A stretch of 64,000 nucleotides of DNA from Nannocystis bainbridge (GTDB lineage Bacteria; Myxococcota_A; Polyangia; Nannocystales; Nannocystaceae). The notes beneath the pieces were generated by a model. The model worked only from the letters and a program-made list of their open reading frames with translations. It had not been told where the DNA came from and did not search any database. Numbering within the stretch: the stretch's first letter is position 1; every line of letters starts with the position of its first letter. The position numbers were made by a program, and so were the translations under genes. The stretch covers positions 3,456,001 to 3,520,000 of the forward strand of contig NZ_JAQNDL010000001.1 in assembly GCF_028368995.1 (NCBI RefSeq), read 5' to 3'. Shown in pieces: positions 1 through 64,000 of the stretch.

Positions 1-548
1 CAGTCGAACGGGATGAACGGCCCGCCCAGCGGCCGCACGTAGCCGTCGTCGCCGAGCGGCACCTTGTGATCGACCGCCAGGCCCTTCTGCAGCTTGTGCA
101 GGTTCCACAGCGGCTGCGTCGTGCGCCCGCCGACGGCCGCGCCGAGCCGCGCCGGCCCGATCCCGACCCCGTGGACCCCGCGGTTCATCGTCAACCGATC
201 GGTGGTGCCGAGCCGCGGATGATGGCAGGTCGAGCACGACACGTCGCGGTTGCCGCTCATGATCTTGTCGTAAAAGAGCGCCTCGCCGAGCTCGAACAGC
301 TCGTCCGAGACCGCCGGCGGCGGCTCGAGCGGCTCGATGCCGTTCTCGTCGATGAGGTCCCGCACCTCCGCGATCAGCAGGTGCTTCAGCAGCGACGTGC
401 TCGGCGCCACCTCGTCGGCGAGCTCCGCGGGCCCTTCCAGCGCCTCGTTACTCACCGCCTCCTGCGTCGCGCTCACGTCCTCCACGTCACACGCGAAAGC
501 CGCGACCATCGCCATCGATACCACCACCCCGATACGCTGATTCGACAT
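1..548 (-). CDS. Cytochrome c peroxidase/MauG-family lipoprotein (5' part; runs off the left edge)
   Basis: Own translation from ATG at 548: MSNQRIGVVVSMAMVAAFAC (lipobox-like)...LGEALFYDKIMSGNRDVSCSTCHHP. LGxxLFYDxxxS followed by CxxCH is the CCP_MauG N-terminal signature. Confidence 0.85.
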   Translation of the reverse strand, partial: MSNQRIGVVVSMAMVAAFACDVEDVSATQEAVSNEALEGPAELADEVAPSTSLLKHLLIAEVRDLIDENGIEPLEPPPAVSDELFELGEALFYDKIMSGNRDVSCSTCHHPRLGTTDRLTMNRGVHGVGIGPARLGAAVGGRTTQPLWNLHKLQKGLAVDHKVPLGDDGYVRPLGGPFIPFD

Positions 549-1512
549 GGATACTCCCACGATTCGGCTGCGTCGACCCGTCAGGCCGCGCGCCGAGGTT
601 GTCTCACCCGTCAATGTGCCACCGTGAGGCCCGCCCCCCGCGAACCTCACGCCTCACGCTTCACGATTCACCATACACCCTCGCCGCGGCCGTGCCCGAC
701 GCGCGCGCACCTCCGCGGCGATCCTCTCGCATCGAGGTCCGCGCGCGCCCGCTGCCGTCGCGCCGCCCCGATGTCCTCCCATTCTCCCCGCTCGCCCGCT
801 CCGACAACCTTCATGCCGGATTTCGCAAAATCCTTCACGGATTTTTTTTCGGCCCCGAAAAATCGCAGCATCGATACTGCCTACATGGCCCCCGATGTCT
901 CGCGGCGAGCTCCGACGATGTCGCGCCATTTCGATGACACGCAGCGGCCGCGGGCGACGCCCGCCCTCGCGCCCGCCGCACCTGCCCGCACGCGCATGTC
1001 CGGGGGCACGACACTGCCCCCAATCACCGCCCGGGCGGTCGGAGCCGCGGCGGTGTCACACCCGCCGTCGATTCGCCGCGCGAGCCCTCGCCTGCACCCA
1101 CATGAACCACGATCCGCAAATGCTGGCATGCCGTCGAGCTCTACGATTTCGGCAACAATCGCGCGCCCCGTCGGCGGGCCTCGCAACACATCATTGGCGT
1201 CACGAGACGCCGAACGGATCTCGCAAAATTTCCGCGTCCCTCGACTCACCGGCGTGAGCCGCCACCCTCGCTTTCCCCCGCGCCTCACCCCCGCATTCGG
1301 CGCACATCCGCTCGTTTCATCGCTTCCTGGGCACCGGAGCTTGTCTCGCCCCCGACGGCGGCGCCACTCGCCTCGCCGACGAATCGTCGGCGTCGCCGGA
1401 GCTTCGCATACGAACGACGTTCGAATCGCATTACGTCGCCGTCATTCGCCGCTTGCGCGGCCCGCGTGGCAAATCTGGCCTCTGGTGGCGACCTCGGCCG
1501 GATGCCTCGCGC

Positions 1513-2862
1513 TCACGGGTCGAGGTCGCGGTGCGTGAAGCGTCGCTTGCCGGGGCCGTAATCGGAGGCGACCTGGCCGTGTCCGCGCAATCGCCAGCGA
1601 TATGTGAGCAGACCGTCGGCCCCGACCGGCCCGCGAGCATGCAGTTTACCGGTCGAGATCCCGACCTCCGCGCCGAGGCCGAAGCGATAGCCGTCGGCGA
1701 ACCGCGTGCTCGCGTTCCAGAACACGTCGGCCGCGTCCACCGCCGCCAGGAACCGCTCGGCCGCCGGCGCGTCCGCGGCGACGATCGCCTCCGTGTGCTT
1801 CGATCCGTGCCGGTCGATATGGGCGAGCGCGTCCGCTTCGCCGGCGACCCCGCGGATCGCCAGAATCAGCGCCCCGTACTCGTGGCCCCAATCGGCGTCG
1901 GTCGCCTTCGCCAATTCCGGGTGCAGCGCGCGGGTCCGATCGCACCCGCGCAGCTCCACCCCGCGCTCGCCCAGCGCCGCCACACAGGCCGCCAGCGCCG
2001 CCTCCGCGCCGGGCTCCCACAATAGCGCCTCGACCGCGTTGCAGGCCGCCGGATAGCCGCACTTGGCGTCGACCGCGATCGTCGCCGCCATCGTCGGCTC
2101 GGCCGAGGCGTGCAAGAAGAGGTGGCAAACGCCCTCGGCGTGGCCCATCACCGCGATCCGGGTGCTGCGCTGGACGTGACGCACGAACTCGTGCCCGCCG
2201 CGCGCGATCACCAGATCGAGCACGTCGTCGAGCGCGAGCATCGCCGTGATGTCTTCGCGCTGCTCGAGCAACGTGATCGCCGCCGGCGCGATCCCGTGGC
2301 GCTGCAGCGCTCGCTGCATCAATTCGACCAGGGCGCGGTTGCTCTCGCGCGCCTCGCTGCCGCCCTTCAGCAGCGCCGCGTTGCCGCTCTTCAGGCACAG
2401 CCCGCCGATCTGCGGCGCCGCGTCGGGCCGGGCCTCGAACACCACACCCACGAGCCCCAGCGGGCACGGCACCCGCTCGAGCACGAGCCCCTCGTCGAGC
2501 TCGCGGCGCAGCTGCGGCCGCCCGAGCAGCTCCGGCATCGCCGCCAATTGGCCGAGCCCGTCGGCGACGCTGTCGAGCTTGGCGGCGTCGAGCCCCAGCC
2601 GCTTGAGCCGCGCCGGGTCGAGCTCGCCCGCCGCCGCCGCTGCCCGCGCGGCCGCCACGTCGCGCGCGTTGGCGGCCAGCAGGCGCTCGCGCTCCTCGGG
2701 GTCGGCCAGCGCCGCGGCCACGTCGCGGAGCAGCGCAGCCCGGTCCGGCCCGCTCAGCGCCGCGAGCTGCCGCCCGGCCGCCCGGGCCGCCAGCGCCAGC
2801 GCGCGCACCCGCCCGTCGGCCTGCTGCCCGTCCTGTCCCTCACGACCTGTCGCTTGCGTCAT
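1513..2862 (-). CDS. proA: Gamma-glutamyl phosphate reductase
   Basis: VPCPLGLVGVVFEARP, LKSGNAALLKGGSEA, ACNA catalytic Cys, NASTRFADGYRFGLGAEVGISTGKLHARGPVG. Confidence 0.97.
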   Translation of the reverse strand: MTQATGREGQDGQQADGRVRALALAARAAGRQLAALSGPDRAALLRDVAAALADPEERERLLAANARDVAAARAAAAAGELDPARLKRLGLDAAKLDSVADGLGQLAAMPELLGRPQLRRELDEGLVLERVPCPLGLVGVVFEARPDAAPQIGGLCLKSGNAALLKGGSEARESNRALVELMQRALQRHGIAPAAITLLEQREDITAMLALDDVLDLVIARGGHEFVRHVQRSTRIAVMGHAEGVCHLFLHASAEPTMAATIAVDAKCGYPAACNAVEALLWEPGAEAALAACVAALGERGVELRGCDRTRALHPELAKATDADWGHEYGALILAIRGVAGEADALAHIDRHGSKHTEAIVAADAPAAERFLAAVDAADVFWNASTRFADGYRFGLGAEVGISTGKLHARGPVGADGLLTYRWRLRGHGQVASDYGPGKRRFTHRDLDP

Positions 2863-2922
2863 GTCCTCTTCACCATGTCCTTGAGCACATGTCCTCGACG
2901 ACCTGCCCTATCGGCCATCCTC
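2829..2922. repeat. 14-bp-period GGACATGTCC-like decamer array (7 units) over the proA start
   Basis: Cores CCTG 2832, CCTG 2846, CATG 2860, 2874, 2888, CCTG 2902, CATC 2916. Confidence 0.85.
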
Positions 2923-3013
2923 GAACCTCGGCCAGCGCCAGGTCCTCGCGGCCGAACGCGAGGAGATACCGAGCGCGACCGGTCCTCTCCATCACTTCGG
3001 AGCCCGGCCATCC

Positions 3014-4177
3014 TCAGACCTCGGACAGCGCCAGGTTGTCGCGGCCGATCACCGCGTCGTAGCCGCAGAACCCGAGGATGCTGGCGATCTCGCTGCTGTG
3101 ACGGCCGGCCAGCCGGCGGCACTCCTCGGACGAATAGTTGACCAGCCCGCGCCCGTGCACGCGCCCGCTGCCGTCGCGGATCTCGACCAGCTCGCCGCGG
3201 GCGAACTCGCCGTCGACGCGCACGAGCCCGATCGGCAGCAGCGACGCCTTGCGCTCGTGCAGCGCCGCGATCGCCCCCTCGTTGACGACCAGCCCCCCGC
3301 GCGCCGGCGCGCCCGAGGCGATCTGGCGCCGGTGGGCCGAGCGGCGCTGGGCCGGCGGCACGTACGTCCCGCGGTCCTCGCCGGCCAGCGCCGCCACCAG
3401 CGCGCCCGGCAGGTGCCCGCTGGTGATCAGCACGCCGATGCCCGCCTTGCTGGCCAGCCGCGCCGCCTCGAGCTTGCTGGTCATGCCGCCGGTGCCGCCG
3501 GCCGAGGTCCCCGCCGTGCGCGCCAGCGCCTCCTCGCTCACGTCGGCGAGCTCGCCGATCCGCCGCGCCTCGGGGTCGGTGCGCGGGTTGGCGGTGTAGA
3601 GCCCGTCGACGTCGGTCAAGATCACCAGCAGGTCCGCGTCGATCGCCACCGCCACGCGGGCCGACAGCCCGTCGTTGTCGCCGAACTCGAGCGCCGGCCC
3701 CGAGCCGCCCTGCCCGCGGCGGAACTCCATCAGCTCGCGCACGCTGACGCTGTCGTTCTCGTTGAGGATCGGCACCACCCCGAGCTCGAGCAGCCGCATC
3801 AGCGTGGTCCGCACGCACAGCGCCCGGTCGCGGTCGGCCAGGTCCTCCTGGATCAGCAGCACCTGCGCCGCCTTGACCCCGAGCTGGCCGAACAGCTGGG
3901 TGTAGAGCGCCATCAGGTGGCCCTGCCCGACCGCCGCGCAGGCCTGGCGCAGTCCCAGCGAATCTGGCCTCTTGGCCAGGCCGAGCACGCGCTGGCCCAT
4001 GCCGACCGCGCCGCTGCTGACCACGATCACCTCGCGCCCCTGGCGGTGCAGGTCGCACGCGGCCTCGACCAGGCTCGACAGCCGCCCGAGCGCCAGCCCG
4101 GCCTCCGGATGGGTCACGACCCCGGTCCCGAGCTTGATCACGATCCGCCGTGCCGCGGCCACGTCGCGCCGATTCAT
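3014..4177 (-). CDS. proB: Glutamate 5-kinase with C-terminal PUA domain
   Basis: RIVIKLGTG, VSSGAV, AAVGQ, PILNENDSV, FGDNDGLSA, GTGGMTSKLEAA; ATG at 4177. Confidence 0.97.
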   Translation of the reverse strand: MNRRDVAAARRIVIKLGTGVVTHPEAGLALGRLSSLVEAACDLHRQGREVIVVSSGAVGMGQRVLGLAKRPDSLGLRQACAAVGQGHLMALYTQLFGQLGVKAAQVLLIQEDLADRDRALCVRTTLMRLLELGVVPILNENDSVSVRELMEFRRGQGGSGPALEFGDNDGLSARVAVAIDADLLVILTDVDGLYTANPRTDPEARRIGELADVSEEALARTAGTSAGGTGGMTSKLEAARLASKAGIGVLITSGHLPGALVAALAGEDRGTYVPPAQRRSAHRRQIASGAPARGGLVVNEGAIAALHERKASLLPIGLVRVDGEFARGELVEIRDGSGRVHGRGLVNYSSEECRRLAGRHSSEIASILGFCGYDAVIGRDNLALSEV

Positions 4178-4908
4178 CGCACCGCCCCCTCGCCCTCGCC
4201 GACAATGATCATAGCCCCGGCGCGGCCCACGAAGAGCTGTCCCGTCATCGCCCGCCGACGCTACCACAGCGCCCGCCACCCCGGCCACCGCGGTCGCCGG
4301 GGCGCGATGCAACTCACGGCAAACCCCGCCGGGTCCCGCCCTCGCGCCCGCAGCCACGAGCTCGCGCCCGCGGCCGACCCGGAGGCCGAGCGCCTCTCCG
4401 CGCGACGCCAGCGACCCCGGCGGCCTCGACCCGGCGATCCAACGATCCGGGCGGCGCGGCCTCAGCACGAGAGGGCGGCGGAGCGACCTCCCGCAGGTCG
4501 CCTCCACGAGCGCGAGAAACCTCGAGGCCATCCTTTACCTTCTACCTTCTTAGGATCGACGTCGCGCGACCGCTGCGCCGCTCCGCGCATGCCCTCGCTC
4601 GTGCGGCCGTCCGTCCGTGTCCGCGTCAAAGCTGTGATCGCCGCCCCACCGAACGGCGGCGGCCACGACCCGGCACGGACGCATCATTCATCGCCTTCGC
4701 TGCGCGCCGCGATCGCCGGCAACGGACCCTCGTCTTTCACGCCGCGGGGGTCATTGTCGGCACCGGTGTCGCCCCATCGATCTGCCTCAATTCCGGTCCC
4801 CTGCCGAGATAGTGACATCGGGGCCGGTCCGGGCAGGCGGCCCACGACCCGCGCAATCAGGGTGAATGTCCGCGGGAACCGCCGGCCTCTGGCCCTGGGG
4901 CTCGCCGT

Positions 4909-4955
4909 TCCCTGCACATACAATCCCTGCACATAAATTTCCCTGCGCATGCAAT
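4909..4955. promoter_or_regulatory. Three direct repeats TCCCTGCRCAT (15-16 bp spacing) upstream of oar
   Basis: ccctgcacata at 4910 and 4925, ccctgcgcatg at 4941, in an AT-richer intergenic region. Confidence 0.5.
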
Positions 4956-5108
4956 CAGCCTGGGCATTGGGGGTGACCGCTGACTTGTGACAGGCGTCAT
5001 CACCTGTCCTAAAAATTGTTAGCCACTTCACAAATCAACGACGTAAACCCTGCCGATACCCGCCGATTTACGACCCACGGACGTCCGCCTGCGGTTTCAC
5101 AGTTTGTG

Positions 5109-5138
5109 TTGACATGCAGCGGACGGGCAGGCTATGTG
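5109..5138 (+). promoter_or_regulatory. Putative sigma70-type promoter for oar-mlpA
   Basis: Perfect TTGACA at 5109-5114; weak -10 (ctatgt/tatgtg) 17-18 bp downstream. Confidence 0.45.
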
Positions 5139-5285
5139 CGTGCCTAACCACCGACTTGGGTGTACGTACAAGCGTAGCCTCTGAAGAACGCTGTCAACCG
5201 CAGTCACGGGCCCCCATCGGGCTCGAACACGGTGACGTCTGATTTACGCGGCCGATTTGCGGCGAACCACGGGCAAGAGGGCAAG

Positions 5286-8200
5286 ATGCGCAGGAGTGCT
5301 TGGATCACCATTTTAGGTGCCGTGGCTGCACAGGCGGCGGTCGTTTCGACGGCCGAGGCCGGGCCGAGCGACGCGGTATTGGTCGGAGTCGTCCGCGACG
5401 CGTCCACCGGCGAGGGCATCGAGGGCGCGCTGGTCATCGTCACCGGCGAGAAGATCCAGGGCGAGCGCACGATGACGACCAACGTCAGCGGCCTCTACCG
5501 TATTCCCAACCTTCCGCCCGGCACCTACGACGTGACCGTGTTCGCCCAGGACTACGGCGCCGGCAACAAGCGCGCCGGCCTGCAGCTGCGCGCCGGCACC
5601 ACGATTCGCGTCGACGTCCAGCTCGTGCGCTCGGGCACCCGCGAGGTCATCGAGGTCAACGTCGCCGCGCCGACGATCGACGTCGGCAACGGCGCCACCG
5701 GTCTTTCGGTCGACCGCGAGATGGCGCAGCGGGTCCCGATCGCCATCCCGACCGGCAAGGGCGCCGCCAATCGTTCGTTCGAGGCCATCGCCGAGGCCAC
5801 CCCGGGCGCTCGCAACGACACCTACGGCACCAGCATCGCCGGCACCACCTCGCCGGAGAACAAGTACTACGTCGACGGCCTGTCGGTGAACGACCCCGGC
5901 TTCGGTCTCAACGGCACCGGGCTGTCGATGGAGTTCCTCGAAGAGGTACGCATCGAGGCCGGCGGGTACATGCCGGAGCACGGGCGGTCGACCGGCGGTG
6001 TCATCAACGCCGTCACCAAGAGCGGCTCGAATCAGTTCCATGGCAACGTTTGGGCCTACTACACGCCCGGCCAGCTCGAGGGTCGACGGGAGATCGCCCG
6101 GCGCGAGGGCGACGCGATCGTCACCGAGCGCAACCTCAATTGGATCGGCGACGCCGGCTTCGACATCGGCGGGCGCATCATCAAGGACAAGCTGTGGTTC
6201 TACGGCGGCGTCAGCATCGCGCGCACCGTCTACGACCTCACCAGCTCGTGGAACCGGGTGTCCGTCGACCCTGACGGCAACGCGCTGATCGACCCCGACA
6301 CCAAGTTCACGGTCACCGAGCGCATCGCTGGCACCACCCAGCGGTTCAAGGCCCAGGGCACCACCGTCCAGGCGCTCGGCAAGCTGACCTACTCGCCCAA
6401 CAAGCGCAACACGCTCGAGATCCTGGCGATCTACGCCCCGAGCCTGTCGGGCGGCAACGGCACGTTCGGCATGAACGCGCAGACCGGTCAGCCCGAGGTC
6501 CTGAACCTCGTCGGCGACTACGGCGCGCTGGCCCGCAAGTACCGCGACAATTCCACCGACCTGCAGTTCAAGTGGAACTGGCGCGACGACGACGGCAAGT
6601 GGAACTTCGACACCATCCTCGGCTGGCACCATCAGCTCAACCAGCGCAACGCCGTCGACGGCACCCGCGTCGGCGACACCACCGGCCTGGCCGGCACGCC
6701 GAGCGTCGTCTATCGCCGGACCAATAACTTCTACGGCGCCGACGGCGGCCTGCTGGAGCCCGGCATGCCGGGCTACCGCGAGGTCCACTCGCTGACCGAC
6801 CTCACGCCGCTGCCGGGCGGCGCGCCGGGCGGCGCGTGCGACCCGATGATGTACTCGTTCACCGATCCGGTGTTGATGGACGCGCAGACGCGCTCCGTCG
6901 TGTGCCCGATCCGCCAGTGGACCACCGGCGGCCCCGGCCTCCTCTACGATCGCCGGCTCGATCGCCTGCAGGCGCGCGAGATCGTCACGCGGCTCGCTCG
7001 CGGCGCCGGTCACCACGTCATCAAGTTCGGCGTCGACTTCGAGTACACGCAGTACAACAGCAACCGCGGCTACAGCGGCAACCAGATCTACCGCGAGTCG
7101 ACGAACGGCACCAACTTCGCCGACTTCCGCATGTACTCGTTCCTCAGCGGGCCGGACGACGCCAACGTCATCCGCAACCTGAACTGGAACGTCATGTCGA
7201 CCACGATCGGCGGCTTCATTCAGGACAGCTGGTCGATCATGGACAAGGTCACGCTGAACGCGGGCCTCCGTTACGACGCCCAGCACCTGTTCAGCGGCGA
7301 CCGCACGCTGGCGATGGCCCTGCCGAACCAGTTCTCGCCGCGCATCGGCCTGATCTGGGACCCGACCTACAGCGGCAAGGCCAAGTTGTTCGTCAACTAC
7401 GCCCGCTTCTACCAGAGCGTCCCGCTCAACCTGGCCGACCGCGCCGGCACCGGCGAGCCCGGCCTGCAGTCGTTCCACAACGCTGTCGGCCCCGGGTCGT
7501 GCAGCGACCCGCTGGCCCCCGGCGCCAACGACCCCGGCGGCGCCTGTACTAACGACGCCAATCGCCTCCTGATCGGCGGCCCCGCCGACGCCGACCAGCG
7601 GTGGGCCCTCGCCAGCGCCGGCAAGACCCCGATCGACCCGCGGCTCAAGCCGCAGTCGAGCGACGAGATCGTGGCCGGCGGCGAGTACGAGATCATCCCC
7701 GACACCCGCCTCGGCGTGCAGTACACCCACCGGTGGCTGCACCGCGCCATCGAGGACATGAGCCGCGACGAGGCGGCCACCTACTTCATCGGCAACCCCG
7801 GCTACGGCATCGCCAAGGACTTCCCCAAGGCCAAGCGCGTCTACGACAGCGCGGTGCTGTTCGTCGAGAAGCGGTTCGCCAAGCACTGGATGATCACCGG
7901 CAGCTACACGCTGTCGTGGCTGCGCGGCAACCTCGCCGGCCTGTTCCGTCCGGAGACCGGCCAGCTCGACCCGAACACCACCTCCGACTTCGACCTCATC
8001 TCGCTGCTCGAGAACCGCTCCGGCTACTTGCCGGGCGACACGCGTCACTCCTTCAAGGTCTTCACCGCCGGCGAGATCGTGCTCGGCAACGGCCAGTTCC
8101 TGCGGCTCGGCGGCGCGCTGCGGGCCCGCTCGGGCGGTCCCACCAATTACCTGGCCTCGCACGTCCTCTACGGCTTCGACGAGTCGTTCATCCTCCCGCG

Positions 8201-8513
8201 CGGCAGCGGCGAGCGGCTGCCGTGGAACTTCTCGATCGATCCGACCGTCGGCTACACCAAGATCCTGCGCAAGGACCTGCGCATCACCGTCTCGATGGAC
8301 GTGTTCAACGTCGCCAACTTCCAGCAGATCCTGGCGATCGACGAGCGCTACACCTTCGACGAGGTCAACCCGATCAAGGGTGGCACCATGGCGGACCTGG
8401 CGAGCGCCACCACCACCGGCGGCACGCCGATCACGGTCAACCCGAACTTCGGCAATCCGACCTTCTACCAGCAGCCGCGGCAGTTCCGCTTCGGCATCCG
8501 CCTGTCCTTCTGA
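5286..8513 (+). CDS. oar: Oar-type TonB-dependent outer-membrane transporter with N-terminal carboxypeptidase-regulatory-like domain
   Basis: Signal peptide, GLYRIPNLPPGTY, plug motif ENKYYVDG...GGYMPEHGRSTGGVINAVTKSGSNQFHG, FIQDSW...LNAGLRYD, C-terminal PRQFRFGIRLSF. Directly followed by an mlpA-like gene, as in Myxococcus. Confidence 0.88.
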   Translation: MRRSAWITILGAVAAQAAVVSTAEAGPSDAVLVGVVRDASTGEGIEGALVIVTGEKIQGERTMTTNVSGLYRIPNLPPGTYDVTVFAQDYGAGNKRAGLQLRAGTTIRVDVQLVRSGTREVIEVNVAAPTIDVGNGATGLSVDREMAQRVPIAIPTGKGAANRSFEAIAEATPGARNDTYGTSIAGTTSPENKYYVDGLSVNDPGFGLNGTGLSMEFLEEVRIEAGGYMPEHGRSTGGVINAVTKSGSNQFHGNVWAYYTPGQLEGRREIARREGDAIVTERNLNWIGDAGFDIGGRIIKDKLWFYGGVSIARTVYDLTSSWNRVSVDPDGNALIDPDTKFTVTERIAGTTQRFKAQGTTVQALGKLTYSPNKRNTLEILAIYAPSLSGGNGTFGMNAQTGQPEVLNLVGDYGALARKYRDNSTDLQFKWNWRDDDGKWNFDTILGWHHQLNQRNAVDGTRVGDTTGLAGTPSVVYRRTNNFYGADGGLLEPGMPGYREVHSLTDLTPLPGGAPGGACDPMMYSFTDPVLMDAQTRSVVCPIRQWTTGGPGLLYDRRLDRLQAREIVTRLARGAGHHVIKFGVDFEYTQYNSNRGYSGNQIYRESTNGTNFADFRMYSFLSGPDDANVIRNLNWNVMSTTIGGFIQDSWSIMDKVTLNAGLRYDAQHLFSGDRTLAMALPNQFSPRIGLIWDPTYSGKAKLFVNYARFYQSVPLNLADRAGTGEPGLQSFHNAVGPGSCSDPLAPGANDPGGACTNDANRLLIGGPADADQRWALASAGKTPIDPRLKPQSSDEIVAGGEYEIIPDTRLGVQYTHRWLHRAIEDMSRDEAATYFIGNPGYGIAKDFPKAKRVYDSAVLFVEKRFAKHWMITGSYTLSWLRGNLAGLFRPETGQLDPNTTSDFDLISLLENRSGYLPGDTRHSFKVFTAGEIVLGNGQFLRLGGALRARSGGPTNYLASHVLYGFDESFILPRGSGERLPWNFSIDPTVGYTKILRKDLRITVSMDVFNVANFQQILAIDERYTFDEVNPIKGGTMADLASATTTGGTPITVNPNFGNPTFYQQPRQFRFGIRLSF

Positions 8514-8528
8514 TCGATGAGGTTTACG

Positions 8529-9368
8529 ATGCAGCCCAGCAAGCGTCCGCCCCTCCGCGCCCTCGTCCCCGGCGCGCTCCTCCTCGTCGTCGGAGGCAGC
8601 TGCACGCAGCCGACGATGAACTGCACCACCGCCCACCTCTACTACGCGGCCCAGTACGAGCTCACCTCCGGCGACGCGAACTCGCCGTGCGCCCAGCACA
8701 AGGGCGACATCCTCGGCATGCAGACTTACTTCGCGACCGGCGGCATCAACGGCACCGCGAAGTTCAGCGACCCGTCGGCGGCGATCCGGCCCCAGTACGC
8801 CGGCCTCCTCGTCGCCGAGGCCCTCGAATACCCGGTCGACGTGCCCGGCTTCACCGGCGAGAAGGGCGTCGAGCACTGGCCCAACGCCGTCGGCGACTTC
8901 GAGAGCGGCCTCCCTGACGGCGAGGACCTCTGTCACGTCCCGCAGCTCGACTCCATGTTCACGCGCCCCGAGCTGCCGGCGATCGCCGACGACCCGATGA
9001 CGGCCGACGTCGACGAGACCGTCGAGGCCACCCCGCCGACCGCCGTCGCCTACGAGTGGAGCAACGCGCGCTGGCTCAACACCCCCGACGCTCAGGGCAC
9101 CCAGTTCGAGGCCGATCTCAAGTTCACCCAGGACGGCTGCACCGCTGAGTTCCACGTGGTCGCCGTCTCGCCGGCCGTCCACTGCGTCACCGACGAGGAC
9201 TGCACCACCACCGGCAACGGCATCAACCCCGACTTCGCGGTCGAGTGCGACAACCGCATCAACGACCCGCTGAGCCCGGACGTCGCCGACGACCCCGAGA
9301 CGCCCGCGAACGAGGCCGTCGACTACGGCCTGTGCGTCCTCGCCAGGCCGATCCCCTCCTACGAATAG
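8529..9368 (+). CDS. mlpA: MlpA-like lipoprotein
   Basis: Lipobox (VGGSC). GTQFEADLKFTQDGC, GNGINPDFAVEC and C-terminal IPSYE match my recollection of Myxococcus MlpA. GAGG RBS before ATG 8529; downstream of oar. Confidence 0.8.
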   Translation: MQPSKRPPLRALVPGALLLVVGGSCTQPTMNCTTAHLYYAAQYELTSGDANSPCAQHKGDILGMQTYFATGGINGTAKFSDPSAAIRPQYAGLLVAEALEYPVDVPGFTGEKGVEHWPNAVGDFESGLPDGEDLCHVPQLDSMFTRPELPAIADDPMTADVDETVEATPPTAVAYEWSNARWLNTPDAQGTQFEADLKFTQDGCTAEFHVVAVSPAVHCVTDEDCTTTGNGINPDFAVECDNRINDPLSPDVADDPETPANEAVDYGLCVLARPIPSYE

Positions 9369-9414
9369 CGAACGCGGAGCGACTACCATGCGACGTCCGT
9401 CGAATCACAGCACG

Positions 9415-10188
9415 ATGCGCTGCCTCCAGATCGCCGCCACCGCGACCGCCCTCCTGTTCGCCCAGGCCCCCGCGTTCGCCCAGGGCCCGGCCAGCCCGCC
9501 TCCGCCGTCGCCGCCTGCCGCTGCGCCTGCGGCCTCGCCCGCGCCTGCGCCCGCTTCGCCCGCGCCTGCGCCCAGCCCCGCCCCCGCGCCCAGCCCCGCC
9601 CCCGCGCCCGAGCCCTTGCCCGACCCGGGCGCGTGGAACCCGACCGGCGCGCCGCCCGTCGAGGCGCCGCCGGCCGAGCCTCCGCCGCCCGTCGAGCCCG
9701 CCCCGCCGCCCGAGCCCGAAGTCGCAGCCCCGCCCGCGCCTGTCGGTCCGCCTCCGCCGCCTGCGCTGGCGCCGGCCGATTCGGCCCAGGCCAAGAAGAT
9801 GCGGGCCGCCGGCGTTGGCACGATGATCGCCGGCGGGGTCCTCTCGCTGGCCGGCTTCGCCGTGACCCTCGCCTTCACCCTGCGCGGCAACAAGCTCGAG
9901 AGGGACCTGGTCGACGCCGAGGACGCCTATCAGCTCGGCGATTGCAGCCGCGTCACCACCGGCGAATGCAAGACGCTGACCGCCAACCGCGACGAGACCC
10001 GCCAGGGCATCCTCGGCTCCGATCGCATGACCGCGGTCGGCGGCGGGATCCTCGCCGGCGGCATCATCGTCACGGCGATCGGCGGAATCCTCTATCGCGT
10101 CGGCGTCAGGCGGATCACCAACACCGACCTGTCGCGCGTGCGCGTCAGCCCGACCTTCGGCGGGCTCTCGATCTCCGGCCGCTTCTGA
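9415..10188 (+). CDS. Exported Pro/Ala-rich protein with two hydrophobic segments and a C-terminal beta-signal-like end
   Basis: Signal peptide, APAP/PPP linker, two hydrophobic helices, ends GGLSISGRF. Confidence 0.75.
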   Translation: MRCLQIAATATALLFAQAPAFAQGPASPPPPSPPAAAPAASPAPAPASPAPAPSPAPAPSPAPAPEPLPDPGAWNPTGAPPVEAPPAEPPPPVEPAPPPEPEVAAPPAPVGPPPPPALAPADSAQAKKMRAAGVGTMIAGGVLSLAGFAVTLAFTLRGNKLERDLVDAEDAYQLGDCSRVTTGECKTLTANRDETRQGILGSDRMTAVGGGILAGGIIVTAIGGILYRVGVRRITNTDLSRVRVSPTFGGLSISGRF

Positions 10189-10255
10189 GCGTCGGCACAC
10201 GCGCGCGAGCAGGGGCGCGGTCGCGCGCGCGGGCCCGAGCGGGCATACTCGCGCC

Positions 10256-10624
10256 GTGCTCTACGCCATCCTCTGCTACAACGACGAGAAGGTCGTCACC
10301 TCGTGGACCCAGGCCGAGGACGACGCCGTCATGGCTCGCCTCGCGGTGGTGCACGACCGCCTCACCGCCGAGGGCACGCTCGGGCCGGCGGTGCGCCTGC
10401 GGCCGACCGCGGCGGCGACCACCGTGCGAAAGACCCACCCGCCGGTGATCCTCGACGGACCGTTCGCCGAGACCAAGGAGCAGCTGCTCGGCTTCTACGT
10501 CCTCGAGTGTCAGTCGCAAGACGAGGCGCTGGCCATCTCGCGCGAGCTGGCCGAGGCCAACCCCGGCGGATCATACGAGATCCGCCCGGTCTCGCTGTTC
10601 TTGCCCGGCCACCCGGTGCGCTGA
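10256..10624 (+). CDS. YciI/DGPF-family protein
   Basis: DGPFAETKEQLLGFY signature. Confidence 0.92.
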   Translation: MLYAILCYNDEKVVTSWTQAEDDAVMARLAVVHDRLTAEGTLGPAVRLRPTAAATTVRKTHPPVILDGPFAETKEQLLGFYVLECQSQDEALAISRELAEANPGGSYEIRPVSLFLPGHPVR

Positions 10625-10732
10625 ATGCAGTCCGCACATTTCGCGCGGCGCGCGATTTGGATCACGCGCGCCGACAGCCCCGGCGCTAGTGACTCGGGCC
10701 CCCGCTTCCTTTAAGAAGAGGCCGGCCCGTCC

Positions 10733-11701
10733 ATGCCGCGCTACCTCGTCACCGCCGATCCGGTCGCCAGCTTCCAGCCGCGCTTCGATACGACGTTGCG
10801 CCTCATGGCCGAGCTGCTGGCCCGCGGCGTCGAGGTCGACTACTGCGACCTGTTCACGACCGACATGTCCCTCGGGACAGATGATTGGCTCGCCGCCCTG
10901 CCGGTCCGTTCGGTGCTGTGGAGCGACCCCTCACGCCCCCCGTACGTCGGCCTCGACGCCCCGCGCAGCGCCGCCGCGCTCGACTACGAGGTCCTCGTCC
11001 ACCGCAAGGACCCGCCGGTCGACGCGACCTACCGCGGCTGGGCCGAGCGGTTCGCGGCGCTCGACGGGCGGCTGCTGCAGCTCAACGAGCCGGCCGAGGT
11101 GCTGCGGCACTCCGAGCACCTGCTGCCGGCGCGCTTCCCCGAATTCTCGATCCCGACCTTCCACTGCCGCGAGTTCGGCGAATTCGCGGCGACCGTGCGC
11201 AGCCAGCCGGTCGAGGCCGTGGTCAAGCCGATCGCCGAGTGCAGCGGGATCGGCATCGCCTTCTTCCGCCCCGACGCGTCCGAACCTGTCCTTCGGGGCT
11301 GGTGGCAACAATACGGCGAGGCCGTGGTGCAGCCGTATCAGGAGGCCGTCACCACCCGCGGCGACCTGCGGATCTTGACCATCGGCCGGCGGATCCTCGG
11401 CAGCGTCACCCGGCTCCCGCGCCCGGGCTCGCGGCTCGCCAACCTCCACCAGGGCGCGTCGTACCACGCGTTCGACCCGACCCCGCGCCAGCTCGAGGCG
11501 GTGGCCGCGGTCACCGCCGAGCTGGTGCCTCGCGGCCTCTACCTGCTCGGCCTCGACTTCATCGGCGACCTGCTGTCCGAGGTCAACTTCACCAGCCCCT
11601 CGGCGATGGTCCAGATCGGCGAGGTCATGCACAAGCGCCCCGAGGTCGAGCTCGTCGACGAGATCGAGGCGCTCCGCCGCACCTTCGTCGCGCGCCCCTG
11701 A
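10733..11701 (+). CDS. gshB: Glutathione synthetase-like ATP-grasp enzyme
   Basis: DTTLRLM, RKDPPVD, ANLHQG, GLDFIGDLLSEVNFTSP match GshB motifs; divergent overall. Confidence 0.75.
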   Translation: MPRYLVTADPVASFQPRFDTTLRLMAELLARGVEVDYCDLFTTDMSLGTDDWLAALPVRSVLWSDPSRPPYVGLDAPRSAAALDYEVLVHRKDPPVDATYRGWAERFAALDGRLLQLNEPAEVLRHSEHLLPARFPEFSIPTFHCREFGEFAATVRSQPVEAVVKPIAECSGIGIAFFRPDASEPVLRGWWQQYGEAVVQPYQEAVTTRGDLRILTIGRRILGSVTRLPRPGSRLANLHQGASYHAFDPTPRQLEAVAAVTAELVPRGLYLLGLDFIGDLLSEVNFTSPSAMVQIGEVMHKRPEVELVDEIEALRRTFVARP

Positions 11702-11862
11702 ATTCAGCAGACCCGGCGGCCACGGGTCTGCATGGTGCGACGGCCTTCGCTTGCCCCCGACCTCGCGGCGGTCCGCGCGTTGCATACAATTCGCGCTCGA
11801 CGGGTCGCTATGCATATTGCATGCGAATCCCGGGCGCGCCCTCGATCTCGCAAATCCATGGC

Positions 11863-12303
11863 TCAGCGCGCCGCGATCAACGCCTCGAGCGCCGGTACGT
11901 GCGTCTCGCTGCGGCGCAACAGGTCGCTGCGGATCATCGCCTTGACCGCGGGCGGCAGCGACGGATCGTTCAGCGCGCGCCGGTACGCCTCGACCTGGCG
12001 CGCCTCGTCGTCGCACAGCGCGTCGACCGTGACGTTCAGCGCCTCGTCAGCGCGCGCGGCTGCGTATTCCTGGCCCGCGGTCGAGGTCGGCGCGACCTCT
12101 CCGTTTCGCAGCAGCAGCCCGCGCAGCACCTGGACCGCGCGGCTGTGGTCGACGCAGATCTGCCGCAGCCGCGGGCCCGCGTCCGGGCCGTCGAGCCACG
12201 TCAGCGCCCCGCGGTAGGTCTCCACCGCCGACAGCTCGGCCCGCAGCAGACGGGTCAACGTGTTCGGCGGATCGCCGCGCTCGGGGTTCGTCGCTGTAGC
12301 CAC
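11863..12303 (-). CDS. Ferritin-like four-helix-bundle protein (DUF2383/PA2169-like)
   Basis: LTRLLRAELSAVETY...DH...E...Y...H pattern. Confidence 0.7.
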   Translation of the reverse strand: MATATNPERGDPPNTLTRLLRAELSAVETYRGALTWLDGPDAGPRLRQICVDHSRAVQVLRGLLLRNGEVAPTSTAGQEYAAARADEALNVTVDALCDDEARQVEAYRRALNDPSLPPAVKAMIRSDLLRRSETHVPALEALIAAR

Positions 12304-12408
12304 GAGGATGCATTAGCGCCCGCCGCCACTATGTCAAGACCACGCGAGAGAACACGAATCCGGCGGCCGCGAGGGCCCGTGGGGCCGGTCGCGTCCGCCA
12401 GTCTGCGA

Positions 12409-13014
12409 TCATCCGTCGACGATCACGCCGAGCGAGGCACAGCGCGCGGCGTCGACGAAGATCAGCCCGTCGTCCTCATGCGGCGCGGCGCCGGGGGTGG
12501 TCGGCTGCTCACCCCCGCCTTCATCAGGCGTGGCCCCACCGCCGGGTTCGGTCGGCTGACCGCCGGGTTCGGTCGGCTCGGTGCCGGGCTTGGCCGGCTT
12601 TTTGCCCGGCTTCTTGCCCGGCTTGAAGCGCGTCGCGCAGAACGTCGCGCCGTCGTCGATGCACGCGCTGCGACACACGGCCACATCGTCGGCGGCGCGG
12701 TCGCAGGCCGCGAGGCAGACGTCGCCGATCTGCAGCTCGCAGGCGTTCTCCTCGGCCAGCGCCCGGGCCGTCGCGCAGAAGTCGAGCTCGACCTCCGCGG
12801 ACTCCCGCGATTCACCCCCGGGCTCGCCCGCGCCGGGCTCTTCGCCGGGCTGCTCTCCGGGCTTCTCGCCGGGCTTCTCTCCGGGCTTCTTGCCCGGCTT
12901 CTTGCCGGGCTTGAACGCGGACTCCTCGACCTGCGTGGTCAGCGGTTTCGCGGCAGCGACGATCGGCAGTGCGAGCGCGGCCGCAGGGAACAACACGAGC
13001 AAATGACGCATCAT
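12409..13014 (-). CDS. Secreted Cys-rich protein, paralog 1 (divergent; KPG/EPG-repeat inserts)
   Basis: Signal peptide; CLAAC...CRSACIDDGATFC...LIFVDAARC core shared with the next three genes; GAAAGGAA RBS. Confidence 0.8.
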   Translation of the reverse strand: MMRHLLVLFPAAALALPIVAAAKPLTTQVEESAFKPGKKPGKKPGEKPGEKPGEQPGEEPGAGEPGGESRESAEVELDFCATARALAEENACELQIGDVCLAACDRAADDVAVCRSACIDDGATFCATRFKPGKKPGKKPAKPGTEPTEPGGQPTEPGGGATPDEGGGEQPTTPGAAPHEDDGLIFVDAARCASLGVIVDG

Positions 13015-13640
13015 GGGAGGGTTCCTTTCACGTGAGGCGCAGCGACAGGCCAATCCTGTACGCGCGCTCGAGTGAAGATCTTGGGAGGACGGCAGGAGTA
13101 TGCAATCGCACCGAGCGACGTTAGTCGCCGTGGTGCAGCGCTGCAGCCGAGCGCGCCGGCGGTCGTCCACGTGCGCGGGTGAACACCGAAGCACGACGGA
13201 CGGGCGAGCGCCGCTGCCTGCCGCGAACGGGCGACAGGCGGGCCTCGCGGCCACTCCCACGATTTCCTGCCGATGCTGCTCCGGCGATCGAGCAGATCGC
13301 GAGCGAGCGAGCATGCCACGCGTGGCGATCGCGGAGTCACCCGCGCAGCCCGACCTGGCCCTGCGATTCAGCGGTCCTCGCCGTCGCCCGCGCCGTCCCC
13401 GGCGCAGCCCGACCCGCGGGTCTCCTGCGATTCGCCGGCTCGCCGTCGTCGCGCTCGTCGCTTGCATGCCAGGCGCCGCGCGTCATAGCTCGAAGTGTCG
13501 GACGCACGCCGGACGCGTCGGCCATGTCTCGACTGGCCGAAGCGACCGCGTACGCCCGGTCGTTCTCGTCGTGTTCCTTCGCAATGGCCGCGCCGATCTC
13601 TCGGCGGCGCGTGCCTCGCCCGACGGGGCGCTGAACGAGC

Positions 13641-13711
13641 GTCTCCGCCGCCTGCTGCCTGACGCACCCTCCCAGACGGCCAGGCAGACAGGCGGCGGAG
13701 ACGACCTTTTT
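13641..13711 (+). ncRNA. Candidate structured RNA, copy 1 (long stem, C-rich loop, U-tract)
   Basis: GTCTCCGCCGCCTG-CTGCCTG...CAGGCAG-A-CAGGCGGCGGAGAC enclosing ACGCACCCTCCCAGACGGC; TTTTT at 13707-13711. Strand uncertain. Confidence 0.55.
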
Positions 13712-13867
13712 CGTGCGCGGCAGGCCGTGCACACGCCTCTGTGCGAGAGGCCGGCCTACCGCGGGCGGGCGCTCATCGCCCCGCCTCGCTCATCCTCCGG
13801 CGCGAGGGCCCGCGCGTCGCCCGGTGCGGCGGCACCGTTCGCCACGGCATCCCTCGTCCCGGTCTGC

Positions 13868-14338
13868 TCACAGCTCCGAGAGCGCGAGCTCGAGACAGGT
13901 CGAAGTGTCGATGAAGATCGCCTGTTCGTCGAAATCGGGCCGCTGGTGGTCGAAGTCGTCGTCGTCGTCGTTCCAGCCGCCCCAGCGGGTCTTCAGGTCG
14001 CTGGGCGCGCAGAACATCGCGCCCTCGCCGTCGCACTGCGAACGGCAGGTCTGACCGGCGTCGCCGGCGTGGTCGTCGCAGGCCGCGAGGCAGCTCGGGC
14101 CGGACAGCGAGTCGCAATCGTAGGCCCGGTTGTCCTGGCCGGTCTGCACGAAGATCTGGGTCTGCGTGCACACGGCAAGCAGCAGGTCCTCGCCGATATC
14201 GCAGTTGTTACCACCGCCCCAGCACCACCCCACCGGCTCGGCGGGGATGGAGAGCGGGCGAGCCATCGACGGCGTGGCCGCGATGAACGGCAGGGCGAAC
14301 GCCAGAGCGGGGCACAGCAACAGAATCTTGCGCAACAT
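13868..14338 (-). CDS. Secreted Cys-rich acidic protein, paralog 2
   Basis: MLRKILLLCP signal peptide; VCTQTQIFVQTGQDNRAYDCD...CLAAC...CRSQCDGEGAMFCAP...RWGGW...IFIDTSTCLEL. Confidence 0.88.
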   Translation of the reverse strand: MLRKILLLCPALAFALPFIAATPSMARPLSIPAEPVGWCWGGGNNCDIGEDLLLAVCTQTQIFVQTGQDNRAYDCDSLSGPSCLAACDDHAGDAGQTCRSQCDGEGAMFCAPSDLKTRWGGWNDDDDDFDHQRPDFDEQAIFIDTSTCLELALSEL

Positions 14339-14392
14339 GGAGATTTCCTTTCGTTTCTCTCGGATCGCCGCGGGTTCTTCCCCGCGACGGTT

Positions 14393-14460
14393 GGAATATT
14401 CAGTGACCCCCCAACAGGCGCAACGGTGAATTGTGGTGAATCGCATCGCCGAGCCCGGCG
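14393..14460 (-). promoter_or_regulatory. Conserved promoter-like element of the Cys-rich gene family (also ~16389-16447 and ~17756-17800)
   Basis: On the minus strand, TTGCSC-N16/17-AATATT within the palindrome GAATATTC, about 55-70 bp upstream of paralogs 2, 3 and 4. Confidence 0.6.
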
Positions 14461-15621
14461 CCAACTGTCCCAATGGGGGCCGCAGGGCGGCTCAGACCGG
14501 CAAATTCGCCCAAATTCGTGGTTCTGCGCGGAGCTACGGCGCCAGCGGCGATCCTGATGATTCACCGACCGATCGTCACCGCAATTCGCCGTCGCCCGCC
14601 GCGCTCTGCATTGCTCATAGCATCCTCGCGGGCCTGACGAGGCCGGCGCGTCTCGGCGCAATCCTACAAGTGCATATCATCATTGATGAAGCGACGCGGC
14701 CGCGGCGACCTACAGGAGGGCGCCGCGCACCGATCGGCGGACGAAGGCTCGCGGCAGCGACCAATGTTATACATGGCATGCTATCGCATGACAAGTCGCA
14801 GCGAATGCCACGTGTCCCTGCGGCCGCCCGAGCCCGCGACCGGGCCGCCCGCCTCACTGCGTCGATGATGCTTTTTAAAAGGGGGGACATGCCCGATGAG
14901 ACACCATGACGATTCGCGCCGCGAGCCGGCCCCGCCGTCCCGCAGCGACGCAGAGTCGGCCGCGCTCCCCCGCTCCTCGGCGCTGCCCGCCCGCCCGTCC
15001 GGCCGCAGCTCCGGCCGGGCGCGACGAACGGAGCCACGACGGGGATGCAGCTCCGCCACGCCGGTGCTCTGCTGGAGAGCCGCGCCCGAGCTTGCCGATC
15101 CCGCAGAGGCTGCGACCAGGCGCCGCTCCGACGACCTCCGAGCGCGGCACCGTCGCCGCGGACCTGCGCTTCACCGCGGCGCGTCGTCCGACCCGCCGAT
15201 GGCGCCACGAGGATCCGAGCCGGGACGCCGGGGCAGATCGCCGCCACGTCGAAGCTCGCGCCCCCGGACGCGATGCGGGTGCCGCGAACGCAAAGCATCG
15301 CTCGCGGCGCCCCCCGGAGCCGGTTGCGCTCCGCGTCGCAGCGACCCGAGCGATGCCCTCTTTCGCGGTGCTCCGCCCTCGTCCCCCCGGGAGCTTGCAC
15401 CCCGGTGGTGAAGACGTATAGCAAGGAGGTGTCGGATACACGCCTCCTCGCGGAGACCCACGGCTCCTCGGCCCGCACACCGGCGAGCCCTGTCGTCACC
15501 GCCCGAGCGACCGACACCCTCTACGAGCATTCAATTTTTTCTGACTGACCAATAGCAGCAGCATTTGGGCAGCGTCGAACTCTCGGCGACGCGTGCCTCG
15601 CCCGGCGGGGCGACCGCGAGC

Positions 15622-15700
15622 GTCTCCGCCGCCTGCTCCCTGACGCACCCTCCCAGACGGCCAGGCGAGACAGGCGGCGGAGACGACCCTTCTTCAATTT
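15622..15700 (+). ncRNA. Candidate structured RNA, copy 2
   Basis: Same outer stem and loop as 13641; inner stem altered (CTCCCTG/CAGGCGAG); pyrimidine tail. Confidence 0.55.
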
Positions 15701-15860
15701 CGGCGGGCCGATGCACAGGCCTCTGCGCGCTGCAGAGGCGGCCCGCCGCGGCCGGGGCTGTCAGCCCCGCGCCCCTTCGTCGCGCCTTGGCGCCCCGATC
15801 GTCTGCAACCCCCGGCGCGGCGACGCCGAGCGCGGCAGCTTCGATGGGGCCCGCGCGCGT

Positions 15861-16325
15861 TCACCGTTGGTCGAGGTTGAGCTCGAGGCAGGTCTCGGTG
15901 TTGATGAAGATCATGTCGTCCTGATCCTGGTGGTGGTTGTCGTCGTCGTCGTCGTCGTCGTCCCAGCCGCCCCAGCGCGCCTTGAGGTCGCCGGGCGCGC
16001 AGAACAGCGCGCCGTCGCCGTCGCAGTGGCTGCGGCAGGTCTCGCCGGCGTCACCGGCCGCGGCGCAGCTGGCGAGGCAGGTCGGACCGGTCAGCGTGTC
16101 GCACTCGTAAGCGCGGTTGTCCTGGCCGGTCTGGACGAAGATCTGGGTCTGCACGCACACCGCGAGCACCAGGTCGTCGTCGAAATCTCCGCAGTCGTTG
16201 CCGCCCCAGCACCACTCCGCCGGCTGGGCGGGGATCGAAAGCGGGCGCGCCATCGAGGTCCCGGCCGCGACGAGCGGCAAGGCGAACGCGAGAACGGGGC
16301 AGAGCATCAAGATCTTGCGAAACAT
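15861..16325 (-). CDS. Secreted Cys-rich acidic protein, paralog 3
   Basis: MFRKILMLCP signal peptide, same Cys core, poly-Asp tract; AGGAGGA RBS. Confidence 0.88.
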   Translation of the reverse strand: MFRKILMLCPVLAFALPLVAAGTSMARPLSIPAQPAEWCWGGNDCGDFDDDLVLAVCVQTQIFVQTGQDNRAYECDTLTGPTCLASCAAAGDAGETCRSHCDGDGALFCAPGDLKARWGGWDDDDDDDDNHHQDQDDMIFINTETCLELNLDQR

Positions 16326-17001
16326 GGGAGTCCTCCTCCTGTCGGTCTCAGCGCGCTTCACGAGCACATTCCCGTGGCGCGTCGATGGGGAATATTCGGT
16401 GTCCCCGCGCGCCGGGCAATGCGGAGCTGTGGTGAGTCGCATCGTCAGCCGCGATCGGGTTCGCCTGTTTCTTCTGACAGAGGGCAGCAGAGGCCCCAAC
16501 GCGGGACGATCTGGCAAATTTACCCGCCCATCGGCGCCCGCGGCGAAATCTCGACGGAATCATCGCGGGATGCGACGCCGCCCGCCGCGCGAGCGACGAA
16601 TCATCGGACTTCGCGCCCTGCGGCGATTTCGACGCCTCACGCAATTGTCCGTCATCGTTGACGATGCGACGCGGCCGCGGCGGCGCGCCCGGAGGCTGCC
16701 GCGCACGGCGATCGCGGGGCGACCCCGGCGGCGACGCTGGGTTCCGGCCGTCTCGCGTCGCAGGTGGCATTCACGACGACATTCGTGGCATTCTCGGGCC
16801 GCGGTCGTCGCCTTTGAAGCTTTCACCCGCGCCCGGGCCGCCCGCCGCTGCGCCCGGCTGGCCTGATGCTCCCGGCGCCACGCGCCGAATCATCGCCCGG
16901 CTCGCCGCCCCGTTCAATCATCGGTGCGAGCCATCAGCGACCGTGCTGTATGATCGGCGGGAAGGCCCCAATCTTCGAAATCGATTCGCACCGCGAAAAT
17001 G

Positions 17002-17058
17002 GCTCCGCCGCCCGTTCTGACGCACCCCTCCCAGGACGGCCAGAACGGACGGCGGAGT
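17002..17058 (+). ncRNA. Candidate structured RNA, copy 3 (covarying stem)
   Basis: CTCCGCCG-C-CCGTTCTG pairs with CAGAACGG-A-CGGCGGAG around loop ACGCACCCCTCCCAGGACGGC. Confidence 0.5.
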
Positions 17059-17174
17059 AGCCGGCGGATTGCGAGGCGCCCGCGTCGAGGCGGGCTCGTC
17101 GCGTGCCCGATCGGTCCGTCATGGCCCGACGCGGCGGCGTCAGGCGGGCAGGAGCCGATCAGGCCCGCAGGTGC

Positions 17175-17690
17175 TCACCCCTGCAGGTCGAGCTGCAGAC
17201 AGGTCGAGGTGTCGATGAAGATGAGCTCTTCGTCGATGTCGCCGATGCCGGGACGGTCGTCCCACGGGCCGATGCCGGGGCGGTTGCCGCCCCACGGGCC
17301 GAAGCCGCCCCAGCCGCCCAGGCCGCCCCAGCGGGCCGTGAGCTCGCTCGGCGCGCAGAACAGGGCACCGCCGTCGTCACACTGGCTGCGGCACGTGTCG
17401 CCCTCGATCTCGTCGGCGCATTGCGCGAGACAGAACGGGCCGGTCAGGGTGTCGCAATCGTAGGCGCGGTTGTTGGAGCCGGTGCCGACGAAGATCTGGG
17501 TCTGCGTGCATACCTGCAGCAGCAGGGCGCTGTCGAGGCCCTGGTTCCACGCGCCCTGGTCCGGGCGGCTGGGACCGAACTGACCCCCGCCCTGGGCCGG
17601 CTCCGAGGGGGCGACCAGCGGGCGCGCCATGGCCGGAGTGACCGCGAGGGACGACAGGACCGAACAAACCATCAGGATATTGCGAATCAT
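17175..17690 (-). CDS. Secreted Cys-rich protein, paralog 4 (Gly/Trp/Pro-rich insert)
   Basis: Signal peptide, VCTQTQIFV...NRAYDCD core, WGGLGGWGGFGPWGG insert, IFIDTSTCLQL end. Confidence 0.88.
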   Translation of the reverse strand: MIRNILMVCSVLSSLAVTPAMARPLVAPSEPAQGGGQFGPSRPDQGAWNQGLDSALLLQVCTQTQIFVGTGSNNRAYDCDTLTGPFCLAQCADEIEGDTCRSQCDDGGALFCAPSELTARWGGLGGWGGFGPWGGNRPGIGPWDDRPGIGDIDEELIFIDTSTCLQLDLQG

Positions 17691-18852
17691 TGGGGAGTTC
17701 CTTTCTTCTCTGCTCTCGGGCGCGACGTGGGAGGATTCCCCCGTCGTGCTGTGTAGGAATATTCAGCCGCCCCAGAACGTGGGCAATGTCGAGTTGTGGC
17801 CCGGCGCATACCCGACGTCCCGCCAAACTGCCGGCGACGCGGGATTGCGGCGGCGCAGACCCGCGAATTCGCGGCCGCGTCGAGCCCCGGCCGGAACGCG
17901 GCGGGAGCGGCGTCGGCGGCCGTTTGGCGGTGTTCGTGGGCAAATATCGCCGCCGCCCGCCGCGCTCCTACATTGCTCATACCGTGTCACCCCGATCCGG
18001 CAATATCGAGGCCGCCGACCCGCTCGCACAAACAGGTATCTTCATTGACTGTGCGGCGCGGTCGCGGCGGCCTGCGGAGGGCTCCGCGCACCCACGAGTG
18101 GATTCCGCCCGCCAATAGGGCCTTCTAAAGGGTGGATATGCCATTCAACCATACAAGTCGCGTCTATCATGACACCGTTGATTTACACCACTGTGGCCGG
18201 GCCGCGCGCGAGCCATCATCACACATGTCCCAAGGGACATTTCATTTTTAAAGAGAAGGGGTGCGCTCGGCGGCGCGGCCACGGCGGTACGAGGCTGTCG
18301 GCGCGACGCTCGACGCGCTCGCGGCGGCTCCGCCCACTCGTTTCACTGGCTCATGCGCGCCCGCTCTGCGCATCGGTGCAGGGCCTCGCAGCGGCTCGGA
18401 CGGACAGGCGCTCGCGTCGTTCGCCCGCGTCATCTGCCCGCGGGGTGGCTCGCCGCTCCGGCCCCGCTGGGGCCCTCGCCGACGCGCACGCTGGCTCTGG
18501 CCGCGCCTCGGCCTCGGCGCACCCGGCAACCATCCTCCGGGCACATCGCCGCCCGGCGCCGCGAGGCCGACGACCGCCTCGCGCCCACCCGCACATGCCC
18601 CTTCGTGCATGTCCGAAAGAACATGCGCACCTAGCGCGGCAGGACTCGCTCGCTCGCCGGGCTCGCCGTCCGCGAACAAGGCCGCCTGGTCGTCCGTGGC
18701 CCGGCGCCCCCGACCGTTCCTCGCTCCTCGGCCGCTTCACGGGCTCTGGCTCGCCAGGCAAATCCCTTCGATGAAACTTGGGGGCCTTCGCCCACTGGCG
18801 CGCGTCCGCCACCCCGCCCATAGTTCCGCCCGCTCCAACAAGGACGATACCG

Positions 18853-19329
18853 ATGTACGCCAGCCCGAGCCACCTGCCCCAAGAAGCACGTCAGAAGATC
18901 GCCGCTGCCCTCCAGGCGGTGCTTGACGATGGCCTCGACCTGCACAGCCAGATCAAGGTCGCCCACTGGAACATCAAGGGCATGCACTTCGCGTCGCTGC
19001 ACCCGCTGTTCGAGACCTTCGCGGTCAGCCTCGCCAACCACAACGACATCGTCGCCGAGCGCGCGGTCACCCTCGGCGCGCAGATCTTCGGCACCGCCCG
19101 CCACGTCGCCAAGAGCTCGCGCCTGCCCGAGTACCCGCAGGACACCACCCGCGACCTCGACCACGTGCGCCTGCTCGCCGAGCGCATCGAGACTTATTTG
19201 TCCGGCCTACAGGGCGCGCGCAAGATCGGCGACCAGCAGCAAGACGTCGACACCGTCGACATGCTGACGGCGATCATCAGCGAGTTCGAGAAGCACGGGT
19301 GGTTCCTCCGCGCCCACCTCGACCGCTGA
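18853..19329 (+). CDS. dps: Dps DNA-protection ferritin-like protein
   Basis: KVAHWNIKGMHFASLHPLFE, DIVAER, EKHGWFL; AGGA RBS. Confidence 0.95.
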   Translation: MYASPSHLPQEARQKIAAALQAVLDDGLDLHSQIKVAHWNIKGMHFASLHPLFETFAVSLANHNDIVAERAVTLGAQIFGTARHVAKSSRLPEYPQDTTRDLDHVRLLAERIETYLSGLQGARKIGDQQQDVDTVDMLTAIISEFEKHGWFLRAHLDR

Positions 19330-19411
19330 GCATTGCGTGACCGTCGCCGGCGCTCCCTCGCCGGCGACCAGCGACGCCGGTCCTGCGGCGTCGCTCGCCT
19401 CGGCGGCCCTG

Positions 19412-20062
19412 CTACTCGGTGCCGCCGATCTCGATGTTGTACTTCACCGTCATCGGCGGCCCGTTGTAGGTCGGGAACTGGTGATTGGCGATCGCCTTGC
19501 GCACGCACGGGACGATGCCGAACACCTGCAGGTCGGCGCCCGCGGTGACCGACACGGCGTCGGCACGACCTGTCTTTCCGACCAGGCTGATGATGAGGTC
19601 GAGGCGACCGCCCTTGAGGCTGCCGCCGCTGTAACAGGCGGCCACCGCCAGACACTCGTTGATCGCGTACTCGACCTCGCGCATGTTGGCGTTGAGCACC
19701 GGCTCGTTGAGCTGCTCGTCGCCGGCGCTCCAGTCGAGCGTGCGGGTGCGGTTGGGGTCGAACTGCGGGATCGACTTGTCGTCGACGGGGACGAATTTCT
19801 TCGGCAGATGGTTGCGATCGAGGGTGCACTCGCCCCACGAGGTGATCGGCGGCCGCATCGGCACCTCCTCCTCGATGACGGCCTGCGAGGTGCAGATGTC
19901 CTGCGAATAATCGACGACGCACGCCTTGCCGTCGCAGCGGGTCCCGCGGCCGCACATCCCGCCGCATTCGCCCGCGGGCGCCTGCGAATCGCCGTTCTTC
20001 TTGCAAGCCACCGGCGCCAGCGAGAGGCCGGCGAGACCGGCCACGATCAGGGTCGTACGCAT
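19412..20062 (-). CDS. Lipoprotein with Cys-rich N-terminus and AgmX/PglI (TonB-C-like) C-terminal domain
   Basis: Lipobox PVAC; CGGMCGRGTRCDGKAC; C-terminal CVRKAIANHQFP...VKY. Confidence 0.65.
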   Translation of the reverse strand: MRTTLIVAGLAGLSLAPVACKKNGDSQAPAGECGGMCGRGTRCDGKACVVDYSQDICTSQAVIEEEVPMRPPITSWGECTLDRNHLPKKFVPVDDKSIPQFDPNRTRTLDWSAGDEQLNEPVLNANMREVEYAINECLAVAACYSGGSLKGGRLDLIISLVGKTGRADAVSVTAGADLQVFGIVPCVRKAIANHQFPTYNGPPMTVKYNIEIGGTE

Positions 20063-20744
20063 CGCCGGGGAGCGTATCACCGTCGGCCTCGCCCGCGGTG
20101 TCGCCCGCTCCACCCGACTATTTTCGCGCCGTGGGCCGGTCTGCTCGTTGGGACAGGTCCACCGCCGCCCACACGCGGACCGCCGCATCAACCTTTAAAA
20201 ACCCGTCGGAGAGATGCGAGCTGCCCGCGCGACCGGAAGAACCCGGGGCGGGGAACCTGCGGAGATCGGCGCACGCAGGCTGGCCGGAGCTCGGAGAGAC
20301 CGGCCGACCCTTCGATCCGCGACGCGAGCCCGAGGCGAGCCCTCCCGGAGTCGCCCCATAGGCAGGCGCTCGGAGCGGTGAGCGACTGTGTTCTGAGCCT
20401 TCGCGGCCGGCGTGCTACGGCGTCCCCGGGCCGAGTCCTCGCAGAGGCGGTCGCGACGAAGTTCTCGAGCGAGTGGGGCCACGGCGCCCGGCCGTCGCAG
20501 CAAACGCGGCGCGAAAGAGGCAGCGCATCCCCGCGACCATTCGGGCCCGGTTCTCGGCGAGCGACCGCCGAGACGACCTCCTGTCAGCTTTCGCTGGCTC
20601 GCTCCGCGCCTCGCCGCGAGGAGGCGATCGTCACCGAGCGGCGCCGGCGAAAATCAGCGCGCGCGCTCGGAGTCGGAGACCGGCGGTTGTCGTACACCGC
20701 CGCATAGGCCCGACGATCGCGAGTCGCCTCGCCTCGCCTCTGGC

Positions 20745-21989
20745 TCAGGCCGCGCTCTGGCGCGCCACGCGGGTGCGCAGGCTGGTCGGCAGCGAGGCGA
20801 TCGCCTGCACCAACTCCTGCAGCTGCGGGTCGCTGTGGCCCAGCGGGACATCGACCAGCAGCAGGCCGATCGAGGCCACCGTCGCCAGGCTCTGGCCGGT
20901 GATGTTGACCTGCGAATCGCCGAGCACGCGGTTGATCTTCGAGAGCACGCCGGGGACGTTGCGGTGGACGTTGACGATCCGGCTGCCCGAGCGCACCGGG
21001 CCGGCGTCGAGCAGCGGCATGGTGACGCCGCCGAGGGTGGCGCCGTTGTCGAGGAAATGCGACAGCGAGACCGCGACCTCGCGGCCGATGCTGGCCTGCG
21101 CCTCCTCGGTCGAGCCGCCGATGTGGGGCGTCAAGATCACGCTGTCGAGGCCGCGCAGCGGGCTGTCGAACACGTCGCCGGCGCGCGACGGCTCGCTGGG
21201 GAACACGTCGATCGCCGCGCCGCCGAGGTGGCCGGCGACCAGGGCGTCGCGCAGCGCGTCGATGTCGACCACGCCGCCGCGCGAGGCGTTGATGAGCGCC
21301 GCGCCGCGCCGCATCGCCGCGATCTCGTCCGTGCCGATCATGCCGCGCGTGTGCTCGGTGTCGGGCACGTGCAGGCTGACGAAATCGCTGAGCGACAGCA
21401 GCTCCATCAGGTTGACGCACGGCTGGGCGTTGCCGAGCGGCAACTTCGAGAGGATGTCGTGGTAGCGGACCTTCATGCCCAGCGACTCGGCGAGCACGCT
21501 GAGCTGGCTGCCGATGTGGCCGTAACCGACGATCCCGAGCGTCTTGCCGCGGACCTCGTGGCTGCCGTCGGCGCTCTTGTGCCACAGCCCGCGGTGACAG
21601 GCCGCGCTGCGGGCGAAGGTCTGGCGCGCCAGCATGATCACCTCGCCGAGCACCAGCTCGGCGACCGAGCGGGTGTTGCTGAACGGCGCGTTGAACACCG
21701 CGACCCCGCCGGCCTGCGCAGCCGCCAGATCGATCTGGTCGGTGCCGATACAAAAAGCGCCGACCGCCTCGAGCCGCGGCACCGCCGCGAACACCTGCGC
21801 AGGCACCCGCGTCTTGCTGCGAATGCCCAGGATCAGCGGGCCGTCCTGCGGCATCGCCTGCAACGCCTCGATCAACTGCGCCTCGCCGAGCGCCCCGGGC
21901 ACCGGATGGACGACGACGCCGCGCCGGGCGAACTCCTCGTGCGCGGTGGTGTGGATGTTCTCGAGCAGCAGGGCGTGCGGGCTGTTCAC
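20745..21989 (-). CDS. serA: D-3-phosphoglycerate dehydrogenase with ACT domain
   Basis: LLLENIH, GIRSKT, FCIGTDQID, NAPFSNTRSVAE, GIVGYGHIG, TPHIGGSTEEAQ, HRNVPGVL; GTG start at 21989. Confidence 0.96.
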   Translation of the reverse strand: MNSPHALLLENIHTTAHEEFARRGVVVHPVPGALGEAQLIEALQAMPQDGPLILGIRSKTRVPAQVFAAVPRLEAVGAFCIGTDQIDLAAAQAGGVAVFNAPFSNTRSVAELVLGEVIMLARQTFARSAACHRGLWHKSADGSHEVRGKTLGIVGYGHIGSQLSVLAESLGMKVRYHDILSKLPLGNAQPCVNLMELLSLSDFVSLHVPDTEHTRGMIGTDEIAAMRRGAALINASRGGVVDIDALRDALVAGHLGGAAIDVFPSEPSRAGDVFDSPLRGLDSVILTPHIGGSTEEAQASIGREVAVSLSHFLDNGATLGGVTMPLLDAGPVRSGSRIVNVHRNVPGVLSKINRVLGDSQVNITGQSLATVASIGLLLVDVPLGHSDPQLQELVQAIASLPTSLRTRVARQSAA

Positions 21990-22119
21990 GGCGCGCACGA
22001 TGCCCGAGCCCCGCGGAGGTCGCAACTCGCCGCCCACGGGCCGCTGGAGGCCCGAAAACGGCCGCGCGAGCCGATCGGCGAGCGGCGACGCGAGGGCCGA
22101 CGCGGCGCCGCGAGCGAAG

Positions 22120-22433
22120 CGCATCGAGGATGCGTGCGATCCCCGGCAGCTCGCGCGGGTGATGCAGGGCCGCGGCGCGTCGAGCATGCGTGCTCTCCCC
22201 GGCACCTCCGGCGGCTCGTGCGGATGATGTTCGGCCGCGGCGCGTCGAGCATGCGTGCTCTCCCCGGCACATCCGGCGGCTCGTGCGGGTGATGCAGGGC
22301 CGCGGCGCGTCGAGCATGCGTGCGATCCCCGGCACCTCCGGCGGCTCGTGCGGATGATGTTCGGCCGCGGCGCGTCGAGCATGCGTGCTCTCCCCGGCAC
22401 CTCCGGCGGCTCGTGCGGGTGATGCACGGCCGC
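22120..22433. repeat. 65-bp tandem repeat (~4.5 copies, alternating A/B variants)
   Basis: CATG of gagcatgcgtgc at 22185, 22250, 22315, 22380. Confidence 0.92.
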
Positions 22434-22711
22434 GAGTCATCGAGGCGGTCTGAAAAGATGAAAGCGTCACGCCCCTCGCGGTGCTCCTCCGGTGCCGTCG
22501 GGCGATCGGCGGTGAGGCTCGGCGCGTGGTTCGAGGCGATCCGCGTCGCTCTGCGCCGATGCGACGATCCTCGTGCGCTCGCGGAGCCGTCGGCCCTTTG
22601 CAGCGCTCGCGTCACGCTGCGGGACGCGATCTCCACCGGCGCAAACTCGCGGACCGGCGCCGCGGGGCGGCCTGGCGTCGCGCGCACGTCTTTGCTAGGC
22701 CTGTCGGCCTG

Positions 22712-24187
22712 TTGTTCGACAAAGGCAAGCTTCACCGGCTGCAGCGCGCGCTCAAGCCTCATCTCGCCCACGGCTGGGAGCGGGCGGTGTTCGCCGCGCC
22801 GCAGGGCGAAGGCGGGGCGGAGCGGGCGGAGCGAGTGCTGGCCGGGCCGGGCATCGGCGTCGCGCCGAGCGCCGCGCAGGTCGACGCGCTGCTCGCCGCG
22901 GCTGGCGAGGCGGCGGGCGCCGGCTTGTGGAAGCAGACCCTCGTGCTCGACGCGCGCCGGCGGGTGCAGGTCGACGCGCGCCACGGCCGGGCCACCACCC
23001 GCACGCTCGACGAGGACACCGCGCTGAAGGTCATGGGCGGCAAGGAGCGCGCGCTGCGGCCCGACACCAGCGCGGCGCTGCTGCGGGAGATCGGGATCAT
23101 GAACGCCGACGGCAGCATCTCGGCGACGCATGCCCGCAAGTACAAGCAGATCTGCCACCTGGCGACGCTGTGCGAGCCGGTGATCGATCGCCTGGCGACG
23201 ACGCGAGCGATCGGGCCGCAGACGCCCCTGCGCGCGCTCGACCTCGCGTGCGGCAACGCGTACCTGAGCTTCGTGCTCGCCGAGGTGCTGCGCCTGCGCG
23301 GCGTGCCGCTGCGCCTGCACGGGGTCGATGTGCGCGCCGATCTGGTCGACCGCAGCCGGGCCCGCGCCCAGGCGCTCGGGCTCGCGAATGGCGATCCCTC
23401 GCCGGCCGACGGCGCGGCGCCGCCTTCGCCCGTTGAGGCTCGGCCTTCGCCCGGTGATGCTCGGCCGTCGCCCGGTGATGCTGGGCCGTCGCCCGATGAT
23501 GCTCGGCCTTCGCCCGATGATGCTCGGCCGTCGCCCGGTGATGCTGGGCCTTCGTCGGTTGAGGCTCGGCCGTCGCCCGGTGATGCTCGGCCGTCGCCCG
23601 GTGATGCTCGGCCGTCGCCCGGTGATGCTCGGCCTTCGCCGGTTGATGCTCGGCTCGTCGGTCTGTCGTTCGCGCGGGCCGACATCGCCGGCGCGGCGCG
23701 CACGGCTCCGGCGCAGCTCGGCGGGGTGCCGGATCTGGTGCTCGCCTTGCATGCCTGCGACACCGCCACCGACGAGGCGATCGCGCTGGCGATCCAGCTC
23801 GGCGCGCCGGCGCTGCTCAGCGTGCCGTGCTGTCAGGCCGAGCTCGCGGCGCAGCTGGCCCGCGCGGCCGCCTCGGCGCAGCCGCTGGCGGCGATGGTCG
23901 ACCACGGCCTGCTGCGGCGGGCCTACGCGGATGTCTTGACCGATAGCCTGCGCGTCGCCGCGCTCGAGGCGTGCGGCTACGAGGTGACGGTGCTCGAGTT
24001 CGTCGGCGGCGAGCACACGCCGAAGAACCTGCTGATCAAGGCCCACCGCCGGCACCCCCGCGCCCCGGTCGAGCCGCGGCGGTGGCGGCTGGAGCCGCTG
24101 CAGGCCCGATGCGAGGCGCTCGGCGTGCAGCCCGACCTGCTGCGGCGGCTCTCGGCGCTGCAGGCGAGCTCTTCGCCTGACGCTTGA
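22712..24187 (+). CDS. Class I SAM-dependent methyltransferase (Methyltransf_32-like) with internal heptapeptide repeat; start uncertain
   Basis: KYKQI, LDLACGNAYLSF, GVD, LHACDTATDEA, PCCQ, EFV..EHTPKNLLI. Confidence 0.85.
   Translation: MFDKGKLHRLQRALKPHLAHGWERAVFAAPQGEGGAERAERVLAGPGIGVAPSAAQVDALLAAAGEAAGAGLWKQTLVLDARRRVQVDARHGRATTRTLDEDTALKVMGGKERALRPDTSAALLREIGIMNADGSISATHARKYKQICHLATLCEPVIDRLATTRAIGPQTPLRALDLACGNAYLSFVLAEVLRLRGVPLRLHGVDVRADLVDRSRARAQALGLANGDPSPADGAAPPSPVEARPSPGDARPSPGDAGPSPDDARPSPDDARPSPGDAGPSSVEARPSPGDARPSPGDARPSPGDARPSPVDARLVGLSFARADIAGAARTAPAQLGGVPDLVLALHACDTATDEAIALAIQLGAPALLSVPCCQAELAAQLARAAASAQPLAAMVDHGLLRRAYADVLTDSLRVAALEACGYEVTVLEFVGGEHTPKNLLIKAHRRHPRAPVEPRRWRLEPLQARCEALGVQPDLLRRLSALQASSSPDA
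23423..23653 (+). repeat. In-frame 21-bp tandem repeat x11 (PSPGDAR)
   Basis: ccgtcgcccggtgatgctcgg units; protein PSPVEAR/PSPGDAR/PSPDDAR. Confidence 0.93.
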
Positions 24188-25098
24188 ATTTTCGACCAGC
24201 GGTCGAAAACTGGAGCGGCAGCTCGGCCCGGAGTGCTGGCGCAGACGGCGGTCTCGCGCCCATTTTGCCGCCAATCGACGCCATGGCGACTCCTGAGAGC
24301 CTTTCGCCGGGCGCATGCCTTCAAAACGGCTTGCTGAACCGCGAAAAGGTCATTCTGGACGTCGAGCCGTCGCCAAATGGCTCTCTGATGAGCGGAACAG
24401 CCTTTCCGCGGAACTCGTCCGAGCCTGAGCCCAACTGCGCGCTATCGCCCGGAATGACGAGCGATCCGCCAGGCAGAATGGCCATGCAACGATCGAGATC
24501 GCGCCTGTGAAACTGCGGATAAAGCGCTTTCAGCGTAGATCACAGAATTCAGATTATTTTCGACCTTCGGTCTGAAAATCGTTTTTTAGTCGATTTGCCG
24601 ATCTCCCAATTAACAAAATGGGTTTTACCCGCGCCATCCCAGAAGTTGCCTGTCAAAGGGCGTTTTCGAGCACACGGGCTGGCACGAGCCAGGCGGCACC
24701 GGGATGCGAAGGACAGCGGGTGCGGGATTTCCGCTTGCCACAGCACCCGTACCTGTCGACCGAAACCACCACCTGAGCCCGTACTCGCCGGCCGGCACCG
24801 AGGCCGGAGCCCCGCCGCCGCTTATTGACCCCCGCGACCACGGCTTCGAGGACTGGACGCTCAACTCCACCGAGGGGCCCACGCGGACGACCCGCCTGTC
24901 GTCCTCCGCGAGCCCTCCTCGCCTCCCCTCCCCAGTTCCCTGGAAGGACCGGCTCAAGGACGGCTGACGCACCACGCCTCGGGGCGACCCCAGCGCGACC
25001 GACGATCGGACCACCCCGTCGCCGCCTGCTCGCGGAATCGGAACTCTCACTGGGTCCCACCGACCGGAGGCCCCCTCTGCCCTTTCGGACAGCCGGCC

Positions 25099-26064
25099 TC
25101 AGCTCGGCCGCTGGGCCAGCAGCACTTCGGACAGCGGCCGGCGCGGCGTCGGCGGCGTGTCGGCGCCGCCGCCGAGGCGGACCAGCGCTTGCGCGCGGCC
25201 GGTCGCTCCGACCAGGCTCGCCAGCTGCTTGCGGCCGGCGGCGTCGGCCAGCGGCAGGTGCAGGAAGCTGCCCCAGGCGTGGTCGACCCGGGCGCGCAGC
25301 AGCACGCGCATCAGCGCCTGGCCGGCGCGCAGCCACTCGGCCGGCTCGTCGCCCTCGGTGGTCACGAGCACGAACGCCGGCGACCCGTCGGCGATCGCCT
25401 GCCCGCGGGCCTCGCCGCCGTCGGGGCCCTCGAAGCTGACCCCGGGCTCCCCGGCCGCGGCGCGAGCGGCCGTCCGGGCGCTCGGCTCGCCGGCGATGGC
25501 CGCCTCGACGGCCGCCGCGATGGCTTGCCTTCGGGCCATGTCCTCCACCACATGGTACTCGGCACCTGTCCCATCGACCATGTGCTTGAGCCGCCGCGCC
25601 AGCGCCCGCGACAGCGGCCCCTGGGCCATCACCCCGCGGTAGGTGCGGCGCTTGGGCGCGGCCTGATACAGCCACTGCTCCTCGGGCAGCGGGCTCGCGC
25701 GGCCGCCCACCGCCACGCGCGCCAGCAGGTCGGGGTGGCCGCCGGGCAGCAGCGCCGTCTGCTCGTCGAGGCCGAGCGCGCGCAGGGTCACCCGCAGGCC
25801 CGCCAGCGCCGCGCCGCAGGCCAGCGCCGCCGCTTGACCCTCGGGGTCGGCCTCGCCCCCGGCGCGCGCCGGATCGGCGTACAGCTCGATCACCTCGCCG
25901 CCGACGAACCACCGCCACGGCTGGGCGTTGCCGGGCGACGGGGCCGTCAGCGCGGTGTGCAGCGCCAGCTCGATGCGCGCGCGCGGGCCCGCTTCGGGCG
26001 CCAGGGCCGAGCCGGCCAGCGTCCACGGGTCGGCGTCGCGCGCCAGGTCCGGCGCCTGGATCAC
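25099..26064 (-). CDS. Acg-like nitroreductase-family FMN-binding protein
   Basis: APSPGNAQPW, ACGAAL, RRTYR, WLRAGQALMRVLL, LVRLG...TPRRP; GTG start overlaps the upstream TGA (GTGA). Confidence 0.85.
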   Translation of the reverse strand: MIQAPDLARDADPWTLAGSALAPEAGPRARIELALHTALTAPSPGNAQPWRWFVGGEVIELYADPARAGGEADPEGQAAALACGAALAGLRVTLRALGLDEQTALLPGGHPDLLARVAVGGRASPLPEEQWLYQAAPKRRTYRGVMAQGPLSRALARRLKHMVDGTGAEYHVVEDMARRQAIAAAVEAAIAGEPSARTAARAAAGEPGVSFEGPDGGEARGQAIADGSPAFVLVTTEGDEPAEWLRAGQALMRVLLRARVDHAWGSFLHLPLADAAGRKQLASLVGATGRAQALVRLGGGADTPPTPRRPLSEVLLAQRPS

Positions 26065-27794
26065 CCGCCCTCCGCTTCGGTGCGCAGCCGGGCGATCTCG
26101 GCGGTGAAGATCCGGCGCACGATCGCCGCGGCGCACGCTGAAGTGGCCTCGACCCCGAAGTACGACAAGCTCTTCGAAAGCAAGCTCTGGCGCCGCGAGT
26201 ACGGCGTATCCGACGCGTAGTGCAGCACCCCGACGTCGAAGCCCACCGAGTTGGTGAGGTGCACGATCTCGTCGTTCGGATGGCGCTGCGGGTTGCACAG
26301 CTCGTACACCGCCGACAGGTACGGCCCGGCCTCCATCTCGAGCACCGTGTAGCCCTCGCGGTAGAACACGCTCATGTACTCGCGGTTCTGCAAGAAGGCG
26401 CCGCGCACCGTGAGCGCCTTTTGATTGTCGAGCACCGTGCCGACGCGGATGTAGGGCTGGACGTCGGCGGCGACGAAGGCGTTGCGGAACAGGTAGGTGT
26501 TGCGCGAGTGCTCGTCCTGGACCACCGACGAGATCATCACGTCGCCGACGCGGCCGTTGAGGGTGGCCGCCTTGCCCATGACGTAGACCCCGCGGATCTC
26601 GTTGGAGCCCTGGCCGGCGCGCGACAGGTGGTGATAGGCCGCCATGCCGAGCGGGTAATCGATGTTGATGATCACCGCGTCGCTGCGGGCCAGCAGGTGG
26701 AGGTCGTCGACGCGCAGGCGCGGGTCGAGGCGCTCGGGGCGGATCTGCGCGAGGTCGAAGATCTGGGCGTTGACGTCGATCTTGCCGGGCACGTCGATCG
26801 AGGTGATGCCGCCGTCGGCCTCGAACTGCTGGACCTCGGCCAGCCGCGCCGAGTCCTCGTGGAGGAACGCGCGCAGCAGGTAGTAGCTGAGGTTGTTGAC
26901 CTCGGCCTCGTCGCCGCTGTCGAGCGCGCGGGCGAAGTGCCGCGCCAGGTCCTCCGGGTTGCGGCGGCGGGCGAAGTCGAGGATCGCCTCGCGGTGCTGG
27001 CGGGCGTAGCCGCCGACCAGGTTGAGCAGCGAGTGCGTGTTGGACGAGACGAAGTAGATCGGCGGGCGCCGCGGCTTGCGCTCGCGGACCAGGCTCGGCT
27101 CGATGCCCGACCACCAGCGCTGGACCGAGCGCTGGTACTGCGAATACGAGCCCGTCAGCACCCGCATCGAAAGGTCGCACGGCACCTGGGCGATCGCCTG
27201 CAGCGCGGCGAACCAGCCGGTGTCGAGCGCGGCGATCAGCGTGCGCACGCCGTCGGCGTCGAGGCCGAGCAGGCGCGCGAGCTCGGCGTGGTCGACCTCG
27301 GCCGCCGTGAGCGCATCGTCCTCGCGCAGGCGCCGGCCCAGCTCCGCGTTGGCGAGCAGGCTGTGCATCTGGTTCCACACGATCTGGTAGGTCGTGACGA
27401 TCGGGACCAGGTCGTCGATGTCGCTGGTGCTCGAGATGAACGCGCACAGCGTCTTGTTGCCGTCGAAGCGCAGCGGCCGGCGGCGCCCGCGGGTCTGGAC
27501 CCGCTGCCACGCGCTGACTTCGAAGCCGTTGGCCTCGAAGGTCTCGTGCGACTGGCCGAGCACGAGCTTCTGCACCTGCGGCATGCAGGCCGGCAGGCGC
27601 GCCGCGCTGTAGGCGAACGCGGCGACGTCGGGCACGCCCGTGCGCGCGCCCGGGTGCAGGCTCGAGTCGCTGAACGCGTGCGCCTCTTCGAACGCGCGCA
27701 CCCACACCTCGCCGGAGCTGCGCAGCAGCGAGTAGTAAGTGCGGATGTAGAGGTCGATCTCGTCGCTGGTGGTGCGGGGCCGCTGGCGGTCCAT
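26061..27794 (-). CDS. Conserved hypothetical protein (DUF6909-like; C-terminal nucleoside-phosphorylase-like fold)
   Basis: EIDLYIRTYYSLLRSSG N-terminus; NIDYPLG, GKAATLNG, EMEAGPYL, YASDTP. Confidence 0.7.
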   Translation of the reverse strand: MDRQRPRTTSDEIDLYIRTYYSLLRSSGEVWVRAFEEAHAFSDSSLHPGARTGVPDVAAFAYSAARLPACMPQVQKLVLGQSHETFEANGFEVSAWQRVQTRGRRRPLRFDGNKTLCAFISSTSDIDDLVPIVTTYQIVWNQMHSLLANAELGRRLREDDALTAAEVDHAELARLLGLDADGVRTLIAALDTGWFAALQAIAQVPCDLSMRVLTGSYSQYQRSVQRWWSGIEPSLVRERKPRRPPIYFVSSNTHSLLNLVGGYARQHREAILDFARRRNPEDLARHFARALDSGDEAEVNNLSYYLLRAFLHEDSARLAEVQQFEADGGITSIDVPGKIDVNAQIFDLAQIRPERLDPRLRVDDLHLLARSDAVIINIDYPLGMAAYHHLSRAGQGSNEIRGVYVMGKAATLNGRVGDVMISSVVQDEHSRNTYLFRNAFVAADVQPYIRVGTVLDNQKALTVRGAFLQNREYMSVFYREGYTVLEMEAGPYLSAVYELCNPQRHPNDEIVHLTNSVGFDVGVLHYASDTPYSRRQSLLSKSLSYFGVEATSACAAAIVRRIFTAEIARLRTEAEGG

Positions 27795-27807
27795 GGCTCG
27801 AACGTCC

Positions 27808-29010
27808 TTATCCGTGGCCGAGCGCGACGTCGACGGCGTCGAGCACGAACGGTACCTCGTCGGTGTGGTTGGGCCAGTGCGGGGCGAACCGCAGCAGGCC
27901 GTCGGGGGTGGAGCAGGCGACGCCGCGGTCGGCGAGCTCGCGCTGGAGCCCGAGCACGTCGCCGGGGTTGGGCGGCAGCACGCTGAGGATGCACGAGCGG
28001 GCCGCCGGGTCGCGCGAGCGCAGGCTGACGAACCCGCGGGCGATGAGGCCCGCCTCGAGCAGGTCGAGGTAGGCCTGCACGTGGGTCCACACCGCCTCCG
28101 GCCCGAGCTGGGCCAGCAGGCCGATCGCGGCCTCGAGCGCGGCGCAGCCGACGGTGTTGCCGGCGCCGCCCTCGATGAAGTCGGCGGTGCGGCGGATCGG
28201 TCGGTCGTAACGCAGGTGACCTGCCCCTTCCATCAGGAACCGAAGGCCATCCTCGTGGCTCAACCAGCCGGCGACGCGCGGCCGCAGTTCGCCCAGCCGC
28301 TCGGGGCGGACGTAGAGGAAGCCGAGGCCCTCGCAGCCCATCAGCCACTTGTGGCCGCCGACGCTGAGGTAGTCGATGCGGGCCTCGCGGACGTCGAGCG
28401 GGACGGCCCCGACGGCCTGGATGCCGTCGACGAACAGCTCGGCGCCGGCGGCGTGGCACAGGTCGGCCATGGCCGCGAGCGGCATGCGCAGGCCGCTCTG
28501 GAACTGCACCGCCGACACGGCGACCAGGCGGACCCCGCCGGCCGCGAGGGCCGCCTGCAGGGCCGCCAGGCCCTCGGCCGGCGAGCGCACGAAGTCGGCC
28601 AGCGGCAGCATCTCGACCGACAGGCCGAACAGCTCGGACGCCTGCTGCCACGGGGTGACGTTGGCCGGGAACTCGCCCTGGAACAGCAGCACCCGCTCAC
28701 CTGGCTTCCAGGACATGCACAAAGCGACATCCGTGACGCCGCGGGTGGTGTTGGTGATGAGGGCGATGTCGGTCGTCTCGGCGCCGATGAACCCGGCGAT
28801 CGCGGCGCGCAGGCGGGCCCGCTGCTGAATCCACGTGGGGATCACGCCGGCGCCGCGGCGGGCGTAGTCGTTGGCGACCGCGGCCGTCGCGGCCTGGACC
28901 GGCGCCGACCAGGGCGACACCGCGGCATGGTTGAGGTACGCCCGCGGCTGGAGGTCGGGGAACAGGCTGCGGTCGCCGAGGCGCGCAATGGGCAGAGTCG
29001 GAGTCGTCAA
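27808..29010 (-). CDS. Aminotransferase class V PLP enzyme (cysteine desulfurase/kynureninase-like)
   Basis: YLNHAAVSP, NTT, EFPANV, VDGIQAVG, GGHKWLMG (PLP Lys), LRFAPHWPN; start approximate. Confidence 0.9.
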   Translation of the reverse strand: MTTPTLPIARLGDRSLFPDLQPRAYLNHAAVSPWSAPVQAATAAVANDYARRGAGVIPTWIQQRARLRAAIAGFIGAETTDIALITNTTRGVTDVALCMSWKPGERVLLFQGEFPANVTPWQQASELFGLSVEMLPLADFVRSPAEGLAALQAALAAGGVRLVAVSAVQFQSGLRMPLAAMADLCHAAGAELFVDGIQAVGAVPLDVREARIDYLSVGGHKWLMGCEGLGFLYVRPERLGELRPRVAGWLSHEDGLRFLMEGAGHLRYDRPIRRTADFIEGGAGNTVGCAALEAAIGLLAQLGPEAVWTHVQAYLDLLEAGLIARGFVSLRSRDPAARSCILSVLPPNPGDVLGLQRELADRGVACSTPDGLLRFAPHWPNHTDEVPFVLDAVDVALGHG

Positions 29011-29229
29011 GGGCCGGCTGACGGTAGCAGACGCCCGCAGCCGTGGCGACCCCGGGAAAACGCCCGGGCGCGGAGGCCAGGGGCCGCGAGCGACAGGTCG
29101 CCGGCTCGCCGCTGCCGGCACGGGCGGTCACGAGCGGCCAGGCGTCTCGGACCTGCCCGGAGAGACAGATCGGCGGCTCGCCGCGCCCGGGGCCGTCGCC
29201 CCCGGGCCTGCCGCCCCTCGCGTGCGCGC

Positions 29230-30048
29230 TCAATCGTCGTCGTCGTCGTCGTGATGGTGCCCGTGCTTATGCTTGTGGTGCTTGTGCTTGTGGTGCTTGG
29301 GCTTGTGGTGCTTGCAGTGGCCGGGCGGCCAGCAGCCGCCGTGGTGGACGTCGATGACGACCGTCGGCGCCTCCCACACGACCACGCCGACGTAGACCGG
29401 GCGCGGCGCGTACAGCCAGCCGTAGAAGCCGCCGCCGCCGGTGACGACGACGACGTCGTTCTTGACCACGATCGGCGCGGTGTAGTCGTACACGATCGTC
29501 TGGTAGCCGATCACCACCGGCGCGTAGGTGGCCTTGACGATCAGCACGTTGGTGGTCTTGTCGGCCGTGAAGTTGACGTAGCCGACGATGACGAAGTTGT
29601 CCTTGTCCTTCTTGGACGAGGGCAGCGCGTGCAGCTCGAACACGATCGTGTCGCCCTGCTTGACCTCGACGATCTGGATCTTGTCGAGCTTGCCGTCGCC
29701 GTCGATGTCGATGCTGTGCAGCTTCTCTTTCGGGCTGTTGAGCTTCTTCTCGAGCGCGTCGGCGTCCTTGACCTTGCCCTTCTTGATCAAGTACGTGACC
29801 GTCTCGAGATCGAGCGCCTCGGGCTTGAGCGTGGCCGCGACGTCGGCCTGGGCCACGACCTTGGCGTCACCGTCGCCGGCCGGCGCGGCCTGGACGGCGA
29901 CCACCGCCTCGCCGCCGGCCGGGGTTGCGACCGCGACGGCGGCCTCGGCCTCGGCCTCGGCCTCGGCCGCTCGCTGGTTGGCGATGATGGCGGCGTCACA
30001 GCCGGCGAGCGCGACGAGGAGCGAGAGGGACAGGAGCGATTTGTGCAC
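29230..30048 (-). CDS. Lipoprotein with DxDxDG loop and His/Lys-rich then poly-Asp C-terminal tail
   Basis: LAGC lipobox, DIDGDGKLD, CWPPGHCKHHKPKHHKHKHHKHKHGHHHDDDDDD. Confidence 0.85.
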   Translation of the reverse strand: MHKSLLSLSLLVALAGCDAAIIANQRAAEAEAEAEAAVAVATPAGGEAVVAVQAAPAGDGDAKVVAQADVAATLKPEALDLETVTYLIKKGKVKDADALEKKLNSPKEKLHSIDIDGDGKLDKIQIVEVKQGDTIVFELHALPSSKKDKDNFVIVGYVNFTADKTTNVLIVKATYAPVVIGYQTIVYDYTAPIVVKNDVVVVTGGGGFYGWLYAPRPVYVGVVVWEAPTVVIDVHHGGCWPPGHCKHHKPKHHKHKHHKHKHGHHHDDDDDD

Positions 30049-30227
30049 GGTCGACCTCGGAGAGGGCTGCATTCGCGCCTTGGACCGACCCGCGGCGCGA
30101 AGTTCCAGGACTATCGGATCGAGGGGACTCCTGGGTCAACCCCGCGCGGAATCCCCGCCGGAACCGCGTGACCTCACGGTGCGACGAGGTCGGACAGACG
30201 GCGACAGACCCGGCCGCGCGGACGAGG

Positions 30228-30554
30228 TTACCTTTGAATCATGTCCTCGGAGACAGGTACTTTAGGACATGACCCAAAGCGCTCGTCGAATTCGGCCCGC
30301 AGGCGCGCGGCCGCAGCCGACGGATCGGGGCACGGGCCGACGCTGGTGCGGCACAGCCACGGCGCCGCGGGGTGCCTCTCGTTCAGCTCGGCGGCGAGGC
30401 CGGCGACGTCGGCGGCGCCCGCGTAGACGACCATCGCGCTCTTGCCTCGCGGGTAGCGGACGAGGCCCTCGCGCAGGCGGACCTGCAGCACACCCGCGGC
30501 GGGCGGCAGGCGAGCCGCGGCCTCGGACAGCGGGACCCAGGGGCCGAACTTCAT
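30228..30554 (-). CDS. Small hypothetical protein (weak GIY-YIG-like pattern)
   Basis: LPPAAGVLQVR...VVYAG...FDERFGSCP; GC3-rich codons. Confidence 0.6.
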   Translation of the reverse strand: MKFGPWVPLSEAAARLPPAAGVLQVRLREGLVRYPRGKSAMVVYAGAADVAGLAAELNERHPAAPWLCRTSVGPCPDPSAAAARLRAEFDERFGSCPKVPVSEDMIQR

Positions 30555-30672
30555 CGCGCCCCAGGATAGCGGAGTGCCGCACCTCGCGAAGCGCCGCAGA
30601 GTGACTGAACCGCGGGCGCTGGGGTCAGGCGGGGGCTTGCCGACAGTCGCGCCCCGGCCTTACGGTGGCGAC

Positions 30673-32292
30673 ATGTCCTGGCGCGCTCCTGGTCTGTTCT
30701 CGGTCTCGCTCCTCCTCGCGGCCTGCGGCGACGCTGGCGGCGCCACGCAGGGCGGCAGCGGCAGCGACGGCGACACCAGCGGCGACGCCGGCAGCACGAC
30801 CGCGGGCGCCGGCTCGGGCGGCGCGACCGAAGCCACGAGCACCGGCAGCAGCGGCACCGCACCCGCGCCGACCACCACTGGCGACACCAGCAGCGGCGAC
30901 CCCGGCACCACCGGCATGACCACCGGCGATCCCGGCTTCGGCCCCGGCCCGTGGGACCACGGCTTCTACATCCCCGAGGAGCCGCAGAAAGACGGCGACC
31001 CCGCGCTCGGCTACGAGGCCCTGCTCACCAGGGGCTACGTGTCCTGCGGCATCCCGTGGGGCCTCTGGCCGCTGGTCAAGCCGATCATCGGAACCTGGGC
31101 CGAGCGACCGCCGCTGCCCGGGCGCACCGGCAAGAACGCCGAGGTCCCCTACCACTGGAACGTCCACGCCAAGAACGGCGCCGACATCGTCAGCCAGAAC
31201 TGCCTGCAGTGCCACGCCGGCTCGTTCAACGGCCAGCTGATCGTCGGCCTCGGCACCGCCGACTTCGACTTCACCGACGACATCAGCCAGCTGCTGAAGA
31301 ACGTGTGGATCCCCGACATCCCGCTCCCCGGCCTCGAGGAGTTCACCCGCTTCCTCAACCGCACCAAGGCGCTCGGGCCCGCGACCCTCATGCACACCGT
31401 CGGCACCAACCCGGCCGAGATCATCGCCGTGACTCTGGTCGCGCACCGCGATCGCCACACCCTCGAGTGGTACGACGAGCTGCAGTACGAGCTGCCGAAC
31501 ATGGTCGTCGCCTCCGACCCGCCGCCGTGGTGGCGGGCCAAGAAGAAGCACGCGCTGTTCTACAACGGCATGGCGCGCGGCGATCACCGCGGCACGATGA
31601 TGCTGGCCTCGGCGCTGTGCACTGATTCGGTCGCCGAGGCCGAGCAGATCGACAGCTACTTCCACCACATCCAGGCCTTCATCCGCTCGGTGCAGGCGCC
31701 GAAGTACCCGCTGGCGATCGACGCCGCGCTGGCGAGCCAGGGCGAGGGCCTGTTCCTCGCCAACTGCGCCGGCTGCCACGGCACCTACGCCGCCGACGAC
31801 GCGCAGGACACCTACCCCAACCTGCTCTTCCCGCTCGACGTCGTCGGCACCGACCCGGTGGTCGCCGAGGCCGGCACCGAGTACGCGCCCTACCTGGTCG
31901 ATTGGTACAACGAGAGCTGGTTCGGCAAGATCACCCGCATGGAGCCCGGCCAGCCGTTCCCCGGCTACATGGCGCCGCCGCTCGACGGCGTGTGGGCGAC
32001 CGGCCCGTTCCTCCACAACGGCTCGGTGCCGACCATCGAGCTGGTCCTCGACAGCACCAAGCGGCCCAAGTACTGGAAGCGCGTCGACTACGACTCGAAG
32101 AACTTCGACGAGGAAGCGCTCGGCTGGCCGTTCGTCGCCACTCCCTACGGCCAGGTCGGCGCCCCCGACGACGAGCGCAAGTTCATCTACGACACGACGT
32201 TCGTCGCCCACGGCAACGCGGGCCACACCTTCGGCGACCACTTCACGCCGGACCAGCGCCGCGCGGTGCTCGAGTACCTCAAGACGCTGTGA
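30673..32292 (+). CDS. Di-heme c-type cytochrome lipoprotein (RoxA-related/CCP-like)
   Basis: LAAC lipobox, Thr/Gly/Ser linker, CLQCH and CAGCH, GYMAPPLDGVWATGPFLHNGSVPT, GHTFG...VLEYLKTL. Confidence 0.85.
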   Translation: MSWRAPGLFSVSLLLAACGDAGGATQGGSGSDGDTSGDAGSTTAGAGSGGATEATSTGSSGTAPAPTTTGDTSSGDPGTTGMTTGDPGFGPGPWDHGFYIPEEPQKDGDPALGYEALLTRGYVSCGIPWGLWPLVKPIIGTWAERPPLPGRTGKNAEVPYHWNVHAKNGADIVSQNCLQCHAGSFNGQLIVGLGTADFDFTDDISQLLKNVWIPDIPLPGLEEFTRFLNRTKALGPATLMHTVGTNPAEIIAVTLVAHRDRHTLEWYDELQYELPNMVVASDPPPWWRAKKKHALFYNGMARGDHRGTMMLASALCTDSVAEAEQIDSYFHHIQAFIRSVQAPKYPLAIDAALASQGEGLFLANCAGCHGTYAADDAQDTYPNLLFPLDVVGTDPVVAEAGTEYAPYLVDWYNESWFGKITRMEPGQPFPGYMAPPLDGVWATGPFLHNGSVPTIELVLDSTKRPKYWKRVDYDSKNFDEEALGWPFVATPYGQVGAPDDERKFIYDTTFVAHGNAGHTFGDHFTPDQRRAVLEYLKTL

Positions 32293-32295
32293 CGC

Positions 32296-33039
32296 TCACC
32301 CGAAGGCCGGCTCGCGGCCGTCGAGCGTGCCGGCCGCGCCGACCGCGGCGAAGCGGAAGAACAGGTCCTCGGCGAACCACCGCCGGGCCAGCGCCGCGCG
32401 GGCCGCCGCCTGGTGGTTCGAGCCGGCCCACGCGAATTGCTCGAGGCTGTCGGCGTCGTCCCACACGCTGAACGTGACCGGGCGGATCCACGGCAGCTCG
32501 CCGATCCCCAGCGCCGCGCGCAGGCCGGGCGCGCGCACCAGCCGGCTGTTGATCGCCGGCACCCGCGACCAGAAGTTGAAGAACCCGCGCAGGCGCAGGC
32601 GCGCCCGCGTGATCGCGACCATGGGTAGCCTTTGGGGCAGGTCCGAAAGGCCAGGTCCGAACGGACAGGTCCCGCCCCAGCTACCGCGGCCGCGCGCGGT
32701 CAGCAGCGCCAGCGTCCACGCCTCGCTGGCGCGCGCGCGGTAGTCGGCGAACAGCGCGCTGCGGGCGAAGAAGTCCGCGAGCACATGCTCCGAAGACCAG
32801 GTCGCGACCAGGGCGTAGCGCGACAGGTCGGGCTTCGCCGAGAAGCCGAGGCCGCCGCCGCTGCCGCACAGGCGCCAGAACTGCAGGCCCGGGGTGGCCG
32901 CCAGCGGGGCGCGGGCGCGGCCCATCTGCTTGAAGGCCCACAGCCGTCGGCCGGGCGGGAACCGCAGCACCGTGACCGTCGTGATCGTCGCGCCGGGCGG
33001 CGGGCGATGGACCCACCGGAGAGCGTGCTCGCCCGGCAA
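32296..33039 (-). CDS. Spheroidene monooxygenase (CrtA)-like protein
   Basis: FWRLCGSGGGLGFS, RGSWGG, AITRARLR, FW..VP, GIGELP, TFSVW, H...WFAEDLFFRF. Confidence 0.75.
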   Translation of the reverse strand: MPGEHALRWVHRPPPGATITTVTVLRFPPGRRLWAFKQMGRARAPLAATPGLQFWRLCGSGGGLGFSAKPDLSRYALVATWSSEHVLADFFARSALFADYRARASEAWTLALLTARGRGSWGGTCPFGPGLSDLPQRLPMVAITRARLRLRGFFNFWSRVPAINSRLVRAPGLRAALGIGELPWIRPVTFSVWDDADSLEQFAWAGSNHQAAARAALARRWFAEDLFFRFAAVGAAGTLDGREPAFG

Positions 33040-33043
33040 GCGC

Positions 33044-33799
33044 TCACGACCCCGGCAGGAACTGCACCGCGTGTTGCGGGATCGCCGTCGCCGCGCCCAC
33101 CAACACCTGGTCGCCCCAGCGCTCGACCCACAGCGCCCGGTCGGCCGCCGCGCGGTAGACGTAGGTCGCCACCCGCGGCAGCGCCGGCCGCCCGTGCATG
33201 CCGACCCCGGCCGCGCTGGCCTGGCCGCGCCGCTCGAGCGCGTAAGTGTGCTCCTGGTGCGGGATGTGGCGCGGCGGCTCGCCCGACAGCCCGTGGCCGC
33301 GGACCGGCTCGGCCAGCAGCCACCGCTCCTGGTCCGGCGAACCGACCAGCCAGCGCTGACGATCGGCGTCGGTCATCACCGCGATCACCGTGGCGGTGGC
33401 GCCCTCCTTGAGGTTGACCACGCCGTCGACCAGGTAGTCGCCGTCGAGGTTGGGGTCGCCGGTCTCGATGACGATGACGTCGCCCTGGCGCAGCGAGGTG
33501 AGGGTGAGCTCGGGCCCCTCGGGGGTGTCGGGCGCGGCGCGCGGGACGGGTGCGGGCTGAAGCCGGCCCTGGAGGCGCTGGGCGACGCGCGCGCGGATCT
33601 TCTGGCTGATCGGGTCTGCGGGGATCGATCCGGAGGTGGTCGAGCCGGAGGACGCGGCGGCGAGGGCGAGCTGCGGGCCGTCACCCTCGGTGAGCTGCCG
33701 CCGGTCGCCCCAGTCGCGCAGGCGTCGGGCCGCGAGGATCCCGACCCAAAAAGCACCGGCGATGGTCATGGCGGCGAGCAAGGAGGCGAGCGTCAACAT
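33044..33799 (-). CDS. Membrane-anchored hypothetical protein (DUF4178-like)
   Basis: N-terminal TM helix; LRQGDVI...YLVDG...YALERRG...LWVERWG pattern. Confidence 0.6.
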   Translation of the reverse strand: MLTLASLLAAMTIAGAFWVGILAARRLRDWGDRRQLTEGDGPQLALAAASSGSTTSGSIPADPISQKIRARVAQRLQGRLQPAPVPRAAPDTPEGPELTLTSLRQGDVIVIETGDPNLDGDYLVDGVVNLKEGATATVIAVMTDADRQRWLVGSPDQERWLLAEPVRGHGLSGEPPRHIPHQEHTYALERRGQASAAGVGMHGRPALPRVATYVYRAAADRALWVERWGDQVLVGAATAIPQHAVQFLPGS

Positions 33800-34042
33800 G
33801 CGGGAGCGGAGGCCCTCGACGCTTGCTTGTAGCACGCGGCCCGGGCCCGCGGGAGGCCACACCCGTCAGGACCCTCGCCCGCCCGCCCTGCCGCGCGCTC
33901 GCCCCGGGAGATCGCCGCCCGCGCGAGGTGCGACGCCCGGGCCGGGTCCGCGGCCGGTCCGACGGCGCCTGCCGTGCCCGCGACCTCCCGCTGGCTCGTG
34001 GCCGCAGGCGCGCGCGCCGACGCGCCCACCGGCGGGCCGCAA

Positions 34043-34275
34043 GGACATGTCCCTTCGGACATGTTAAAAAGACGCGGAGCGGGAATCACAGGCACGTTAG
34101 GACATGTCCGAACGTGCATGTTCGGAGCCGAGCGCCGGCGGCACCGTCTCCGCGAACGTGCGCGACCCATGGCGAAAGCGCCCAGCACCGTCGCCGCTCC
34201 TCGTGTTGCGCCTGTCACTCAGGACATGTCGAAAAGCACATTGTCACAAGCACATGTACTTTGGAACATGTCCAA
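34043..34275. repeat. Dense cluster of 14-bp-period decamer arrays (2+3+5 units)
   Basis: Cores at 34046/34060; 34089/34103/34117; 34211/34225/34239/34253/34267. Confidence 0.88.
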
Positions 34276-34287
34276 GAAGACCACGGC

Positions 34288-36837
34288 TCACCGCCGCGGG
34301 GCCGGCGGCGCGGCGGTGCGTGGGTCGTCGGGCCACGAGTGGCGCGGGTAGCGGCGCATCAGCGCCTTGCGGACCTCGGGGTAGTGGCGGTCCCAGAACC
34401 CGGAGAGGTCGGTCGTGACCTGCTCGGCGCGGCCGTTCGGGGCCAGCAGATGCAGCACCAGCGGCACCTTGCCGCCGGCGATGTGCGGCCCGCGGCTCAT
34501 GCCGAAGAAGTCTTGCAGGCGCGACGCCAGCCACGGCGGCTTGTCGGGCTCGTAGTGCACGGCCACGCGCCGGCCTCCGGGCAGCTGCACGTGCGTCGGC
34601 GCCAGCCGCTCGAGCCCGCCGCCCGCGGCCACGCGCCCGAGCAGCTGGCCCATCAGGTCGGCCGCGCGCAGCTCGGCGAAGCTGGTCCGGCCCTCGCAAA
34701 GCTCGGCCAGCACCGCGCGCGCGACCGCCTCGGTGATCACCGGCGCCCCCGGCACGTGCGCCGCCACGAACGCCGAGCGCGCCATCAGCCCGCGCAGCGC
34801 CTCCGCGTCGGCCACGAACCGCTCGGGCCCGGCCGCCTGCGCCTGCGCGCGCAGCAGCTCGCTGGCCGCGGGCGGCAGCTTCGCCCCCGTCGTGCGCTCG
34901 AGCAGCAGCCCCATGTACCGCAGCTCGCGCGCCCCCTCGACCCGCTCGCGCGCCGCGTTCCACTGCAGCTCGTCGCGCTCCTCGATCTCGTCGCACAGCT
35001 GGTCGATCAACCACTCCGGCTCGATCGCGCAGGCGCTGCGCACCAGCACCTGCGGCCCGCGGTCGGCCTCGCGCCGCTGCTCGACCTCCAGCGCCAGCAG
35101 CCACGGCGCCGTGCGCACCACCGACCCCGGCCCGAGCCGCGCCGCCCCGCCGCCCGCCAGCGCCAGCGCGCGGAAGCCCCCGACCTCGTCGCGCGCCTGC
35201 GCCACCCGCTCGGGGAAGGCCGCCAGCAGGGCCATGCGCAGCCTGTCCTCTCGTTCCTGTTCCTTGATACCTAGCTCTTTGGACCTGTCCCGAGAGTCAT
35301 GCGGAAGCGCGCGCAGTAGCTGGTCGCGGACCTGCAGCGCGCGGCGGGCCGGCCCGCCCAGCAGGCCGCGCTCGTCGCCGCGGCGGCGCAGCTTCTCGAG
35401 GTCGGCGAGGTCGACCAGCACGTCGGCGTCGGCGTCGCACGAGGCCAGCGCGCCTGACGGGCGGATCGATCGCTCGGACAGCAGCGCCGCCGCGCCGCAG
35501 GCCAGCCCCGGCACGCCGCGATCGATCCCCTCGCACAGCAGCCGCCCGAGCCGCGGGTGGAGCGGGAACGCCAGCATGCGCCGGCCCAGCGGCGTCACCT
35601 GGCCTGCAGGACCGGTCGCCCCCAGCCGCCGCAGCAGCGCCTCGCCGGCCTGCAGCGACGCCGCTGGCGGCGCCTCGAACCATGGGAACGCGGCTGGATC
35701 GGCGACCGCGAACGCGTGCAGGTCGAGCAGCGCGCTCGCCAGATCGACCCGGTGGATCTCCGGCGGCGTGTGCTCGGGCCGGCGGTCGTGGTCGACCTGG
35801 GCGTACAGCCGCAGGCACCGGCCAGGCCGCGTGCGCCCGGCTCGCCCGGCGCGCTGGGCCGCCGACGCGCGTGACACCTTGCCGAGCTGCAGCGTCGGGA
35901 TCCCCGTCCACGGGTCGTGCGCCGCCACCCGCGCCAGCCCGCCGTCGATCACCGCCGCGATCCCGTCGATCGTCACCGACGTCTCGGCGACGTTGGTGCT
36001 GAGGATCAGCTTCCTCTGGGGACATGGCCGAACGGCCAGGTCCTGCGCGGCCGGCGGCAGCTCGCCGTGCAGCGGCACCACCATCATCCCGTGGTGGGCG
36101 GCGAACCCGGCGCAGGCCTCGGCCGCGCGGGCGATCTCGCGGGCCCCGGGCAGGAACACCAGGACATCGCCGTCGAGCCCCTCGTCGACCAGCTTCGCCA
36201 GCGCCCGCAGCACCCCCGAGTGGAGCTCGTTCGGCTCGCCGAGGTGCTCGATCTCCACCGGGAACATCCGCCCGGCGCTGGTGATCCGGGCGCACGGCTC
36301 GGCTGCTCCTTCGGACAGGTAACTCGCGACCGCGGCGCCGTCGAGGGTCGCCGACATCACGACGAGCTTGAGGTCGGGCCGGTCCGAGCGCTGGAGCTGG
36401 CGCAGCAGCGCGAGCCCCACGTCGCCGTCGATGTGGCGCTCGTGGAACTCGTCGAGCACGACCGCGCCGACGTCGCGCAGCGCCGGGTCGGCGTGCAGCT
36501 TGCGCGCCAGCAGGCCCTCGGTGATGAAGCGCAGGCGCGTCGTCGGACCGACCGCCGACTCGAAGCGGACCTGGTAGCCGACGGTCGCGCCGAGCGGTTC
36601 GCCGAGGCTCTCGGCCACCCGCGCCGCGGTCATGCGCGCCGCCAGGCGGCGCGGCTGCAGCACCAGCACCTCGCGCTCGCCGGCCAGCCCGGCCTGCAGC
36701 AGCGCCAGCGGCACGCGCGTGGTCTTGCCGGCCCCGGGCGGCGCCTCGATCACCGCGCAGGGCGATCGCTGCAGGGCCGCGACGATGTCGGCGAGGACCT
36801 CGTCGATCGGCAGCTGCGAGGGTGCGCGCGGGGCCAC
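34288..36837 (-). CDS. hrpB: ATP-dependent RNA helicase HrpB
   Basis: LPIDEVL, APPGAGKTT, DEFHER, MSAT, TNVAETS, QRAGRAGR, C-terminal LQDFFG...RYPRHSWP. Confidence 0.96.
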   Translation of the reverse strand: MAPRAPSQLPIDEVLADIVAALQRSPCAVIEAPPGAGKTTRVPLALLQAGLAGEREVLVLQPRRLAARMTAARVAESLGEPLGATVGYQVRFESAVGPTTRLRFITEGLLARKLHADPALRDVGAVVLDEFHERHIDGDVGLALLRQLQRSDRPDLKLVVMSATLDGAAVASYLSEGAAEPCARITSAGRMFPVEIEHLGEPNELHSGVLRALAKLVDEGLDGDVLVFLPGAREIARAAEACAGFAAHHGMMVVPLHGELPPAAQDLAVRPCPQRKLILSTNVAETSVTIDGIAAVIDGGLARVAAHDPWTGIPTLQLGKVSRASAAQRAGRAGRTRPGRCLRLYAQVDHDRRPEHTPPEIHRVDLASALLDLHAFAVADPAAFPWFEAPPAASLQAGEALLRRLGATGPAGQVTPLGRRMLAFPLHPRLGRLLCEGIDRGVPGLACGAAALLSERSIRPSGALASCDADADVLVDLADLEKLRRRGDERGLLGGPARRALQVRDQLLRALPHDSRDRSKELGIKEQEREDRLRMALLAAFPERVAQARDEVGGFRALALAGGGAARLGPGSVVRTAPWLLALEVEQRREADRGPQVLVRSACAIEPEWLIDQLCDEIEERDELQWNAARERVEGARELRYMGLLLERTTGAKLPPAASELLRAQAQAAGPERFVADAEALRGLMARSAFVAAHVPGAPVITEAVARAVLAELCEGRTSFAELRAADLMGQLLGRVAAGGGLERLAPTHVQLPGGRRVAVHYEPDKPPWLASRLQDFFGMSRGPHIAGGKVPLVLHLLAPNGRAEQVTTDLSGFWDRHYPEVRKALMRRYPRHSWPDDPRTAAPPAPRR

Positions 36838-37043
36838 GACGGCGCAGCATAGCGGCCCGCTGCGGCTGCGCCCGCTCGCAGGTTTGCGCCTGGTCGCGTG
36901 AGTTTTCCGCGAGACGATGCCCATCGCGTGAGCTGTCCTCGGGGTCATCTCTCCCGCAGAACTGGCCCGAACGGCAGGCGACGGGTCGCGCTCGCACGCC
37001 GCGCTTGACCGGGTGCCGGGGCCGGCGCCAAGCTCCCTCGACG

Positions 37044-37274
37044 GTGGCCTTCAACCTGGCGCAGCTCGAGCTCGGTGCGCGTGCCCGCGTGACCCTCGTC
37101 GGGGGCAGCGGGGCGCTGGCGCTGCGTCTGCTCGAGATGGGCTTCACGCCGGGCACCGTGGTGCTGCTGGTCAAGCGGGCCCCGTTCGGCGACCCGCTCG
37201 AGCTGCAGGTCCGCGGCTGTCACGTGTCGCTGCGCAAGGCCGAGGCCGCGCGGATCGAGGCGGTGTTGTTATGA
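37044..37274 (+). CDS. feoA: Ferrous iron transport protein A
   Basis: RLLEMGFTPG...APFGDPLELQVRG..VSLRKAEA; overlaps the feoB start (ATGA). Confidence 0.93.
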   Translation: MAFNLAQLELGARARVTLVGGSGALALRLLEMGFTPGTVVLLVKRAPFGDPLELQVRGCHVSLRKAEAARIEAVLL

Positions 37275-39427
37275 CGCTGCGCGGCGCGACGCCCCTGCGC
37301 GTGGCCCTCGCGGGCAACCCGAACGTCGGCAAGACCAGCCTCTTCAACGAGCTGACCGGGTCGCGCCACAAGGTCGGCAACTACGCCGGCGTCACCGTCG
37401 AGACCCGCGCCGGCGCCGTCGTCGCTCGCCTCGCCCCCGCGCGGCCGATCACGATCGTCGACCTGCCCGGCACCTACAGCCTCACGCCGATCGCCGAGGA
37501 CGAGGCCGTCGCGTTCCGCTGCCTCACCGGCGCCGACGACCAGCCGCCCGACGTCGTCGCCCTCGTGCTCGACGCCGCCAACCTGGCCCGCAACCTCTAC
37601 CTCGCCGTCCAGCTGCTCGAGCTCGGGCGCCCGCTGGTCGTCGCCCTCAACATGATGGACGTCGCCGCCGAGGCCGGCGCACCGGTCGACCCCGCCGCCC
37701 TGGCCCGCGCCCTCGGCGTGCCGGTCTTGCCGACGGTCGCGCGCACCGGCGAGGGCATCGCGCGCCTGGTCGAAGGGCTAGGTTCCATCGAACATGTCCC
37801 TTCGGACACCTCGCCGCTGCGCGCCCGCCTTCTGACGGGCGACGACGCCGTGCCGCCGCCGCCCGGGACCGAACTGGCGCGCTGGCGCTGGCTGGTCTCG
37901 GCGGCCGCGGCCGGCACCCTCGACCTGGCCGCGCCGACCGCCGACGAGCGCGTCGCTCTGGCCGCGCTGGCGCCCGCGGCCGTGACCGCGGCCGCGCACG
38001 CGCGGGTGATCGCCCGCTACCGCGAGGTCGACGCCCTGCTGGCCGAGCTCGGCTTCACCGCCGCCCAGCGCGAGCGGGCCCCGGCGATGACCCGCTCGGC
38101 GGCGATCGACCGCGTGCTGACCCACCGCGTGTGGGGCCTGGCGATCTTCGTCCTCGTCATGGCGACGATCTTCAGCTCGATCTTCACCTGGGCCGAGCCG
38201 ATCATGGGCGCGATCGAGGCGCTCATCAGCTGGCTCTCGGGACAGGTCCGCGGACCGCTCGGGCCCGGCGTCTTCACCGACCTGCTGACCCAGGGCGTGA
38301 TCGCCGGCGCCGGCAACGTGCTGGTGTTCGTGCCGCAGATCGCCCTGCTGTTCCTGCTGCTCGGCCTGCTCGAGGACTCGGGCTACATGGCCCGCGCGGC
38401 GTTCCTGGTCGACCGGCTGATGGCCAGGGTCGGCCTGCACGGGCGCGCCTTCGTCCCGCTGCTGAGCGGCTACGCCTGCGCCATCCCGGCCATCCTCGGC
38501 ACCCGCACGATCACCGACCCGCGCGACCGCCTGGCCACGATCCTCATGATCCCGTTCATGAGCTGCAGCGCGCGCCTGCCGATCTACGTCCTCTTCATCA
38601 GCGCGCTGTTCCCCGCCGACGACCGCGTCGGCCCGTTCACCGTCGGCAGCCTCATGCTGGTCGGCTTCTACGCGCTGTCGACGGTGTCGGCCCTGCTCGT
38701 CGGCGCGTTCTGGAAGCGCACCGCCCTGCGCGGCCCGACCCCGCCGTTCGTGCTCGAGCTGCCGCCGTACCGGCTGCCGCGCCTGCGCAACACCCTGCTC
38801 CACGTCTACGACCGCACCGCCGACTTCGTCCGCCAGGCCGGCACCGTCATCCTCGCGGTCACCGTCGTGCTGTGGGTGCTGCTCAGCTTCCCGCGCCCGC
38901 CCGACGCGCCGCCGGTGCCGGTCGACGTCGACCCGGTCGCGCATGTCGAGCCGGACATGTCCGAAACGCCAGACTCGCCGACCCCGCCGCGCGACGAGGA
39001 CTCGCCGATCGTGCACTCGATCGGCGGCCGGATCGGCAAGGCGATCGAGCCGGCGCTGCTGCCGATGGGCCAGGACTTCCGCATGGGCATCGCCATCCTC
39101 GGCAGCTTCGCCGCCCGCGAGGTCATGGTCAGCACGCTCGGCCTGGTCTACGGCATCGAAGAGGACGACGACGACCAGACCTCGCTGCGCGAGAAGCTCC
39201 GCGAGGCCCGCGAGCCCGACGGCTCGCGCCGCCACACCCCCCTGAAGGGCCTGGCGGCGATGATCTTCTTCGTCTACGCCTGCCAGTGCATGTCGACGCT
39301 GGCGGTGGTGCGCCGCGAGACCGGCGCGTGGAAGTGGCCGCTGGTGATGTTCACCACCATGTCGGCCCTGGCCTACGCGCTGGCGGTGCTGGTCTACCAG
39401 GTCGGCCTCGCGCTCGGCTACACCTGA
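37271..39427 (+). CDS. feoB: Ferrous iron transport protein B
   Basis: GNPNVGKT, NYAGVTVE, DLPGTY, NMMD, LEDSGYMAR, MSCSARLP, FVLELPPY, AREV. Confidence 0.97.
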   Translation: MTLRGATPLRVALAGNPNVGKTSLFNELTGSRHKVGNYAGVTVETRAGAVVARLAPARPITIVDLPGTYSLTPIAEDEAVAFRCLTGADDQPPDVVALVLDAANLARNLYLAVQLLELGRPLVVALNMMDVAAEAGAPVDPAALARALGVPVLPTVARTGEGIARLVEGLGSIEHVPSDTSPLRARLLTGDDAVPPPPGTELARWRWLVSAAAAGTLDLAAPTADERVALAALAPAAVTAAAHARVIARYREVDALLAELGFTAAQRERAPAMTRSAAIDRVLTHRVWGLAIFVLVMATIFSSIFTWAEPIMGAIEALISWLSGQVRGPLGPGVFTDLLTQGVIAGAGNVLVFVPQIALLFLLLGLLEDSGYMARAAFLVDRLMARVGLHGRAFVPLLSGYACAIPAILGTRTITDPRDRLATILMIPFMSCSARLPIYVLFISALFPADDRVGPFTVGSLMLVGFYALSTVSALLVGAFWKRTALRGPTPPFVLELPPYRLPRLRNTLLHVYDRTADFVRQAGTVILAVTVVLWVLLSFPRPPDAPPVPVDVDPVAHVEPDMSETPDSPTPPRDEDSPIVHSIGGRIGKAIEPALLPMGQDFRMGIAILGSFAAREVMVSTLGLVYGIEEDDDDQTSLREKLREAREPDGSRRHTPLKGLAAMIFFVYACQCMSTLAVVRRETGAWKWPLVMFTTMSALAYALAVLVYQVGLALGYT

Positions 39428-39504
39428 CCTGGCCCTGTGAGCATGTCGGATCGGTCATGCCCGATCGGACCTATTCGAATGGACCTGTTCTTTCGAACAG
39501 GTCC
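39425..39504. repeat. 14-bp-period decamer array (6 units) between convergent feoB and mscL
   Basis: Cores at 39428, 39442, 39456, 39470, 39484, 39498. Confidence 0.85.
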
Positions 39505-39525
39505 GGGGCATCGTCGCGGCTCGCC

Positions 39526-39963
39526 TCAGAGCGGGCGGGCTCGCAGCAGGTCGCGGATCTCCGCCAGCAGCTTCTCCTGGGCCGTCGGCGGCGCCGGGAC
39601 CTCCTCCTCCTTGGCGATCATGCGCTCCTTCGCCCGCTGGATCGCCGACACCAGCAGGTAGACGGCGAACGCGACGATCAGGAACGTGACGATGAAGTTG
39701 AGGAACACACCGTAGCGGACCGTCACCGCGCCGGCCGCGGTCGCGGCGGCCAGCGTGTCGTAGGGGCCGACCGGCGCGCCGTCCTTGAGGACGACGAAGA
39801 GGTTGGAGAAGTCGACGCCGCCGAGAGCGAGGCCGATGGGCGGCATGATCACGTCGTCGACCAGCGACTTGACGATCGCGCCGAACGCCGCGCCGAGGAT
39901 AATGCCGGAAGCCATGTCGATCAGGCTTCCGCGCATGGCGAACTTCTTGAACCCGCTGAGCAT
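39526..39963 (-). CDS. mscL: Large-conductance mechanosensitive channel
   Basis: FKKFAMRG..IDMA.GIILGAAFGAIVKSLVDDVIMP, YGVFL, LLAEIRDLL. Confidence 0.96.
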   Translation of the reverse strand: MLSGFKKFAMRGSLIDMASGIILGAAFGAIVKSLVDDVIMPPIGLALGGVDFSNLFVVLKDGAPVGPYDTLAAATAAGAVTVRYGVFLNFIVTFLIVAFAVYLLVSAIQRAKERMIAKEEEVPAPPTAQEKLLAEIRDLLRARPL

Positions 39964-40064
39964 CGCGCGGGATTCTATTGCCCCGGACCGACGAACACGC
40001 CAGCGAACGACGGGGCGGCCGGTGGCGACCTGCGATTTGCCTCACGGTCGCGGCGGACGGCGGA

Positions 40065-40484
40065 CTACAGCTTGTCCGACGCGATGCCGACCGAGCCGAC
40101 GCCCGCCTCGTGGGCGGCCGCCATCAGGCGAATGACCTCGCCGTACTTGACCCCGGGCGCGGCGTCGATCGCCAGCTTGCCGTCGTTCTGAACCTTCGTG
40201 TTGGCCTGAAGCGCCGCGATCACGCCGACGGTGTCGCTGGCGATCACCTGCGTGCCGAGCTTGACGACCCCCGCGGTATCGATCGACAGCAGCAAGGTCG
40301 CGTTGGGGTCGGCCGGACCCTGCACCTTCGACTGGGTCGGGATGTCGAGCGGCATCTGCGTGTTGGTGGCCGGCGGCGCCGACACCATGAAGATGATCAG
40401 GAGGCACAGGAGCACGTCGACCAGCGGGGTCACGTTGATCTCGTTGAGGGCGTCGCCCTCGTCTCCGCCGACGCTGACTGCCAT
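40065..40484 (-). CDS. exbD: ExbD/TolR family biopolymer transport protein
   Basis: EINVTPLVDVLLCLLIIFMV; ATG at 40484. Confidence 0.9.
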   Translation of the reverse strand: MAVSVGGDEGDALNEINVTPLVDVLLCLLIIFMVSAPPATNTQMPLDIPTQSKVQGPADPNATLLLSIDTAGVVKLGTQVIASDTVGVIAALQANTKVQNDGKLAIDAAPGVKYGEVIRLMAAAHEAGVGSVGIASDKL

Positions 40485-40578
40485 GGTGCGGCTCACGCTA
40501 GCGGGCCGCGGCCGCCGCGTAAAGCCCGGCCCCGATCGTCGGCGCACGCGCCGGGGTTTCCGCGATATCTTGCCGGCC

Positions 40579-41763
40579 ATGCTCCGCGCCGCCCTCGTCC
40601 TCGCCGTCGCGCTCGCCGGGACCGCCTGCAACGCGCCTGCGCCGGCCCCTGCCGCCAAGCCCGAGGCCGCCCCGAGCGCCCAGCCGACCCCGCAGCCGGC
40701 TCCGCCCGCGCCCGCCCCGGCGCCCGTCAGGGCCCGCGACCCCCTGTGCGAGGCCGGCGCGGCCCCCCTGGCGGCCCTGCGCGCGCACACCGGCGCGGCG
40801 TCGATCGCCTACGCCGGCACGCCGCTGCAGCAGTGGGTGGCGGCCAGCGACGCCGCCACGGGCCGTCACGACGACGCCGCGATCGCCGCGGTGCTGGTCG
40901 ACACCACCCCCGCCGGCTTCGCCTTCGTGCGCGCGCGCGTCGAGGGCTCGATCGCCCAGTGGATGCGCGACCGCCTCAAGCACGCCGCCGACGACAAGGA
41001 CGGCCGCGACGCCGCGTGGGCGGCCGCTCGCTGCGCCTGGGACGTGGCCCTGAAGCCGCTCGCGGCCGAGGTCGCCGGCGCCGAGCCGGGCCTCGCCGAG
41101 GACATCGACGCCGCCTTCGCCGCGGGCGAGGCGGCGCTCGCCGGCGGTGATACGACCGCGATCGACAAGGCGCTGCTGCCGGGCCACGAGGTGATCGAGA
41201 AGACCTGGTTCCGCCTGGCGCACCACCGCTTGATGCAGGCGCTGGCCGACGCGAAGGAGCACGGCGACCCGGTCCCGCTGGCCCGCGCGCGGGCCGTGTT
41301 CGAGGACCTGCGCGACCGCCTGAAGGACCGCAACAGCCCCGGCATCGCCGTCGTCGAGCTGGCCCTCGCGGCCCCGCCGAACAAGGTCGACGCCGCCAAG
41401 GTCGAGCGGGAGATCGCCGTGGCGGTGGCCAAGCGGGCCCGCAAGTACTGCGACGAGGCCCTCACCCCGGCCGCCAAGGGCCCGCTCGGCAGCGCGGCGG
41501 CGATGGCCACCACCGCCGAGGGCACGGCCTATACGCGAATTGTCCTTTCGGACATGTCCGAAAGGCTCAAGGACCAGGGCTTCGACGCGGCGGCGCACCT
41601 TCAGGCCTGGCAGGGCTACGCCGAGGCGGTCGCGGAGGCCGACGCCGACGAGGCGAAGCGGCTGAGCGGCGAGCTCGTGCAGTGGAACTGCGCCTACCAG
41701 CGCGCCCTGGCGATCCGCGAGTGCACGTCGTCGGCCGACGAGGTGTCGACGACGACACCTTGA
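40579..41763 (+). CDS. Helical hypothetical lipoprotein
   Basis: GTAC lipobox, Pro/Ala linker, Ala-rich helical body, GC3-rich codons. Confidence 0.75.
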   Translation: MLRAALVLAVALAGTACNAPAPAPAAKPEAAPSAQPTPQPAPPAPAPAPVRARDPLCEAGAAPLAALRAHTGAASIAYAGTPLQQWVAASDAATGRHDDAAIAAVLVDTTPAGFAFVRARVEGSIAQWMRDRLKHAADDKDGRDAAWAAARCAWDVALKPLAAEVAGAEPGLAEDIDAAFAAGEAALAGGDTTAIDKALLPGHEVIEKTWFRLAHHRLMQALADAKEHGDPVPLARARAVFEDLRDRLKDRNSPGIAVVELALAAPPNKVDAAKVEREIAVAVAKRARKYCDEALTPAAKGPLGSAAAMATTAEGTAYTRIVLSDMSERLKDQGFDAAAHLQAWQGYAEAVAEADADEAKRLSGELVQWNCAYQRALAIRECTSSADEVSTTTP

Positions 41764-42548
41764 AGTCTCCCGCATCACGCGCATCGAGCTCGACCGCGGG
41801 GCCGTGATTCTCGCGGTCGTCACGCGCAGGCTCGAAGGCCTGGGCGCGGGCCGTGATCGAGGTGTGTCGCGCGTGGCCTCGTCGGGATGAAACCTCGGTC
41901 ACCCGAGTCGCAAATTTCGCAGCGCGCATGAACTCGGATTCATGCGCCGGCGCCCGCGACCACCCGCGCTGCGGGCCTCGAAGTCAAGTTCGAAGAGGTA
42001 TCGAAGCCGTCATGCGCCGATGCCTCATGCCCTCGCGGTGCGCCGCATCATGGACAGCCCGACGAGGTCACGTCGTCGCACGAAGTCGAGTGTGTCCCCG
42101 TCGACACCCACCCGCGCTCGATCGATGAATCGGGCCTGGAAGCGCCCGTTTACGCCATCTTTAGCCACATTGATGTCGCCTTGATTTGACGATCCGGAGC
42201 CCTCGCCAATGGTTTCGGCATGCGCCACACAGGACTCGCCGCCCGCATGATTTTCGCCGAACGCTTCACGGCCGCCGTCATCGATCGGCCGTTCTACGCC
42301 GGACTCAAGATGGTCGCCGCACGCCCGCGCGTGAACGAGCCGATCGTCGTCGCTCCCGCCGAGCCCGCAGTGGCTGCGCCGATGCCGCGCGCGGCCTAGC
42401 CGGTCGGACCCCTCGGTCCGGCGCGCTGGTCGGCGCGCCGCGCGTCGCACCGTCTCTCCAACCTTCGGCTGCTTTTCACCTTCCTCAAAGGACATGACCC
42501 TTCGAGCATGTGCTCAGGGCCATGTCCTTTCGTCGTACCCGCCGGCGC

Positions 42549-43094
42549 TCACTCGTGCAGCGCGGGGATCACGAGGACCGGGCAGATCGCCTCGCGGATG
42601 ACGCGGTCGGCGGTGCTGCCGACGAAGAACCGGGCCACCCGCGAGCGCCCGCTGGCCGCCAGCACGATCAGGTCGGCGGCCTTCTTCTCCGACTCCTCGA
42701 TGATGACGCTGACGGCCACCCCCGGGCGCGCCTCGATCTCGACCTGCACCCCGCCGCAGTGGCGCTGGACGATCACCTCGAGCGCGGCCCTCGAAGTCTT
42801 CTGCGCCGCCTCGTGGACGTCGGTCAGCACCTGCGACGACAGCCCGACGCTGAGGTTGCCGGCGTACATCGTGCTGTAGTTGAGCGCCGGCGTGACGTGG
42901 AGCAGGACCACGGTGCCGAGGCTGGCGCGCGCGAGGTCGGCCGCGAGGATCACGCTGCGCACGGAGCTGGGCGAGAACTCGATATACTGGCCGTCGACCT
43001 CGACGGCCTGTCCGGCGGCGATGTGCTCGTCGCTCGCCGGTGAGAAGTCGACCGGCACCAGGATCTTGGTGAAGGGGGCGCGCGCGAGGGTCAT
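42549..43094 (-). CDS. Universal stress protein
   Basis: KILVPVDFS, LLHV, ADLIVLAASGR...FFVGSTADRVIREAICPVLVI. Confidence 0.92.
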   Translation of the reverse strand: MTLARAPFTKILVPVDFSPASDEHIAAGQAVEVDGQYIEFSPSSVRSVILAADLARASLGTVVLLHVTPALNYSTMYAGNLSVGLSSQVLTDVHEAAQKTSRAALEVIVQRHCGGVQVEIEARPGVAVSVIIEESEKKAADLIVLAASGRSRVARFFVGSTADRVIREAICPVLVIPALHE

Positions 43095-43137
43095 GCCGCT
43101 ATTGTAGTACACCCACGATCGGGTGGAAGGTGGACGC

Positions 43138-44442
43138 ATGTCACGCCCCGTGCCCGGGCCGCGCCTCGCCCCGCTCGCCAACTATCGCTTCGCCGTCGAC
43201 CCCTACGGCTTCTTCGCGGCCTGCAAGCGGCGCTACGGCGATCCGTTCGCGTTCCACCTCGCGGGCAAGCGGCTGGTCGTCACCGGTCAGCCCGAGCTCG
43301 CCCGGGTGATCTTCACGCTGGACCCGGACGCCACCCGCTCGTTCGGCACCGACCACCTCGACGCGCTGCTCGGCGACAGCTCGCTGATCGTCGTCAGCGG
43401 CGAGCGTCACCGCCGCGACCGCAAGCTGCTGACCCCGCCGTTCCACGGCGCCCGCATGCGCTCGTACGGCGCGATCATCCGCGAGGCCACGCGCCGCCAC
43501 GCTGCCGAATGGAAGGTCGGCCAACCATTCGTCATGCAGCACACGACCCAGGCGATCTCGCTCGAGGTGATCGTGCGCGCGGTGTTCGGGGTGACGGACC
43601 CGGCCCAGATCGCCCACGTCGGCGAGTCGCTGGTGGCGGTGATCGAGGCGCTGCACCCGACGCTGCTGTTCTCGCGCCACATCCAGCGCGACCTCGGGCC
43701 GCTGACCCCGTGGCGCCGCTTCGCCGCCGCCCAGGCCCGCGCCCACGCGCTCACGCGCTCGCAGATCGCCGCGCGGCGGGCTCAGCCGGCGGACGACATC
43801 CTGAGCCTCATGCTCGCGGTGCGCGACGAGGACGGCCACCCGCTCGAGGACGACGAGCTGGTCGACGAGCTGCTCACGCTGCTGTTCGCCGGCCACGAGA
43901 CCACCGCGATCGCGCTGGCCTGGGCGTTCGCGTGGTTGCTGCGCGCGCCGGCGGTGTTCGCCCGCCTGCGCGCCGAGTTGGTCGCGCTCGGCCCGGACCC
44001 CGACTGCGAGGCCGTGGCCGCGCTGCCCTACCTAGACGCGGTGTGCCACGAGGTCCTGCGCCTGTGGCCGATCATCCCCATCGTCCCGCGCACCCTGGTG
44101 CGCCCGCTGCAGCTCGGCCCATACGAGCTGCAGCCGGGCACCGCCGTCGCCGTCGGCACCGCGCTGCTGCATCAGGACCCGATCCTCTACCCCGACCCGC
44201 ACACGTTCCGGCCCGAGCGGTTCCTCGACCGCAAGCCCTCGCCGTTCGAGTTTACGCCGTTCGGCGGCGGGCATCGGCGCTGCATCGGCGCCGCGTTCGC
44301 GATCTACGAGATGAAGCAAGCGCTCGCGGTGCTGGTGCCGGAGTACGACCTGCGGCTGATCGACCGCACGCCGCCGCGGCCAGTTCGACGCAACCTGTCG
44401 CTCGGCCCGGCCGGCGGCGTGCACGTCGTGCGCGCCTCCTGA
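43138..44442 (+). CDS. Cytochrome P450
   Basis: AGHETT I-helix, EVLR, FRPERF, PFGGGHRRCIG heme Cys. Confidence 0.96.
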   Translation: MSRPVPGPRLAPLANYRFAVDPYGFFAACKRRYGDPFAFHLAGKRLVVTGQPELARVIFTLDPDATRSFGTDHLDALLGDSSLIVVSGERHRRDRKLLTPPFHGARMRSYGAIIREATRRHAAEWKVGQPFVMQHTTQAISLEVIVRAVFGVTDPAQIAHVGESLVAVIEALHPTLLFSRHIQRDLGPLTPWRRFAAAQARAHALTRSQIAARRAQPADDILSLMLAVRDEDGHPLEDDELVDELLTLLFAGHETTAIALAWAFAWLLRAPAVFARLRAELVALGPDPDCEAVAALPYLDAVCHEVLRLWPIIPIVPRTLVRPLQLGPYELQPGTAVAVGTALLHQDPILYPDPHTFRPERFLDRKPSPFEFTPFGGGHRRCIGAAFAIYEMKQALAVLVPEYDLRLIDRTPPRPVRRNLSLGPAGGVHVVRAS

Positions 44443-44547
44443 GCACTACCCCGGAGCCGTGGCCCGGCGTATCTTGATCGGCGGTGGCCGAGCATCCCTC
44501 ACGCATCACCGCCGGCGCCTCCCGCATGCGTCCAGGAGCCCAAGTGT

Positions 44548-45168
44548 ATGGAGTCGCGTAACAACATCCCCGGCCTCGCGCTCCTGGCCCTGAGCTTCAC
44601 CGGTTGTGCCGGCGGCGATCCGGCACCCGACCCCATCATCGGCGACTGGCGGGCGATCCAGGTCGACGGCGCGAAGCAGCCCTCGACCGAGTCGTACGGC
44701 GGGGAGCCGTTCCTGCGCGGCACGCAGCTCCGCATCGGTGACGACCTCGCCGGCGAGCTGGCCCTGTACCGCACGGCCGACTACGACGGCATCGACTACG
44801 ACGGCGAGCGCGTGGCCGACCTGGTCGTCGTCGCCTCGGGAGCGCCGAAGTACCGCATCGAAGTCGGGCACGATTTCTTCGACGGCGACGGCGACGAGAG
44901 TTCCCCGGCCGAACCGATCACCGGCTACGCCGACACCGAGTACGGCGACACCGAGGATCCCGGCGGCGCTGACGACGGCGCCCTCGCCGAAGACGACGAC
45001 CTCGCCGGGGTCCGGCCGCTGAAGCTGCCGGGCGCGCCGGCGCTGGCGCCCGCGGCGACGGTGTTCGCCTGCGACCTCGCGGGCGACACCTTGACCTGCG
45101 ACCGCGAGGGCGCGGACGACAAAAAGCACTGGGTGTTCGCCCGCATCCGCCCGGAAGACGAGGTCTGA
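44548..45168 (+). CDS. Acidic lipoprotein, tandem paralog A
   Basis: FTGC lipobox; IIGDW, APKYRIEV, FACDL..DTLTC. Confidence 0.8.
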   Translation: MESRNNIPGLALLALSFTGCAGGDPAPDPIIGDWRAIQVDGAKQPSTESYGGEPFLRGTQLRIGDDLAGELALYRTADYDGIDYDGERVADLVVVASGAPKYRIEVGHDFFDGDGDESSPAEPITGYADTEYGDTEDPGGADDGALAEDDDLAGVRPLKLPGAPALAPAATVFACDLAGDTLTCDREGADDKKHWVFARIRPEDEV

Positions 45169-45173
45169 GCGTC

Positions 45174-45752
45174 ATGCAGCCGCGCATCCCCCTCCTGGCC
45201 CTCGTCGGCCTCCAGTTCACGCGCTGCACCGGCGGCGACGAAGCGCAGGTGAACCCGATCGTCGGCGACTGGGGCGCTGTCCAGCGCGACGGCGACAAGC
45301 TGCCCGACGTCTACGTCCACGGCCCCTCCACCGACGTGAGCGGCCTGCGGCTCGAGATCGACGACGAGCTCGGCGGCAGCTTCGAGTACTACAGCGAGCT
45401 CACGTACGAGACCTACGAGTACCGCCACAGCTTCGGCTCGGAGCTGCTCGTCGACGACAGCGCCGCGCCGAAGTACCGCATCGAGGTGCAGAAGGACATC
45501 TTCGGCGGCGACGAGGCCTACACCGACAGCGTCGGCACCGCCGTCACCTCCGACGGCTACGAAGACTACGGCGACGGCGGCGACGGCCTTGCGCCGGGAC
45601 TCGCGGCCCCGAGCCGGCCGATCGTCGCGCCCGCGGAGCTGGTCTTCACCTGTACTTTGGACCAGGACACCCTCACGTGCACGGGCGAGGGTTCGGCCCC
45701 GGAGTCGATCATCTTCAAGCGCAAGCGGCCGCCGGCGGCGGGCGAGGGCTGA
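45174..45752 (+). CDS. Acidic lipoprotein, tandem paralog B
   Basis: IVGDW, APKYRIEV, FTCTL..DTLTC shared with paralog A. Confidence 0.8.
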   Translation: MQPRIPLLALVGLQFTRCTGGDEAQVNPIVGDWGAVQRDGDKLPDVYVHGPSTDVSGLRLEIDDELGGSFEYYSELTYETYEYRHSFGSELLVDDSAAPKYRIEVQKDIFGGDEAYTDSVGTAVTSDGYEDYGDGGDGLAPGLAAPSRPIVAPAELVFTCTLDQDTLTCTGEGSAPESIIFKRKRPPAAGEG

Positions 45753-45793
45753 CGCTGGCCCGCTCGCGCGCGCGATGCTAACTCGCGCGCACG

Positions 45794-46690
45794 ATGCCCA
45801 AGCTGTCCCACGAGGCGCTCGTCCAGCTGGTCCGTCACGCTCCGGCGCTGATCCCCGACCTGCTGTGGCCCGGCGAGGCCAGGACCGGACCGATCCGGAT
45901 CACCGCCGGCGAGTTCGTCGACCTCAACTTCGCCGAGCACCGGGCCGACGTGGTGCTCGGCCTCGGCGGCGCGGCCGACCGTCCCGCCGAGGCGCTGGTG
46001 GTCGAGGTCCAGGTCGAACGCGACCCTCGCAAGCGCTGGACCTGGCCGGTGTACGTCGCCGGCCTGCGCGCGCGCCTCGGCTGTCCGGTCACCCTCGTGG
46101 TCGTGTCGCTCGACCCCGAGGTGGCCCGCTGGTGCGCCGAGCCGATCGACCTCGGCCGCCGCCGCACCACCGTCCACCCGTGGGTGCTCGGGCCCGAGGC
46201 CGTGCCCGTGATCACCGACCTCGAGCGGGCCCGCGAGCTGCCCGAGCTGGCGGTGCTGTCGGTCGCGGCCCACGCCGCCGAACCCGGCGCCGAGCAGATC
46301 GCCCTCGTCGCCCTCGAGGCCACCCGCGAGCTCGACGACCAGCGGGGGATCCTCTATCCTGACTTCGTCGTCGCCCTCCTGGGCCGCGTGGCCCGCACCG
46401 CGCTGGAGAAGCTCCTCATGGCCAACGGACGCTGGGAACCGCTGAGTGACATGTTCCGCAAACCTTGGCTCGAAGGCATCGCCGAGGGCGAAGCCAAGGG
46501 GTTCGCGCTCGGCAGGGCCGACATGCTGCTCAAGCTGCTCCAGCTCAAAGGCTTCGCGGTGACCGAGGCCCAGCGCGGCCGCGTGCTCGACTGCCGCGAC
46601 GAGGCCCAGCTCGACGCCTGGGCCGGCCGCGTGCTGACGGCCACCCGCCTCGACGAAGTGTTCGACGAGCCGGGCCCGGGCCCGACCTGA
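45794..46690 (+). CDS. Rpn-like / PD-(D/E)xK-type hypothetical protein
   Basis: HRADVVL...VVEVQ...KRWTWPVY, PELAVLS, EGIAEGEAKG, QLDAWAGRVLTA. Confidence 0.75.
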   Translation: MPKLSHEALVQLVRHAPALIPDLLWPGEARTGPIRITAGEFVDLNFAEHRADVVLGLGGAADRPAEALVVEVQVERDPRKRWTWPVYVAGLRARLGCPVTLVVVSLDPEVARWCAEPIDLGRRRTTVHPWVLGPEAVPVITDLERARELPELAVLSVAAHAAEPGAEQIALVALEATRELDDQRGILYPDFVVALLGRVARTALEKLLMANGRWEPLSDMFRKPWLEGIAEGEAKGFALGRADMLLKLLQLKGFAVTEAQRGRVLDCRDEAQLDAWAGRVLTATRLDEVFDEPGPGPT

Positions 46691-46723
46691 GCCGCCCCGT
46701 GTCCGTGGTTCGAGGGGCCACCG

Positions 46724-46775
46724 AAACCTGGCCTCAAGGGCATGTCCCAAAGAACATGTCCATGAAGACATCTCA
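46724..46775. repeat. 14-bp-period decamer array (4 units)
   Basis: Cores at 46727, 46741, 46755, 46769. Confidence 0.8.
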
Positions 46776-46954
46776 CTCGCCCCGTGCGGCGTGACGCGCG
46801 CGGCGTGAATCACCCTTCAGCCCCGGCGCGCCCGAGGAGAGGATCCGCCTGCATCGCCCGGCGGTCGTGCTCTTGGGCACACGCGCGGGCGGCCCTCATC
46901 GGGCCGCGCTCGTTGCTCGCGACCGGGGGTCCGGGCTAGCGTCTCGCCGCTCCG

Positions 46955-48130
46955 ATGACGGACGGCGACTCACTCGGCGTGCACGACCTCCCCGAAGCCA
47001 CTGACACCCCCGCGACGGACGGGACCTCGCTCGAGCTGCGAGTCGTCGACGGCATGCCGACCTGGTTCGGCCGCCGGCTCGCGCGCGCGCTGCTGCGGCT
47101 GGTCAGCATGGAGGAGAACAAGCCCGCGCAGCTGACCCAGGTCGTCACGCCGACGGCCGGCTATTTCCGCCGCGACCGCCACGTCCACCCCGCCGTCGAC
47201 CCCGGCACCTACCGCCTGCAGATCACCGGCGTCGCCACCCCGCGCGTCCTGACCCTGCCCGAGCTGCTGGCCCTGCCCCGCGAGACCCGCGTGTGCGTGC
47301 AGGAGTGCGCCGGCAATGGCAACCACCTCCAGGGCTCGGCCGGGCTGTGCGGCCAGGCCGTTTGGGAGGGCCCGAGCTTCGCCAGCCTGCTCGAGCTGTG
47401 CGGCGGCCCGGGCCTCGCCACGCACTTCGCCTGTCACGGCCTCGACGACCTCGGCTTCCTCAAGCGCGGCTACCACTACGGACTGTCGCTCGACGAGCTC
47501 ACGCGCGCGCGGGCGATCGTGGCCGTGACGATGAACGGCGAGCCGCTGTCGCGCCGCCACGGCTTCCCGTCGCGCCTGATCGTGCCGCGCATCTACTCGA
47601 TGTCGCACGTCAAGTGGCTCGGCCACATCGAGGGCAAGACGCAGCCGCACATGGGCATCCACAACCGCTTCGTCTTCACCAACAAGGAGAAGCGCGGCGA
47701 CAAGTGGGTGCGCGTGCAGGCGCGATGGATCGGCCTCAAGTCGATCGTGTCCGACTGCCGCGCGGCCCAGGGCGGCGGCTGGCTGCTGCGCGGGGCGGCG
47801 TGGGGCGGCGAGCGCCCGGTCGCCGCCGTCGAGGTCAGCACCGACGGCGGCCTCTCGTGGCAGCGCGCCGACCTGCGGCCGATCTCCGAACAGGTCGCCC
47901 GCGACGCCCGCCTGGCCTCCGGCGAGGTCGACGGCGCGTGGTCGGTGTTCTCGTTCCGCTGGCAGCCGCCCGGCCCCGGCACCTACAAGATCGGCTCGCG
48001 GGTGATCGACGCGGACGGCAACGTCCAGGCCCTCGACAACGACCCCAACGTGCACGGCCACTTCAACCAGACCCGCGTCAAGTGGCGCATGGTCACCGTG
48101 CCCGAGAACCGGCTTCCGGCTGGCGCTTGA
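46955..48130 (+). CDS. Sulfite-oxidase-family molybdopterin oxidoreductase
   Basis: ECAGN Mo-ligand Cys, MNGEPL..HGFPSRLIVP, VKWL, VEVSTDGG.SW. Confidence 0.9.
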   Translation: MTDGDSLGVHDLPEATDTPATDGTSLELRVVDGMPTWFGRRLARALLRLVSMEENKPAQLTQVVTPTAGYFRRDRHVHPAVDPGTYRLQITGVATPRVLTLPELLALPRETRVCVQECAGNGNHLQGSAGLCGQAVWEGPSFASLLELCGGPGLATHFACHGLDDLGFLKRGYHYGLSLDELTRARAIVAVTMNGEPLSRRHGFPSRLIVPRIYSMSHVKWLGHIEGKTQPHMGIHNRFVFTNKEKRGDKWVRVQARWIGLKSIVSDCRAAQGGGWLLRGAAWGGERPVAAVEVSTDGGLSWQRADLRPISEQVARDARLASGEVDGAWSVFSFRWQPPGPGTYKIGSRVIDADGNVQALDNDPNVHGHFNQTRVKWRMVTVPENRLPAGA

Positions 48131-48182
48131 GACATGCCCTGAAGGGCATGTCCTGGCGGGCATGCTCATCCGAGCATGTCCG
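48130..48182. repeat. 14-bp-period decamer array (4 CATG units)
   Basis: CATG at 48133, 48147, 48161, 48175. Confidence 0.88.
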
Positions 48183-48337
48183 ATCGGGCACCCCGCGCTC
48201 GCGCACCGAGCGCTGAGGCGCCGCGCATGGCCGAGCGGTGACGGCTCGCTCCGGCGCCTCTCCGCTCCGTGGGCACCGCGCGCCGTACGGGCGACGCCTG
48301 CACGAGCCACCTCGTGCCGCCGCTGCCCGTGAAACGC

Positions 48338-48372
48338 AAAAAGCGACGACCTCCGCGCGGGAGGTCGTCGCT
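48338..48372 (-). terminator. Intrinsic terminator after the dehydratase-activase gene
   Basis: AGCGACGACCTCC/GGAGGTCGTCGCT stem followed by a T run on the minus strand. Confidence 0.8.
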
Positions 48373-48392
48373 CTGCTCACCTGACCTTCAGG

Positions 48393-52166
<3,774 letters not shown>

Positions 52167-52172
<6 letters not shown>

Positions 52173-52230
52173 GTTCTGAAGTTCCTGTTCCTGAAGACCT
52201 GGCGGGAAGGACCTGTCCTGAAGGACTGGC
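52167..52230. repeat. 14-bp-period decamer array filling the intergenic gap and covering the ATG
   Basis: Cores CATG 52170, CCTG 52184, 52198, 52212. Confidence 0.8.
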
Positions 52231-54033
<1,803 letters not shown>

Positions 54034-54446
54034 CTGGGTCCTGCCGGGCGGTCTAAAGTTGGCTGACAGTGTCGTCAGTGACACAGGTGTCAGTCAACCG
54101 AGAAGAGTCCTGCACACTTCCCGAAAAGCGGCAAGAAAGTGGGCCACGGGGCGAATTGACCCACGGGCGGGTCCCGAGCCGGGGCTTGAAAACCCCTGAC
54201 CACCGGGAGAGTTTCGAGCGGTTTCGCGCAGGCGCGAGCGCGGGTCCGAACGGCATTTTGCGCCGCTGGGAGCGGGATTCAGGGTCGGGCAGCACGGCCC
54301 GGCGGCTCGGCTCGCCGTGGAGAGGATCGCGGCCGACCGCTCGCGTGCGCGAGCCGCGAGGCCGCGTGGGCCGATCTCGGTGAGGGCGGTGTCACGAAGG
54401 ATCTCGCCACGTGACGGGCACGACCTCGCGTCGCGCGCGGTGGCTC

Positions 54447-54736
54447 GGCTGCGGCGAGCCGAGGCGCGGACACTGCATGTCTCGGAGGACAGCCGACTGC
54501 TTCGGACGCCTCGACCACGGCGTCGGCTGCGGTGAGCCGAGGTCTCGGTCGCTACATGTCCTGAAGGACAGCCGACCGCTTCGGGGCGCCACGTCTGCGG
54601 CTGCGGTGAGCCAAGGTCCCGGTCGCTACATGTCCTGAAGGACAGCGACTGCTTCGGAGGCCTCGACCGCGGCGTCGGCTGCGGTGAGCCGATCGGTCGC
54701 CACATGTCCCGAAGGACAGCCACTGCTTCGGGCGCC
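54447..54736. repeat. 74-78-bp tandem repeat (~4 copies), each with a CATGTCC-N4-GGACAG pair
   Basis: ggctgcggYgagcc at 54447, 54525, 54599, 54677; CATG at 54476, 54555, 54629, 54703. Confidence 0.9.
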
Positions 54737-54740
54737 GCGA

Positions 54741-56021
54741 CTACGGGGCGAGCTGCGGCGAGCGGATGCCCTTGATCTGCGGGATCTGCTGCTTCAGCTT
54801 GCGCTCGATGCCCTGCTTCAGCGTCGCCTGCGAGCTCGGGCAGGTGACGCAGTTGCCGGTGAGGCGCACGCCGACGGTGTCCGACGTCACGTCGAGCAGC
54901 TCGATGTCGCCGCCGTCGGCCTGGACCAGCGGACGGCACGCCTCGAGCACCTCGCGGACGCGGGCGATCAGCGCCTCGCCCTCGAGCGGCTCGCTGTCGA
55001 CGGCGGCGTTCGGGTCCTCGAGCAGCGCTTCGAACGGCGAGCGCTCGGGGTGATGGACCACCGGCAGCTTGACGGGCTGCTTCTTGACCGGGGCGGCCGC
55101 CTTGGGCTCGTAGGGCACGGTGGCGCCGCCGGCGGCCTTCCAGCCCTCGATGCCGCCGCGCAGGCTGACGACCGACTTGAAGCCGCGGCGACCGAGGACC
55201 TCGGCGGCCTGCAGAGAGCGCCGGCCCGAGCGGCAGTAGGCGATCCACACGCCCTGCGGGTCGAGGCCTTCGGCCTGCTCGAGCTCGCCCAGCGAGACCG
55301 TGCGCGCGCCGGCCAGCACGCCCGTCTGGGCCCACTCCGACGGCTCGCGCACGTCGAGCAGCAGGACCTTGCCGCCCTCGGCCAACCTGGCCTTGAGGGC
55401 AGCCGCGGTCAGCTCGCGGCCGTCGCCGTCGTCCTCGTCCTCGTCGCCGACGATCGCCGCGACCACCGGCGGCGCGGCCGACGGATCGGCGAGCAGCGCG
55501 ACGAGCTTGCCCGACTCGTGCAGCTCACGCAGCTCGTCGAAGCCGCCGATGCACTGCTCGCGGATGAACACGTGCGGCGTGGTGCGGCGCCCGGTCTTGG
55601 TGCGGATCGCCGTGCGCAGGTCGTGGTTGTCGGTGTAGTCGATCGTCTTGGCGAGCAGGTTCTGCTCGCGCACCAGGTCGAGCGCGGCGCGGCAGTAGGG
55701 GCAGCCGCGCTTGTAGTAGATGATGAGGGCCGGCTCGGCCGGCTTGGCCTCGGCCCCCTTCTCGGGCTTGACGATGCCGCGGTCCTGCTGCCACTTGCGC
55801 AGCTTGTCGCGGTCGGTCTGCCACATCGGCTGGTCGGGCGTGCCGCCGTCCCAGCTGGGGAGGTCGAGGCGGACGTCGATGCGATCGAGGCCGACGAAGC
55901 TGCGCACGCGATCGAGGCCGGCGGCGGCCACCCGGACGGGGGCGTGCTCCGAGGTCTTGCCGCGCTCGACGACCCGGTCGAGGGTGTGCACGGTGATGCG
56001 CTTGAGGAGCGTGCCTATCAC
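54741..56021 (-). CDS. Glutaredoxin-rhodanese-NifU(C) fusion protein
   Basis: GCPYC...TTPHVFI...IGGFDEL (Grx); LLDVREPSEW...YCRSGRRS...LRGGIEGW (rhodanese); RPLVQADGGDIEL...GNCVTCPSSQATLKQGIE (NifU-C). Confidence 0.88.
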   Translation of the reverse strand: MIGTLLKRITVHTLDRVVERGKTSEHAPVRVAAAGLDRVRSFVGLDRIDVRLDLPSWDGGTPDQPMWQTDRDKLRKWQQDRGIVKPEKGAEAKPAEPALIIYYKRGCPYCRAALDLVREQNLLAKTIDYTDNHDLRTAIRTKTGRRTTPHVFIREQCIGGFDELRELHESGKLVALLADPSAAPPVVAAIVGDEDEDDGDGRELTAAALKARLAEGGKVLLLDVREPSEWAQTGVLAGARTVSLGELEQAEGLDPQGVWIAYCRSGRRSLQAAEVLGRRGFKSVVSLRGGIEGWKAAGGATVPYEPKAAAPVKKQPVKLPVVHHPERSPFEALLEDPNAAVDSEPLEGEALIARVREVLEACRPLVQADGGDIELLDVTSDTVGVRLTGNCVTCPSSQATLKQGIERKLKQQIPQIKGIRSPQLAP

Positions 56022-56068
56022 GAGGGGACGCCTTAGCCGGCAGGGCCGGCGGCGTCAAGTCGGGCATT

Positions 56069-56150
<82 letters not shown>

Positions 56151-56175
56151 GCGGAACAGAGCGTATCATTACAGT

Positions 56176-56910
56176 GTGACGTCGCTCCAGAGGCTTTGCG
56201 CGTGGATGTGTGGATTCGCGGTGATCGGCTGTTCGCAGCCGGCCGGTTCGCAGAAGACGGAGCCCGAGGCCAAGGGTGCGGCCGCGGAGCCCGCGAAGGG
56301 GACCGAGGCCAAGGCGCCGGAGGCCCGGGCCGCGGCGCAGACGACCTCCGGTCAGGTCCGCAGCGACGTGGCCCTGCCGCTGCCGGCCCTGCTCGGGCAG
56401 CCGGTCCTGTCGGTCGAGCCCAACTTCGGCGAGCACCAGGGCAAGGGCATGGCCCGCACGACATGCGTCCGCTTCGCGCCGGAGCGGACCTTCTTCCGCT
56501 GCACCTTCGCGCTCCAGCGCTACGCCGACAAGGGCGACGAGTGGGCGGGCATCCGCGTCGAGTACGAGGACGGCCTGGCGGCCTCGATCGGCTTCGACGG
56601 CTATAAAAAGGGGACCGGTCCGTTCGACCCGAAGGTGCTGCTGCGGGCCGTGGGCCTCGAGCTGCCCGACGAGCCCCGGGCCGACGCGCCGGCGGAGGGG
56701 GTGCGCCGGTGGGCGTGGTTCAACGACCGCGCGCGCCTCAAGATCGGCGAGCACCAGTACCGCGTCGAGATCTCGGTGGTCGGCGACGACTGGGCCCGCA
56801 GCCGCATCGACGTGGTGCGCAACGAGCCGCTGACGCCGGAGCAGAAGGCCAAGATCGTGCCGCCCGGCGCGGGCAAGCCGGAGATCAGCGAGCCGCCGCC
56901 AGGGCCGTGA
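56176..56910 (+). CDS. Hypothetical lipoprotein
   Basis: VIGC lipobox, Ala/Glu/Lys linker, GC3-rich codons. Confidence 0.7.
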   Translation: MTSLQRLCAWMCGFAVIGCSQPAGSQKTEPEAKGAAAEPAKGTEAKAPEARAAAQTTSGQVRSDVALPLPALLGQPVLSVEPNFGEHQGKGMARTTCVRFAPERTFFRCTFALQRYADKGDEWAGIRVEYEDGLAASIGFDGYKKGTGPFDPKVLLRAVGLELPDEPRADAPAEGVRRWAWFNDRARLKIGEHQYRVEISVVGDDWARSRIDVVRNEPLTPEQKAKIVPPGAGKPEISEPPPGP

Positions 56911-56934
56911 GGGAGGCGTCGCCGGGCTGCGACA

Positions 56935-57015
56935 CCACCTGGCCTCACGGGCATGTCATCAAGGACATGTCATGAGTAACATGTCGCTCGGGGCATGTCC
57001 TTTCGGGCATGCCCA
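56935..57015. repeat. 14-bp-period decamer array (6 units)
   Basis: CCTG 56938; CATG 56952, 56966, 56980, 56994, 57008. Confidence 0.9.
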
Positions 57016-57018
57016 GTT

Positions 57019-58437
57019 CTAAAAAATCTTGCCGGGGTTGAGCAGGCCGCTCGGATCGAGGACGGCCTTGATCCCGCGCATCAGCGCCACTTCGGTCGGG
57101 TTGCGGCTGAAGTGGAGGTGATCGCGCTTGAGCAGGCCGACGCCGTGTTCGGCGGAGATGCTGCCGCCGTGGGCCTGGACCAGGGCGTAGAGCTCGTCGT
57201 CGAAGCCGTGCACGCGCTCGAGAAATTCGGGCAAGCCGAGGCCGTCGGGGCGGAGGATGTTGAGGTGGAGGTTGCCGTCGCCGACGTGGCCGAAGCACAG
57301 CGCCTCGATGCCGGGCAGGCGCTCGGCGACGAGGGGGCGCCAGGCGGCCAGGAACTCGGCGACGCGGGCGACCGGCAGGGCGATGTCGGCCTTGTGCGGG
57401 GTGTGGCGATGGAGCGACTCGCTGATGTCCTCGCGGTAGGCCCACAGCGCGCGGCCCTGGGCTGCGGTCGCGGCCAGCACCGCGTCGGCGAGCTCGCCGG
57501 CGTCCGCGGCCTCGGCGAGGCAGGCGCTGAGCTCGTCACGCGAGTGCTCGAGCGCGGCGGCGCCGGGGACCGGGACCTCGACCTCGGCCAGCACGTAGCG
57601 CGCGGCCGGCTCGGCGAACGGCGGGTCGCCCCGGCGGTGGGCCAGCACGTGGCCGAGGCAGCCGTGGTCGAGGAACTCGAAGGCCGACAGCGTCAGGCTG
57701 CTGCGGCGCAGGCGAGCGAACAGCGCCAGGACCTCGACGTCGGACCCCACGGCGCACAGCGCGACCAGCGTGTCGGCCGGCGGTCGCGCCAGCTTGAGCG
57801 TGACCCCGACGATCACCCCGAGCGTGCCCTCGCTGCCGATGAACAGCTGGCGCAGGTCGTAACCGGTGTTGTTCTTGACCAGCGCCCCGCCGAGCGCGAG
57901 CAGTTCGCCGCTGGCGAGCACGACCTCGAGGCCGAGCACCCAGTCGCGCGTGAGGCCGTAGCGCAGGACCTTCACCCCGCCGGCGTTGGTCGCCAGGCTG
58001 CCGCCGATCTGGGCGCTGCCCTTGGCGGCGTAGTCGACGGGATAAAGGAGGCCGGCGGCGGCCGCCGCGTCCTGCACGGCCTGAAGGGTCGCGCCGGCCT
58101 CGCAGCGCAGGGTGCGGGCGGCCGGGTCGACCTCGAGGATCCGGTGCATGCGCTCGAGCGACAGCACGACCTCGCCGCGGGTGGCGGTGGCCGCCCCCGC
58201 CAGGCCGGTGCGGCCGCCGGAGGGGACGATCGGAACGCCGTGAGCGGCACACGCGCGGACGACCGCCTGGACATCGGCGGCCGAGCGCGGAAACACGATG
58301 AATGACGGCCGCACCGGCCAGCCGCCGCGGCAGCGATCGGCGCCGTAGTAGGCCAGATCGGCCGGATCGTCGCTCAGGCGGTCGGCGCCGAGGGCCGCGA
58401 TCAAGGCCGCGCGGAGGTCTTCGAGGTCGGGGACCAT
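57019..58437 (-). CDS. FAD-linked D-2-hydroxyacid oxidoreductase (GlcD/D2HGDH family)
   Basis: PSGGRTGL, QIGGSLATNAGG, KNNTGYDL..LFIGSEGTLG, GHVGDGNLHLN, SAEHGVG, LNPGKIF. Confidence 0.93.
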   Translation of the reverse strand: MVPDLEDLRAALIAALGADRLSDDPADLAYYGADRCRGGWPVRPSFIVFPRSAADVQAVVRACAAHGVPIVPSGGRTGLAGAATATRGEVVLSLERMHRILEVDPAARTLRCEAGATLQAVQDAAAAAGLLYPVDYAAKGSAQIGGSLATNAGGVKVLRYGLTRDWVLGLEVVLASGELLALGGALVKNNTGYDLRQLFIGSEGTLGVIVGVTLKLARPPADTLVALCAVGSDVEVLALFARLRRSSLTLSAFEFLDHGCLGHVLAHRRGDPPFAEPAARYVLAEVEVPVPGAAALEHSRDELSACLAEAADAGELADAVLAATAAQGRALWAYREDISESLHRHTPHKADIALPVARVAEFLAAWRPLVAERLPGIEALCFGHVGDGNLHLNILRPDGLGLPEFLERVHGFDDELYALVQAHGGSISAEHGVGLLKRDHLHFSRNPTEVALMRGIKAVLDPSGLLNPGKIF

Positions 58438-58561
58438 GACGTGCGAGGGTAACTCAATGGCGCGAGCGCGCCCGCATGCCGCGGGCGCGCTCGACACAGC
58501 TCCTCGGTTATCAGCGTTAGGCGCTCCCGAACGGCGTTCACCGCCCGGGAAGCGGCCGACG

Positions 58562-58891
58562 CTAGAGCGCCGGGAGGGCGTTGGCCGGCAGCCGCATGAG
58601 CTGGCGGACCATGCGGACGACGGACTTCACGACCGGGTGGCCCTTGATGAAGACCACGCCCACCACGTGCTTGTCGTCGCCAGCGACAAGGATCGCGTGC
58701 TCGCCGACGAGGATGCGAACGGCGGTCTCGCCCGCCACTTGCCGCAGCTTCACCGCTTCGAGCACGATGGGCTTCCAGCGCTCCTCGCCGACCCACGCCG
58801 CGTCGCCCGCCTGCGCCTGCTCCGCGGTTTGGTCCAACACGGCCACGATACCGTCGTGGCGAAGAACGCGCTCAATTCGTGTCGATGACAT
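58562..58891 (-). CDS. Small hypothetical protein, possibly Roadblock/LC7-like fold
   Basis: 109 aa; ERVLRHDGIVAV, helix, three beta-strands, C-terminal helix. Confidence 0.6.
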   Translation of the reverse strand: MSSTRIERVLRHDGIVAVLDQTAEQAQAGDAAWVGEERWKPIVLEAVKLRQVAGETAVRILVGEHAILVAGDDKHVVGVVFIKGHPVVKSVVRMVRQLMRLPANALPAL

Positions 58892-59022
58892 GGACTTCCC
58901 TGTTTTTCTGGCCCAATTGGGCCCGTACGTCGCAAACTGGGGGGGTCGTGACGGGCTTTGGGTTTTACAAAAAGCCCCCAGGTGCGTCAAATCCGCAAGA
59001 CCGGTTTCACGGTGATTCACGA

Positions 59023-59838
59023 ATGAACCTTGTCGACACCCACGCGCACATCGACATGCCGCGCTTCGGCGATCGTGCGGAACGTCGATTTGCCGCTGTT
59101 CGGGCCGCTGCCGCGGGAATTTCGGCGATCGTAATCCCCGGTGTCGAACCGGAATCTTGGGACGCGCTGCTCGAGGTCGCGGCCGACTTGAGCGAAATCG
59201 CTCCAACCGTGCGCTTTCACACCGCCCTGGGGATCCACCCCCAAGTCCTTCCGCAGCTCGCCCCCGCGCATGATTCCGCGGTCCTGACCGCATTAAGCGA
59301 CCGGATTCGCGCGGCGCCGGCCGACCTGGTGGCGATCGGCGAGTGCGGCCTCGATTTCGGGCCGGGCGGCGGCGGGGTGCCGCGCGAGCGGCAGGTCGCG
59401 GTGCTGCGGGCCCACTTCGCGCTGGCGCGAGCGACCGGGCTTCCGTTGCTGCTGCACTGTTTGAAGGCCTACGCGGTGATGCTCGCGCTGCTGGACGAGC
59501 AGCCGTTGCCGCCGTCGATCCTGCACAGCTACTCGGGCAGCGCCGAGATGGTGCCGGCGTTCTGCCGCGGCGGTCACGCGATCTCGTTCGCCGGGGCGAT
59601 CACGCTGCCGGGCGCGCGCCGGCCGGTGCTGGCCGCCCGCGCGGTCGCGGCCGACCGGCTGCTGCTCGAGACCGACTCGCCCGACCAGACGCCGGCGTCG
59701 CGCCGGCCGGCCCGCAACGAACCTGCGTTCCTCGGCGACATCGCCCGCGCCGTCGCCGCGGCGCGCGAGGAGCCGCTCGAGCAGGTGGCCCAGACCACCA
59801 CCGACAACGCGCGCCGCCTGCTGCGGCTCGCTGCCTGA
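59023..59838 (+). CDS. tatD: TatD family deoxyribonuclease
   Basis: VDTHAH, GIHP, AIGECGLD, LH, HSYSGS, LLETDSP, NEPA. Confidence 0.93.
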   Translation: MNLVDTHAHIDMPRFGDRAERRFAAVRAAAAGISAIVIPGVEPESWDALLEVAADLSEIAPTVRFHTALGIHPQVLPQLAPAHDSAVLTALSDRIRAAPADLVAIGECGLDFGPGGGGVPRERQVAVLRAHFALARATGLPLLLHCLKAYAVMLALLDEQPLPPSILHSYSGSAEMVPAFCRGGHAISFAGAITLPGARRPVLAARAVAADRLLLETDSPDQTPASRRPARNEPAFLGDIARAVAAAREEPLEQVAQTTTDNARRLLRLAA

Positions 59839-59840
59839 CG

Positions 59841-61445
59841 ATGATGCGAACCCGCAGTCTGATGACCGTTCTGGCCTTCGGGACAGGCCTGCTGGGGTGC
59901 GGCGGCCCGCCGCCCACGCCGAAGCCCGAGGTCGGGGTCCCGACCCCCCCGCCGCCCGTGATCGCCGCGCCGGAGCCCGAGCGCGTGCCGCCGCCGCCCG
60001 AGAAGCTGGTGATCTCGCACCCGCGCGAGCTGGCCGAGGTCGACCTGTCGCGGCTGGTCTCGCTCGACCTCGCGCTGTCGCCGGAGGACCGCCGCGAGCG
60101 CGCCAGCCAGCTGCGCGACGACCTCGATTACGACCACGCCTGCGCGGAGCTCGACCTGACCCGCCTGGCCGAGCGCACGCCGGCGCTGCGGACGCTGCGG
60201 ATCTCCGGCTGCCTCGACGCGGTCCACGCGGGCCTCGGCGCGTTGATCGGGGTCGAGAGCCTCGCGCTCGCCGACCTCACGCTCGACGGGGTGGTCATGG
60301 GCCGGATCGCCAGCCTGCCGCGGCTGCGCCACCTGACCCTCGCGCGCGTGGCCCAGGGCGCCGAGCCGGTGGCCCTGCTGGCGCGCGCGCGGCTCGAGTC
60401 GCTGGTCCTCCGCGACCTCGCCACCGACTCGGGGCTGGCGGCGCTCGCCGGCGATGTCGCCGGGCTGCAGACGCTCACGCTCGAAGGCGCGTGGGCCGGG
60501 CACGACGCGCTGCTCGAGGTCGCCGACGGGGTCGCGCTGAAAGAAGTGAAGCTGCTCGACACCCGCGCGGGCAACTTCTCGCTGCACCAGCTCAAGCCGC
60601 TCACGGGCCTGTCGCGGCTGACGCTGCGCGGCTCGGGCTTCAACGACTACAGCCCGCTGTACGTGCGCGACCTGCCGCTGACCGAGTTCACGTGCGCCTG
60701 CCCGAACCTCGGCGACAAGGGCCTGCGCGCGCTGGGCCGGCAGGTGGGGCTGCGGCGGCTGGTGCTGCCGCAGTCGCGGATCTCCGGCGCGGGGCTCGAG
60801 GAGCTGGCCAAGCTCGGACTGCAGTCGATCGAGATCCGCGGCCGCGACCTCGGGCCCGACGGGCTGCTCGCGCTCAGCCGCCTGCCCGACCTGCGCACCC
60901 TCGTGCTCGGGCTGGCGCCGCCGCTGACGCTGGCCGACCCGACGATGCAGCACCTCGGCGAGCTGGCGGGCCTGCGCACGCTGGTGCTCGACATCCCGAG
61001 CCTGGGCGACCGGGTGGCCGACGAGCTCGGCGAGCTGATCGGGCTGGTCGAGCTCGACCTCGGCGCGACCCAGATCTCCGACGCGGGCCTGCGCGCGCTC
61101 GCGGGGATGCACGGGCTCAAGGTGCTGCGGCTGCACCACACCAAGGTGACGCACCGCGGGCTGGCCAACCTGGCCGCGCTGACGCAGCTCGAGGTGCTGG
61201 AGCTCGACCACACCGATGTGGTCGACGGCGGCGTGGCGAGCCTCAAGGACCTGACCTCGCTGCGGGTGCTGCGGCTCGACGCGACGCTCATCACCGATCA
61301 GTCGCTGCAGTACCTGCGCGGGATGACGAAGCTCGAGCAGCTGAACCTCGCGGACACGGTCGTCACCGCCGACGGCGCGGCGACGCTGCTTTCGCTGCCG
61401 TCGCTGCGCTCGGTCAACCTGGCCCGCACGCGCGCGAGTGATTGA
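59841..61445 (+). CDS. Leucine-rich-repeat lipoprotein
   Basis: LLGC lipobox; repeated LxxLxLxxTxITDxGL-type 24-aa units. Confidence 0.88.
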   Translation: MMRTRSLMTVLAFGTGLLGCGGPPPTPKPEVGVPTPPPPVIAAPEPERVPPPPEKLVISHPRELAEVDLSRLVSLDLALSPEDRRERASQLRDDLDYDHACAELDLTRLAERTPALRTLRISGCLDAVHAGLGALIGVESLALADLTLDGVVMGRIASLPRLRHLTLARVAQGAEPVALLARARLESLVLRDLATDSGLAALAGDVAGLQTLTLEGAWAGHDALLEVADGVALKEVKLLDTRAGNFSLHQLKPLTGLSRLTLRGSGFNDYSPLYVRDLPLTEFTCACPNLGDKGLRALGRQVGLRRLVLPQSRISGAGLEELAKLGLQSIEIRGRDLGPDGLLALSRLPDLRTLVLGLAPPLTLADPTMQHLGELAGLRTLVLDIPSLGDRVADELGELIGLVELDLGATQISDAGLRALAGMHGLKVLRLHHTKVTHRGLANLAALTQLEVLELDHTDVVDGGVASLKDLTSLRVLRLDATLITDQSLQYLRGMTKLEQLNLADTVVTADGAATLLSLPSLRSVNLARTRASD

Positions 61446-61567
61446 GGCCGGAACACGTCGAGACCGCGCCGAGAGTGGCCGGGCCGCGAGGATGCGGTAG
61501 ACAGCCTCGCGGGCCGTCGCGTCGCGTCGCGTCCCGGGGCTCCCCTTCGACGAGAGAGGCAATCACG

Positions 61568-61990
61568 ATGCAGATCGGCCTGTTCGGCTTTGTCATCGCC
61601 GCGCAAAACCCCACCACCAGCGCGCAGTGGTTCGTCGAGCACTTCGGCTTCGCCGTGGGCGTCGACATCGGCTGGTACGTCAACCTCCAGCACCCCGGCC
61701 ATGCGAACGTCAGCCTCGACTTCGTCCAGCGCGACCACGACTCGTGGCCGGTCGCCGCCCGCGGCAAGCAGGTCGCCGGCTCGCTGGTGGCCTTCCTGGT
61801 CGAGGACGTCGACGCCGAGCACGCGCGGCTGCGCGAGGCCGGTCTGACGATCGTGCTGCCGCCGGTCAGCGAGCCGTGGGGTCAGCGGCGGTTCCAGATC
61901 GCGGCGCCGGACGGCCTGTTCGTCGAGGTCCTGCAGCGCGTCGCGCCCGATCCGTCGTGGCTGGCCGCGCACGGCCTGGGCCCGCAGTGA
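61568..61990 (+). CDS. VOC/glyoxalase family protein
   Basis: WFVEHFGF, VEDVDAEHARL, EPWGQRRF..APDG. Confidence 0.9.
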   Translation: MQIGLFGFVIAAQNPTTSAQWFVEHFGFAVGVDIGWYVNLQHPGHANVSLDFVQRDHDSWPVAARGKQVAGSLVAFLVEDVDAEHARLREAGLTIVLPPVSEPWGQRRFQIAAPDGLFVEVLQRVAPDPSWLAAHGLGPQ

Positions 61991-61993
61991 GTC

Positions 61994-62127
61994 GTCGCAA
62001 TGCCGCGGGGTGACGCTCACGCCAGCGTTGGCTCGCGCGCGGGCAAGTGAACGCGGCCGTCGCAATGCCGCGGGGTGACGCTCACGCCAGCGGTGGCGCG
62101 CGCTCGGGCAAGTGGACGCGGCCGTCG
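61994..62127. repeat. 65-bp tandem duplication of the thiD-like 3' end
   Basis: gtcgcaatgccgcggggtgacgctcacgccagcg...gggcaagtgRacgcggcc at 61994 and 62059. Confidence 0.85.
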
Positions 62128-62888
62128 ATGCCGGGCACGCAGCGGGTGCGGACCACGTCGAGCCAGGCCACCGCGGCGCTGATGGCCGCCAGCATGTGGC
62201 GGCCCTGCGCCAGGCCGCAGGCGATCGCCGTCGCCAGGGCGCAGCCGGTGCCGCGCGGGTCGGGGCCGGCCACGCGCGGCCGCTCGAACACGTGGACCTG
62301 TCCCGGGAGACAGGCGATGTCACGGACCCGCTCGTGGCCCACCACCGCGCTCTTGAGCAGGACGCCGGCGCGGCCGAGCGCGTCGGCGGTGCGCTGGTCC
62401 AGCTCGGGGTCGTCCTCGGTCGAGCCGGTCAAGGCCGCCGCCTCGTGGCGATTGGGCGTCACGAGCCATGTCTCTTCGGACATGTCCCGAAGGCAATCTC
62501 GCAGGATGTCCGCGCGCGCGCCGAGGTCACCGCCGTCGGAGGCCGCGAGCACCGGATCGATCACCACCGGCACGCGGCGAGACGCGACCTCGTCGAGGAC
62601 CGCCTCGACCAGCGCCGCCGGCAACAGGCCGATCTTGATCGCGCGCGGCGGCGGCATCGACCGCAGCTCGCGGATGACCGCGGCCGCCGAGCGCGGCTCC
62701 GCCGACGCGGGGCGACCGTGACCCTGGCGCGTCCACGCGGTCACGACCCGGGCCACCGGCACGCTCGGGGCACAGGCGCCGGCCGTGAAGGTGTCGCGCA
62801 AGATACCGGCCCCGCCGGTCGGATCGAGGCCGGCGAGCAGCCACAGCGCGGTGGCGTGGCTTGAAGTCTCGGGTACACTGCGGACCAT
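62082..62888 (-). CDS. thiD: Hydroxymethylpyrimidine/phosphomethylpyrimidine kinase-like protein
   Basis: AGLDPTGGAGILRD, IKIGLL, VIDPVL..S.GG, LVTPNRHEA, RGTGCALATAIA; start uncertain. Confidence 0.82.
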   Translation of the reverse strand: MVRSVPETSSHATALWLLAGLDPTGGAGILRDTFTAGACAPSVPVARVVTAWTRQGHGRPASAEPRSAAAVIRELRSMPPPRAIKIGLLPAALVEAVLDEVASRRVPVVIDPVLAASDGGDLGARADILRDCLRDMSEETWLVTPNRHEAAALTGSTEDDPELDQRTADALGRAGVLLKSAVVGHERVRDIACLPGQVHVFERPRVAGPDPRGTGCALATAIACGLAQGRHMLAAISAAVAWLDVVRTRCVPGIDGRVHLPERAPPLA

Positions 62889-63102
62889 GGCGACCTTCAC
62901 CGGGACCGTGCGAAAGAACGACCTCGAGGGCGGCTTTCACGAGCTCGTCACCGAACAGGGCGATGTGTACCGCCTGAGCAAGTGCTCCGTGAAGGCGGGG
63001 GCGCGGGTCAAGGTGGAGGGCAACGTCGAATCCGGTGGTTTCGGGATCCACATGTCCGGACCGAGCATCGCGGTCAAGAGTATCGAGGTTCTCGCCAGCT
63101 AG
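62887..63102 (+). CDS. Small OB-fold-like protein (DUF5818-like)
   Basis: MATFTGTVRKNDLEGG..ELVTEQG..YRL...GARVKVEG...SGPSIAVKSI. Confidence 0.7.
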   Translation: MATFTGTVRKNDLEGGFHELVTEQGDVYRLSKCSVKAGARVKVEGNVESGGFGIHMSGPSIAVKSIEVLAS

Positions 63103-63265
63103 CGCCCGACCTGCCGGGTCGCGGTCCGCACCTCCGCGGGCCGCGTGGGCAGCCCCGCCCGGCCCCACCCTCGCGCCAGGGGCGTGAGGACATCCTGCCC
63201 GAGACAAGACCGTCGGCGCCGCCGAGGGTCGCGCAGGCCGTCACGGCGAGCGACGGACCAAAGGC

Positions 63266-63298
63266 GAAGGCCCTGTCACCGGTGGTGACAGGGCCTTC
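63266..63298 (-). terminator. Perfect 15-bp hairpin downstream of tRNA-Leu
   Basis: GAAGGCCCTGTCACC-GGT-GGTGACAGGGCCTTC. Confidence 0.75.
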
Positions 63299-63306
63299 AG
63301 CGCTTG

Positions 63307-63389
63307 TGCGAGGAAAGGGACTCGAACCCCCACGTCCTAGGGACACACGGACCTGAACCGTGCGCGTCTACCAATTTCGCCATCCTCGC
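63307..63389 (-). tRNA. tRNA-Leu(CAG)
   Basis: GCGAGGATGGCGAAATTGGTAGACGCG-CACGG-TTCAGGT-CCGTG...GGTTCGAGTCCC...TCCTCGCA. Confidence 0.95.
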
Positions 63390-63400
63390 GGCGGGCGTGG

Positions 63401-63429
63401 AACCTAGGCCGACTCGGCTTCGGCGTCAA
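63401..63429 (-). promoter_or_regulatory. Sigma70-type promoter of tRNA-Leu(CAG)
   Basis: TTGACG-N17-TAGGTT directly upstream of the tRNA. Confidence 0.7.
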
Positions 63430-63531
63430 GCAATTTTGCGATGGCCCGGAGGCGGTGCGAGGGGAGCATGGCGCACTCCACGCCAGGGACACCGGCCGGC
63501 TATCCGGCGCCCGTTTGCCGCCGGCAGGCCG

Positions 63532-64000
63532 TCAGGAGGACTTGTCGCCCGGCGGCTTGCCGGGATCGGCCGAACCGTTGGTGCCAGTCTTGCCGTCCTC
63601 GGCGGTCTGCTCCGGCCGGACTTTCAGCAGCGCCTGCAGTTCCGGCTCGAGCTCGCCGTCGTTGGGCCAGGCCTCGTCCTCCAGCACCTCGATGACGATC
63701 CGCTGGTTCGAGAGGTCGCGCTCGTAGCCGGCGCGAGGGGCGCCCGGCCGCCGGTCGTCGTCGAGCTCGCCCCACTCGGTGTCGATCGAGAACACCTCTT
63801 CGTCCTCGTCGGGCACGACCACCACGCGCGTGACCGACGCGTCTTCGTCGTCGTCGAGGTCGTCGTCGGACGGCAGGCGGAACACCGGGCTCGAGACCTC
63901 GGCGCCGCCGAGCGAGCCCATGTCGAAATCGCCGGAGTCGCCCGCCGAGCCGCCGGCCAGCCGCGCCGCCAAACTGACCGGCTCCGACTCGTCGTCGAGG
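63532..64000 (-). CDS. Acidic low-complexity C-terminus of a gene starting beyond the window
   Basis: Open GC3-rich frame to the window edge; Asp/Glu-rich; stop at 63532. Confidence 0.6.
   Translation of the reverse strand, partial: LDDESEPVSLAARLAGGSAGDSGDFDMGSLGGAEVSSPVFRLPSDDDLDDDEDASVTRVVVVPDEDEEVFSIDTEWGELDDDRRPGAPRAGYERDLSNQRIVIEVLEDEAWPNDGELEPELQALLKVRPEQTAEDGKTGTNGSADPGKPPGDKSS

Follow-up and report, generated by a model that had tools for sequence, protein, structure and literature searches.

Phased palindromic arrays in the window and the genome

The window analysed in our study is a stretch of 64,000 nucleotides from the soil bacterium Nannocystis bainbridge that holds short palindromic units between and within its genes. 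The original prediction described these as clusters of a decamer repeated at a strict 14-bp period. The following features were found (all coordinates refer to the window):

978..1001: weak two-unit PWM array, one unit with a CCTG core
2829..2922: seven-unit array flanked by a glutamate-5-kinase-like gene (3014-4531, minus strand), whose 3' end faces it, and by the next gene; two units in four relatives versus seven here
10866..10879: single TGTCC-N4-GGACA module, no mismatches
18221..18244: two-unit PWM array, folding as one hairpin module, then a T-rich run
18591..18628: three-unit PWM array
25534..25585: three- to four-unit array within a coding frame, reading ...HMVDGTGAEYHVVEDMA..., kept in five of five relatives
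30237..30274: three-unit array; two to three units in five of five relatives
32635..32672: three-unit array with CAGG cores in a 247-aa gene (32296-33039, minus strand), encoding GGTCPFGPGLSDLPQ
32781..32804: two-unit array in the same 247-aa gene
34043..34273: three arrays (two, two and four units) in one shared non-coding stretch
35281..35304: two-unit in-gene array, kept in relatives
36020..36043: two-unit in-gene array, kept in five of five relatives
37795..37808: single module
38939..38962: two-unit array within a FeoB-like gene, in the part for its variable C-terminal tail; one to four units in relatives
39425..39504: six-unit array between convergent FeoB-like (plus strand) and MscL-like (minus strand) genes; its first unit holds the TGA stop
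41541..41554: single module
42490..42527: three-unit PWM array
46724..46775: four-unit PWM array
48130..48181: four-unit array in a convergent junction, beginning with a molybdopterin-oxidoreductase-like gene's stop codon; two perfect hairpins when folded
52167..52218: three- to four-unit array separating two genes of the same strand
54478..54718: four single modules, one per copy of a 74-bp tandem repeat
56445..56468: weak two-unit array; one unit or none in relatives
56949..57014: five-unit array immediately past the 3' end of an FAD-linked oxidase gene (57019-58497, minus strand), or six-unit if a degenerate CCTG unit at 56935 is counted; four to six units in four relatives
62299..62312: single module, one mismatch
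62464..62487: two-unit in-gene array, kept in five of five relatives

Out of 31 clusters predicted, 19 were recovered as PWM arrays. Eight turned out to be single TGTCC-N4-GGACA modules, each made of a complete decamer and a further half (10866, 37795, 41541, 54478, 54557, 54631, 54705 and 62299), and four lack support (19569, 28220 and 45649, which are weak, and 28700, with one unit only). The phased arrays themselves are real. In the window 23 CATG-CATG distances are 14 bp, 11 are 28 bp and 7 are 42 bp, with at most 4 at each remaining distance up to 60 bp. Moreover, 28 matches to TGTCC-N4-GGACA with at most one mismatch were counted versus 1.75 +/- 1.22 in 100 dinucleotide shuffles of the window, none of which reached 28.

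The signal is far larger in the whole genome (11.05 Mb in five contigs), where the predicted autocorrelation peaks at 14, 28 and 42 bp appeared with little at 13 or 15 bp. CATG pairs number 3,736 at 14 bp, compared with 72 at 13 and 262 at 15, and further multiples of 14 give 2,073 (28), 1,586 (42), 751 (56) and 383 (70); the 14-bp peak is absent for seven other palindromic 4-mers in the genome. PWM matches scoring above 10 form 2,508 pairs at 14 bp versus 17 at 13 and 7 at 15. Arrays of period 14 with at least two units number 3,440 and those with at least three 1,533, whereas the control periods 12, 13, 15 and 16 give 245, 168, 269 and 144 with at least two units and 10, 4, 4 and 1 with at least three. 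Therefore, chance could account for about one tenth of the two-unit arrays but not for the longer ones, as had been anticipated.

The decamer has the consensus GGRCATGYCC and is followed by four variable, A+T-richer bases. Its elementary module is the 14-bp inverted repeat TGTCC-N4-GGACA, of which the genome holds 1,987 exact copies, compared with 16 for N3 and 5 for N5; half-sites in the other orientation with 2- or 4-bp gaps occur only 14 and 13 times. Copies that abut without a gap produce the decamer GGACATGTCC every 14 bp; half-site spacing in arrays is exact, at 0 and 4 bp. Abutting modules reach 12 units, and the periodicity is carried out to five to six units. The degenerate parts are the outer halves of the terminal units, with CCTG at the left end and CAGG at the right. 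In total the genome contains about 3,400 arrays and 10,300 units, or about 0.94 units per kb. Array sizes fall steadily (1907, 606, 359, 273, 196, 74 and 15), and among the period-14 PWM arrays neither multiples of three units nor even numbers are in excess. The proposed 42-bp quantum of three units was thus not borne out.

Genomic position and change between species

The arrays mainly follow stop codons at a distance of a few to some tens of bases and occupy more than half of the convergent junctions. With crude gene calls from GC3 and codon usage, 24.7% of arrays are in convergent context versus 1.9% of random positions, while the divergent context is depleted (0.3% versus 1.0%), as are the regions upstream of genes. 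A median of 11 nt separates an array from the stop codon before it. An array was present in 617 of 1,149 convergent regions (54%), compared with 703 of the 3,280 tandem and 126 of the 1,004 divergent ones. About one tenth (156 of 1,533) fall within open frames, with all three phases represented. The arrays are distributed evenly across the five contigs and cluster in no region. Gene 3' ends and convergent regions are also simply the places that best tolerate extra DNA, which counts against the protein-bound reading given below.

A survey of relatives, as had been suggested, revealed the motif in all ten Nannocystis genomes surveyed and essentially nowhere outside the genus. Pattern matches range more than 10-fold, from 7 to 848 per Nannocystis genome, several of the low counts coming from fragmented assemblies, and the density in genome G000 is about twice that of its sister species. 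Many arrays stay at one orthologous site in all five relatives. At orthologous sites unit number turns over quickly: the site at 39425..39504, for example, has six units here and 3, 2, about 2 degenerate, 0, 0 and 0 in relatives. Intergenic arrays added sequence length and replaced none. Comparison with distant homologues shows no indel at the in-gene array at 32635, which was formed by substitution and changed the encoded residues from GAAPFA-like to GTCPFGPG. Three kinds of local change act on the arrays: substitution in place, slippage, which gives direct copies, and fold-back, which gives inverted ones.

Between G000 and G007, for which 59 of 310 arrays were alignable, intergenic substitution was 0.088 in the core (34/388), 0.340 in the spacers (87/256) and 0.144 in the flanks; the in-gene values were 0.048 (12/248), 0.238 (34/143) and 0.097. 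Core and spacer differ with p = 3e-15 (intergenic) and 5e-8 (in-gene), the CATG core changing about four times more slowly. Selecting the arrays for their motif match in G000 biases the constraint estimate downward, but the core rates, even doubled, remain below the spacer rates. The core is held by constraint at the sequence level and the spacers drift; sequence, not structure, is kept in the units. Arrays share 522 spacer pairs versus 553 +/- 14 expected. Each array has private spacers and therefore the arrays are no copies of a master element.

A candidate protein-bound repeat and its alternatives

Complementary positions between neighbouring units amount to 6.86 of 10 versus 6.73 in shuffles, mutual information between them is below 0.02 bit, and no strand or spacer-orientation bias relative to transcription of the upstream gene was found. 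Together with the exact spacing and the conserved core, this fits dimers on double-stranded DNA in phase. We tentatively favour Nannocystis-specific, dispersed and strictly phased palindromic repeats bound in register by a candidate dimeric protein that would act at the ends of transcription units. A sequence-specific dimeric protein may read the motif as double-stranded DNA and occupy neighbouring modules in register, and the bound arrays could serve as a read-through barrier or a supercoiling handle. Contigs from two RNA libraries span the array at 52167..52218, which speaks against that array, at least, being an absolute stop, although as contigs only they are weak evidence. The 5-N4-5 geometry is one we take to be typical of helix-turn-helix dimers, e.g. 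FNR/NtcA-type or PadR-type proteins. As for the predicted protein-binding code, the sequence evidence agrees with it, but the protein was not found; there are four divergent-context arrays, and the genes beside the three examined are not DNA-binding.

It is possible, if on the unlikely side, that the motif gathers through genome-wide machinery (biased DNA uptake or a sequence-specific repair or conversion bias) without local function, surviving where it is least harmful, i.e. in 3' intergenic DNA and tolerant gene stretches. The even spread of units, the restriction to one genus, the more than 10-fold differences in lineage density, the mutually independent units with private spacers, the residue-altering array at 32635 and the presence of arrays within open frames whatever the phase would all suit such a drive, and if continuing it also predicts core conservation. 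The genome has ComEC and DprA genes, but their presence says little because each occurs in most bacteria (10 and 11 of 14 control genomes). However, the strict 14-bp register with abutting modules of up to 12 units is not known from the uptake signals DUS and USS, many arrays stay at the same orthologous site in five of five relatives, and intergenic arrays lengthen the DNA instead of replacing sequence. In turn, and against the protein-bound reading, the fast turnover of units and the variation within the genus look more like drive or selfish spread than like a fixed function.

Adjacent units can form hairpins, as the original prediction stated: stems are 9-11 bp with tetraloops, with folding z-scores of -2.6 to -5.5 in six of the seven arrays folded. 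We nevertheless consider it rather improbable that the arrays act as RNA hairpins, i.e. as factor-independent or factor-assisted terminators or as mRNA 3'-end stabilisers, serving both strands between convergent genes. Their start shortly past stop codons and their presence at 54% of convergent junctions would agree with this, as would a small excess of exactly inverted neighbours (70 versus 13.6 expected, of 3,988) and, on the sense strand, a slight excess of U.G-compatible over C.A-type bases (T 0.64 at position 8 versus A 0.57 at position 3). However, compensatory covariation is almost nil, a loop length of 4 is held far more strictly than stability needs, spacers lack orientation bias, even unit numbers are not preferred, and about one tenth of the arrays are inside genes. 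Degenerate arrays fold barely better than shuffles (z -1.6 in the seventh). A U-tract is lacking, with at least five T in the next 10 nt for 2.7% of 1,017 arrays and the upstream side no lower.

Loading or condensation sites of a chromosome-organising or segregation system, comparable to parS, matS, NBS or ram, are very unlikely. The protein-binding evidence (spacing, no covariation, core conservation) is shared with the dimeric-protein reading, but the sites number thousands, lie evenly over five contigs without regional clusters, follow gene ends rather than chromosome regions and lack a 42-bp quantum. Presence and unit number, moreover, differ between sister species. The suggested analogy to parS, matS, Noc or RacA sites is not supported, given these points, the 24.7% of arrays in convergent context and the 7 to 848 matches per genome. 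It is hardly credible that a transposase spread the repeat as a classical mobile miniature element (REP/REPIN or MITE): many palindromic copies at extragenic 3' positions in species-dependent number would suit it, but the evidence is already largely against it, with no match to the Y1/RAYT transposase PF01797 in a genome 90% complete, no conserved flanking tag or target-site duplication at the arrays, spacer pairs common to different loci not above chance, and one in-gene array formed without insertion.

Comparison with known repeat systems

Repeats resembling msDNA are reportedly dispersed in Nannocystis exedens (Lampson and Rice in 1997, Lampson et al. in 2002 are said to describe them), i.e. 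in the same genus. In this genome, a type XIII retron RT is preceded by a hairpin-coding stretch that has six dispersed partial copies of 41-72 bp and contains neither a decamer array nor a 14-bp period. An msDNA origin of the decamer arrays, which the original prediction had wanted excluded, was accordingly rejected for this genome. Its retron msd-like repeats form a low-copy family of their own with a long GC-rich hairpin, unlike the decamer arrays.

We found no description of this Nannocystis repeat family in print. REP/BIME elements occur in enterobacteria and pseudomonads, and REPINs are mobilised by RAYT transposases. The Nannocystis repeat resembles REP/BIME in its short palindromic units, its hundreds to thousands of copies mostly outside genes, its position past the 3' ends of genes and at convergent junctions, and arrays varying in unit number between strains. 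However, it lacks a GTAG or CGTC tag, a conserved flank and a RAYT gene, and its module is 14 bp (20-40 bp in REP/BIME), itself symmetric and abutting its neighbours in exact register. Its spacers are private to each array and it is therefore no copied element. REP/BIME elements have been proposed to act, among other things, in termination, in mRNA stability and as binding sites for gyrase or IHF (PMC3733652), and the role proposed here for bound arrays would resemble these.

The uptake signals of Neisseria (DUS) and of Pasteurellaceae and Haemophilus (USS) are likewise about 10 bp long, occur about once per kb, are genus- or family-specific and evenly spread, often form inverted pairs 3' of genes and have in-gene copies made by substitution. 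The Nannocystis motif differs in being palindromic and strictly phased; to our knowledge, DUS and USS include no palindromes and no strictly phased arrays. Abutting short boxes, symmetric or repeated, with a fixed period are also known from MetJ met-boxes, omega and ParG/ParR arrays, where dimers bind cooperatively side by side. Those arrays are confined to a single locus or a few, located upstream of genes or in plasmid centromeres, whereas the Nannocystis repeat occupies thousands of loci and is depleted upstream of genes. Taken together, the arrays look like an undescribed cousin of REP and uptake-signal repeats, probably a sequence-recognised REP/BIME- or DUS-like repeat bound in register by a predicted dimeric protein.

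Period and module of the repeat

In the window, CATG tetramers were found 14 bp apart 23 times, 28 bp apart 11 times and 42 bp apart seven times, and every other distance of up to 60 bp occurred four times or fewer. A pattern search for TGTCC-N4-GGACA allowing at most one mismatch gave 28 matches there, compared with 1.75 +/- 1.22 in dinucleotide shuffles. The same period was seen throughout the source assembly (11.05 Mb, five contigs, 71.5% G+C), where 3,736 CATG pairs lay 14 bp apart versus 72 at 13 bp, with harmonics up to 70 bp. For seven other palindromic tetramers the 14-bp peak was absent genome-wide and the codon period alone was seen. The arrays of the original prediction are present in the sequence as described, with an excess at 14, 28 and 42 bp over other distances.

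A PWM was trained on units with an in-phase CATG on both sides, which avoids circularity in the core. Its consensus is GGRCATGYCC plus four variable, A+T-richer bases. In total 10,347 units were counted in the 11.05 Mb, and at period 14 there were 3,440 arrays of at least two units and 1,533 of at least three. The same procedure at control periods 12, 13, 15 and 16 yielded 144-269 arrays of at least two units and 1-10 of at least three; period 21 yielded 1,550 and 71, and is an unclean control since the gap rule admits true 42-bp spacings. Nineteen of the 31 clusters initially named in the window were recovered as PWM arrays and eight as single modules, and four found no support. The proposed three-unit quantum of 42 bp was not seen, as array numbers fall steadily with size (1907, 606, 359, 273, 196, 74, 15, ...) and favour neither multiples of three nor even numbers.

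The outer halves of the terminal units are degenerate, left ends reading CCTG and right ends CAGG. For this reason a 5-N4-5 module, TGTCC-N4-GGACA, with copies that abut without gaps, is the more fitting description; the decamer with a 4-bp spacer, as it was first put, is this module in another phase. The module occurs 1,987 times in the genome, its N3 version 16 times and its N5 version five times, and the perfect decamer 956 times. In roughly half of the modules the match is longer and reads ACATGTCC-N4-GGACATGT, and flanks further out carry no information.

Position, constraint and distribution

Genes were called by GC3 and codon usage, and the context of every array was read from its 240-nt flanks.

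Context of arrays of at least three units (share of arrays; share of random positions)
Between convergent genes: 24.7%; 1.9%
Directly 3' of one gene, non-coding DNA beyond: 33.6%; 18.0%
Between divergent genes: 0.3%; 1.0%
In-frame coding signal on both sides: 13.4%; 44.7%

Arrays were present in 617 of 1,149 convergent regions (54%), 703 of 3,280 tandem and 126 of 1,004 divergent ones. The first unit followed the stop codon at a median of 11 nt, with a phase-locked peak at which a CATGA or CCTGA unit supplies the TGA stop. This placement suggests an association with transcription-unit ends. Counted along the contigs, density was even on all of them (15-92 arrays per 200 kb), and the genes beside the window arrays were ordinary housekeeping genes (FeoB, MscL, glutamate 5-kinase, FAD-linked oxidase, BadF/BcrA-type ATPase). 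Moreover, 156 of the 1,533 arrays lay within open frames that matched the phase of their coding flanks, giving GTGP/EGHV/EDMS-like peptides. The arrays matter for annotation in two ways: the first unit often contains the stop codon, and translation of about 10% of arrays yields such peptides. Three seven-unit arrays, identical over 174 nt (100% identity), were located at C2:835, C5:711212 and C5:716599 on two contigs of the genome. The two on C5 are oppositely oriented and separated by about 5.3 kb near a contig end, which suggests that they border a repeated operon, possibly rRNA, where the assembly is interrupted.

Further features of the window
54445-54767: 74-bp tandem repeat, about 3.9 copies (152-bp higher order), one TGTCC-N4-GGACA module per copy, upstream of the gene at 52231-54084 (-)
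22143-22434: 65-bp tandem repeat, 4.5 copies, 89% matches, TRF score 493, located between two large ORFs or at their ends
23422-23660: 21-bp tandem repeat, 11.3 copies, TRF score 350, within a long open frame; a 7-residue repeat if the surrounding frame is the translated one
52231-54084 (-): large, well conserved ORF of 617 aa without Pfam family, 95-96% DNA identity across the genus
1513-2862 (-): large, well conserved ORF of 449 aa without Pfam family
56069-56150 (-) and 63307-63389 (-): tRNA genes, the only Rfam matches in the window

Substitution rates were compared between this genome and a relative (G007) in the 59 of 310 arrays that proved alignable; of the others, 241 lacked an anchor pair, and poor flanks, low identity or indels excluded 10.

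Substitutions per site (CATG core; outer six bases; spacer; flanks)
Intergenic arrays: 0.088; 0.197; 0.340; 0.144
In-gene arrays: 0.048; 0.132; 0.238; 0.097

Core and spacer rates differed with p = 3e-15 in intergenic and p = 5e-8 in in-gene arrays. A first pass found anchors in 60 of 127 arrays, and the smaller first counts agree. Motif rates are biased downward because the arrays were selected by their match in the source genome, and with these rates doubled the core still lay below the spacers.

For the survey of Nannocystaceae and beyond that had been proposed, we used the double decamer with at most two mismatches as pattern and its reversal as control. The motif proved to be genus-specific: all ten same-genus genomes carried it (7-848 matches each, the source genome having most), whereas the other genera of the family gave two matches, both in one of 14 genera. 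None was found in 16 genomes from other families, and the reversed pattern gave zero or one match. Among 185,579 species, each represented by one genome, the exact pattern occurred in 78 stretches, by title 64 from Nannocystis, nine from one Nannocystaceae MAG, two from one Myxococcales MAG and three unrelated singletons, which equal the chance expectation. In viral contigs (IMG/VR) one stretch had the exact pattern, with one small array at its end. A comparable repeat with another sequence was not seen in 160, 120 and 120 kb sampled from three sister-genus genomes (G013, G024 and G011). The one strong repeat signal in these samples was a CRISPR array and not an analogous element; it lies in G013 (locus L063, contig C19, about 32.8-36.3 kb) and has at least 40 repeats of 36 bp. 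Our literature search found no description of the 14-bp-phased repeat.

Origin of the arrays

Five relatives are syntenic with the window (86-90% identity). Some arrays, mostly in-gene ones, are retained in all five, including their spacers. The FeoB/MscL junction carries 6, 3, 2, about 2 degenerate, 0, 0 and 0 units in the genomes compared, and in the array-free ones the two stop codons nearly touch. The array at 2829 has seven units versus two in four relatives. Among 3,988 informative pairs of neighbours, exact direct copies numbered 44 versus 13.2 expected and exact inverted copies 70 versus 13.6, and young 14-, 42- or 56-bp repeats occur in a few arrays. According to this small excess, slippage and fold-back duplication happen, and no more than a few per cent of units stem from them. 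Copy-paste of multi-unit masters was rejected as spacer pairs common to different loci were not in excess (522 versus 553 +/- 14 expected); BLAST pairs of 100% identity were segmental duplicates at contig ends. Across the segment of the in-gene array at 32635, alignment with homologues of as little as 37% identity needs no indel. The motif was therefore written by substitution into an existing W-G-x-x-P-F-G stretch, with a change of residues.

Repeats resembling msDNA were reportedly described in Nannocystis exedens in 1997. Two type XIII retron RTs are encoded in the source genome, and at about 2832-2921 of locus L020 on contig C1, upstream of one of them, lies a hairpin that we take, from its position and inverted repeats, as a putative msd; six dispersed partial copies of it (41-72 bp, 93-100% identical) echo the N. 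exedens repeats and are unrelated to the 14-bp arrays.

Partial msd-like copies in the source genome
C1:364921
C1:2632478
C1:3643565
C2:635856
C2:2194328
C5:287627

The 14-bp arrays were absent from the putative msd hairpin and from all six copies, one of the two retrons being compared. An msDNA-derived origin, which the original prediction wished to see excluded, was accordingly not found in this comparison with the resident hairpin and its six copies. Rfam gave nothing meaningful at the retron loci. Three further RT genes, L017 (C1:3394425), L018 (C2:1697652) and L019 (C3:907422), have identical scores and frames of 636-666 aa; their best PADLOC match is the generic RT model, with Cas1-fusion and homing-endonuclease models ranking below. 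Probably the three are copies of a single mobile group II intron.

Interpretation and comparison with known systems

The exact spacing, the conservation of sequence and not of structure, and the lack of strand bias argue for recognition of double-stranded DNA by a symmetric reader. They point to adjacent modules that would be occupied in register by such a candidate. We tentatively rank first a protein-bound 3'-end element of REP/BIME type with a predicted binder. A more far-reaching form, rather unlikely in its entirety, is a punctuation system: a predicted sequence-specific protein would polymerise along the modules in a fixed 14-bp register at transcription-unit ends. Occupying some 3,400 sites and over half of the convergent junctions, it would act as a chromosome-wide roadblock terminator or topological insulator and replace canonical hairpin-plus-U terminators, and the motif would be made in place by selection, even in coding sequence. 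Next to the divergent-context arrays of at least three units, no DNA-binding candidate was found among the neighbours of the three arrays examined out of four. These neighbours were a cupin/JmjC protein, an EamA transporter, a semialdehyde dehydrogenase, a phosphofructokinase, an ERG4/ERG24-like protein, a ClpS-like protein and two without family. A lead to CATG methylation through a D12-class methyltransferase was given up, since 34 of 41 relatives have the enzyme, some of them from genera that lack the motif, so that the two do not co-vary.

If a protein reads the arrays, they would be a rare bacterial genome-wide DNA 'punctuation' signal at gene ends. A function-free drive of the DUS/USS kind comes second and is less likely. 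DUS/USS are short genus-specific motifs, evenly spread at about one per kb and also found inside genes; likewise, the Nannocystis units are genus-specific, evenly spread (10,347 in 11.05 Mb) and, at 32635, arose inside a gene by substitution. Genes for ComEC and DprA are present, and their presence is uninformative on uptake bias. A drive would be a new example of recognition bias, one that inscribes a motif at thousands of sites, protein-coding sequence among them, in a group (the myxobacteria) from which no such signal is known. The geometry of whatever recognises the motif would then be visible in the phased arrays. Either way, a good part of the non-coding sequence at the ends of genes in these genomes (11-13 Mb) is explained by the arrays, which are also a ready genus marker in metagenomes.

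That the arrays act as RNA hairpins is unlikely. Hairpins do occur in folded arrays, and neighbouring units are nearly independent (mutual information <0.02 bit; complementarity 6.86 versus 6.73). The spacers are not preferred tetraloops of the transcribed strand, GAAG and CTTC (65 versus 56) and CGAA and TTCG (51 versus 49) showing no orientation. Intrinsic terminators are GC-rich hairpins followed immediately by a U-tract on the transcribed strand. Rho-independent termination was dismissed since at least five T in the next 10 nt followed 2.7% of 1,017 oriented arrays, compared with 4.8% upstream. Among metagenome contigs, those from two RNA libraries span the array at 52167.

The segregation or nucleoid code put forward in the original prediction is now very improbable. 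Sites such as parS, matS, NBS and ram number few to tens and are restricted to a chromosomal region, and the analogy fails on thousands of sites at 15-92 per 200 kb on every contig. Least probable of all is a transposase-driven element. MITEs have terminal inverted repeats, a target-site duplication and copies with common internal sequence. Here, identical flanking 4-mers (3.9% versus 1.25% in shuffles) came from internal units only, two-unit arrays and singletons being at chance; with no target-site duplication and with common spacer pairs at 522 versus 553 +/- 14, a MITE was ruled out. CRISPR, with 24-48-bp repeats, unique spacers of similar length, few loci and cas genes, is ruled out by the 10-bp repeat, the 4-bp spacer and the thousands of loci, and the sister-genus CRISPR looks quite different. 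Further comparisons are the operator geometries of FNR, NtcA and PadR and the arrays of MetJ, omega and ParG.

REP/BIME elements are high-copy imperfect palindromes, mostly extragenic and 3' of genes, in genomes with a Y1 (IS200/IS605-type) RAYT transposase. In REP elements, one end of the palindrome carries a conserved four-base tag, GTAG or CGTC (PMC3733652). In contrast, the flanks of the 1,987 Nannocystis modules hold less than 0.1 bit per position past the ACA/TGT extension, with no GTAG/CGTC tag. The Y1 family PF01797 gave no match in the source genome (90.5% complete), and the control search matched six of 14 genomes. With neither Y1 transposase nor tag, a RAYT-type REP was ruled out. 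The likeness to REP/BIME lies in the other properties, as the Nannocystis repeat is also high-copy, palindromic, mostly extragenic and 3' of genes, with 3,440 arrays that reach 54% of convergent junctions.

Follow-up and report, generated by a model that had tools for sequence, protein, structure and literature searches.

How can the same 14-bp word be written into many genes of a genome without breaking their reading frames, and what might the word be kept for? The question is raised by a 64,000-nucleotide stretch of the genome of Nannocystis bainbridge, a soil myxobacterium (the window), in which a first-pass annotation had noticed 14-bp arrays inside coding sequences, with rare codons, and had attributed them to substitution under DNA-level selection. 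This interpretation is, overall, supported by the analyses below.

A lineage-specific palindrome repeated across the genome

The repeat unit is a 14-bp palindrome, TGTCC-N4-GGACA, found either singly or in in-phase arrays of 2 to 9 units, where abutting units create GGACA/TGTCC junctions and place one CATG every 14 bp. The lineage-specific word in its fuller form is (CA)TGTCC-YNNR-GGACA(TG), with a preference for Y at the first spacer position and R at the last. There are 1,987 exact units in the 11-Mb genome, against 5–16 when the half-sites are spaced differently or placed in the other order. Within the window, CATGTCC occurs 43 times (6.8 expected) and TGTCCNNNNGGACA, with at most one mismatch, 28 times (1.75 expected); neither count was reached in any of 100 shuffles. 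Genome-wide, the same-strand distances between copies of CATGTCC peak at 14 bp (630), 28 (353), 42 (351) and 56 (157). Variants with nine of the ten core letters are enriched (330 against 28 in a shuffled contig), and matches with eight number 551 against 286 in the shuffled 756-kb contig, about half of them being expected by chance.

The units are not duplicates of each other. Neighbouring strong units have a common spacer in 19 of 485 cases, only 30 of the 1,987 have a 32-mer context that recurs at another unit (98.5% are unique), and the flanks of the arrays have zero information content. These few shared spacers, unique contexts and uninformative flanks argue for recognition rather than copying. 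Target duplications, which the first-pass annotation had named as a mark of clean insertion by a mobile element, are absent. The genome search found no RAYT (Y1 transposase) gene, and the Rfam search gave no family match.

All 10 other Nannocystis genomes searched have the motif in abundance. The 16-mer has 23–567 copies in each Nannocystis genome, 39 in one sister genus and 8 in another, and 0–2 elsewhere. Units are still being gained at new places in different sub-lineages.

Units concentrate downstream of stop codons

We placed the units relative to genes predicted with a codon-log-odds caller (7,855 genes, 82% coding). The majority lie directly 3' of stop codons: a unit occurs within 60 bp of 927 of the 3,914 gene ends (23.7%), compared with 131 of the 4,806 gene starts (2.7%). 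When long tandem spacers are divided into deciles, unit numbers fall from 248 to 32 along them, and units remain anchored to the stop codon in spacers of at least 300 bp. Intergenic density is highest between convergent genes (1.41 per kb), intermediate between tandem genes (0.59) and lowest between divergent ones (0.18). The scarcity of units in divergent regions and at gene starts agrees with the earlier view that promoter regulation is the less likely role; the anchoring at gene 3' ends had not been considered then. Genes contain 38–39% of all units, and the intergenic excess in density is about 7-fold; these counts are approximate, because the gene caller probably under-calls. Called coding sequences (CDSs) hold 752 exact units, against 16–19 in five synonymous-codon shuffles that preserve each protein and its codon usage. 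The units are spread evenly: each of the five contigs has about 9 exact units per 50 kb.

The window contains several intergenic arrays that contrast with the copies in genes. Those after the hrpB stop codon (34034–34061, 34105–34118 and 34213–34282; overall 34034..34282) hold their position in five species with variable unit number. A four-unit array (39444..39499) lies between the stop codons of the convergent genes feoB and mscL and folds as RNA with z=−3.0, and a two-unit array (9/10 and 8/10) is found at 30242..30269.

Nine sites in frame within genes of the window

All nine sites listed by the first-pass annotation are in frame inside real genes: each host open reading frame (ORF) has family matches or conserved orthologues on either side of the site. 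The peptide LKHMVDGTGAEYHVVEDMA and the codon strings quoted there agree exactly with the sequence. The units in them vary in strength: those at 37795 and 41541 are exact, those at 32654 and 38944 match at 9/10, and those at 25539, 25567, 28702, 35286 and 36025 match at 8/10.

The 321-aa gene at 25099-26064 (minus strand) encodes an Acg-family FMN-binding oxidoreductase (NF047509, E=1e-57, 196 bits against a cut-off of 199; Nitroreductase; orthologues). It carries about four degenerate units at 25537..25593 (residues ~158–176), with CATG or CAGG every 14 bp and two units at 8/10. The alignment there is gap-free against same-genus orthologues of about 50% identity and the sister-genus orthologue, and all aligned orthologues have ordinary G/C-ending codons at this place. 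The class-V aminotransferase or cysteine desulfurase-like gene (27808-29010, minus strand, 400 aa; PF00266, E=2e-36) has one 8/10 unit with rare-codon flanks at 28700..28728, in a gap-free alignment: it reads GCT TTG TGC ATG TCC TGG .. CCA GGT, and motif-free relatives read GCC CTC TGC CTG CCC TGG CGC CCC GGT/GGC. Its other patch, at 28220..28248, is the weakest listed site; no unit at 8/10 or better was found in it. It has the rare codons CTT, GAA, GCA and GGT, and its within-genus alignment is gap-free. The spheroidene-monooxygenase (CrtA)-like gene (32296-33039, minus strand) matches NF045923 in a single stretch, residues 19–241 (E=3e-62, below the equivalog cut-off), and is conserved in 9 of the 10 other same-genus genomes. 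Its three-unit array at 32638..32680 (8/10, 9/10 and a partial unit; TRF period 14, 2.5 copies) is gap-free against two of three same-genus orthologues of about 60% identity, the third (G009) being one codon shorter.

The ATP-dependent helicase gene hrpB (34288-36837, minus strand; DEAD, Helicase_C, HA2_N and HrpB_C domains) has two sites. About four degenerate units lie in an inter-domain linker (35242..35298, residues ~514–532 of 849). The DNA of this linker is near-invariant across five close species; two more distant same-genus orthologues have different units in the same spot, one of them in a linker 42 aa longer. Counted by eye, the linker is about 26 aa long, against ~21–25 aa outside the genus. 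The second site (36023..36050), where a conserved helicase segment carries a single 8/10 unit, is gap-free in 14 of 14 aligned orthologues and may be partly a chance match. The ferrous iron transporter gene feoB (37271-39427, plus strand, with feoA at 37044-37274) carries an array that includes one exact unit (37795-37808) in the linker directly after the G domain (37765..37808). The length of this linker equals that in the motif-free sister genus, and other Nannocystis have units in the same place and phase. Further on, 9/10 and 8/10 units with a GGACATGTCC junction occupy a loop (38942..38971) of 40 aa, compared with ~14–15 aa in six orthologues from outside the genus and ~50–55 aa in close relatives; this is a Nannocystis-specific, length-variable expansion, not substitution. 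Finally, the gene at 40579-41763 (plus strand) is real and conserved, with matches at E<=1e-10 in 12 of 12 same-family genomes, but the family search gave no match for the lipoprotein it had been called. Its exact unit and GGACATGTCC junction (41539..41566) align without gaps, and the codons ATT GTC CTT TCG GAC ATG TCC encode a conserved peptide, (I/V)(V/L)L(P/S)DM.

The use of A/T-ending codons in the patches, also proposed earlier, was confirmed by counting. The nine patches have 15/19, 6/10, 7/10, 11/15, 12/19, 7/10, 9/15, 7/10 and 7/10 G/C-ending codons, i.e., 60–79%, against 95–98% (0.954–0.983) across the remainder of each gene. Over the whole genome, A/T-ending codons make up 29.0% of the 13,452 codons that lie under units matching the core at 9/10 or better, and 5.7% of all 3,012,415 codons. 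Units in CDSs favour the frame with the lowest rare-codon cost: the three frames are used in the ratio 425 : 265 : 62, the top one being xxT GTC CNN NNG GAC Axx.

Origin and conservation of the copies in genes

The alignments show that most copies in genes were written by point substitutions, synonymous and conservative, and were not inserted. The listed sites in particular were written by substitution, because seven of the nine are gap-free against motif-free orthologues (Acg-like, both aminotransferase sites, CrtA-like, hrpB 36023, feoB 37765 and the ORF at 40579) and the eighth, in the hrpB linker, is of about equal length. The substitution origin claimed for all of them thus stands except at the feoB 38942 loop expansion. 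In a comparison of 343 ortholog pairs with a sister genus, 26 of the 33 exact units in CDSs are clear of inserted residues, and the net change in length has a median of 0. The other 7 of the 33 overlap indels, against 3.7% of control windows (about 6-fold enrichment). A minority of the copies sit in loop expansions. Identity to the sister genus is 30% for residues under exact units, compared with 62% in the background, and the host segments are those tolerant of substitution: linkers, loops and weakly conserved residues.

After a unit has been written, its ten core letters are retained and its four spacer letters drift. Between two species, synonymous core positions are kept at 57 of 57 positions in exact units and 121 of 127 in 9/10 units, a pooled 178/184 against a background of 88.0% (P=2.7e-5). 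Synonymous spacer positions (44 of 53 kept) do not differ from background. Of 16 exact in-CDS units, 12 are still exact in the other species and the remaining four match at 9/10. Orthologous intergenic regions keep a unit in 26 of 41 cases, against 4 of 121 regions without a unit in G000, while the number of units per intergenic array turns over fast. The synonymous conservation between the two species is as expected from the DNA-level selection claimed by the first-pass annotation, and suggests that the DNA word itself is kept for some purpose; core conservation by itself cannot separate a constraint on DNA from one on RNA.

What may read the word

The best explanation, which we advance tentatively and with somewhat less than even confidence, is that a symmetric, dimeric protein specific to the lineage reads the word as duplex DNA, the units being candidate docking sites with their main role at gene 3' ends. 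Abutting units would set dimers side by side every 14 bp, and three units would cover 42 bp, roughly four turns of the helix. At gene ends, where most of the work would be done, the function would be one of boundary, insulation or nucleoid organisation, and copies in genes would be extra docking sites wherever the protein sequence permits. We favour symmetric reading of the duplex because of the Y/R symmetry of the spacer, its low asymmetry with respect to transcription, and compensatory covariation that is weak or absent. Among intergenic units with both partners off-consensus, complementary pairs depart from expectation by −5% to +23%; in CDS units, four of the five pairs have fewer of them than expected. 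A candidate reader protein was not found, and the single ParB_N protein of the genome is an ordinary one.

Some observations fit other readings better. RNA folding of intergenic arrays (z −3.0 to −5.4 in three of the seven tested) counts against a duplex reader, and the anchoring of units to stop codons is not predicted by DNA binding by itself, whereas a role at RNA 3' ends predicts it directly. It is possible, if on the unlikely side, that the word acts as an RNA or single-strand hairpin at transcript 3' ends: a REP-like stem-loop with a 5–10-bp stem and a 4-nt loop, serving transcription termination or mRNA 3'-end protection, possibly with a hairpin-specific protein, with in-gene copies as spill-over or acting on the mRNA. 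The convergent-to-divergent gradient in density and the excess at gene ends, which holds in long spacers, both agree with this, as do the paired double changes in some units (e.g., TGCTC..GAGCA at 48163) and the slightly raised numbers of complementary double variants at intergenic pairs 4–11 (733 against 595) and 5–10 (768 against 681). However, the stem letters are fixed, not free, and covariation is absent in CDSs and at three of five intergenic pairs. No T tract follows the arrays, their flanks lack information, and there are 3 terminator-like sites where 3.7 are expected. Asymmetry with respect to transcription is little, arrays in CDSs do not fold significantly (z −0.55 to −1.8) though their cores are conserved, and the Rfam and RAYT searches were negative.

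The ongoing gain in sub-lineages also fits a biased drive, without a function per site. Such a drive could resemble DNA uptake, the word being preferred by an uptake or recombination-linked machinery and accumulating by mutation and biased transfer where tolerated, which we regard as distinctly unlikely. The codon-linked frame bias and the poorly conserved residues under coding copies parallel the pattern reported for uptake sequences (PMC2817400), and the even spread, the lineage gradient of the 16-mer and the continuing gains are in line with it. The intergenic density, on the other hand, is in far stronger excess. The word is also palindromic and tandemly phased, which described uptake sequences are not known to be. 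Even less probable is that the word has no function and is a by-product of sequence-biased repair or mutation, or of selfish spread tolerated at gene ends and linkers. Density does track tolerance to change (convergent > tandem > divergent > CDS), in-gene units sit at poorly conserved residues and intergenic unit numbers turn over fast, but orthologous units and synonymous core letters are conserved above background, the units are not mutual copies, and no RAYT transposase was found. One-off variants are not depleted but enriched, which disfavours a drive of the very-short-patch repair type. In-frame insertion of a small mobile palindromic element, comparable to the Rickettsia palindromic elements, is highly improbable. 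It would account for the feoB 38942 loop, ~25–40 aa longer than in other genera and with repeated D-M-S-type triplets, and for the units that overlap insertions; it is contradicted for most sites by the gap-free alignments and unique contexts, and by the median length change of 0 and the absence of shared flanks, duplicated contexts and target duplications.

Comparison with known systems

The closest analogues of the duplex-read word that we favour are HIP1 and the DNA uptake sequences. HIP1, in cyanobacteria, is a palindrome 15- to 300-fold over-represented within and between ORFs; different genomes keep its sites, a conservation that the authors attribute to selection on the DNA word, a 10–90-kb periodicity is reported, and no role at the level of peptide, RNA or gene regulation was found (Xu, Lawrence & Durand 2018, PMC5861425). 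The Nannocystis word is likewise a short over-represented palindrome, in and between genes and conserved across genomes. It differs in length (14 bp with a free 4-bp centre, against 8 bp), in phylum, and in its in-phase tandem arrays and concentration at stop codons. The uptake sequences of Pasteurellaceae (USS) and Neisseria (DUS) also have coding copies, with a codon-tied frame and at poorly conserved residues, according to Findlay & Redfield (2009, PMC2817400). The likeness extends to thousands of lineage-specific copies written into coding DNA by substitution, in a frame that follows codon preference and at poorly conserved residues, whereas the Nannocystis word is palindromic, tandemly phased and far more intergenic. 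We know of no described uptake sequence with in-phase tandem palindromic arrays.

REP/BIME elements with RAYT transposases (PMC3733652) are also small multicopy palindromes that form arrays and prefer gene 3' ends and convergent spacers. Nannocystis differs in that no Y1 transposase was found, 38–39% of units are in genes, loop and flanks are not common to the copies, and the arrays run head-to-tail at exactly 14 bp. The sites of matS/MatP, parS/ParB, Noc and SlmA are 13–16-bp palindromes read by a dimer, sometimes inside genes, and number in the tens within one chromosomal region. A dimer is also proposed to read the Nannocystis word, and in-gene sites are possible in both cases, but the even density on all five contigs and the single ParB_N protein make the matS/parS-like role suggested by the first-pass annotation a poor fit. 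In arrays bound by ribbon-helix-helix proteins (MetJ met-boxes, ParR/omega iterons), gapless palindromic or short units are occupied by cooperative, side-by-side dimers. To our knowledge, these operator and centromere arrays are confined to few loci, never genome-wide or inside coding sequence; those of Nannocystis are both, and no such protein was identified there. Such tandem arrays might nevertheless be the nearest model for how the Nannocystis arrays work.

A palindromic word repeated in phase

The window (G+C content of 66–75%) was placed at C1:3456001-3520000, on one of the five contigs of an 11.05-Mb genome. The 14-bp arrays described in the first-pass annotation are genuine, since TRF retrieves arrays of period 14, e.g., at 32638-32672 and 34224-34257. 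The heptamer CATGTCC occurs 43 times in the window against 6.8 expected, and TGTCCNNNNGGACA, with at most one mismatch, 28 times against 1.75; neither count was reached in any of 100 shuffles. Genome-wide, the distances between CATGTCC copies on the same strand peak at 14 bp (630), 28 bp (353), 42 bp (351), and 56 bp (157). The repeated unit is the palindrome TGTCC-N4-GGACA, i.e., a core of ten fixed letters around a four-letter spacer. It has 1,987 exact copies in the genome, to be compared with 16 for the same half-sites at 3-bp spacing, 5 at 5-bp spacing, and 13 for the reversed half-sites. The spacer prefers a pyrimidine at its first position and a purine at its last, and is otherwise free. 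Where units abut, they create the junction GGACATGTCC (956 occurrences), and the letters with the highest information in unit arrays are the CATG found at every junction.

Seeding on units with at least 9/10 core letters resulted in 5,446 arrays of one to nine units: 3,264 of one unit, 1,140 of two, 495 of three, 163 of four, 209 of five, 130 of six, and 45 of seven or more. This distribution has a second mode at five to six units, and the 28-bp and 42-bp spacings are about equally frequent. Together, these two traits hint at a favoured composite of ~70–84 bp, or at a 42-bp super-period (four helical turns).

The units do not resemble copies of one another. Identical spacers are found in 19 of 485 pairs of neighbouring strong units (1.3% expected at random), and only 30 of the 1,987 exact units have a 32-mer context in common with another unit, mostly within local larger repeats. 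The flanks of the arrays have zero information content. A search for the Y1 (RAYT) transposase gave no PF01797 match in this genome (90.5% complete), the control being positive in 6 of 14 genomes. Because spacers, contexts, and flanks are unshared and no RAYT was found, the units look like independently evolved recognition sites, neither transposed nor slipped copies, and we excluded a mobile element or REP on the same grounds. Among the few places with a common context is a 74-bp tandem repeat at 54445-54767 (~3.9 copies), directly 3' of the stop codon of the minus-strand gene 54741-56021, where the unit is embedded in the larger repeat: each copy carries one near-exact unit, exact at 54557, 54631, and 54705. 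Two other repeats retrieved by TRF are unrelated to the 14-bp word: a 65-bp repeat of 4.5 copies at 22143-22434, and a 21-bp repeat of 11.3 copies at 23422-23660, within the called ORF 22712-24187(+).

Units are written through genes with rare codons

The first-pass annotation listed nine patches inside genes (Acg-like, aminotransferase, CrtA-like, hrpB, feoB, and a 'lipoprotein'), and all of them are intragenic. Every one is crossed by Pfam or NCBIfam matches and by alignments with orthologs, which rules out mis-called ORFs. The identities of hrpB and feoB are clear, and the Acg and CrtA-like names hold, with family matches slightly below the cut-off (E=1e-57) and below the equivalog cut-off (E=3e-62), respectively. 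The 'lipoprotein', ORF 40579-41763(+) (hereafter ORF40579), is a genuine gene and has no family match. The peptide and codons that had been quoted are correct to the letter. The listed sites are of uneven strength: 28220-28248, in the aminotransferase gene, contains no unit with at least 8/10 core letters, and 36023, in hrpB, reaches only 8/10, a level at which chance would account for about half of the matches.

The use of rare codons was also borne out. In the nine patches, 60–79% of the codons end in G/C, compared with 95–98% elsewhere in the same genes. Genome-wide, A/T-ending codons make up 29.0% of those under units with at least 9/10 core letters versus 5.7% overall, and the GC3 dip extends ~7 codons to each side of the unit. 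Selection at the level of the peptide was ruled out: the units are found in all three frames, they encode unrelated peptides, and ~98% of them are lost by shuffling synonymous codons alone (752 exact units in coding sequences versus 16–19 after within-gene shuffling).

Substitution is the main origin of the sites inside genes

The first-pass annotation proposed that the sites arose by substitution rather than insertion. We aligned the codons of the window sites with those of same-genus orthologs devoid of the motif at that place and of orthologs from sister genera, dropping rows whose match extended over under 60% of the query or was broken by frame changes (L008 for hrpB; L209, L212, L213, L218, L219, L224, and L227 in later sets). 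There are no gaps at the Acg-like array, at both aminotransferase patches, in ORF40579, at hrpB 36023, and at feoB 37765, and the CrtA-like array is nearly gap-free, one codon being missing in one same-genus ortholog. The clearest case of substitution is ORF40579, where ATC CTC CTC CCC GAC ATG ACG became ATT GTC CTT TCG GAC ATG TCC while the conserved peptide (I/V)(V/L)L(P/S)DM was retained under the unit. The hrpB linker array lies in a variable segment (by eye, ~26 aa versus ~21–25 aa in seven orthologs from outside the genus), and more distant Nannocystis have different units at the same spot, in one case with 42 extra residues. This longer linker, from the same-genus genome G009 (L011), contains three or four units and an unrelated duplicated Pro/Ala-rich segment (PARAEPRP twice). 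The proposal does not extend to the second feoB site (38942), in a loop that measures, by eye, 40 aa here, ~14–15 aa in six orthologs from outside the genus, and ~50–55 aa in four close relatives, with many indels and repeated D-M-S-type triplets. In-frame palindromic insertion of the Rickettsia type is contradicted at most sites, as seven of the nine listed are gap-free and the median net change in length is 0 (see below); feoB 38942 is the exception.

The same analysis was made at a larger scale with a 1.2-Mb sample, with ORFs called, of G013, from the nearest genus without arrays. We kept 343 reciprocal best pairs from 526 best hits (at least 45% identity and 80% coverage). Seven of the 33 exact units in coding sequences overlap an inserted residue (versus 3.7% of random windows, P=1.7e-4), one is wholly inserted, and 14 have a gap at most 10 aa away (control 11%); residue identity under these units is 30%, for a background of 62%. 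Among the units with 9/10 core letters, 10 of 96 overlap an insertion. For the 87 single units, as for the 32 two-unit arrays, net length has a median change of 0, and inserted residues are present in four of the seven arrays of at least three units. Hence, substitution is the rule for units in coding sequences, and indels are enriched, chiefly in the longer arrays.

Core letters are conserved between species

In line with the DNA-level selection proposed in the first-pass annotation, synonymous core positions are conserved above background (pooled P=2.7e-5) in a comparison with G010, a genome of the same genus. This test concerns one species pair and 56 units, in the syntenic 400 kb of G010, where 193 genes were kept (at least 70% identity and 85% coverage) from 239 with hits among 425 queried. 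Synonymous third positions are conserved in 59,363 of 67,425 cases in the background (88.0%), 57 of 57 in exact cores, 121 of 127 in 9/10 cores, and 44 of 53 in spacers, which do not differ from the background. The 16 exact in-gene units are exact in G010 in 12 cases and match at 9/10 in the other four. Outside genes, we compared 162 orthologous spacers between adjacent ortholog pairs, with approximate limits in G010: a unit is found in G010 in 26 of the 41 spacers with a unit in our genome, versus 4 of the 121 without.

Units are anchored to gene ends

We located the units relative to genes with our own caller (7,855 genes, 82% coding), which probably under-calls. Exact units are ~7-fold denser outside genes (752 in coding sequences, 14 on edges, 1,221 intergenic), and the 6,245 units with at least 9/10 core letters include 2,459 wholly in coding sequences, 149 on edges, and 3,637 intergenic. 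Intergenic density is highest between convergent genes (1.41 per kb), followed by tandem (0.59) and divergent (0.18) ones. In spacers of at least 120 bp, a unit lies at most 60 bp away from 927 of 3,914 gene ends versus 131 of 4,806 gene starts; along the 1,136 tandem spacers of at least 300 bp, counts fall from 248 in the decile adjoining the stop to 32 in that of the next start. One five-unit array of the window (56940-57009) is flanked by the stop codons of two convergent genes, in the vicinity of the tRNA at 56069-56150. Inside genes, units are spread uniformly along the length, with reading-frame counts of 425 : 265 : 62. They are also spread evenly along the chromosome, with a mean of 9.0 exact units per 50 kb and representation in all five contigs. 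Two 200-kb bins are sparse (C1:1.8-2.0 Mb and C2:1.8-2.0 Mb, on two contigs, with 10 and 11 exact units versus a typical 25–55); they may correspond to recent acquisitions, or to gene clusters that offer few tolerated sites.

The arrays are characteristic of Nannocystis

We searched other genomes for an array 19-mer and a single-unit 16-mer (CTGTCC-N4-GGACAG), with reversed patterns as controls (0 and 0–3 matches, respectively). The genome under study has 311 and 413 matches. All 10 other genomes of the genus have the 19-mer (1 to 223 each) and the 16-mer (23–567 each), and the named records whose HrpB is 93–95% identical are Nannocystis species. The sister genera have few: one 19-mer and 39 16-mers in G013, and 0 and 8 in G011. 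The 18 remaining genomes have no 19-mer and 0–2 16-mers each. Unit density varies ~10-fold within the genus, because counts are so low in G004 (64% complete; one 19-mer and 23 16-mers in 4.5 Mb), which is also devoid of the motif at feoB 37765, where most other Nannocystis have units. In the 1.2-Mb sample of G013 (C13:500001-1700000, L032-L091), the word is the top palindrome of its geometry (22 versus 0.3 expected), and its units stand singly (39 of 56 in coding sequences), at about one tenth of the density. In these units, the fifth core letter is often T and the spacer A/T-rich. The state of G013 looks like an ancestral or early stage of the system.

How the word may be read

A symmetric protein would read the word as duplex DNA and would bind side by side on arrays. 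We tentatively favour this reading, with rather less than even confidence, from the symmetry and phasing of the units. A role as RNA or as a hairpin is less probable, and is kept alive by the anchoring of units to the 3' ends of genes. Folding is strong in three of seven intergenic arrays (z of -3.0, -4.5, and -5.4) and not in three arrays in coding sequences (-0.55 to -1.8). Relative to the direction of transcription, the spacers are nearly symmetric. A first covariation test was confounded, as it mixed real units with G+C-rich background palindromes. In a cleaner test of stem pairs with both partners off-consensus, complementary variants are in excess only at pairs 4-11 (733 versus 595) and 5-10 (768 versus 681) of intergenic units, and in coding sequences they are below expectation at four of five pairs; we thus rejected hairpin covariation, given such small excesses in two of five pairs. 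Intrinsic terminators (a G+C-rich hairpin and a T tract) were also rejected: there are three, for 3.7 expected from shuffles, none at an array, and no T tract was found in the information-free sequence 3' of the arrays. The sole gathering-level Rfam matches in the window are two minus-strand tRNAs (56069-56150 and 63307-63389), and no known RNA family was found for the arrays.

A drive of the uptake-sequence type would match the pattern in coding regions, and we regard it as unlikely. A drive devoid of function is a still weaker candidate, made less likely by the conservation of the units, and in-frame insertion, contradicted at most sites, is highly improbable. An additional ParB/KorB-like reader was ruled out, the genome having a single ParB_N gene. 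A more elaborate and less likely version of the protein reading is a genome-wide punctuation system. A symmetric protein specific to the lineage would polymerise along the in-phase 14-bp palindromes, which follow roughly one in four gene ends and occupy thousands of tolerated positions in genes. This protein would serve as a boundary to transcription or as an organiser of the nucleoid. The sister genera, with sparse single units mostly in genes, would then represent an early stage.

Comparison with known systems

To our knowledge, hyper-abundant words that run through genes have been described in only a few cases, and HIP1 still awaits a functional explanation. The Nannocystis word is a new, myxobacterial example, with helpful features: it is a long palindrome with a free centre, so that the core provides an internal test and the spacer a control; its in-phase arrays suggest cooperative binding; and it is strongly anchored to gene ends. 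Between the sparse single units of the sister genera and the thousands of Nannocystis lies a natural gradient, so that gains can be traced codon by codon, and cultured Nannocystis strains exist. In these genomes, the patches give rise to local clusters of rare codons and to loops of variable length, which could be misleading for gene calling, for analyses of codon usage, and for selection tests. A full-text literature search retrieved no account of the word, or of arrays of this kind, from Nannocystis or any other bacterium; the matches examined for the junction palindrome concerned p53 sites or were primers. The passages on repeats in the N. exedens genome announcement mention large repetitive regions, not this motif.

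The sites of matS, parS, Noc, and SlmA are few and restricted to one chromosomal domain, whereas the units are on all five contigs at the even density noted. REP/BIME elements are extragenic, share the whole element including the loop, and have a cognate Y1 (RAYT) transposase gene; here, 752 of 1,987 exact units and 2,459 of 6,245 with at least 9/10 core letters are wholly in called coding sequences, the copies do not have the whole element in common, and the gene was not found. The words of USS/DUS are asymmetric and oriented, whereas the unit described here is palindromic, down to its symmetric Y..R spacer. Like them, it is a short lineage-specific word over-represented genome-wide, in coding and non-coding DNA. 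According to PMC2817400, substitution gave rise to the coding copies of USS/DUS, which sit at poorly conserved residues and whose use of frames tracks codon preference, and those of Nannocystis show the same traits. In abundance and conservation, the word parallels HIP1: its excess amounts to one to two orders of magnitude (~43-fold in coding sequences relative to codon shuffling, >100-fold relative to the spacing controls), and its sites are conserved between genomes within and between ORFs (one species pair, 193 genes, 162 spacers). As the word differs and its host is a myxobacterium rather than a cyanobacterium, it is an analogue of HIP1 and not a member.
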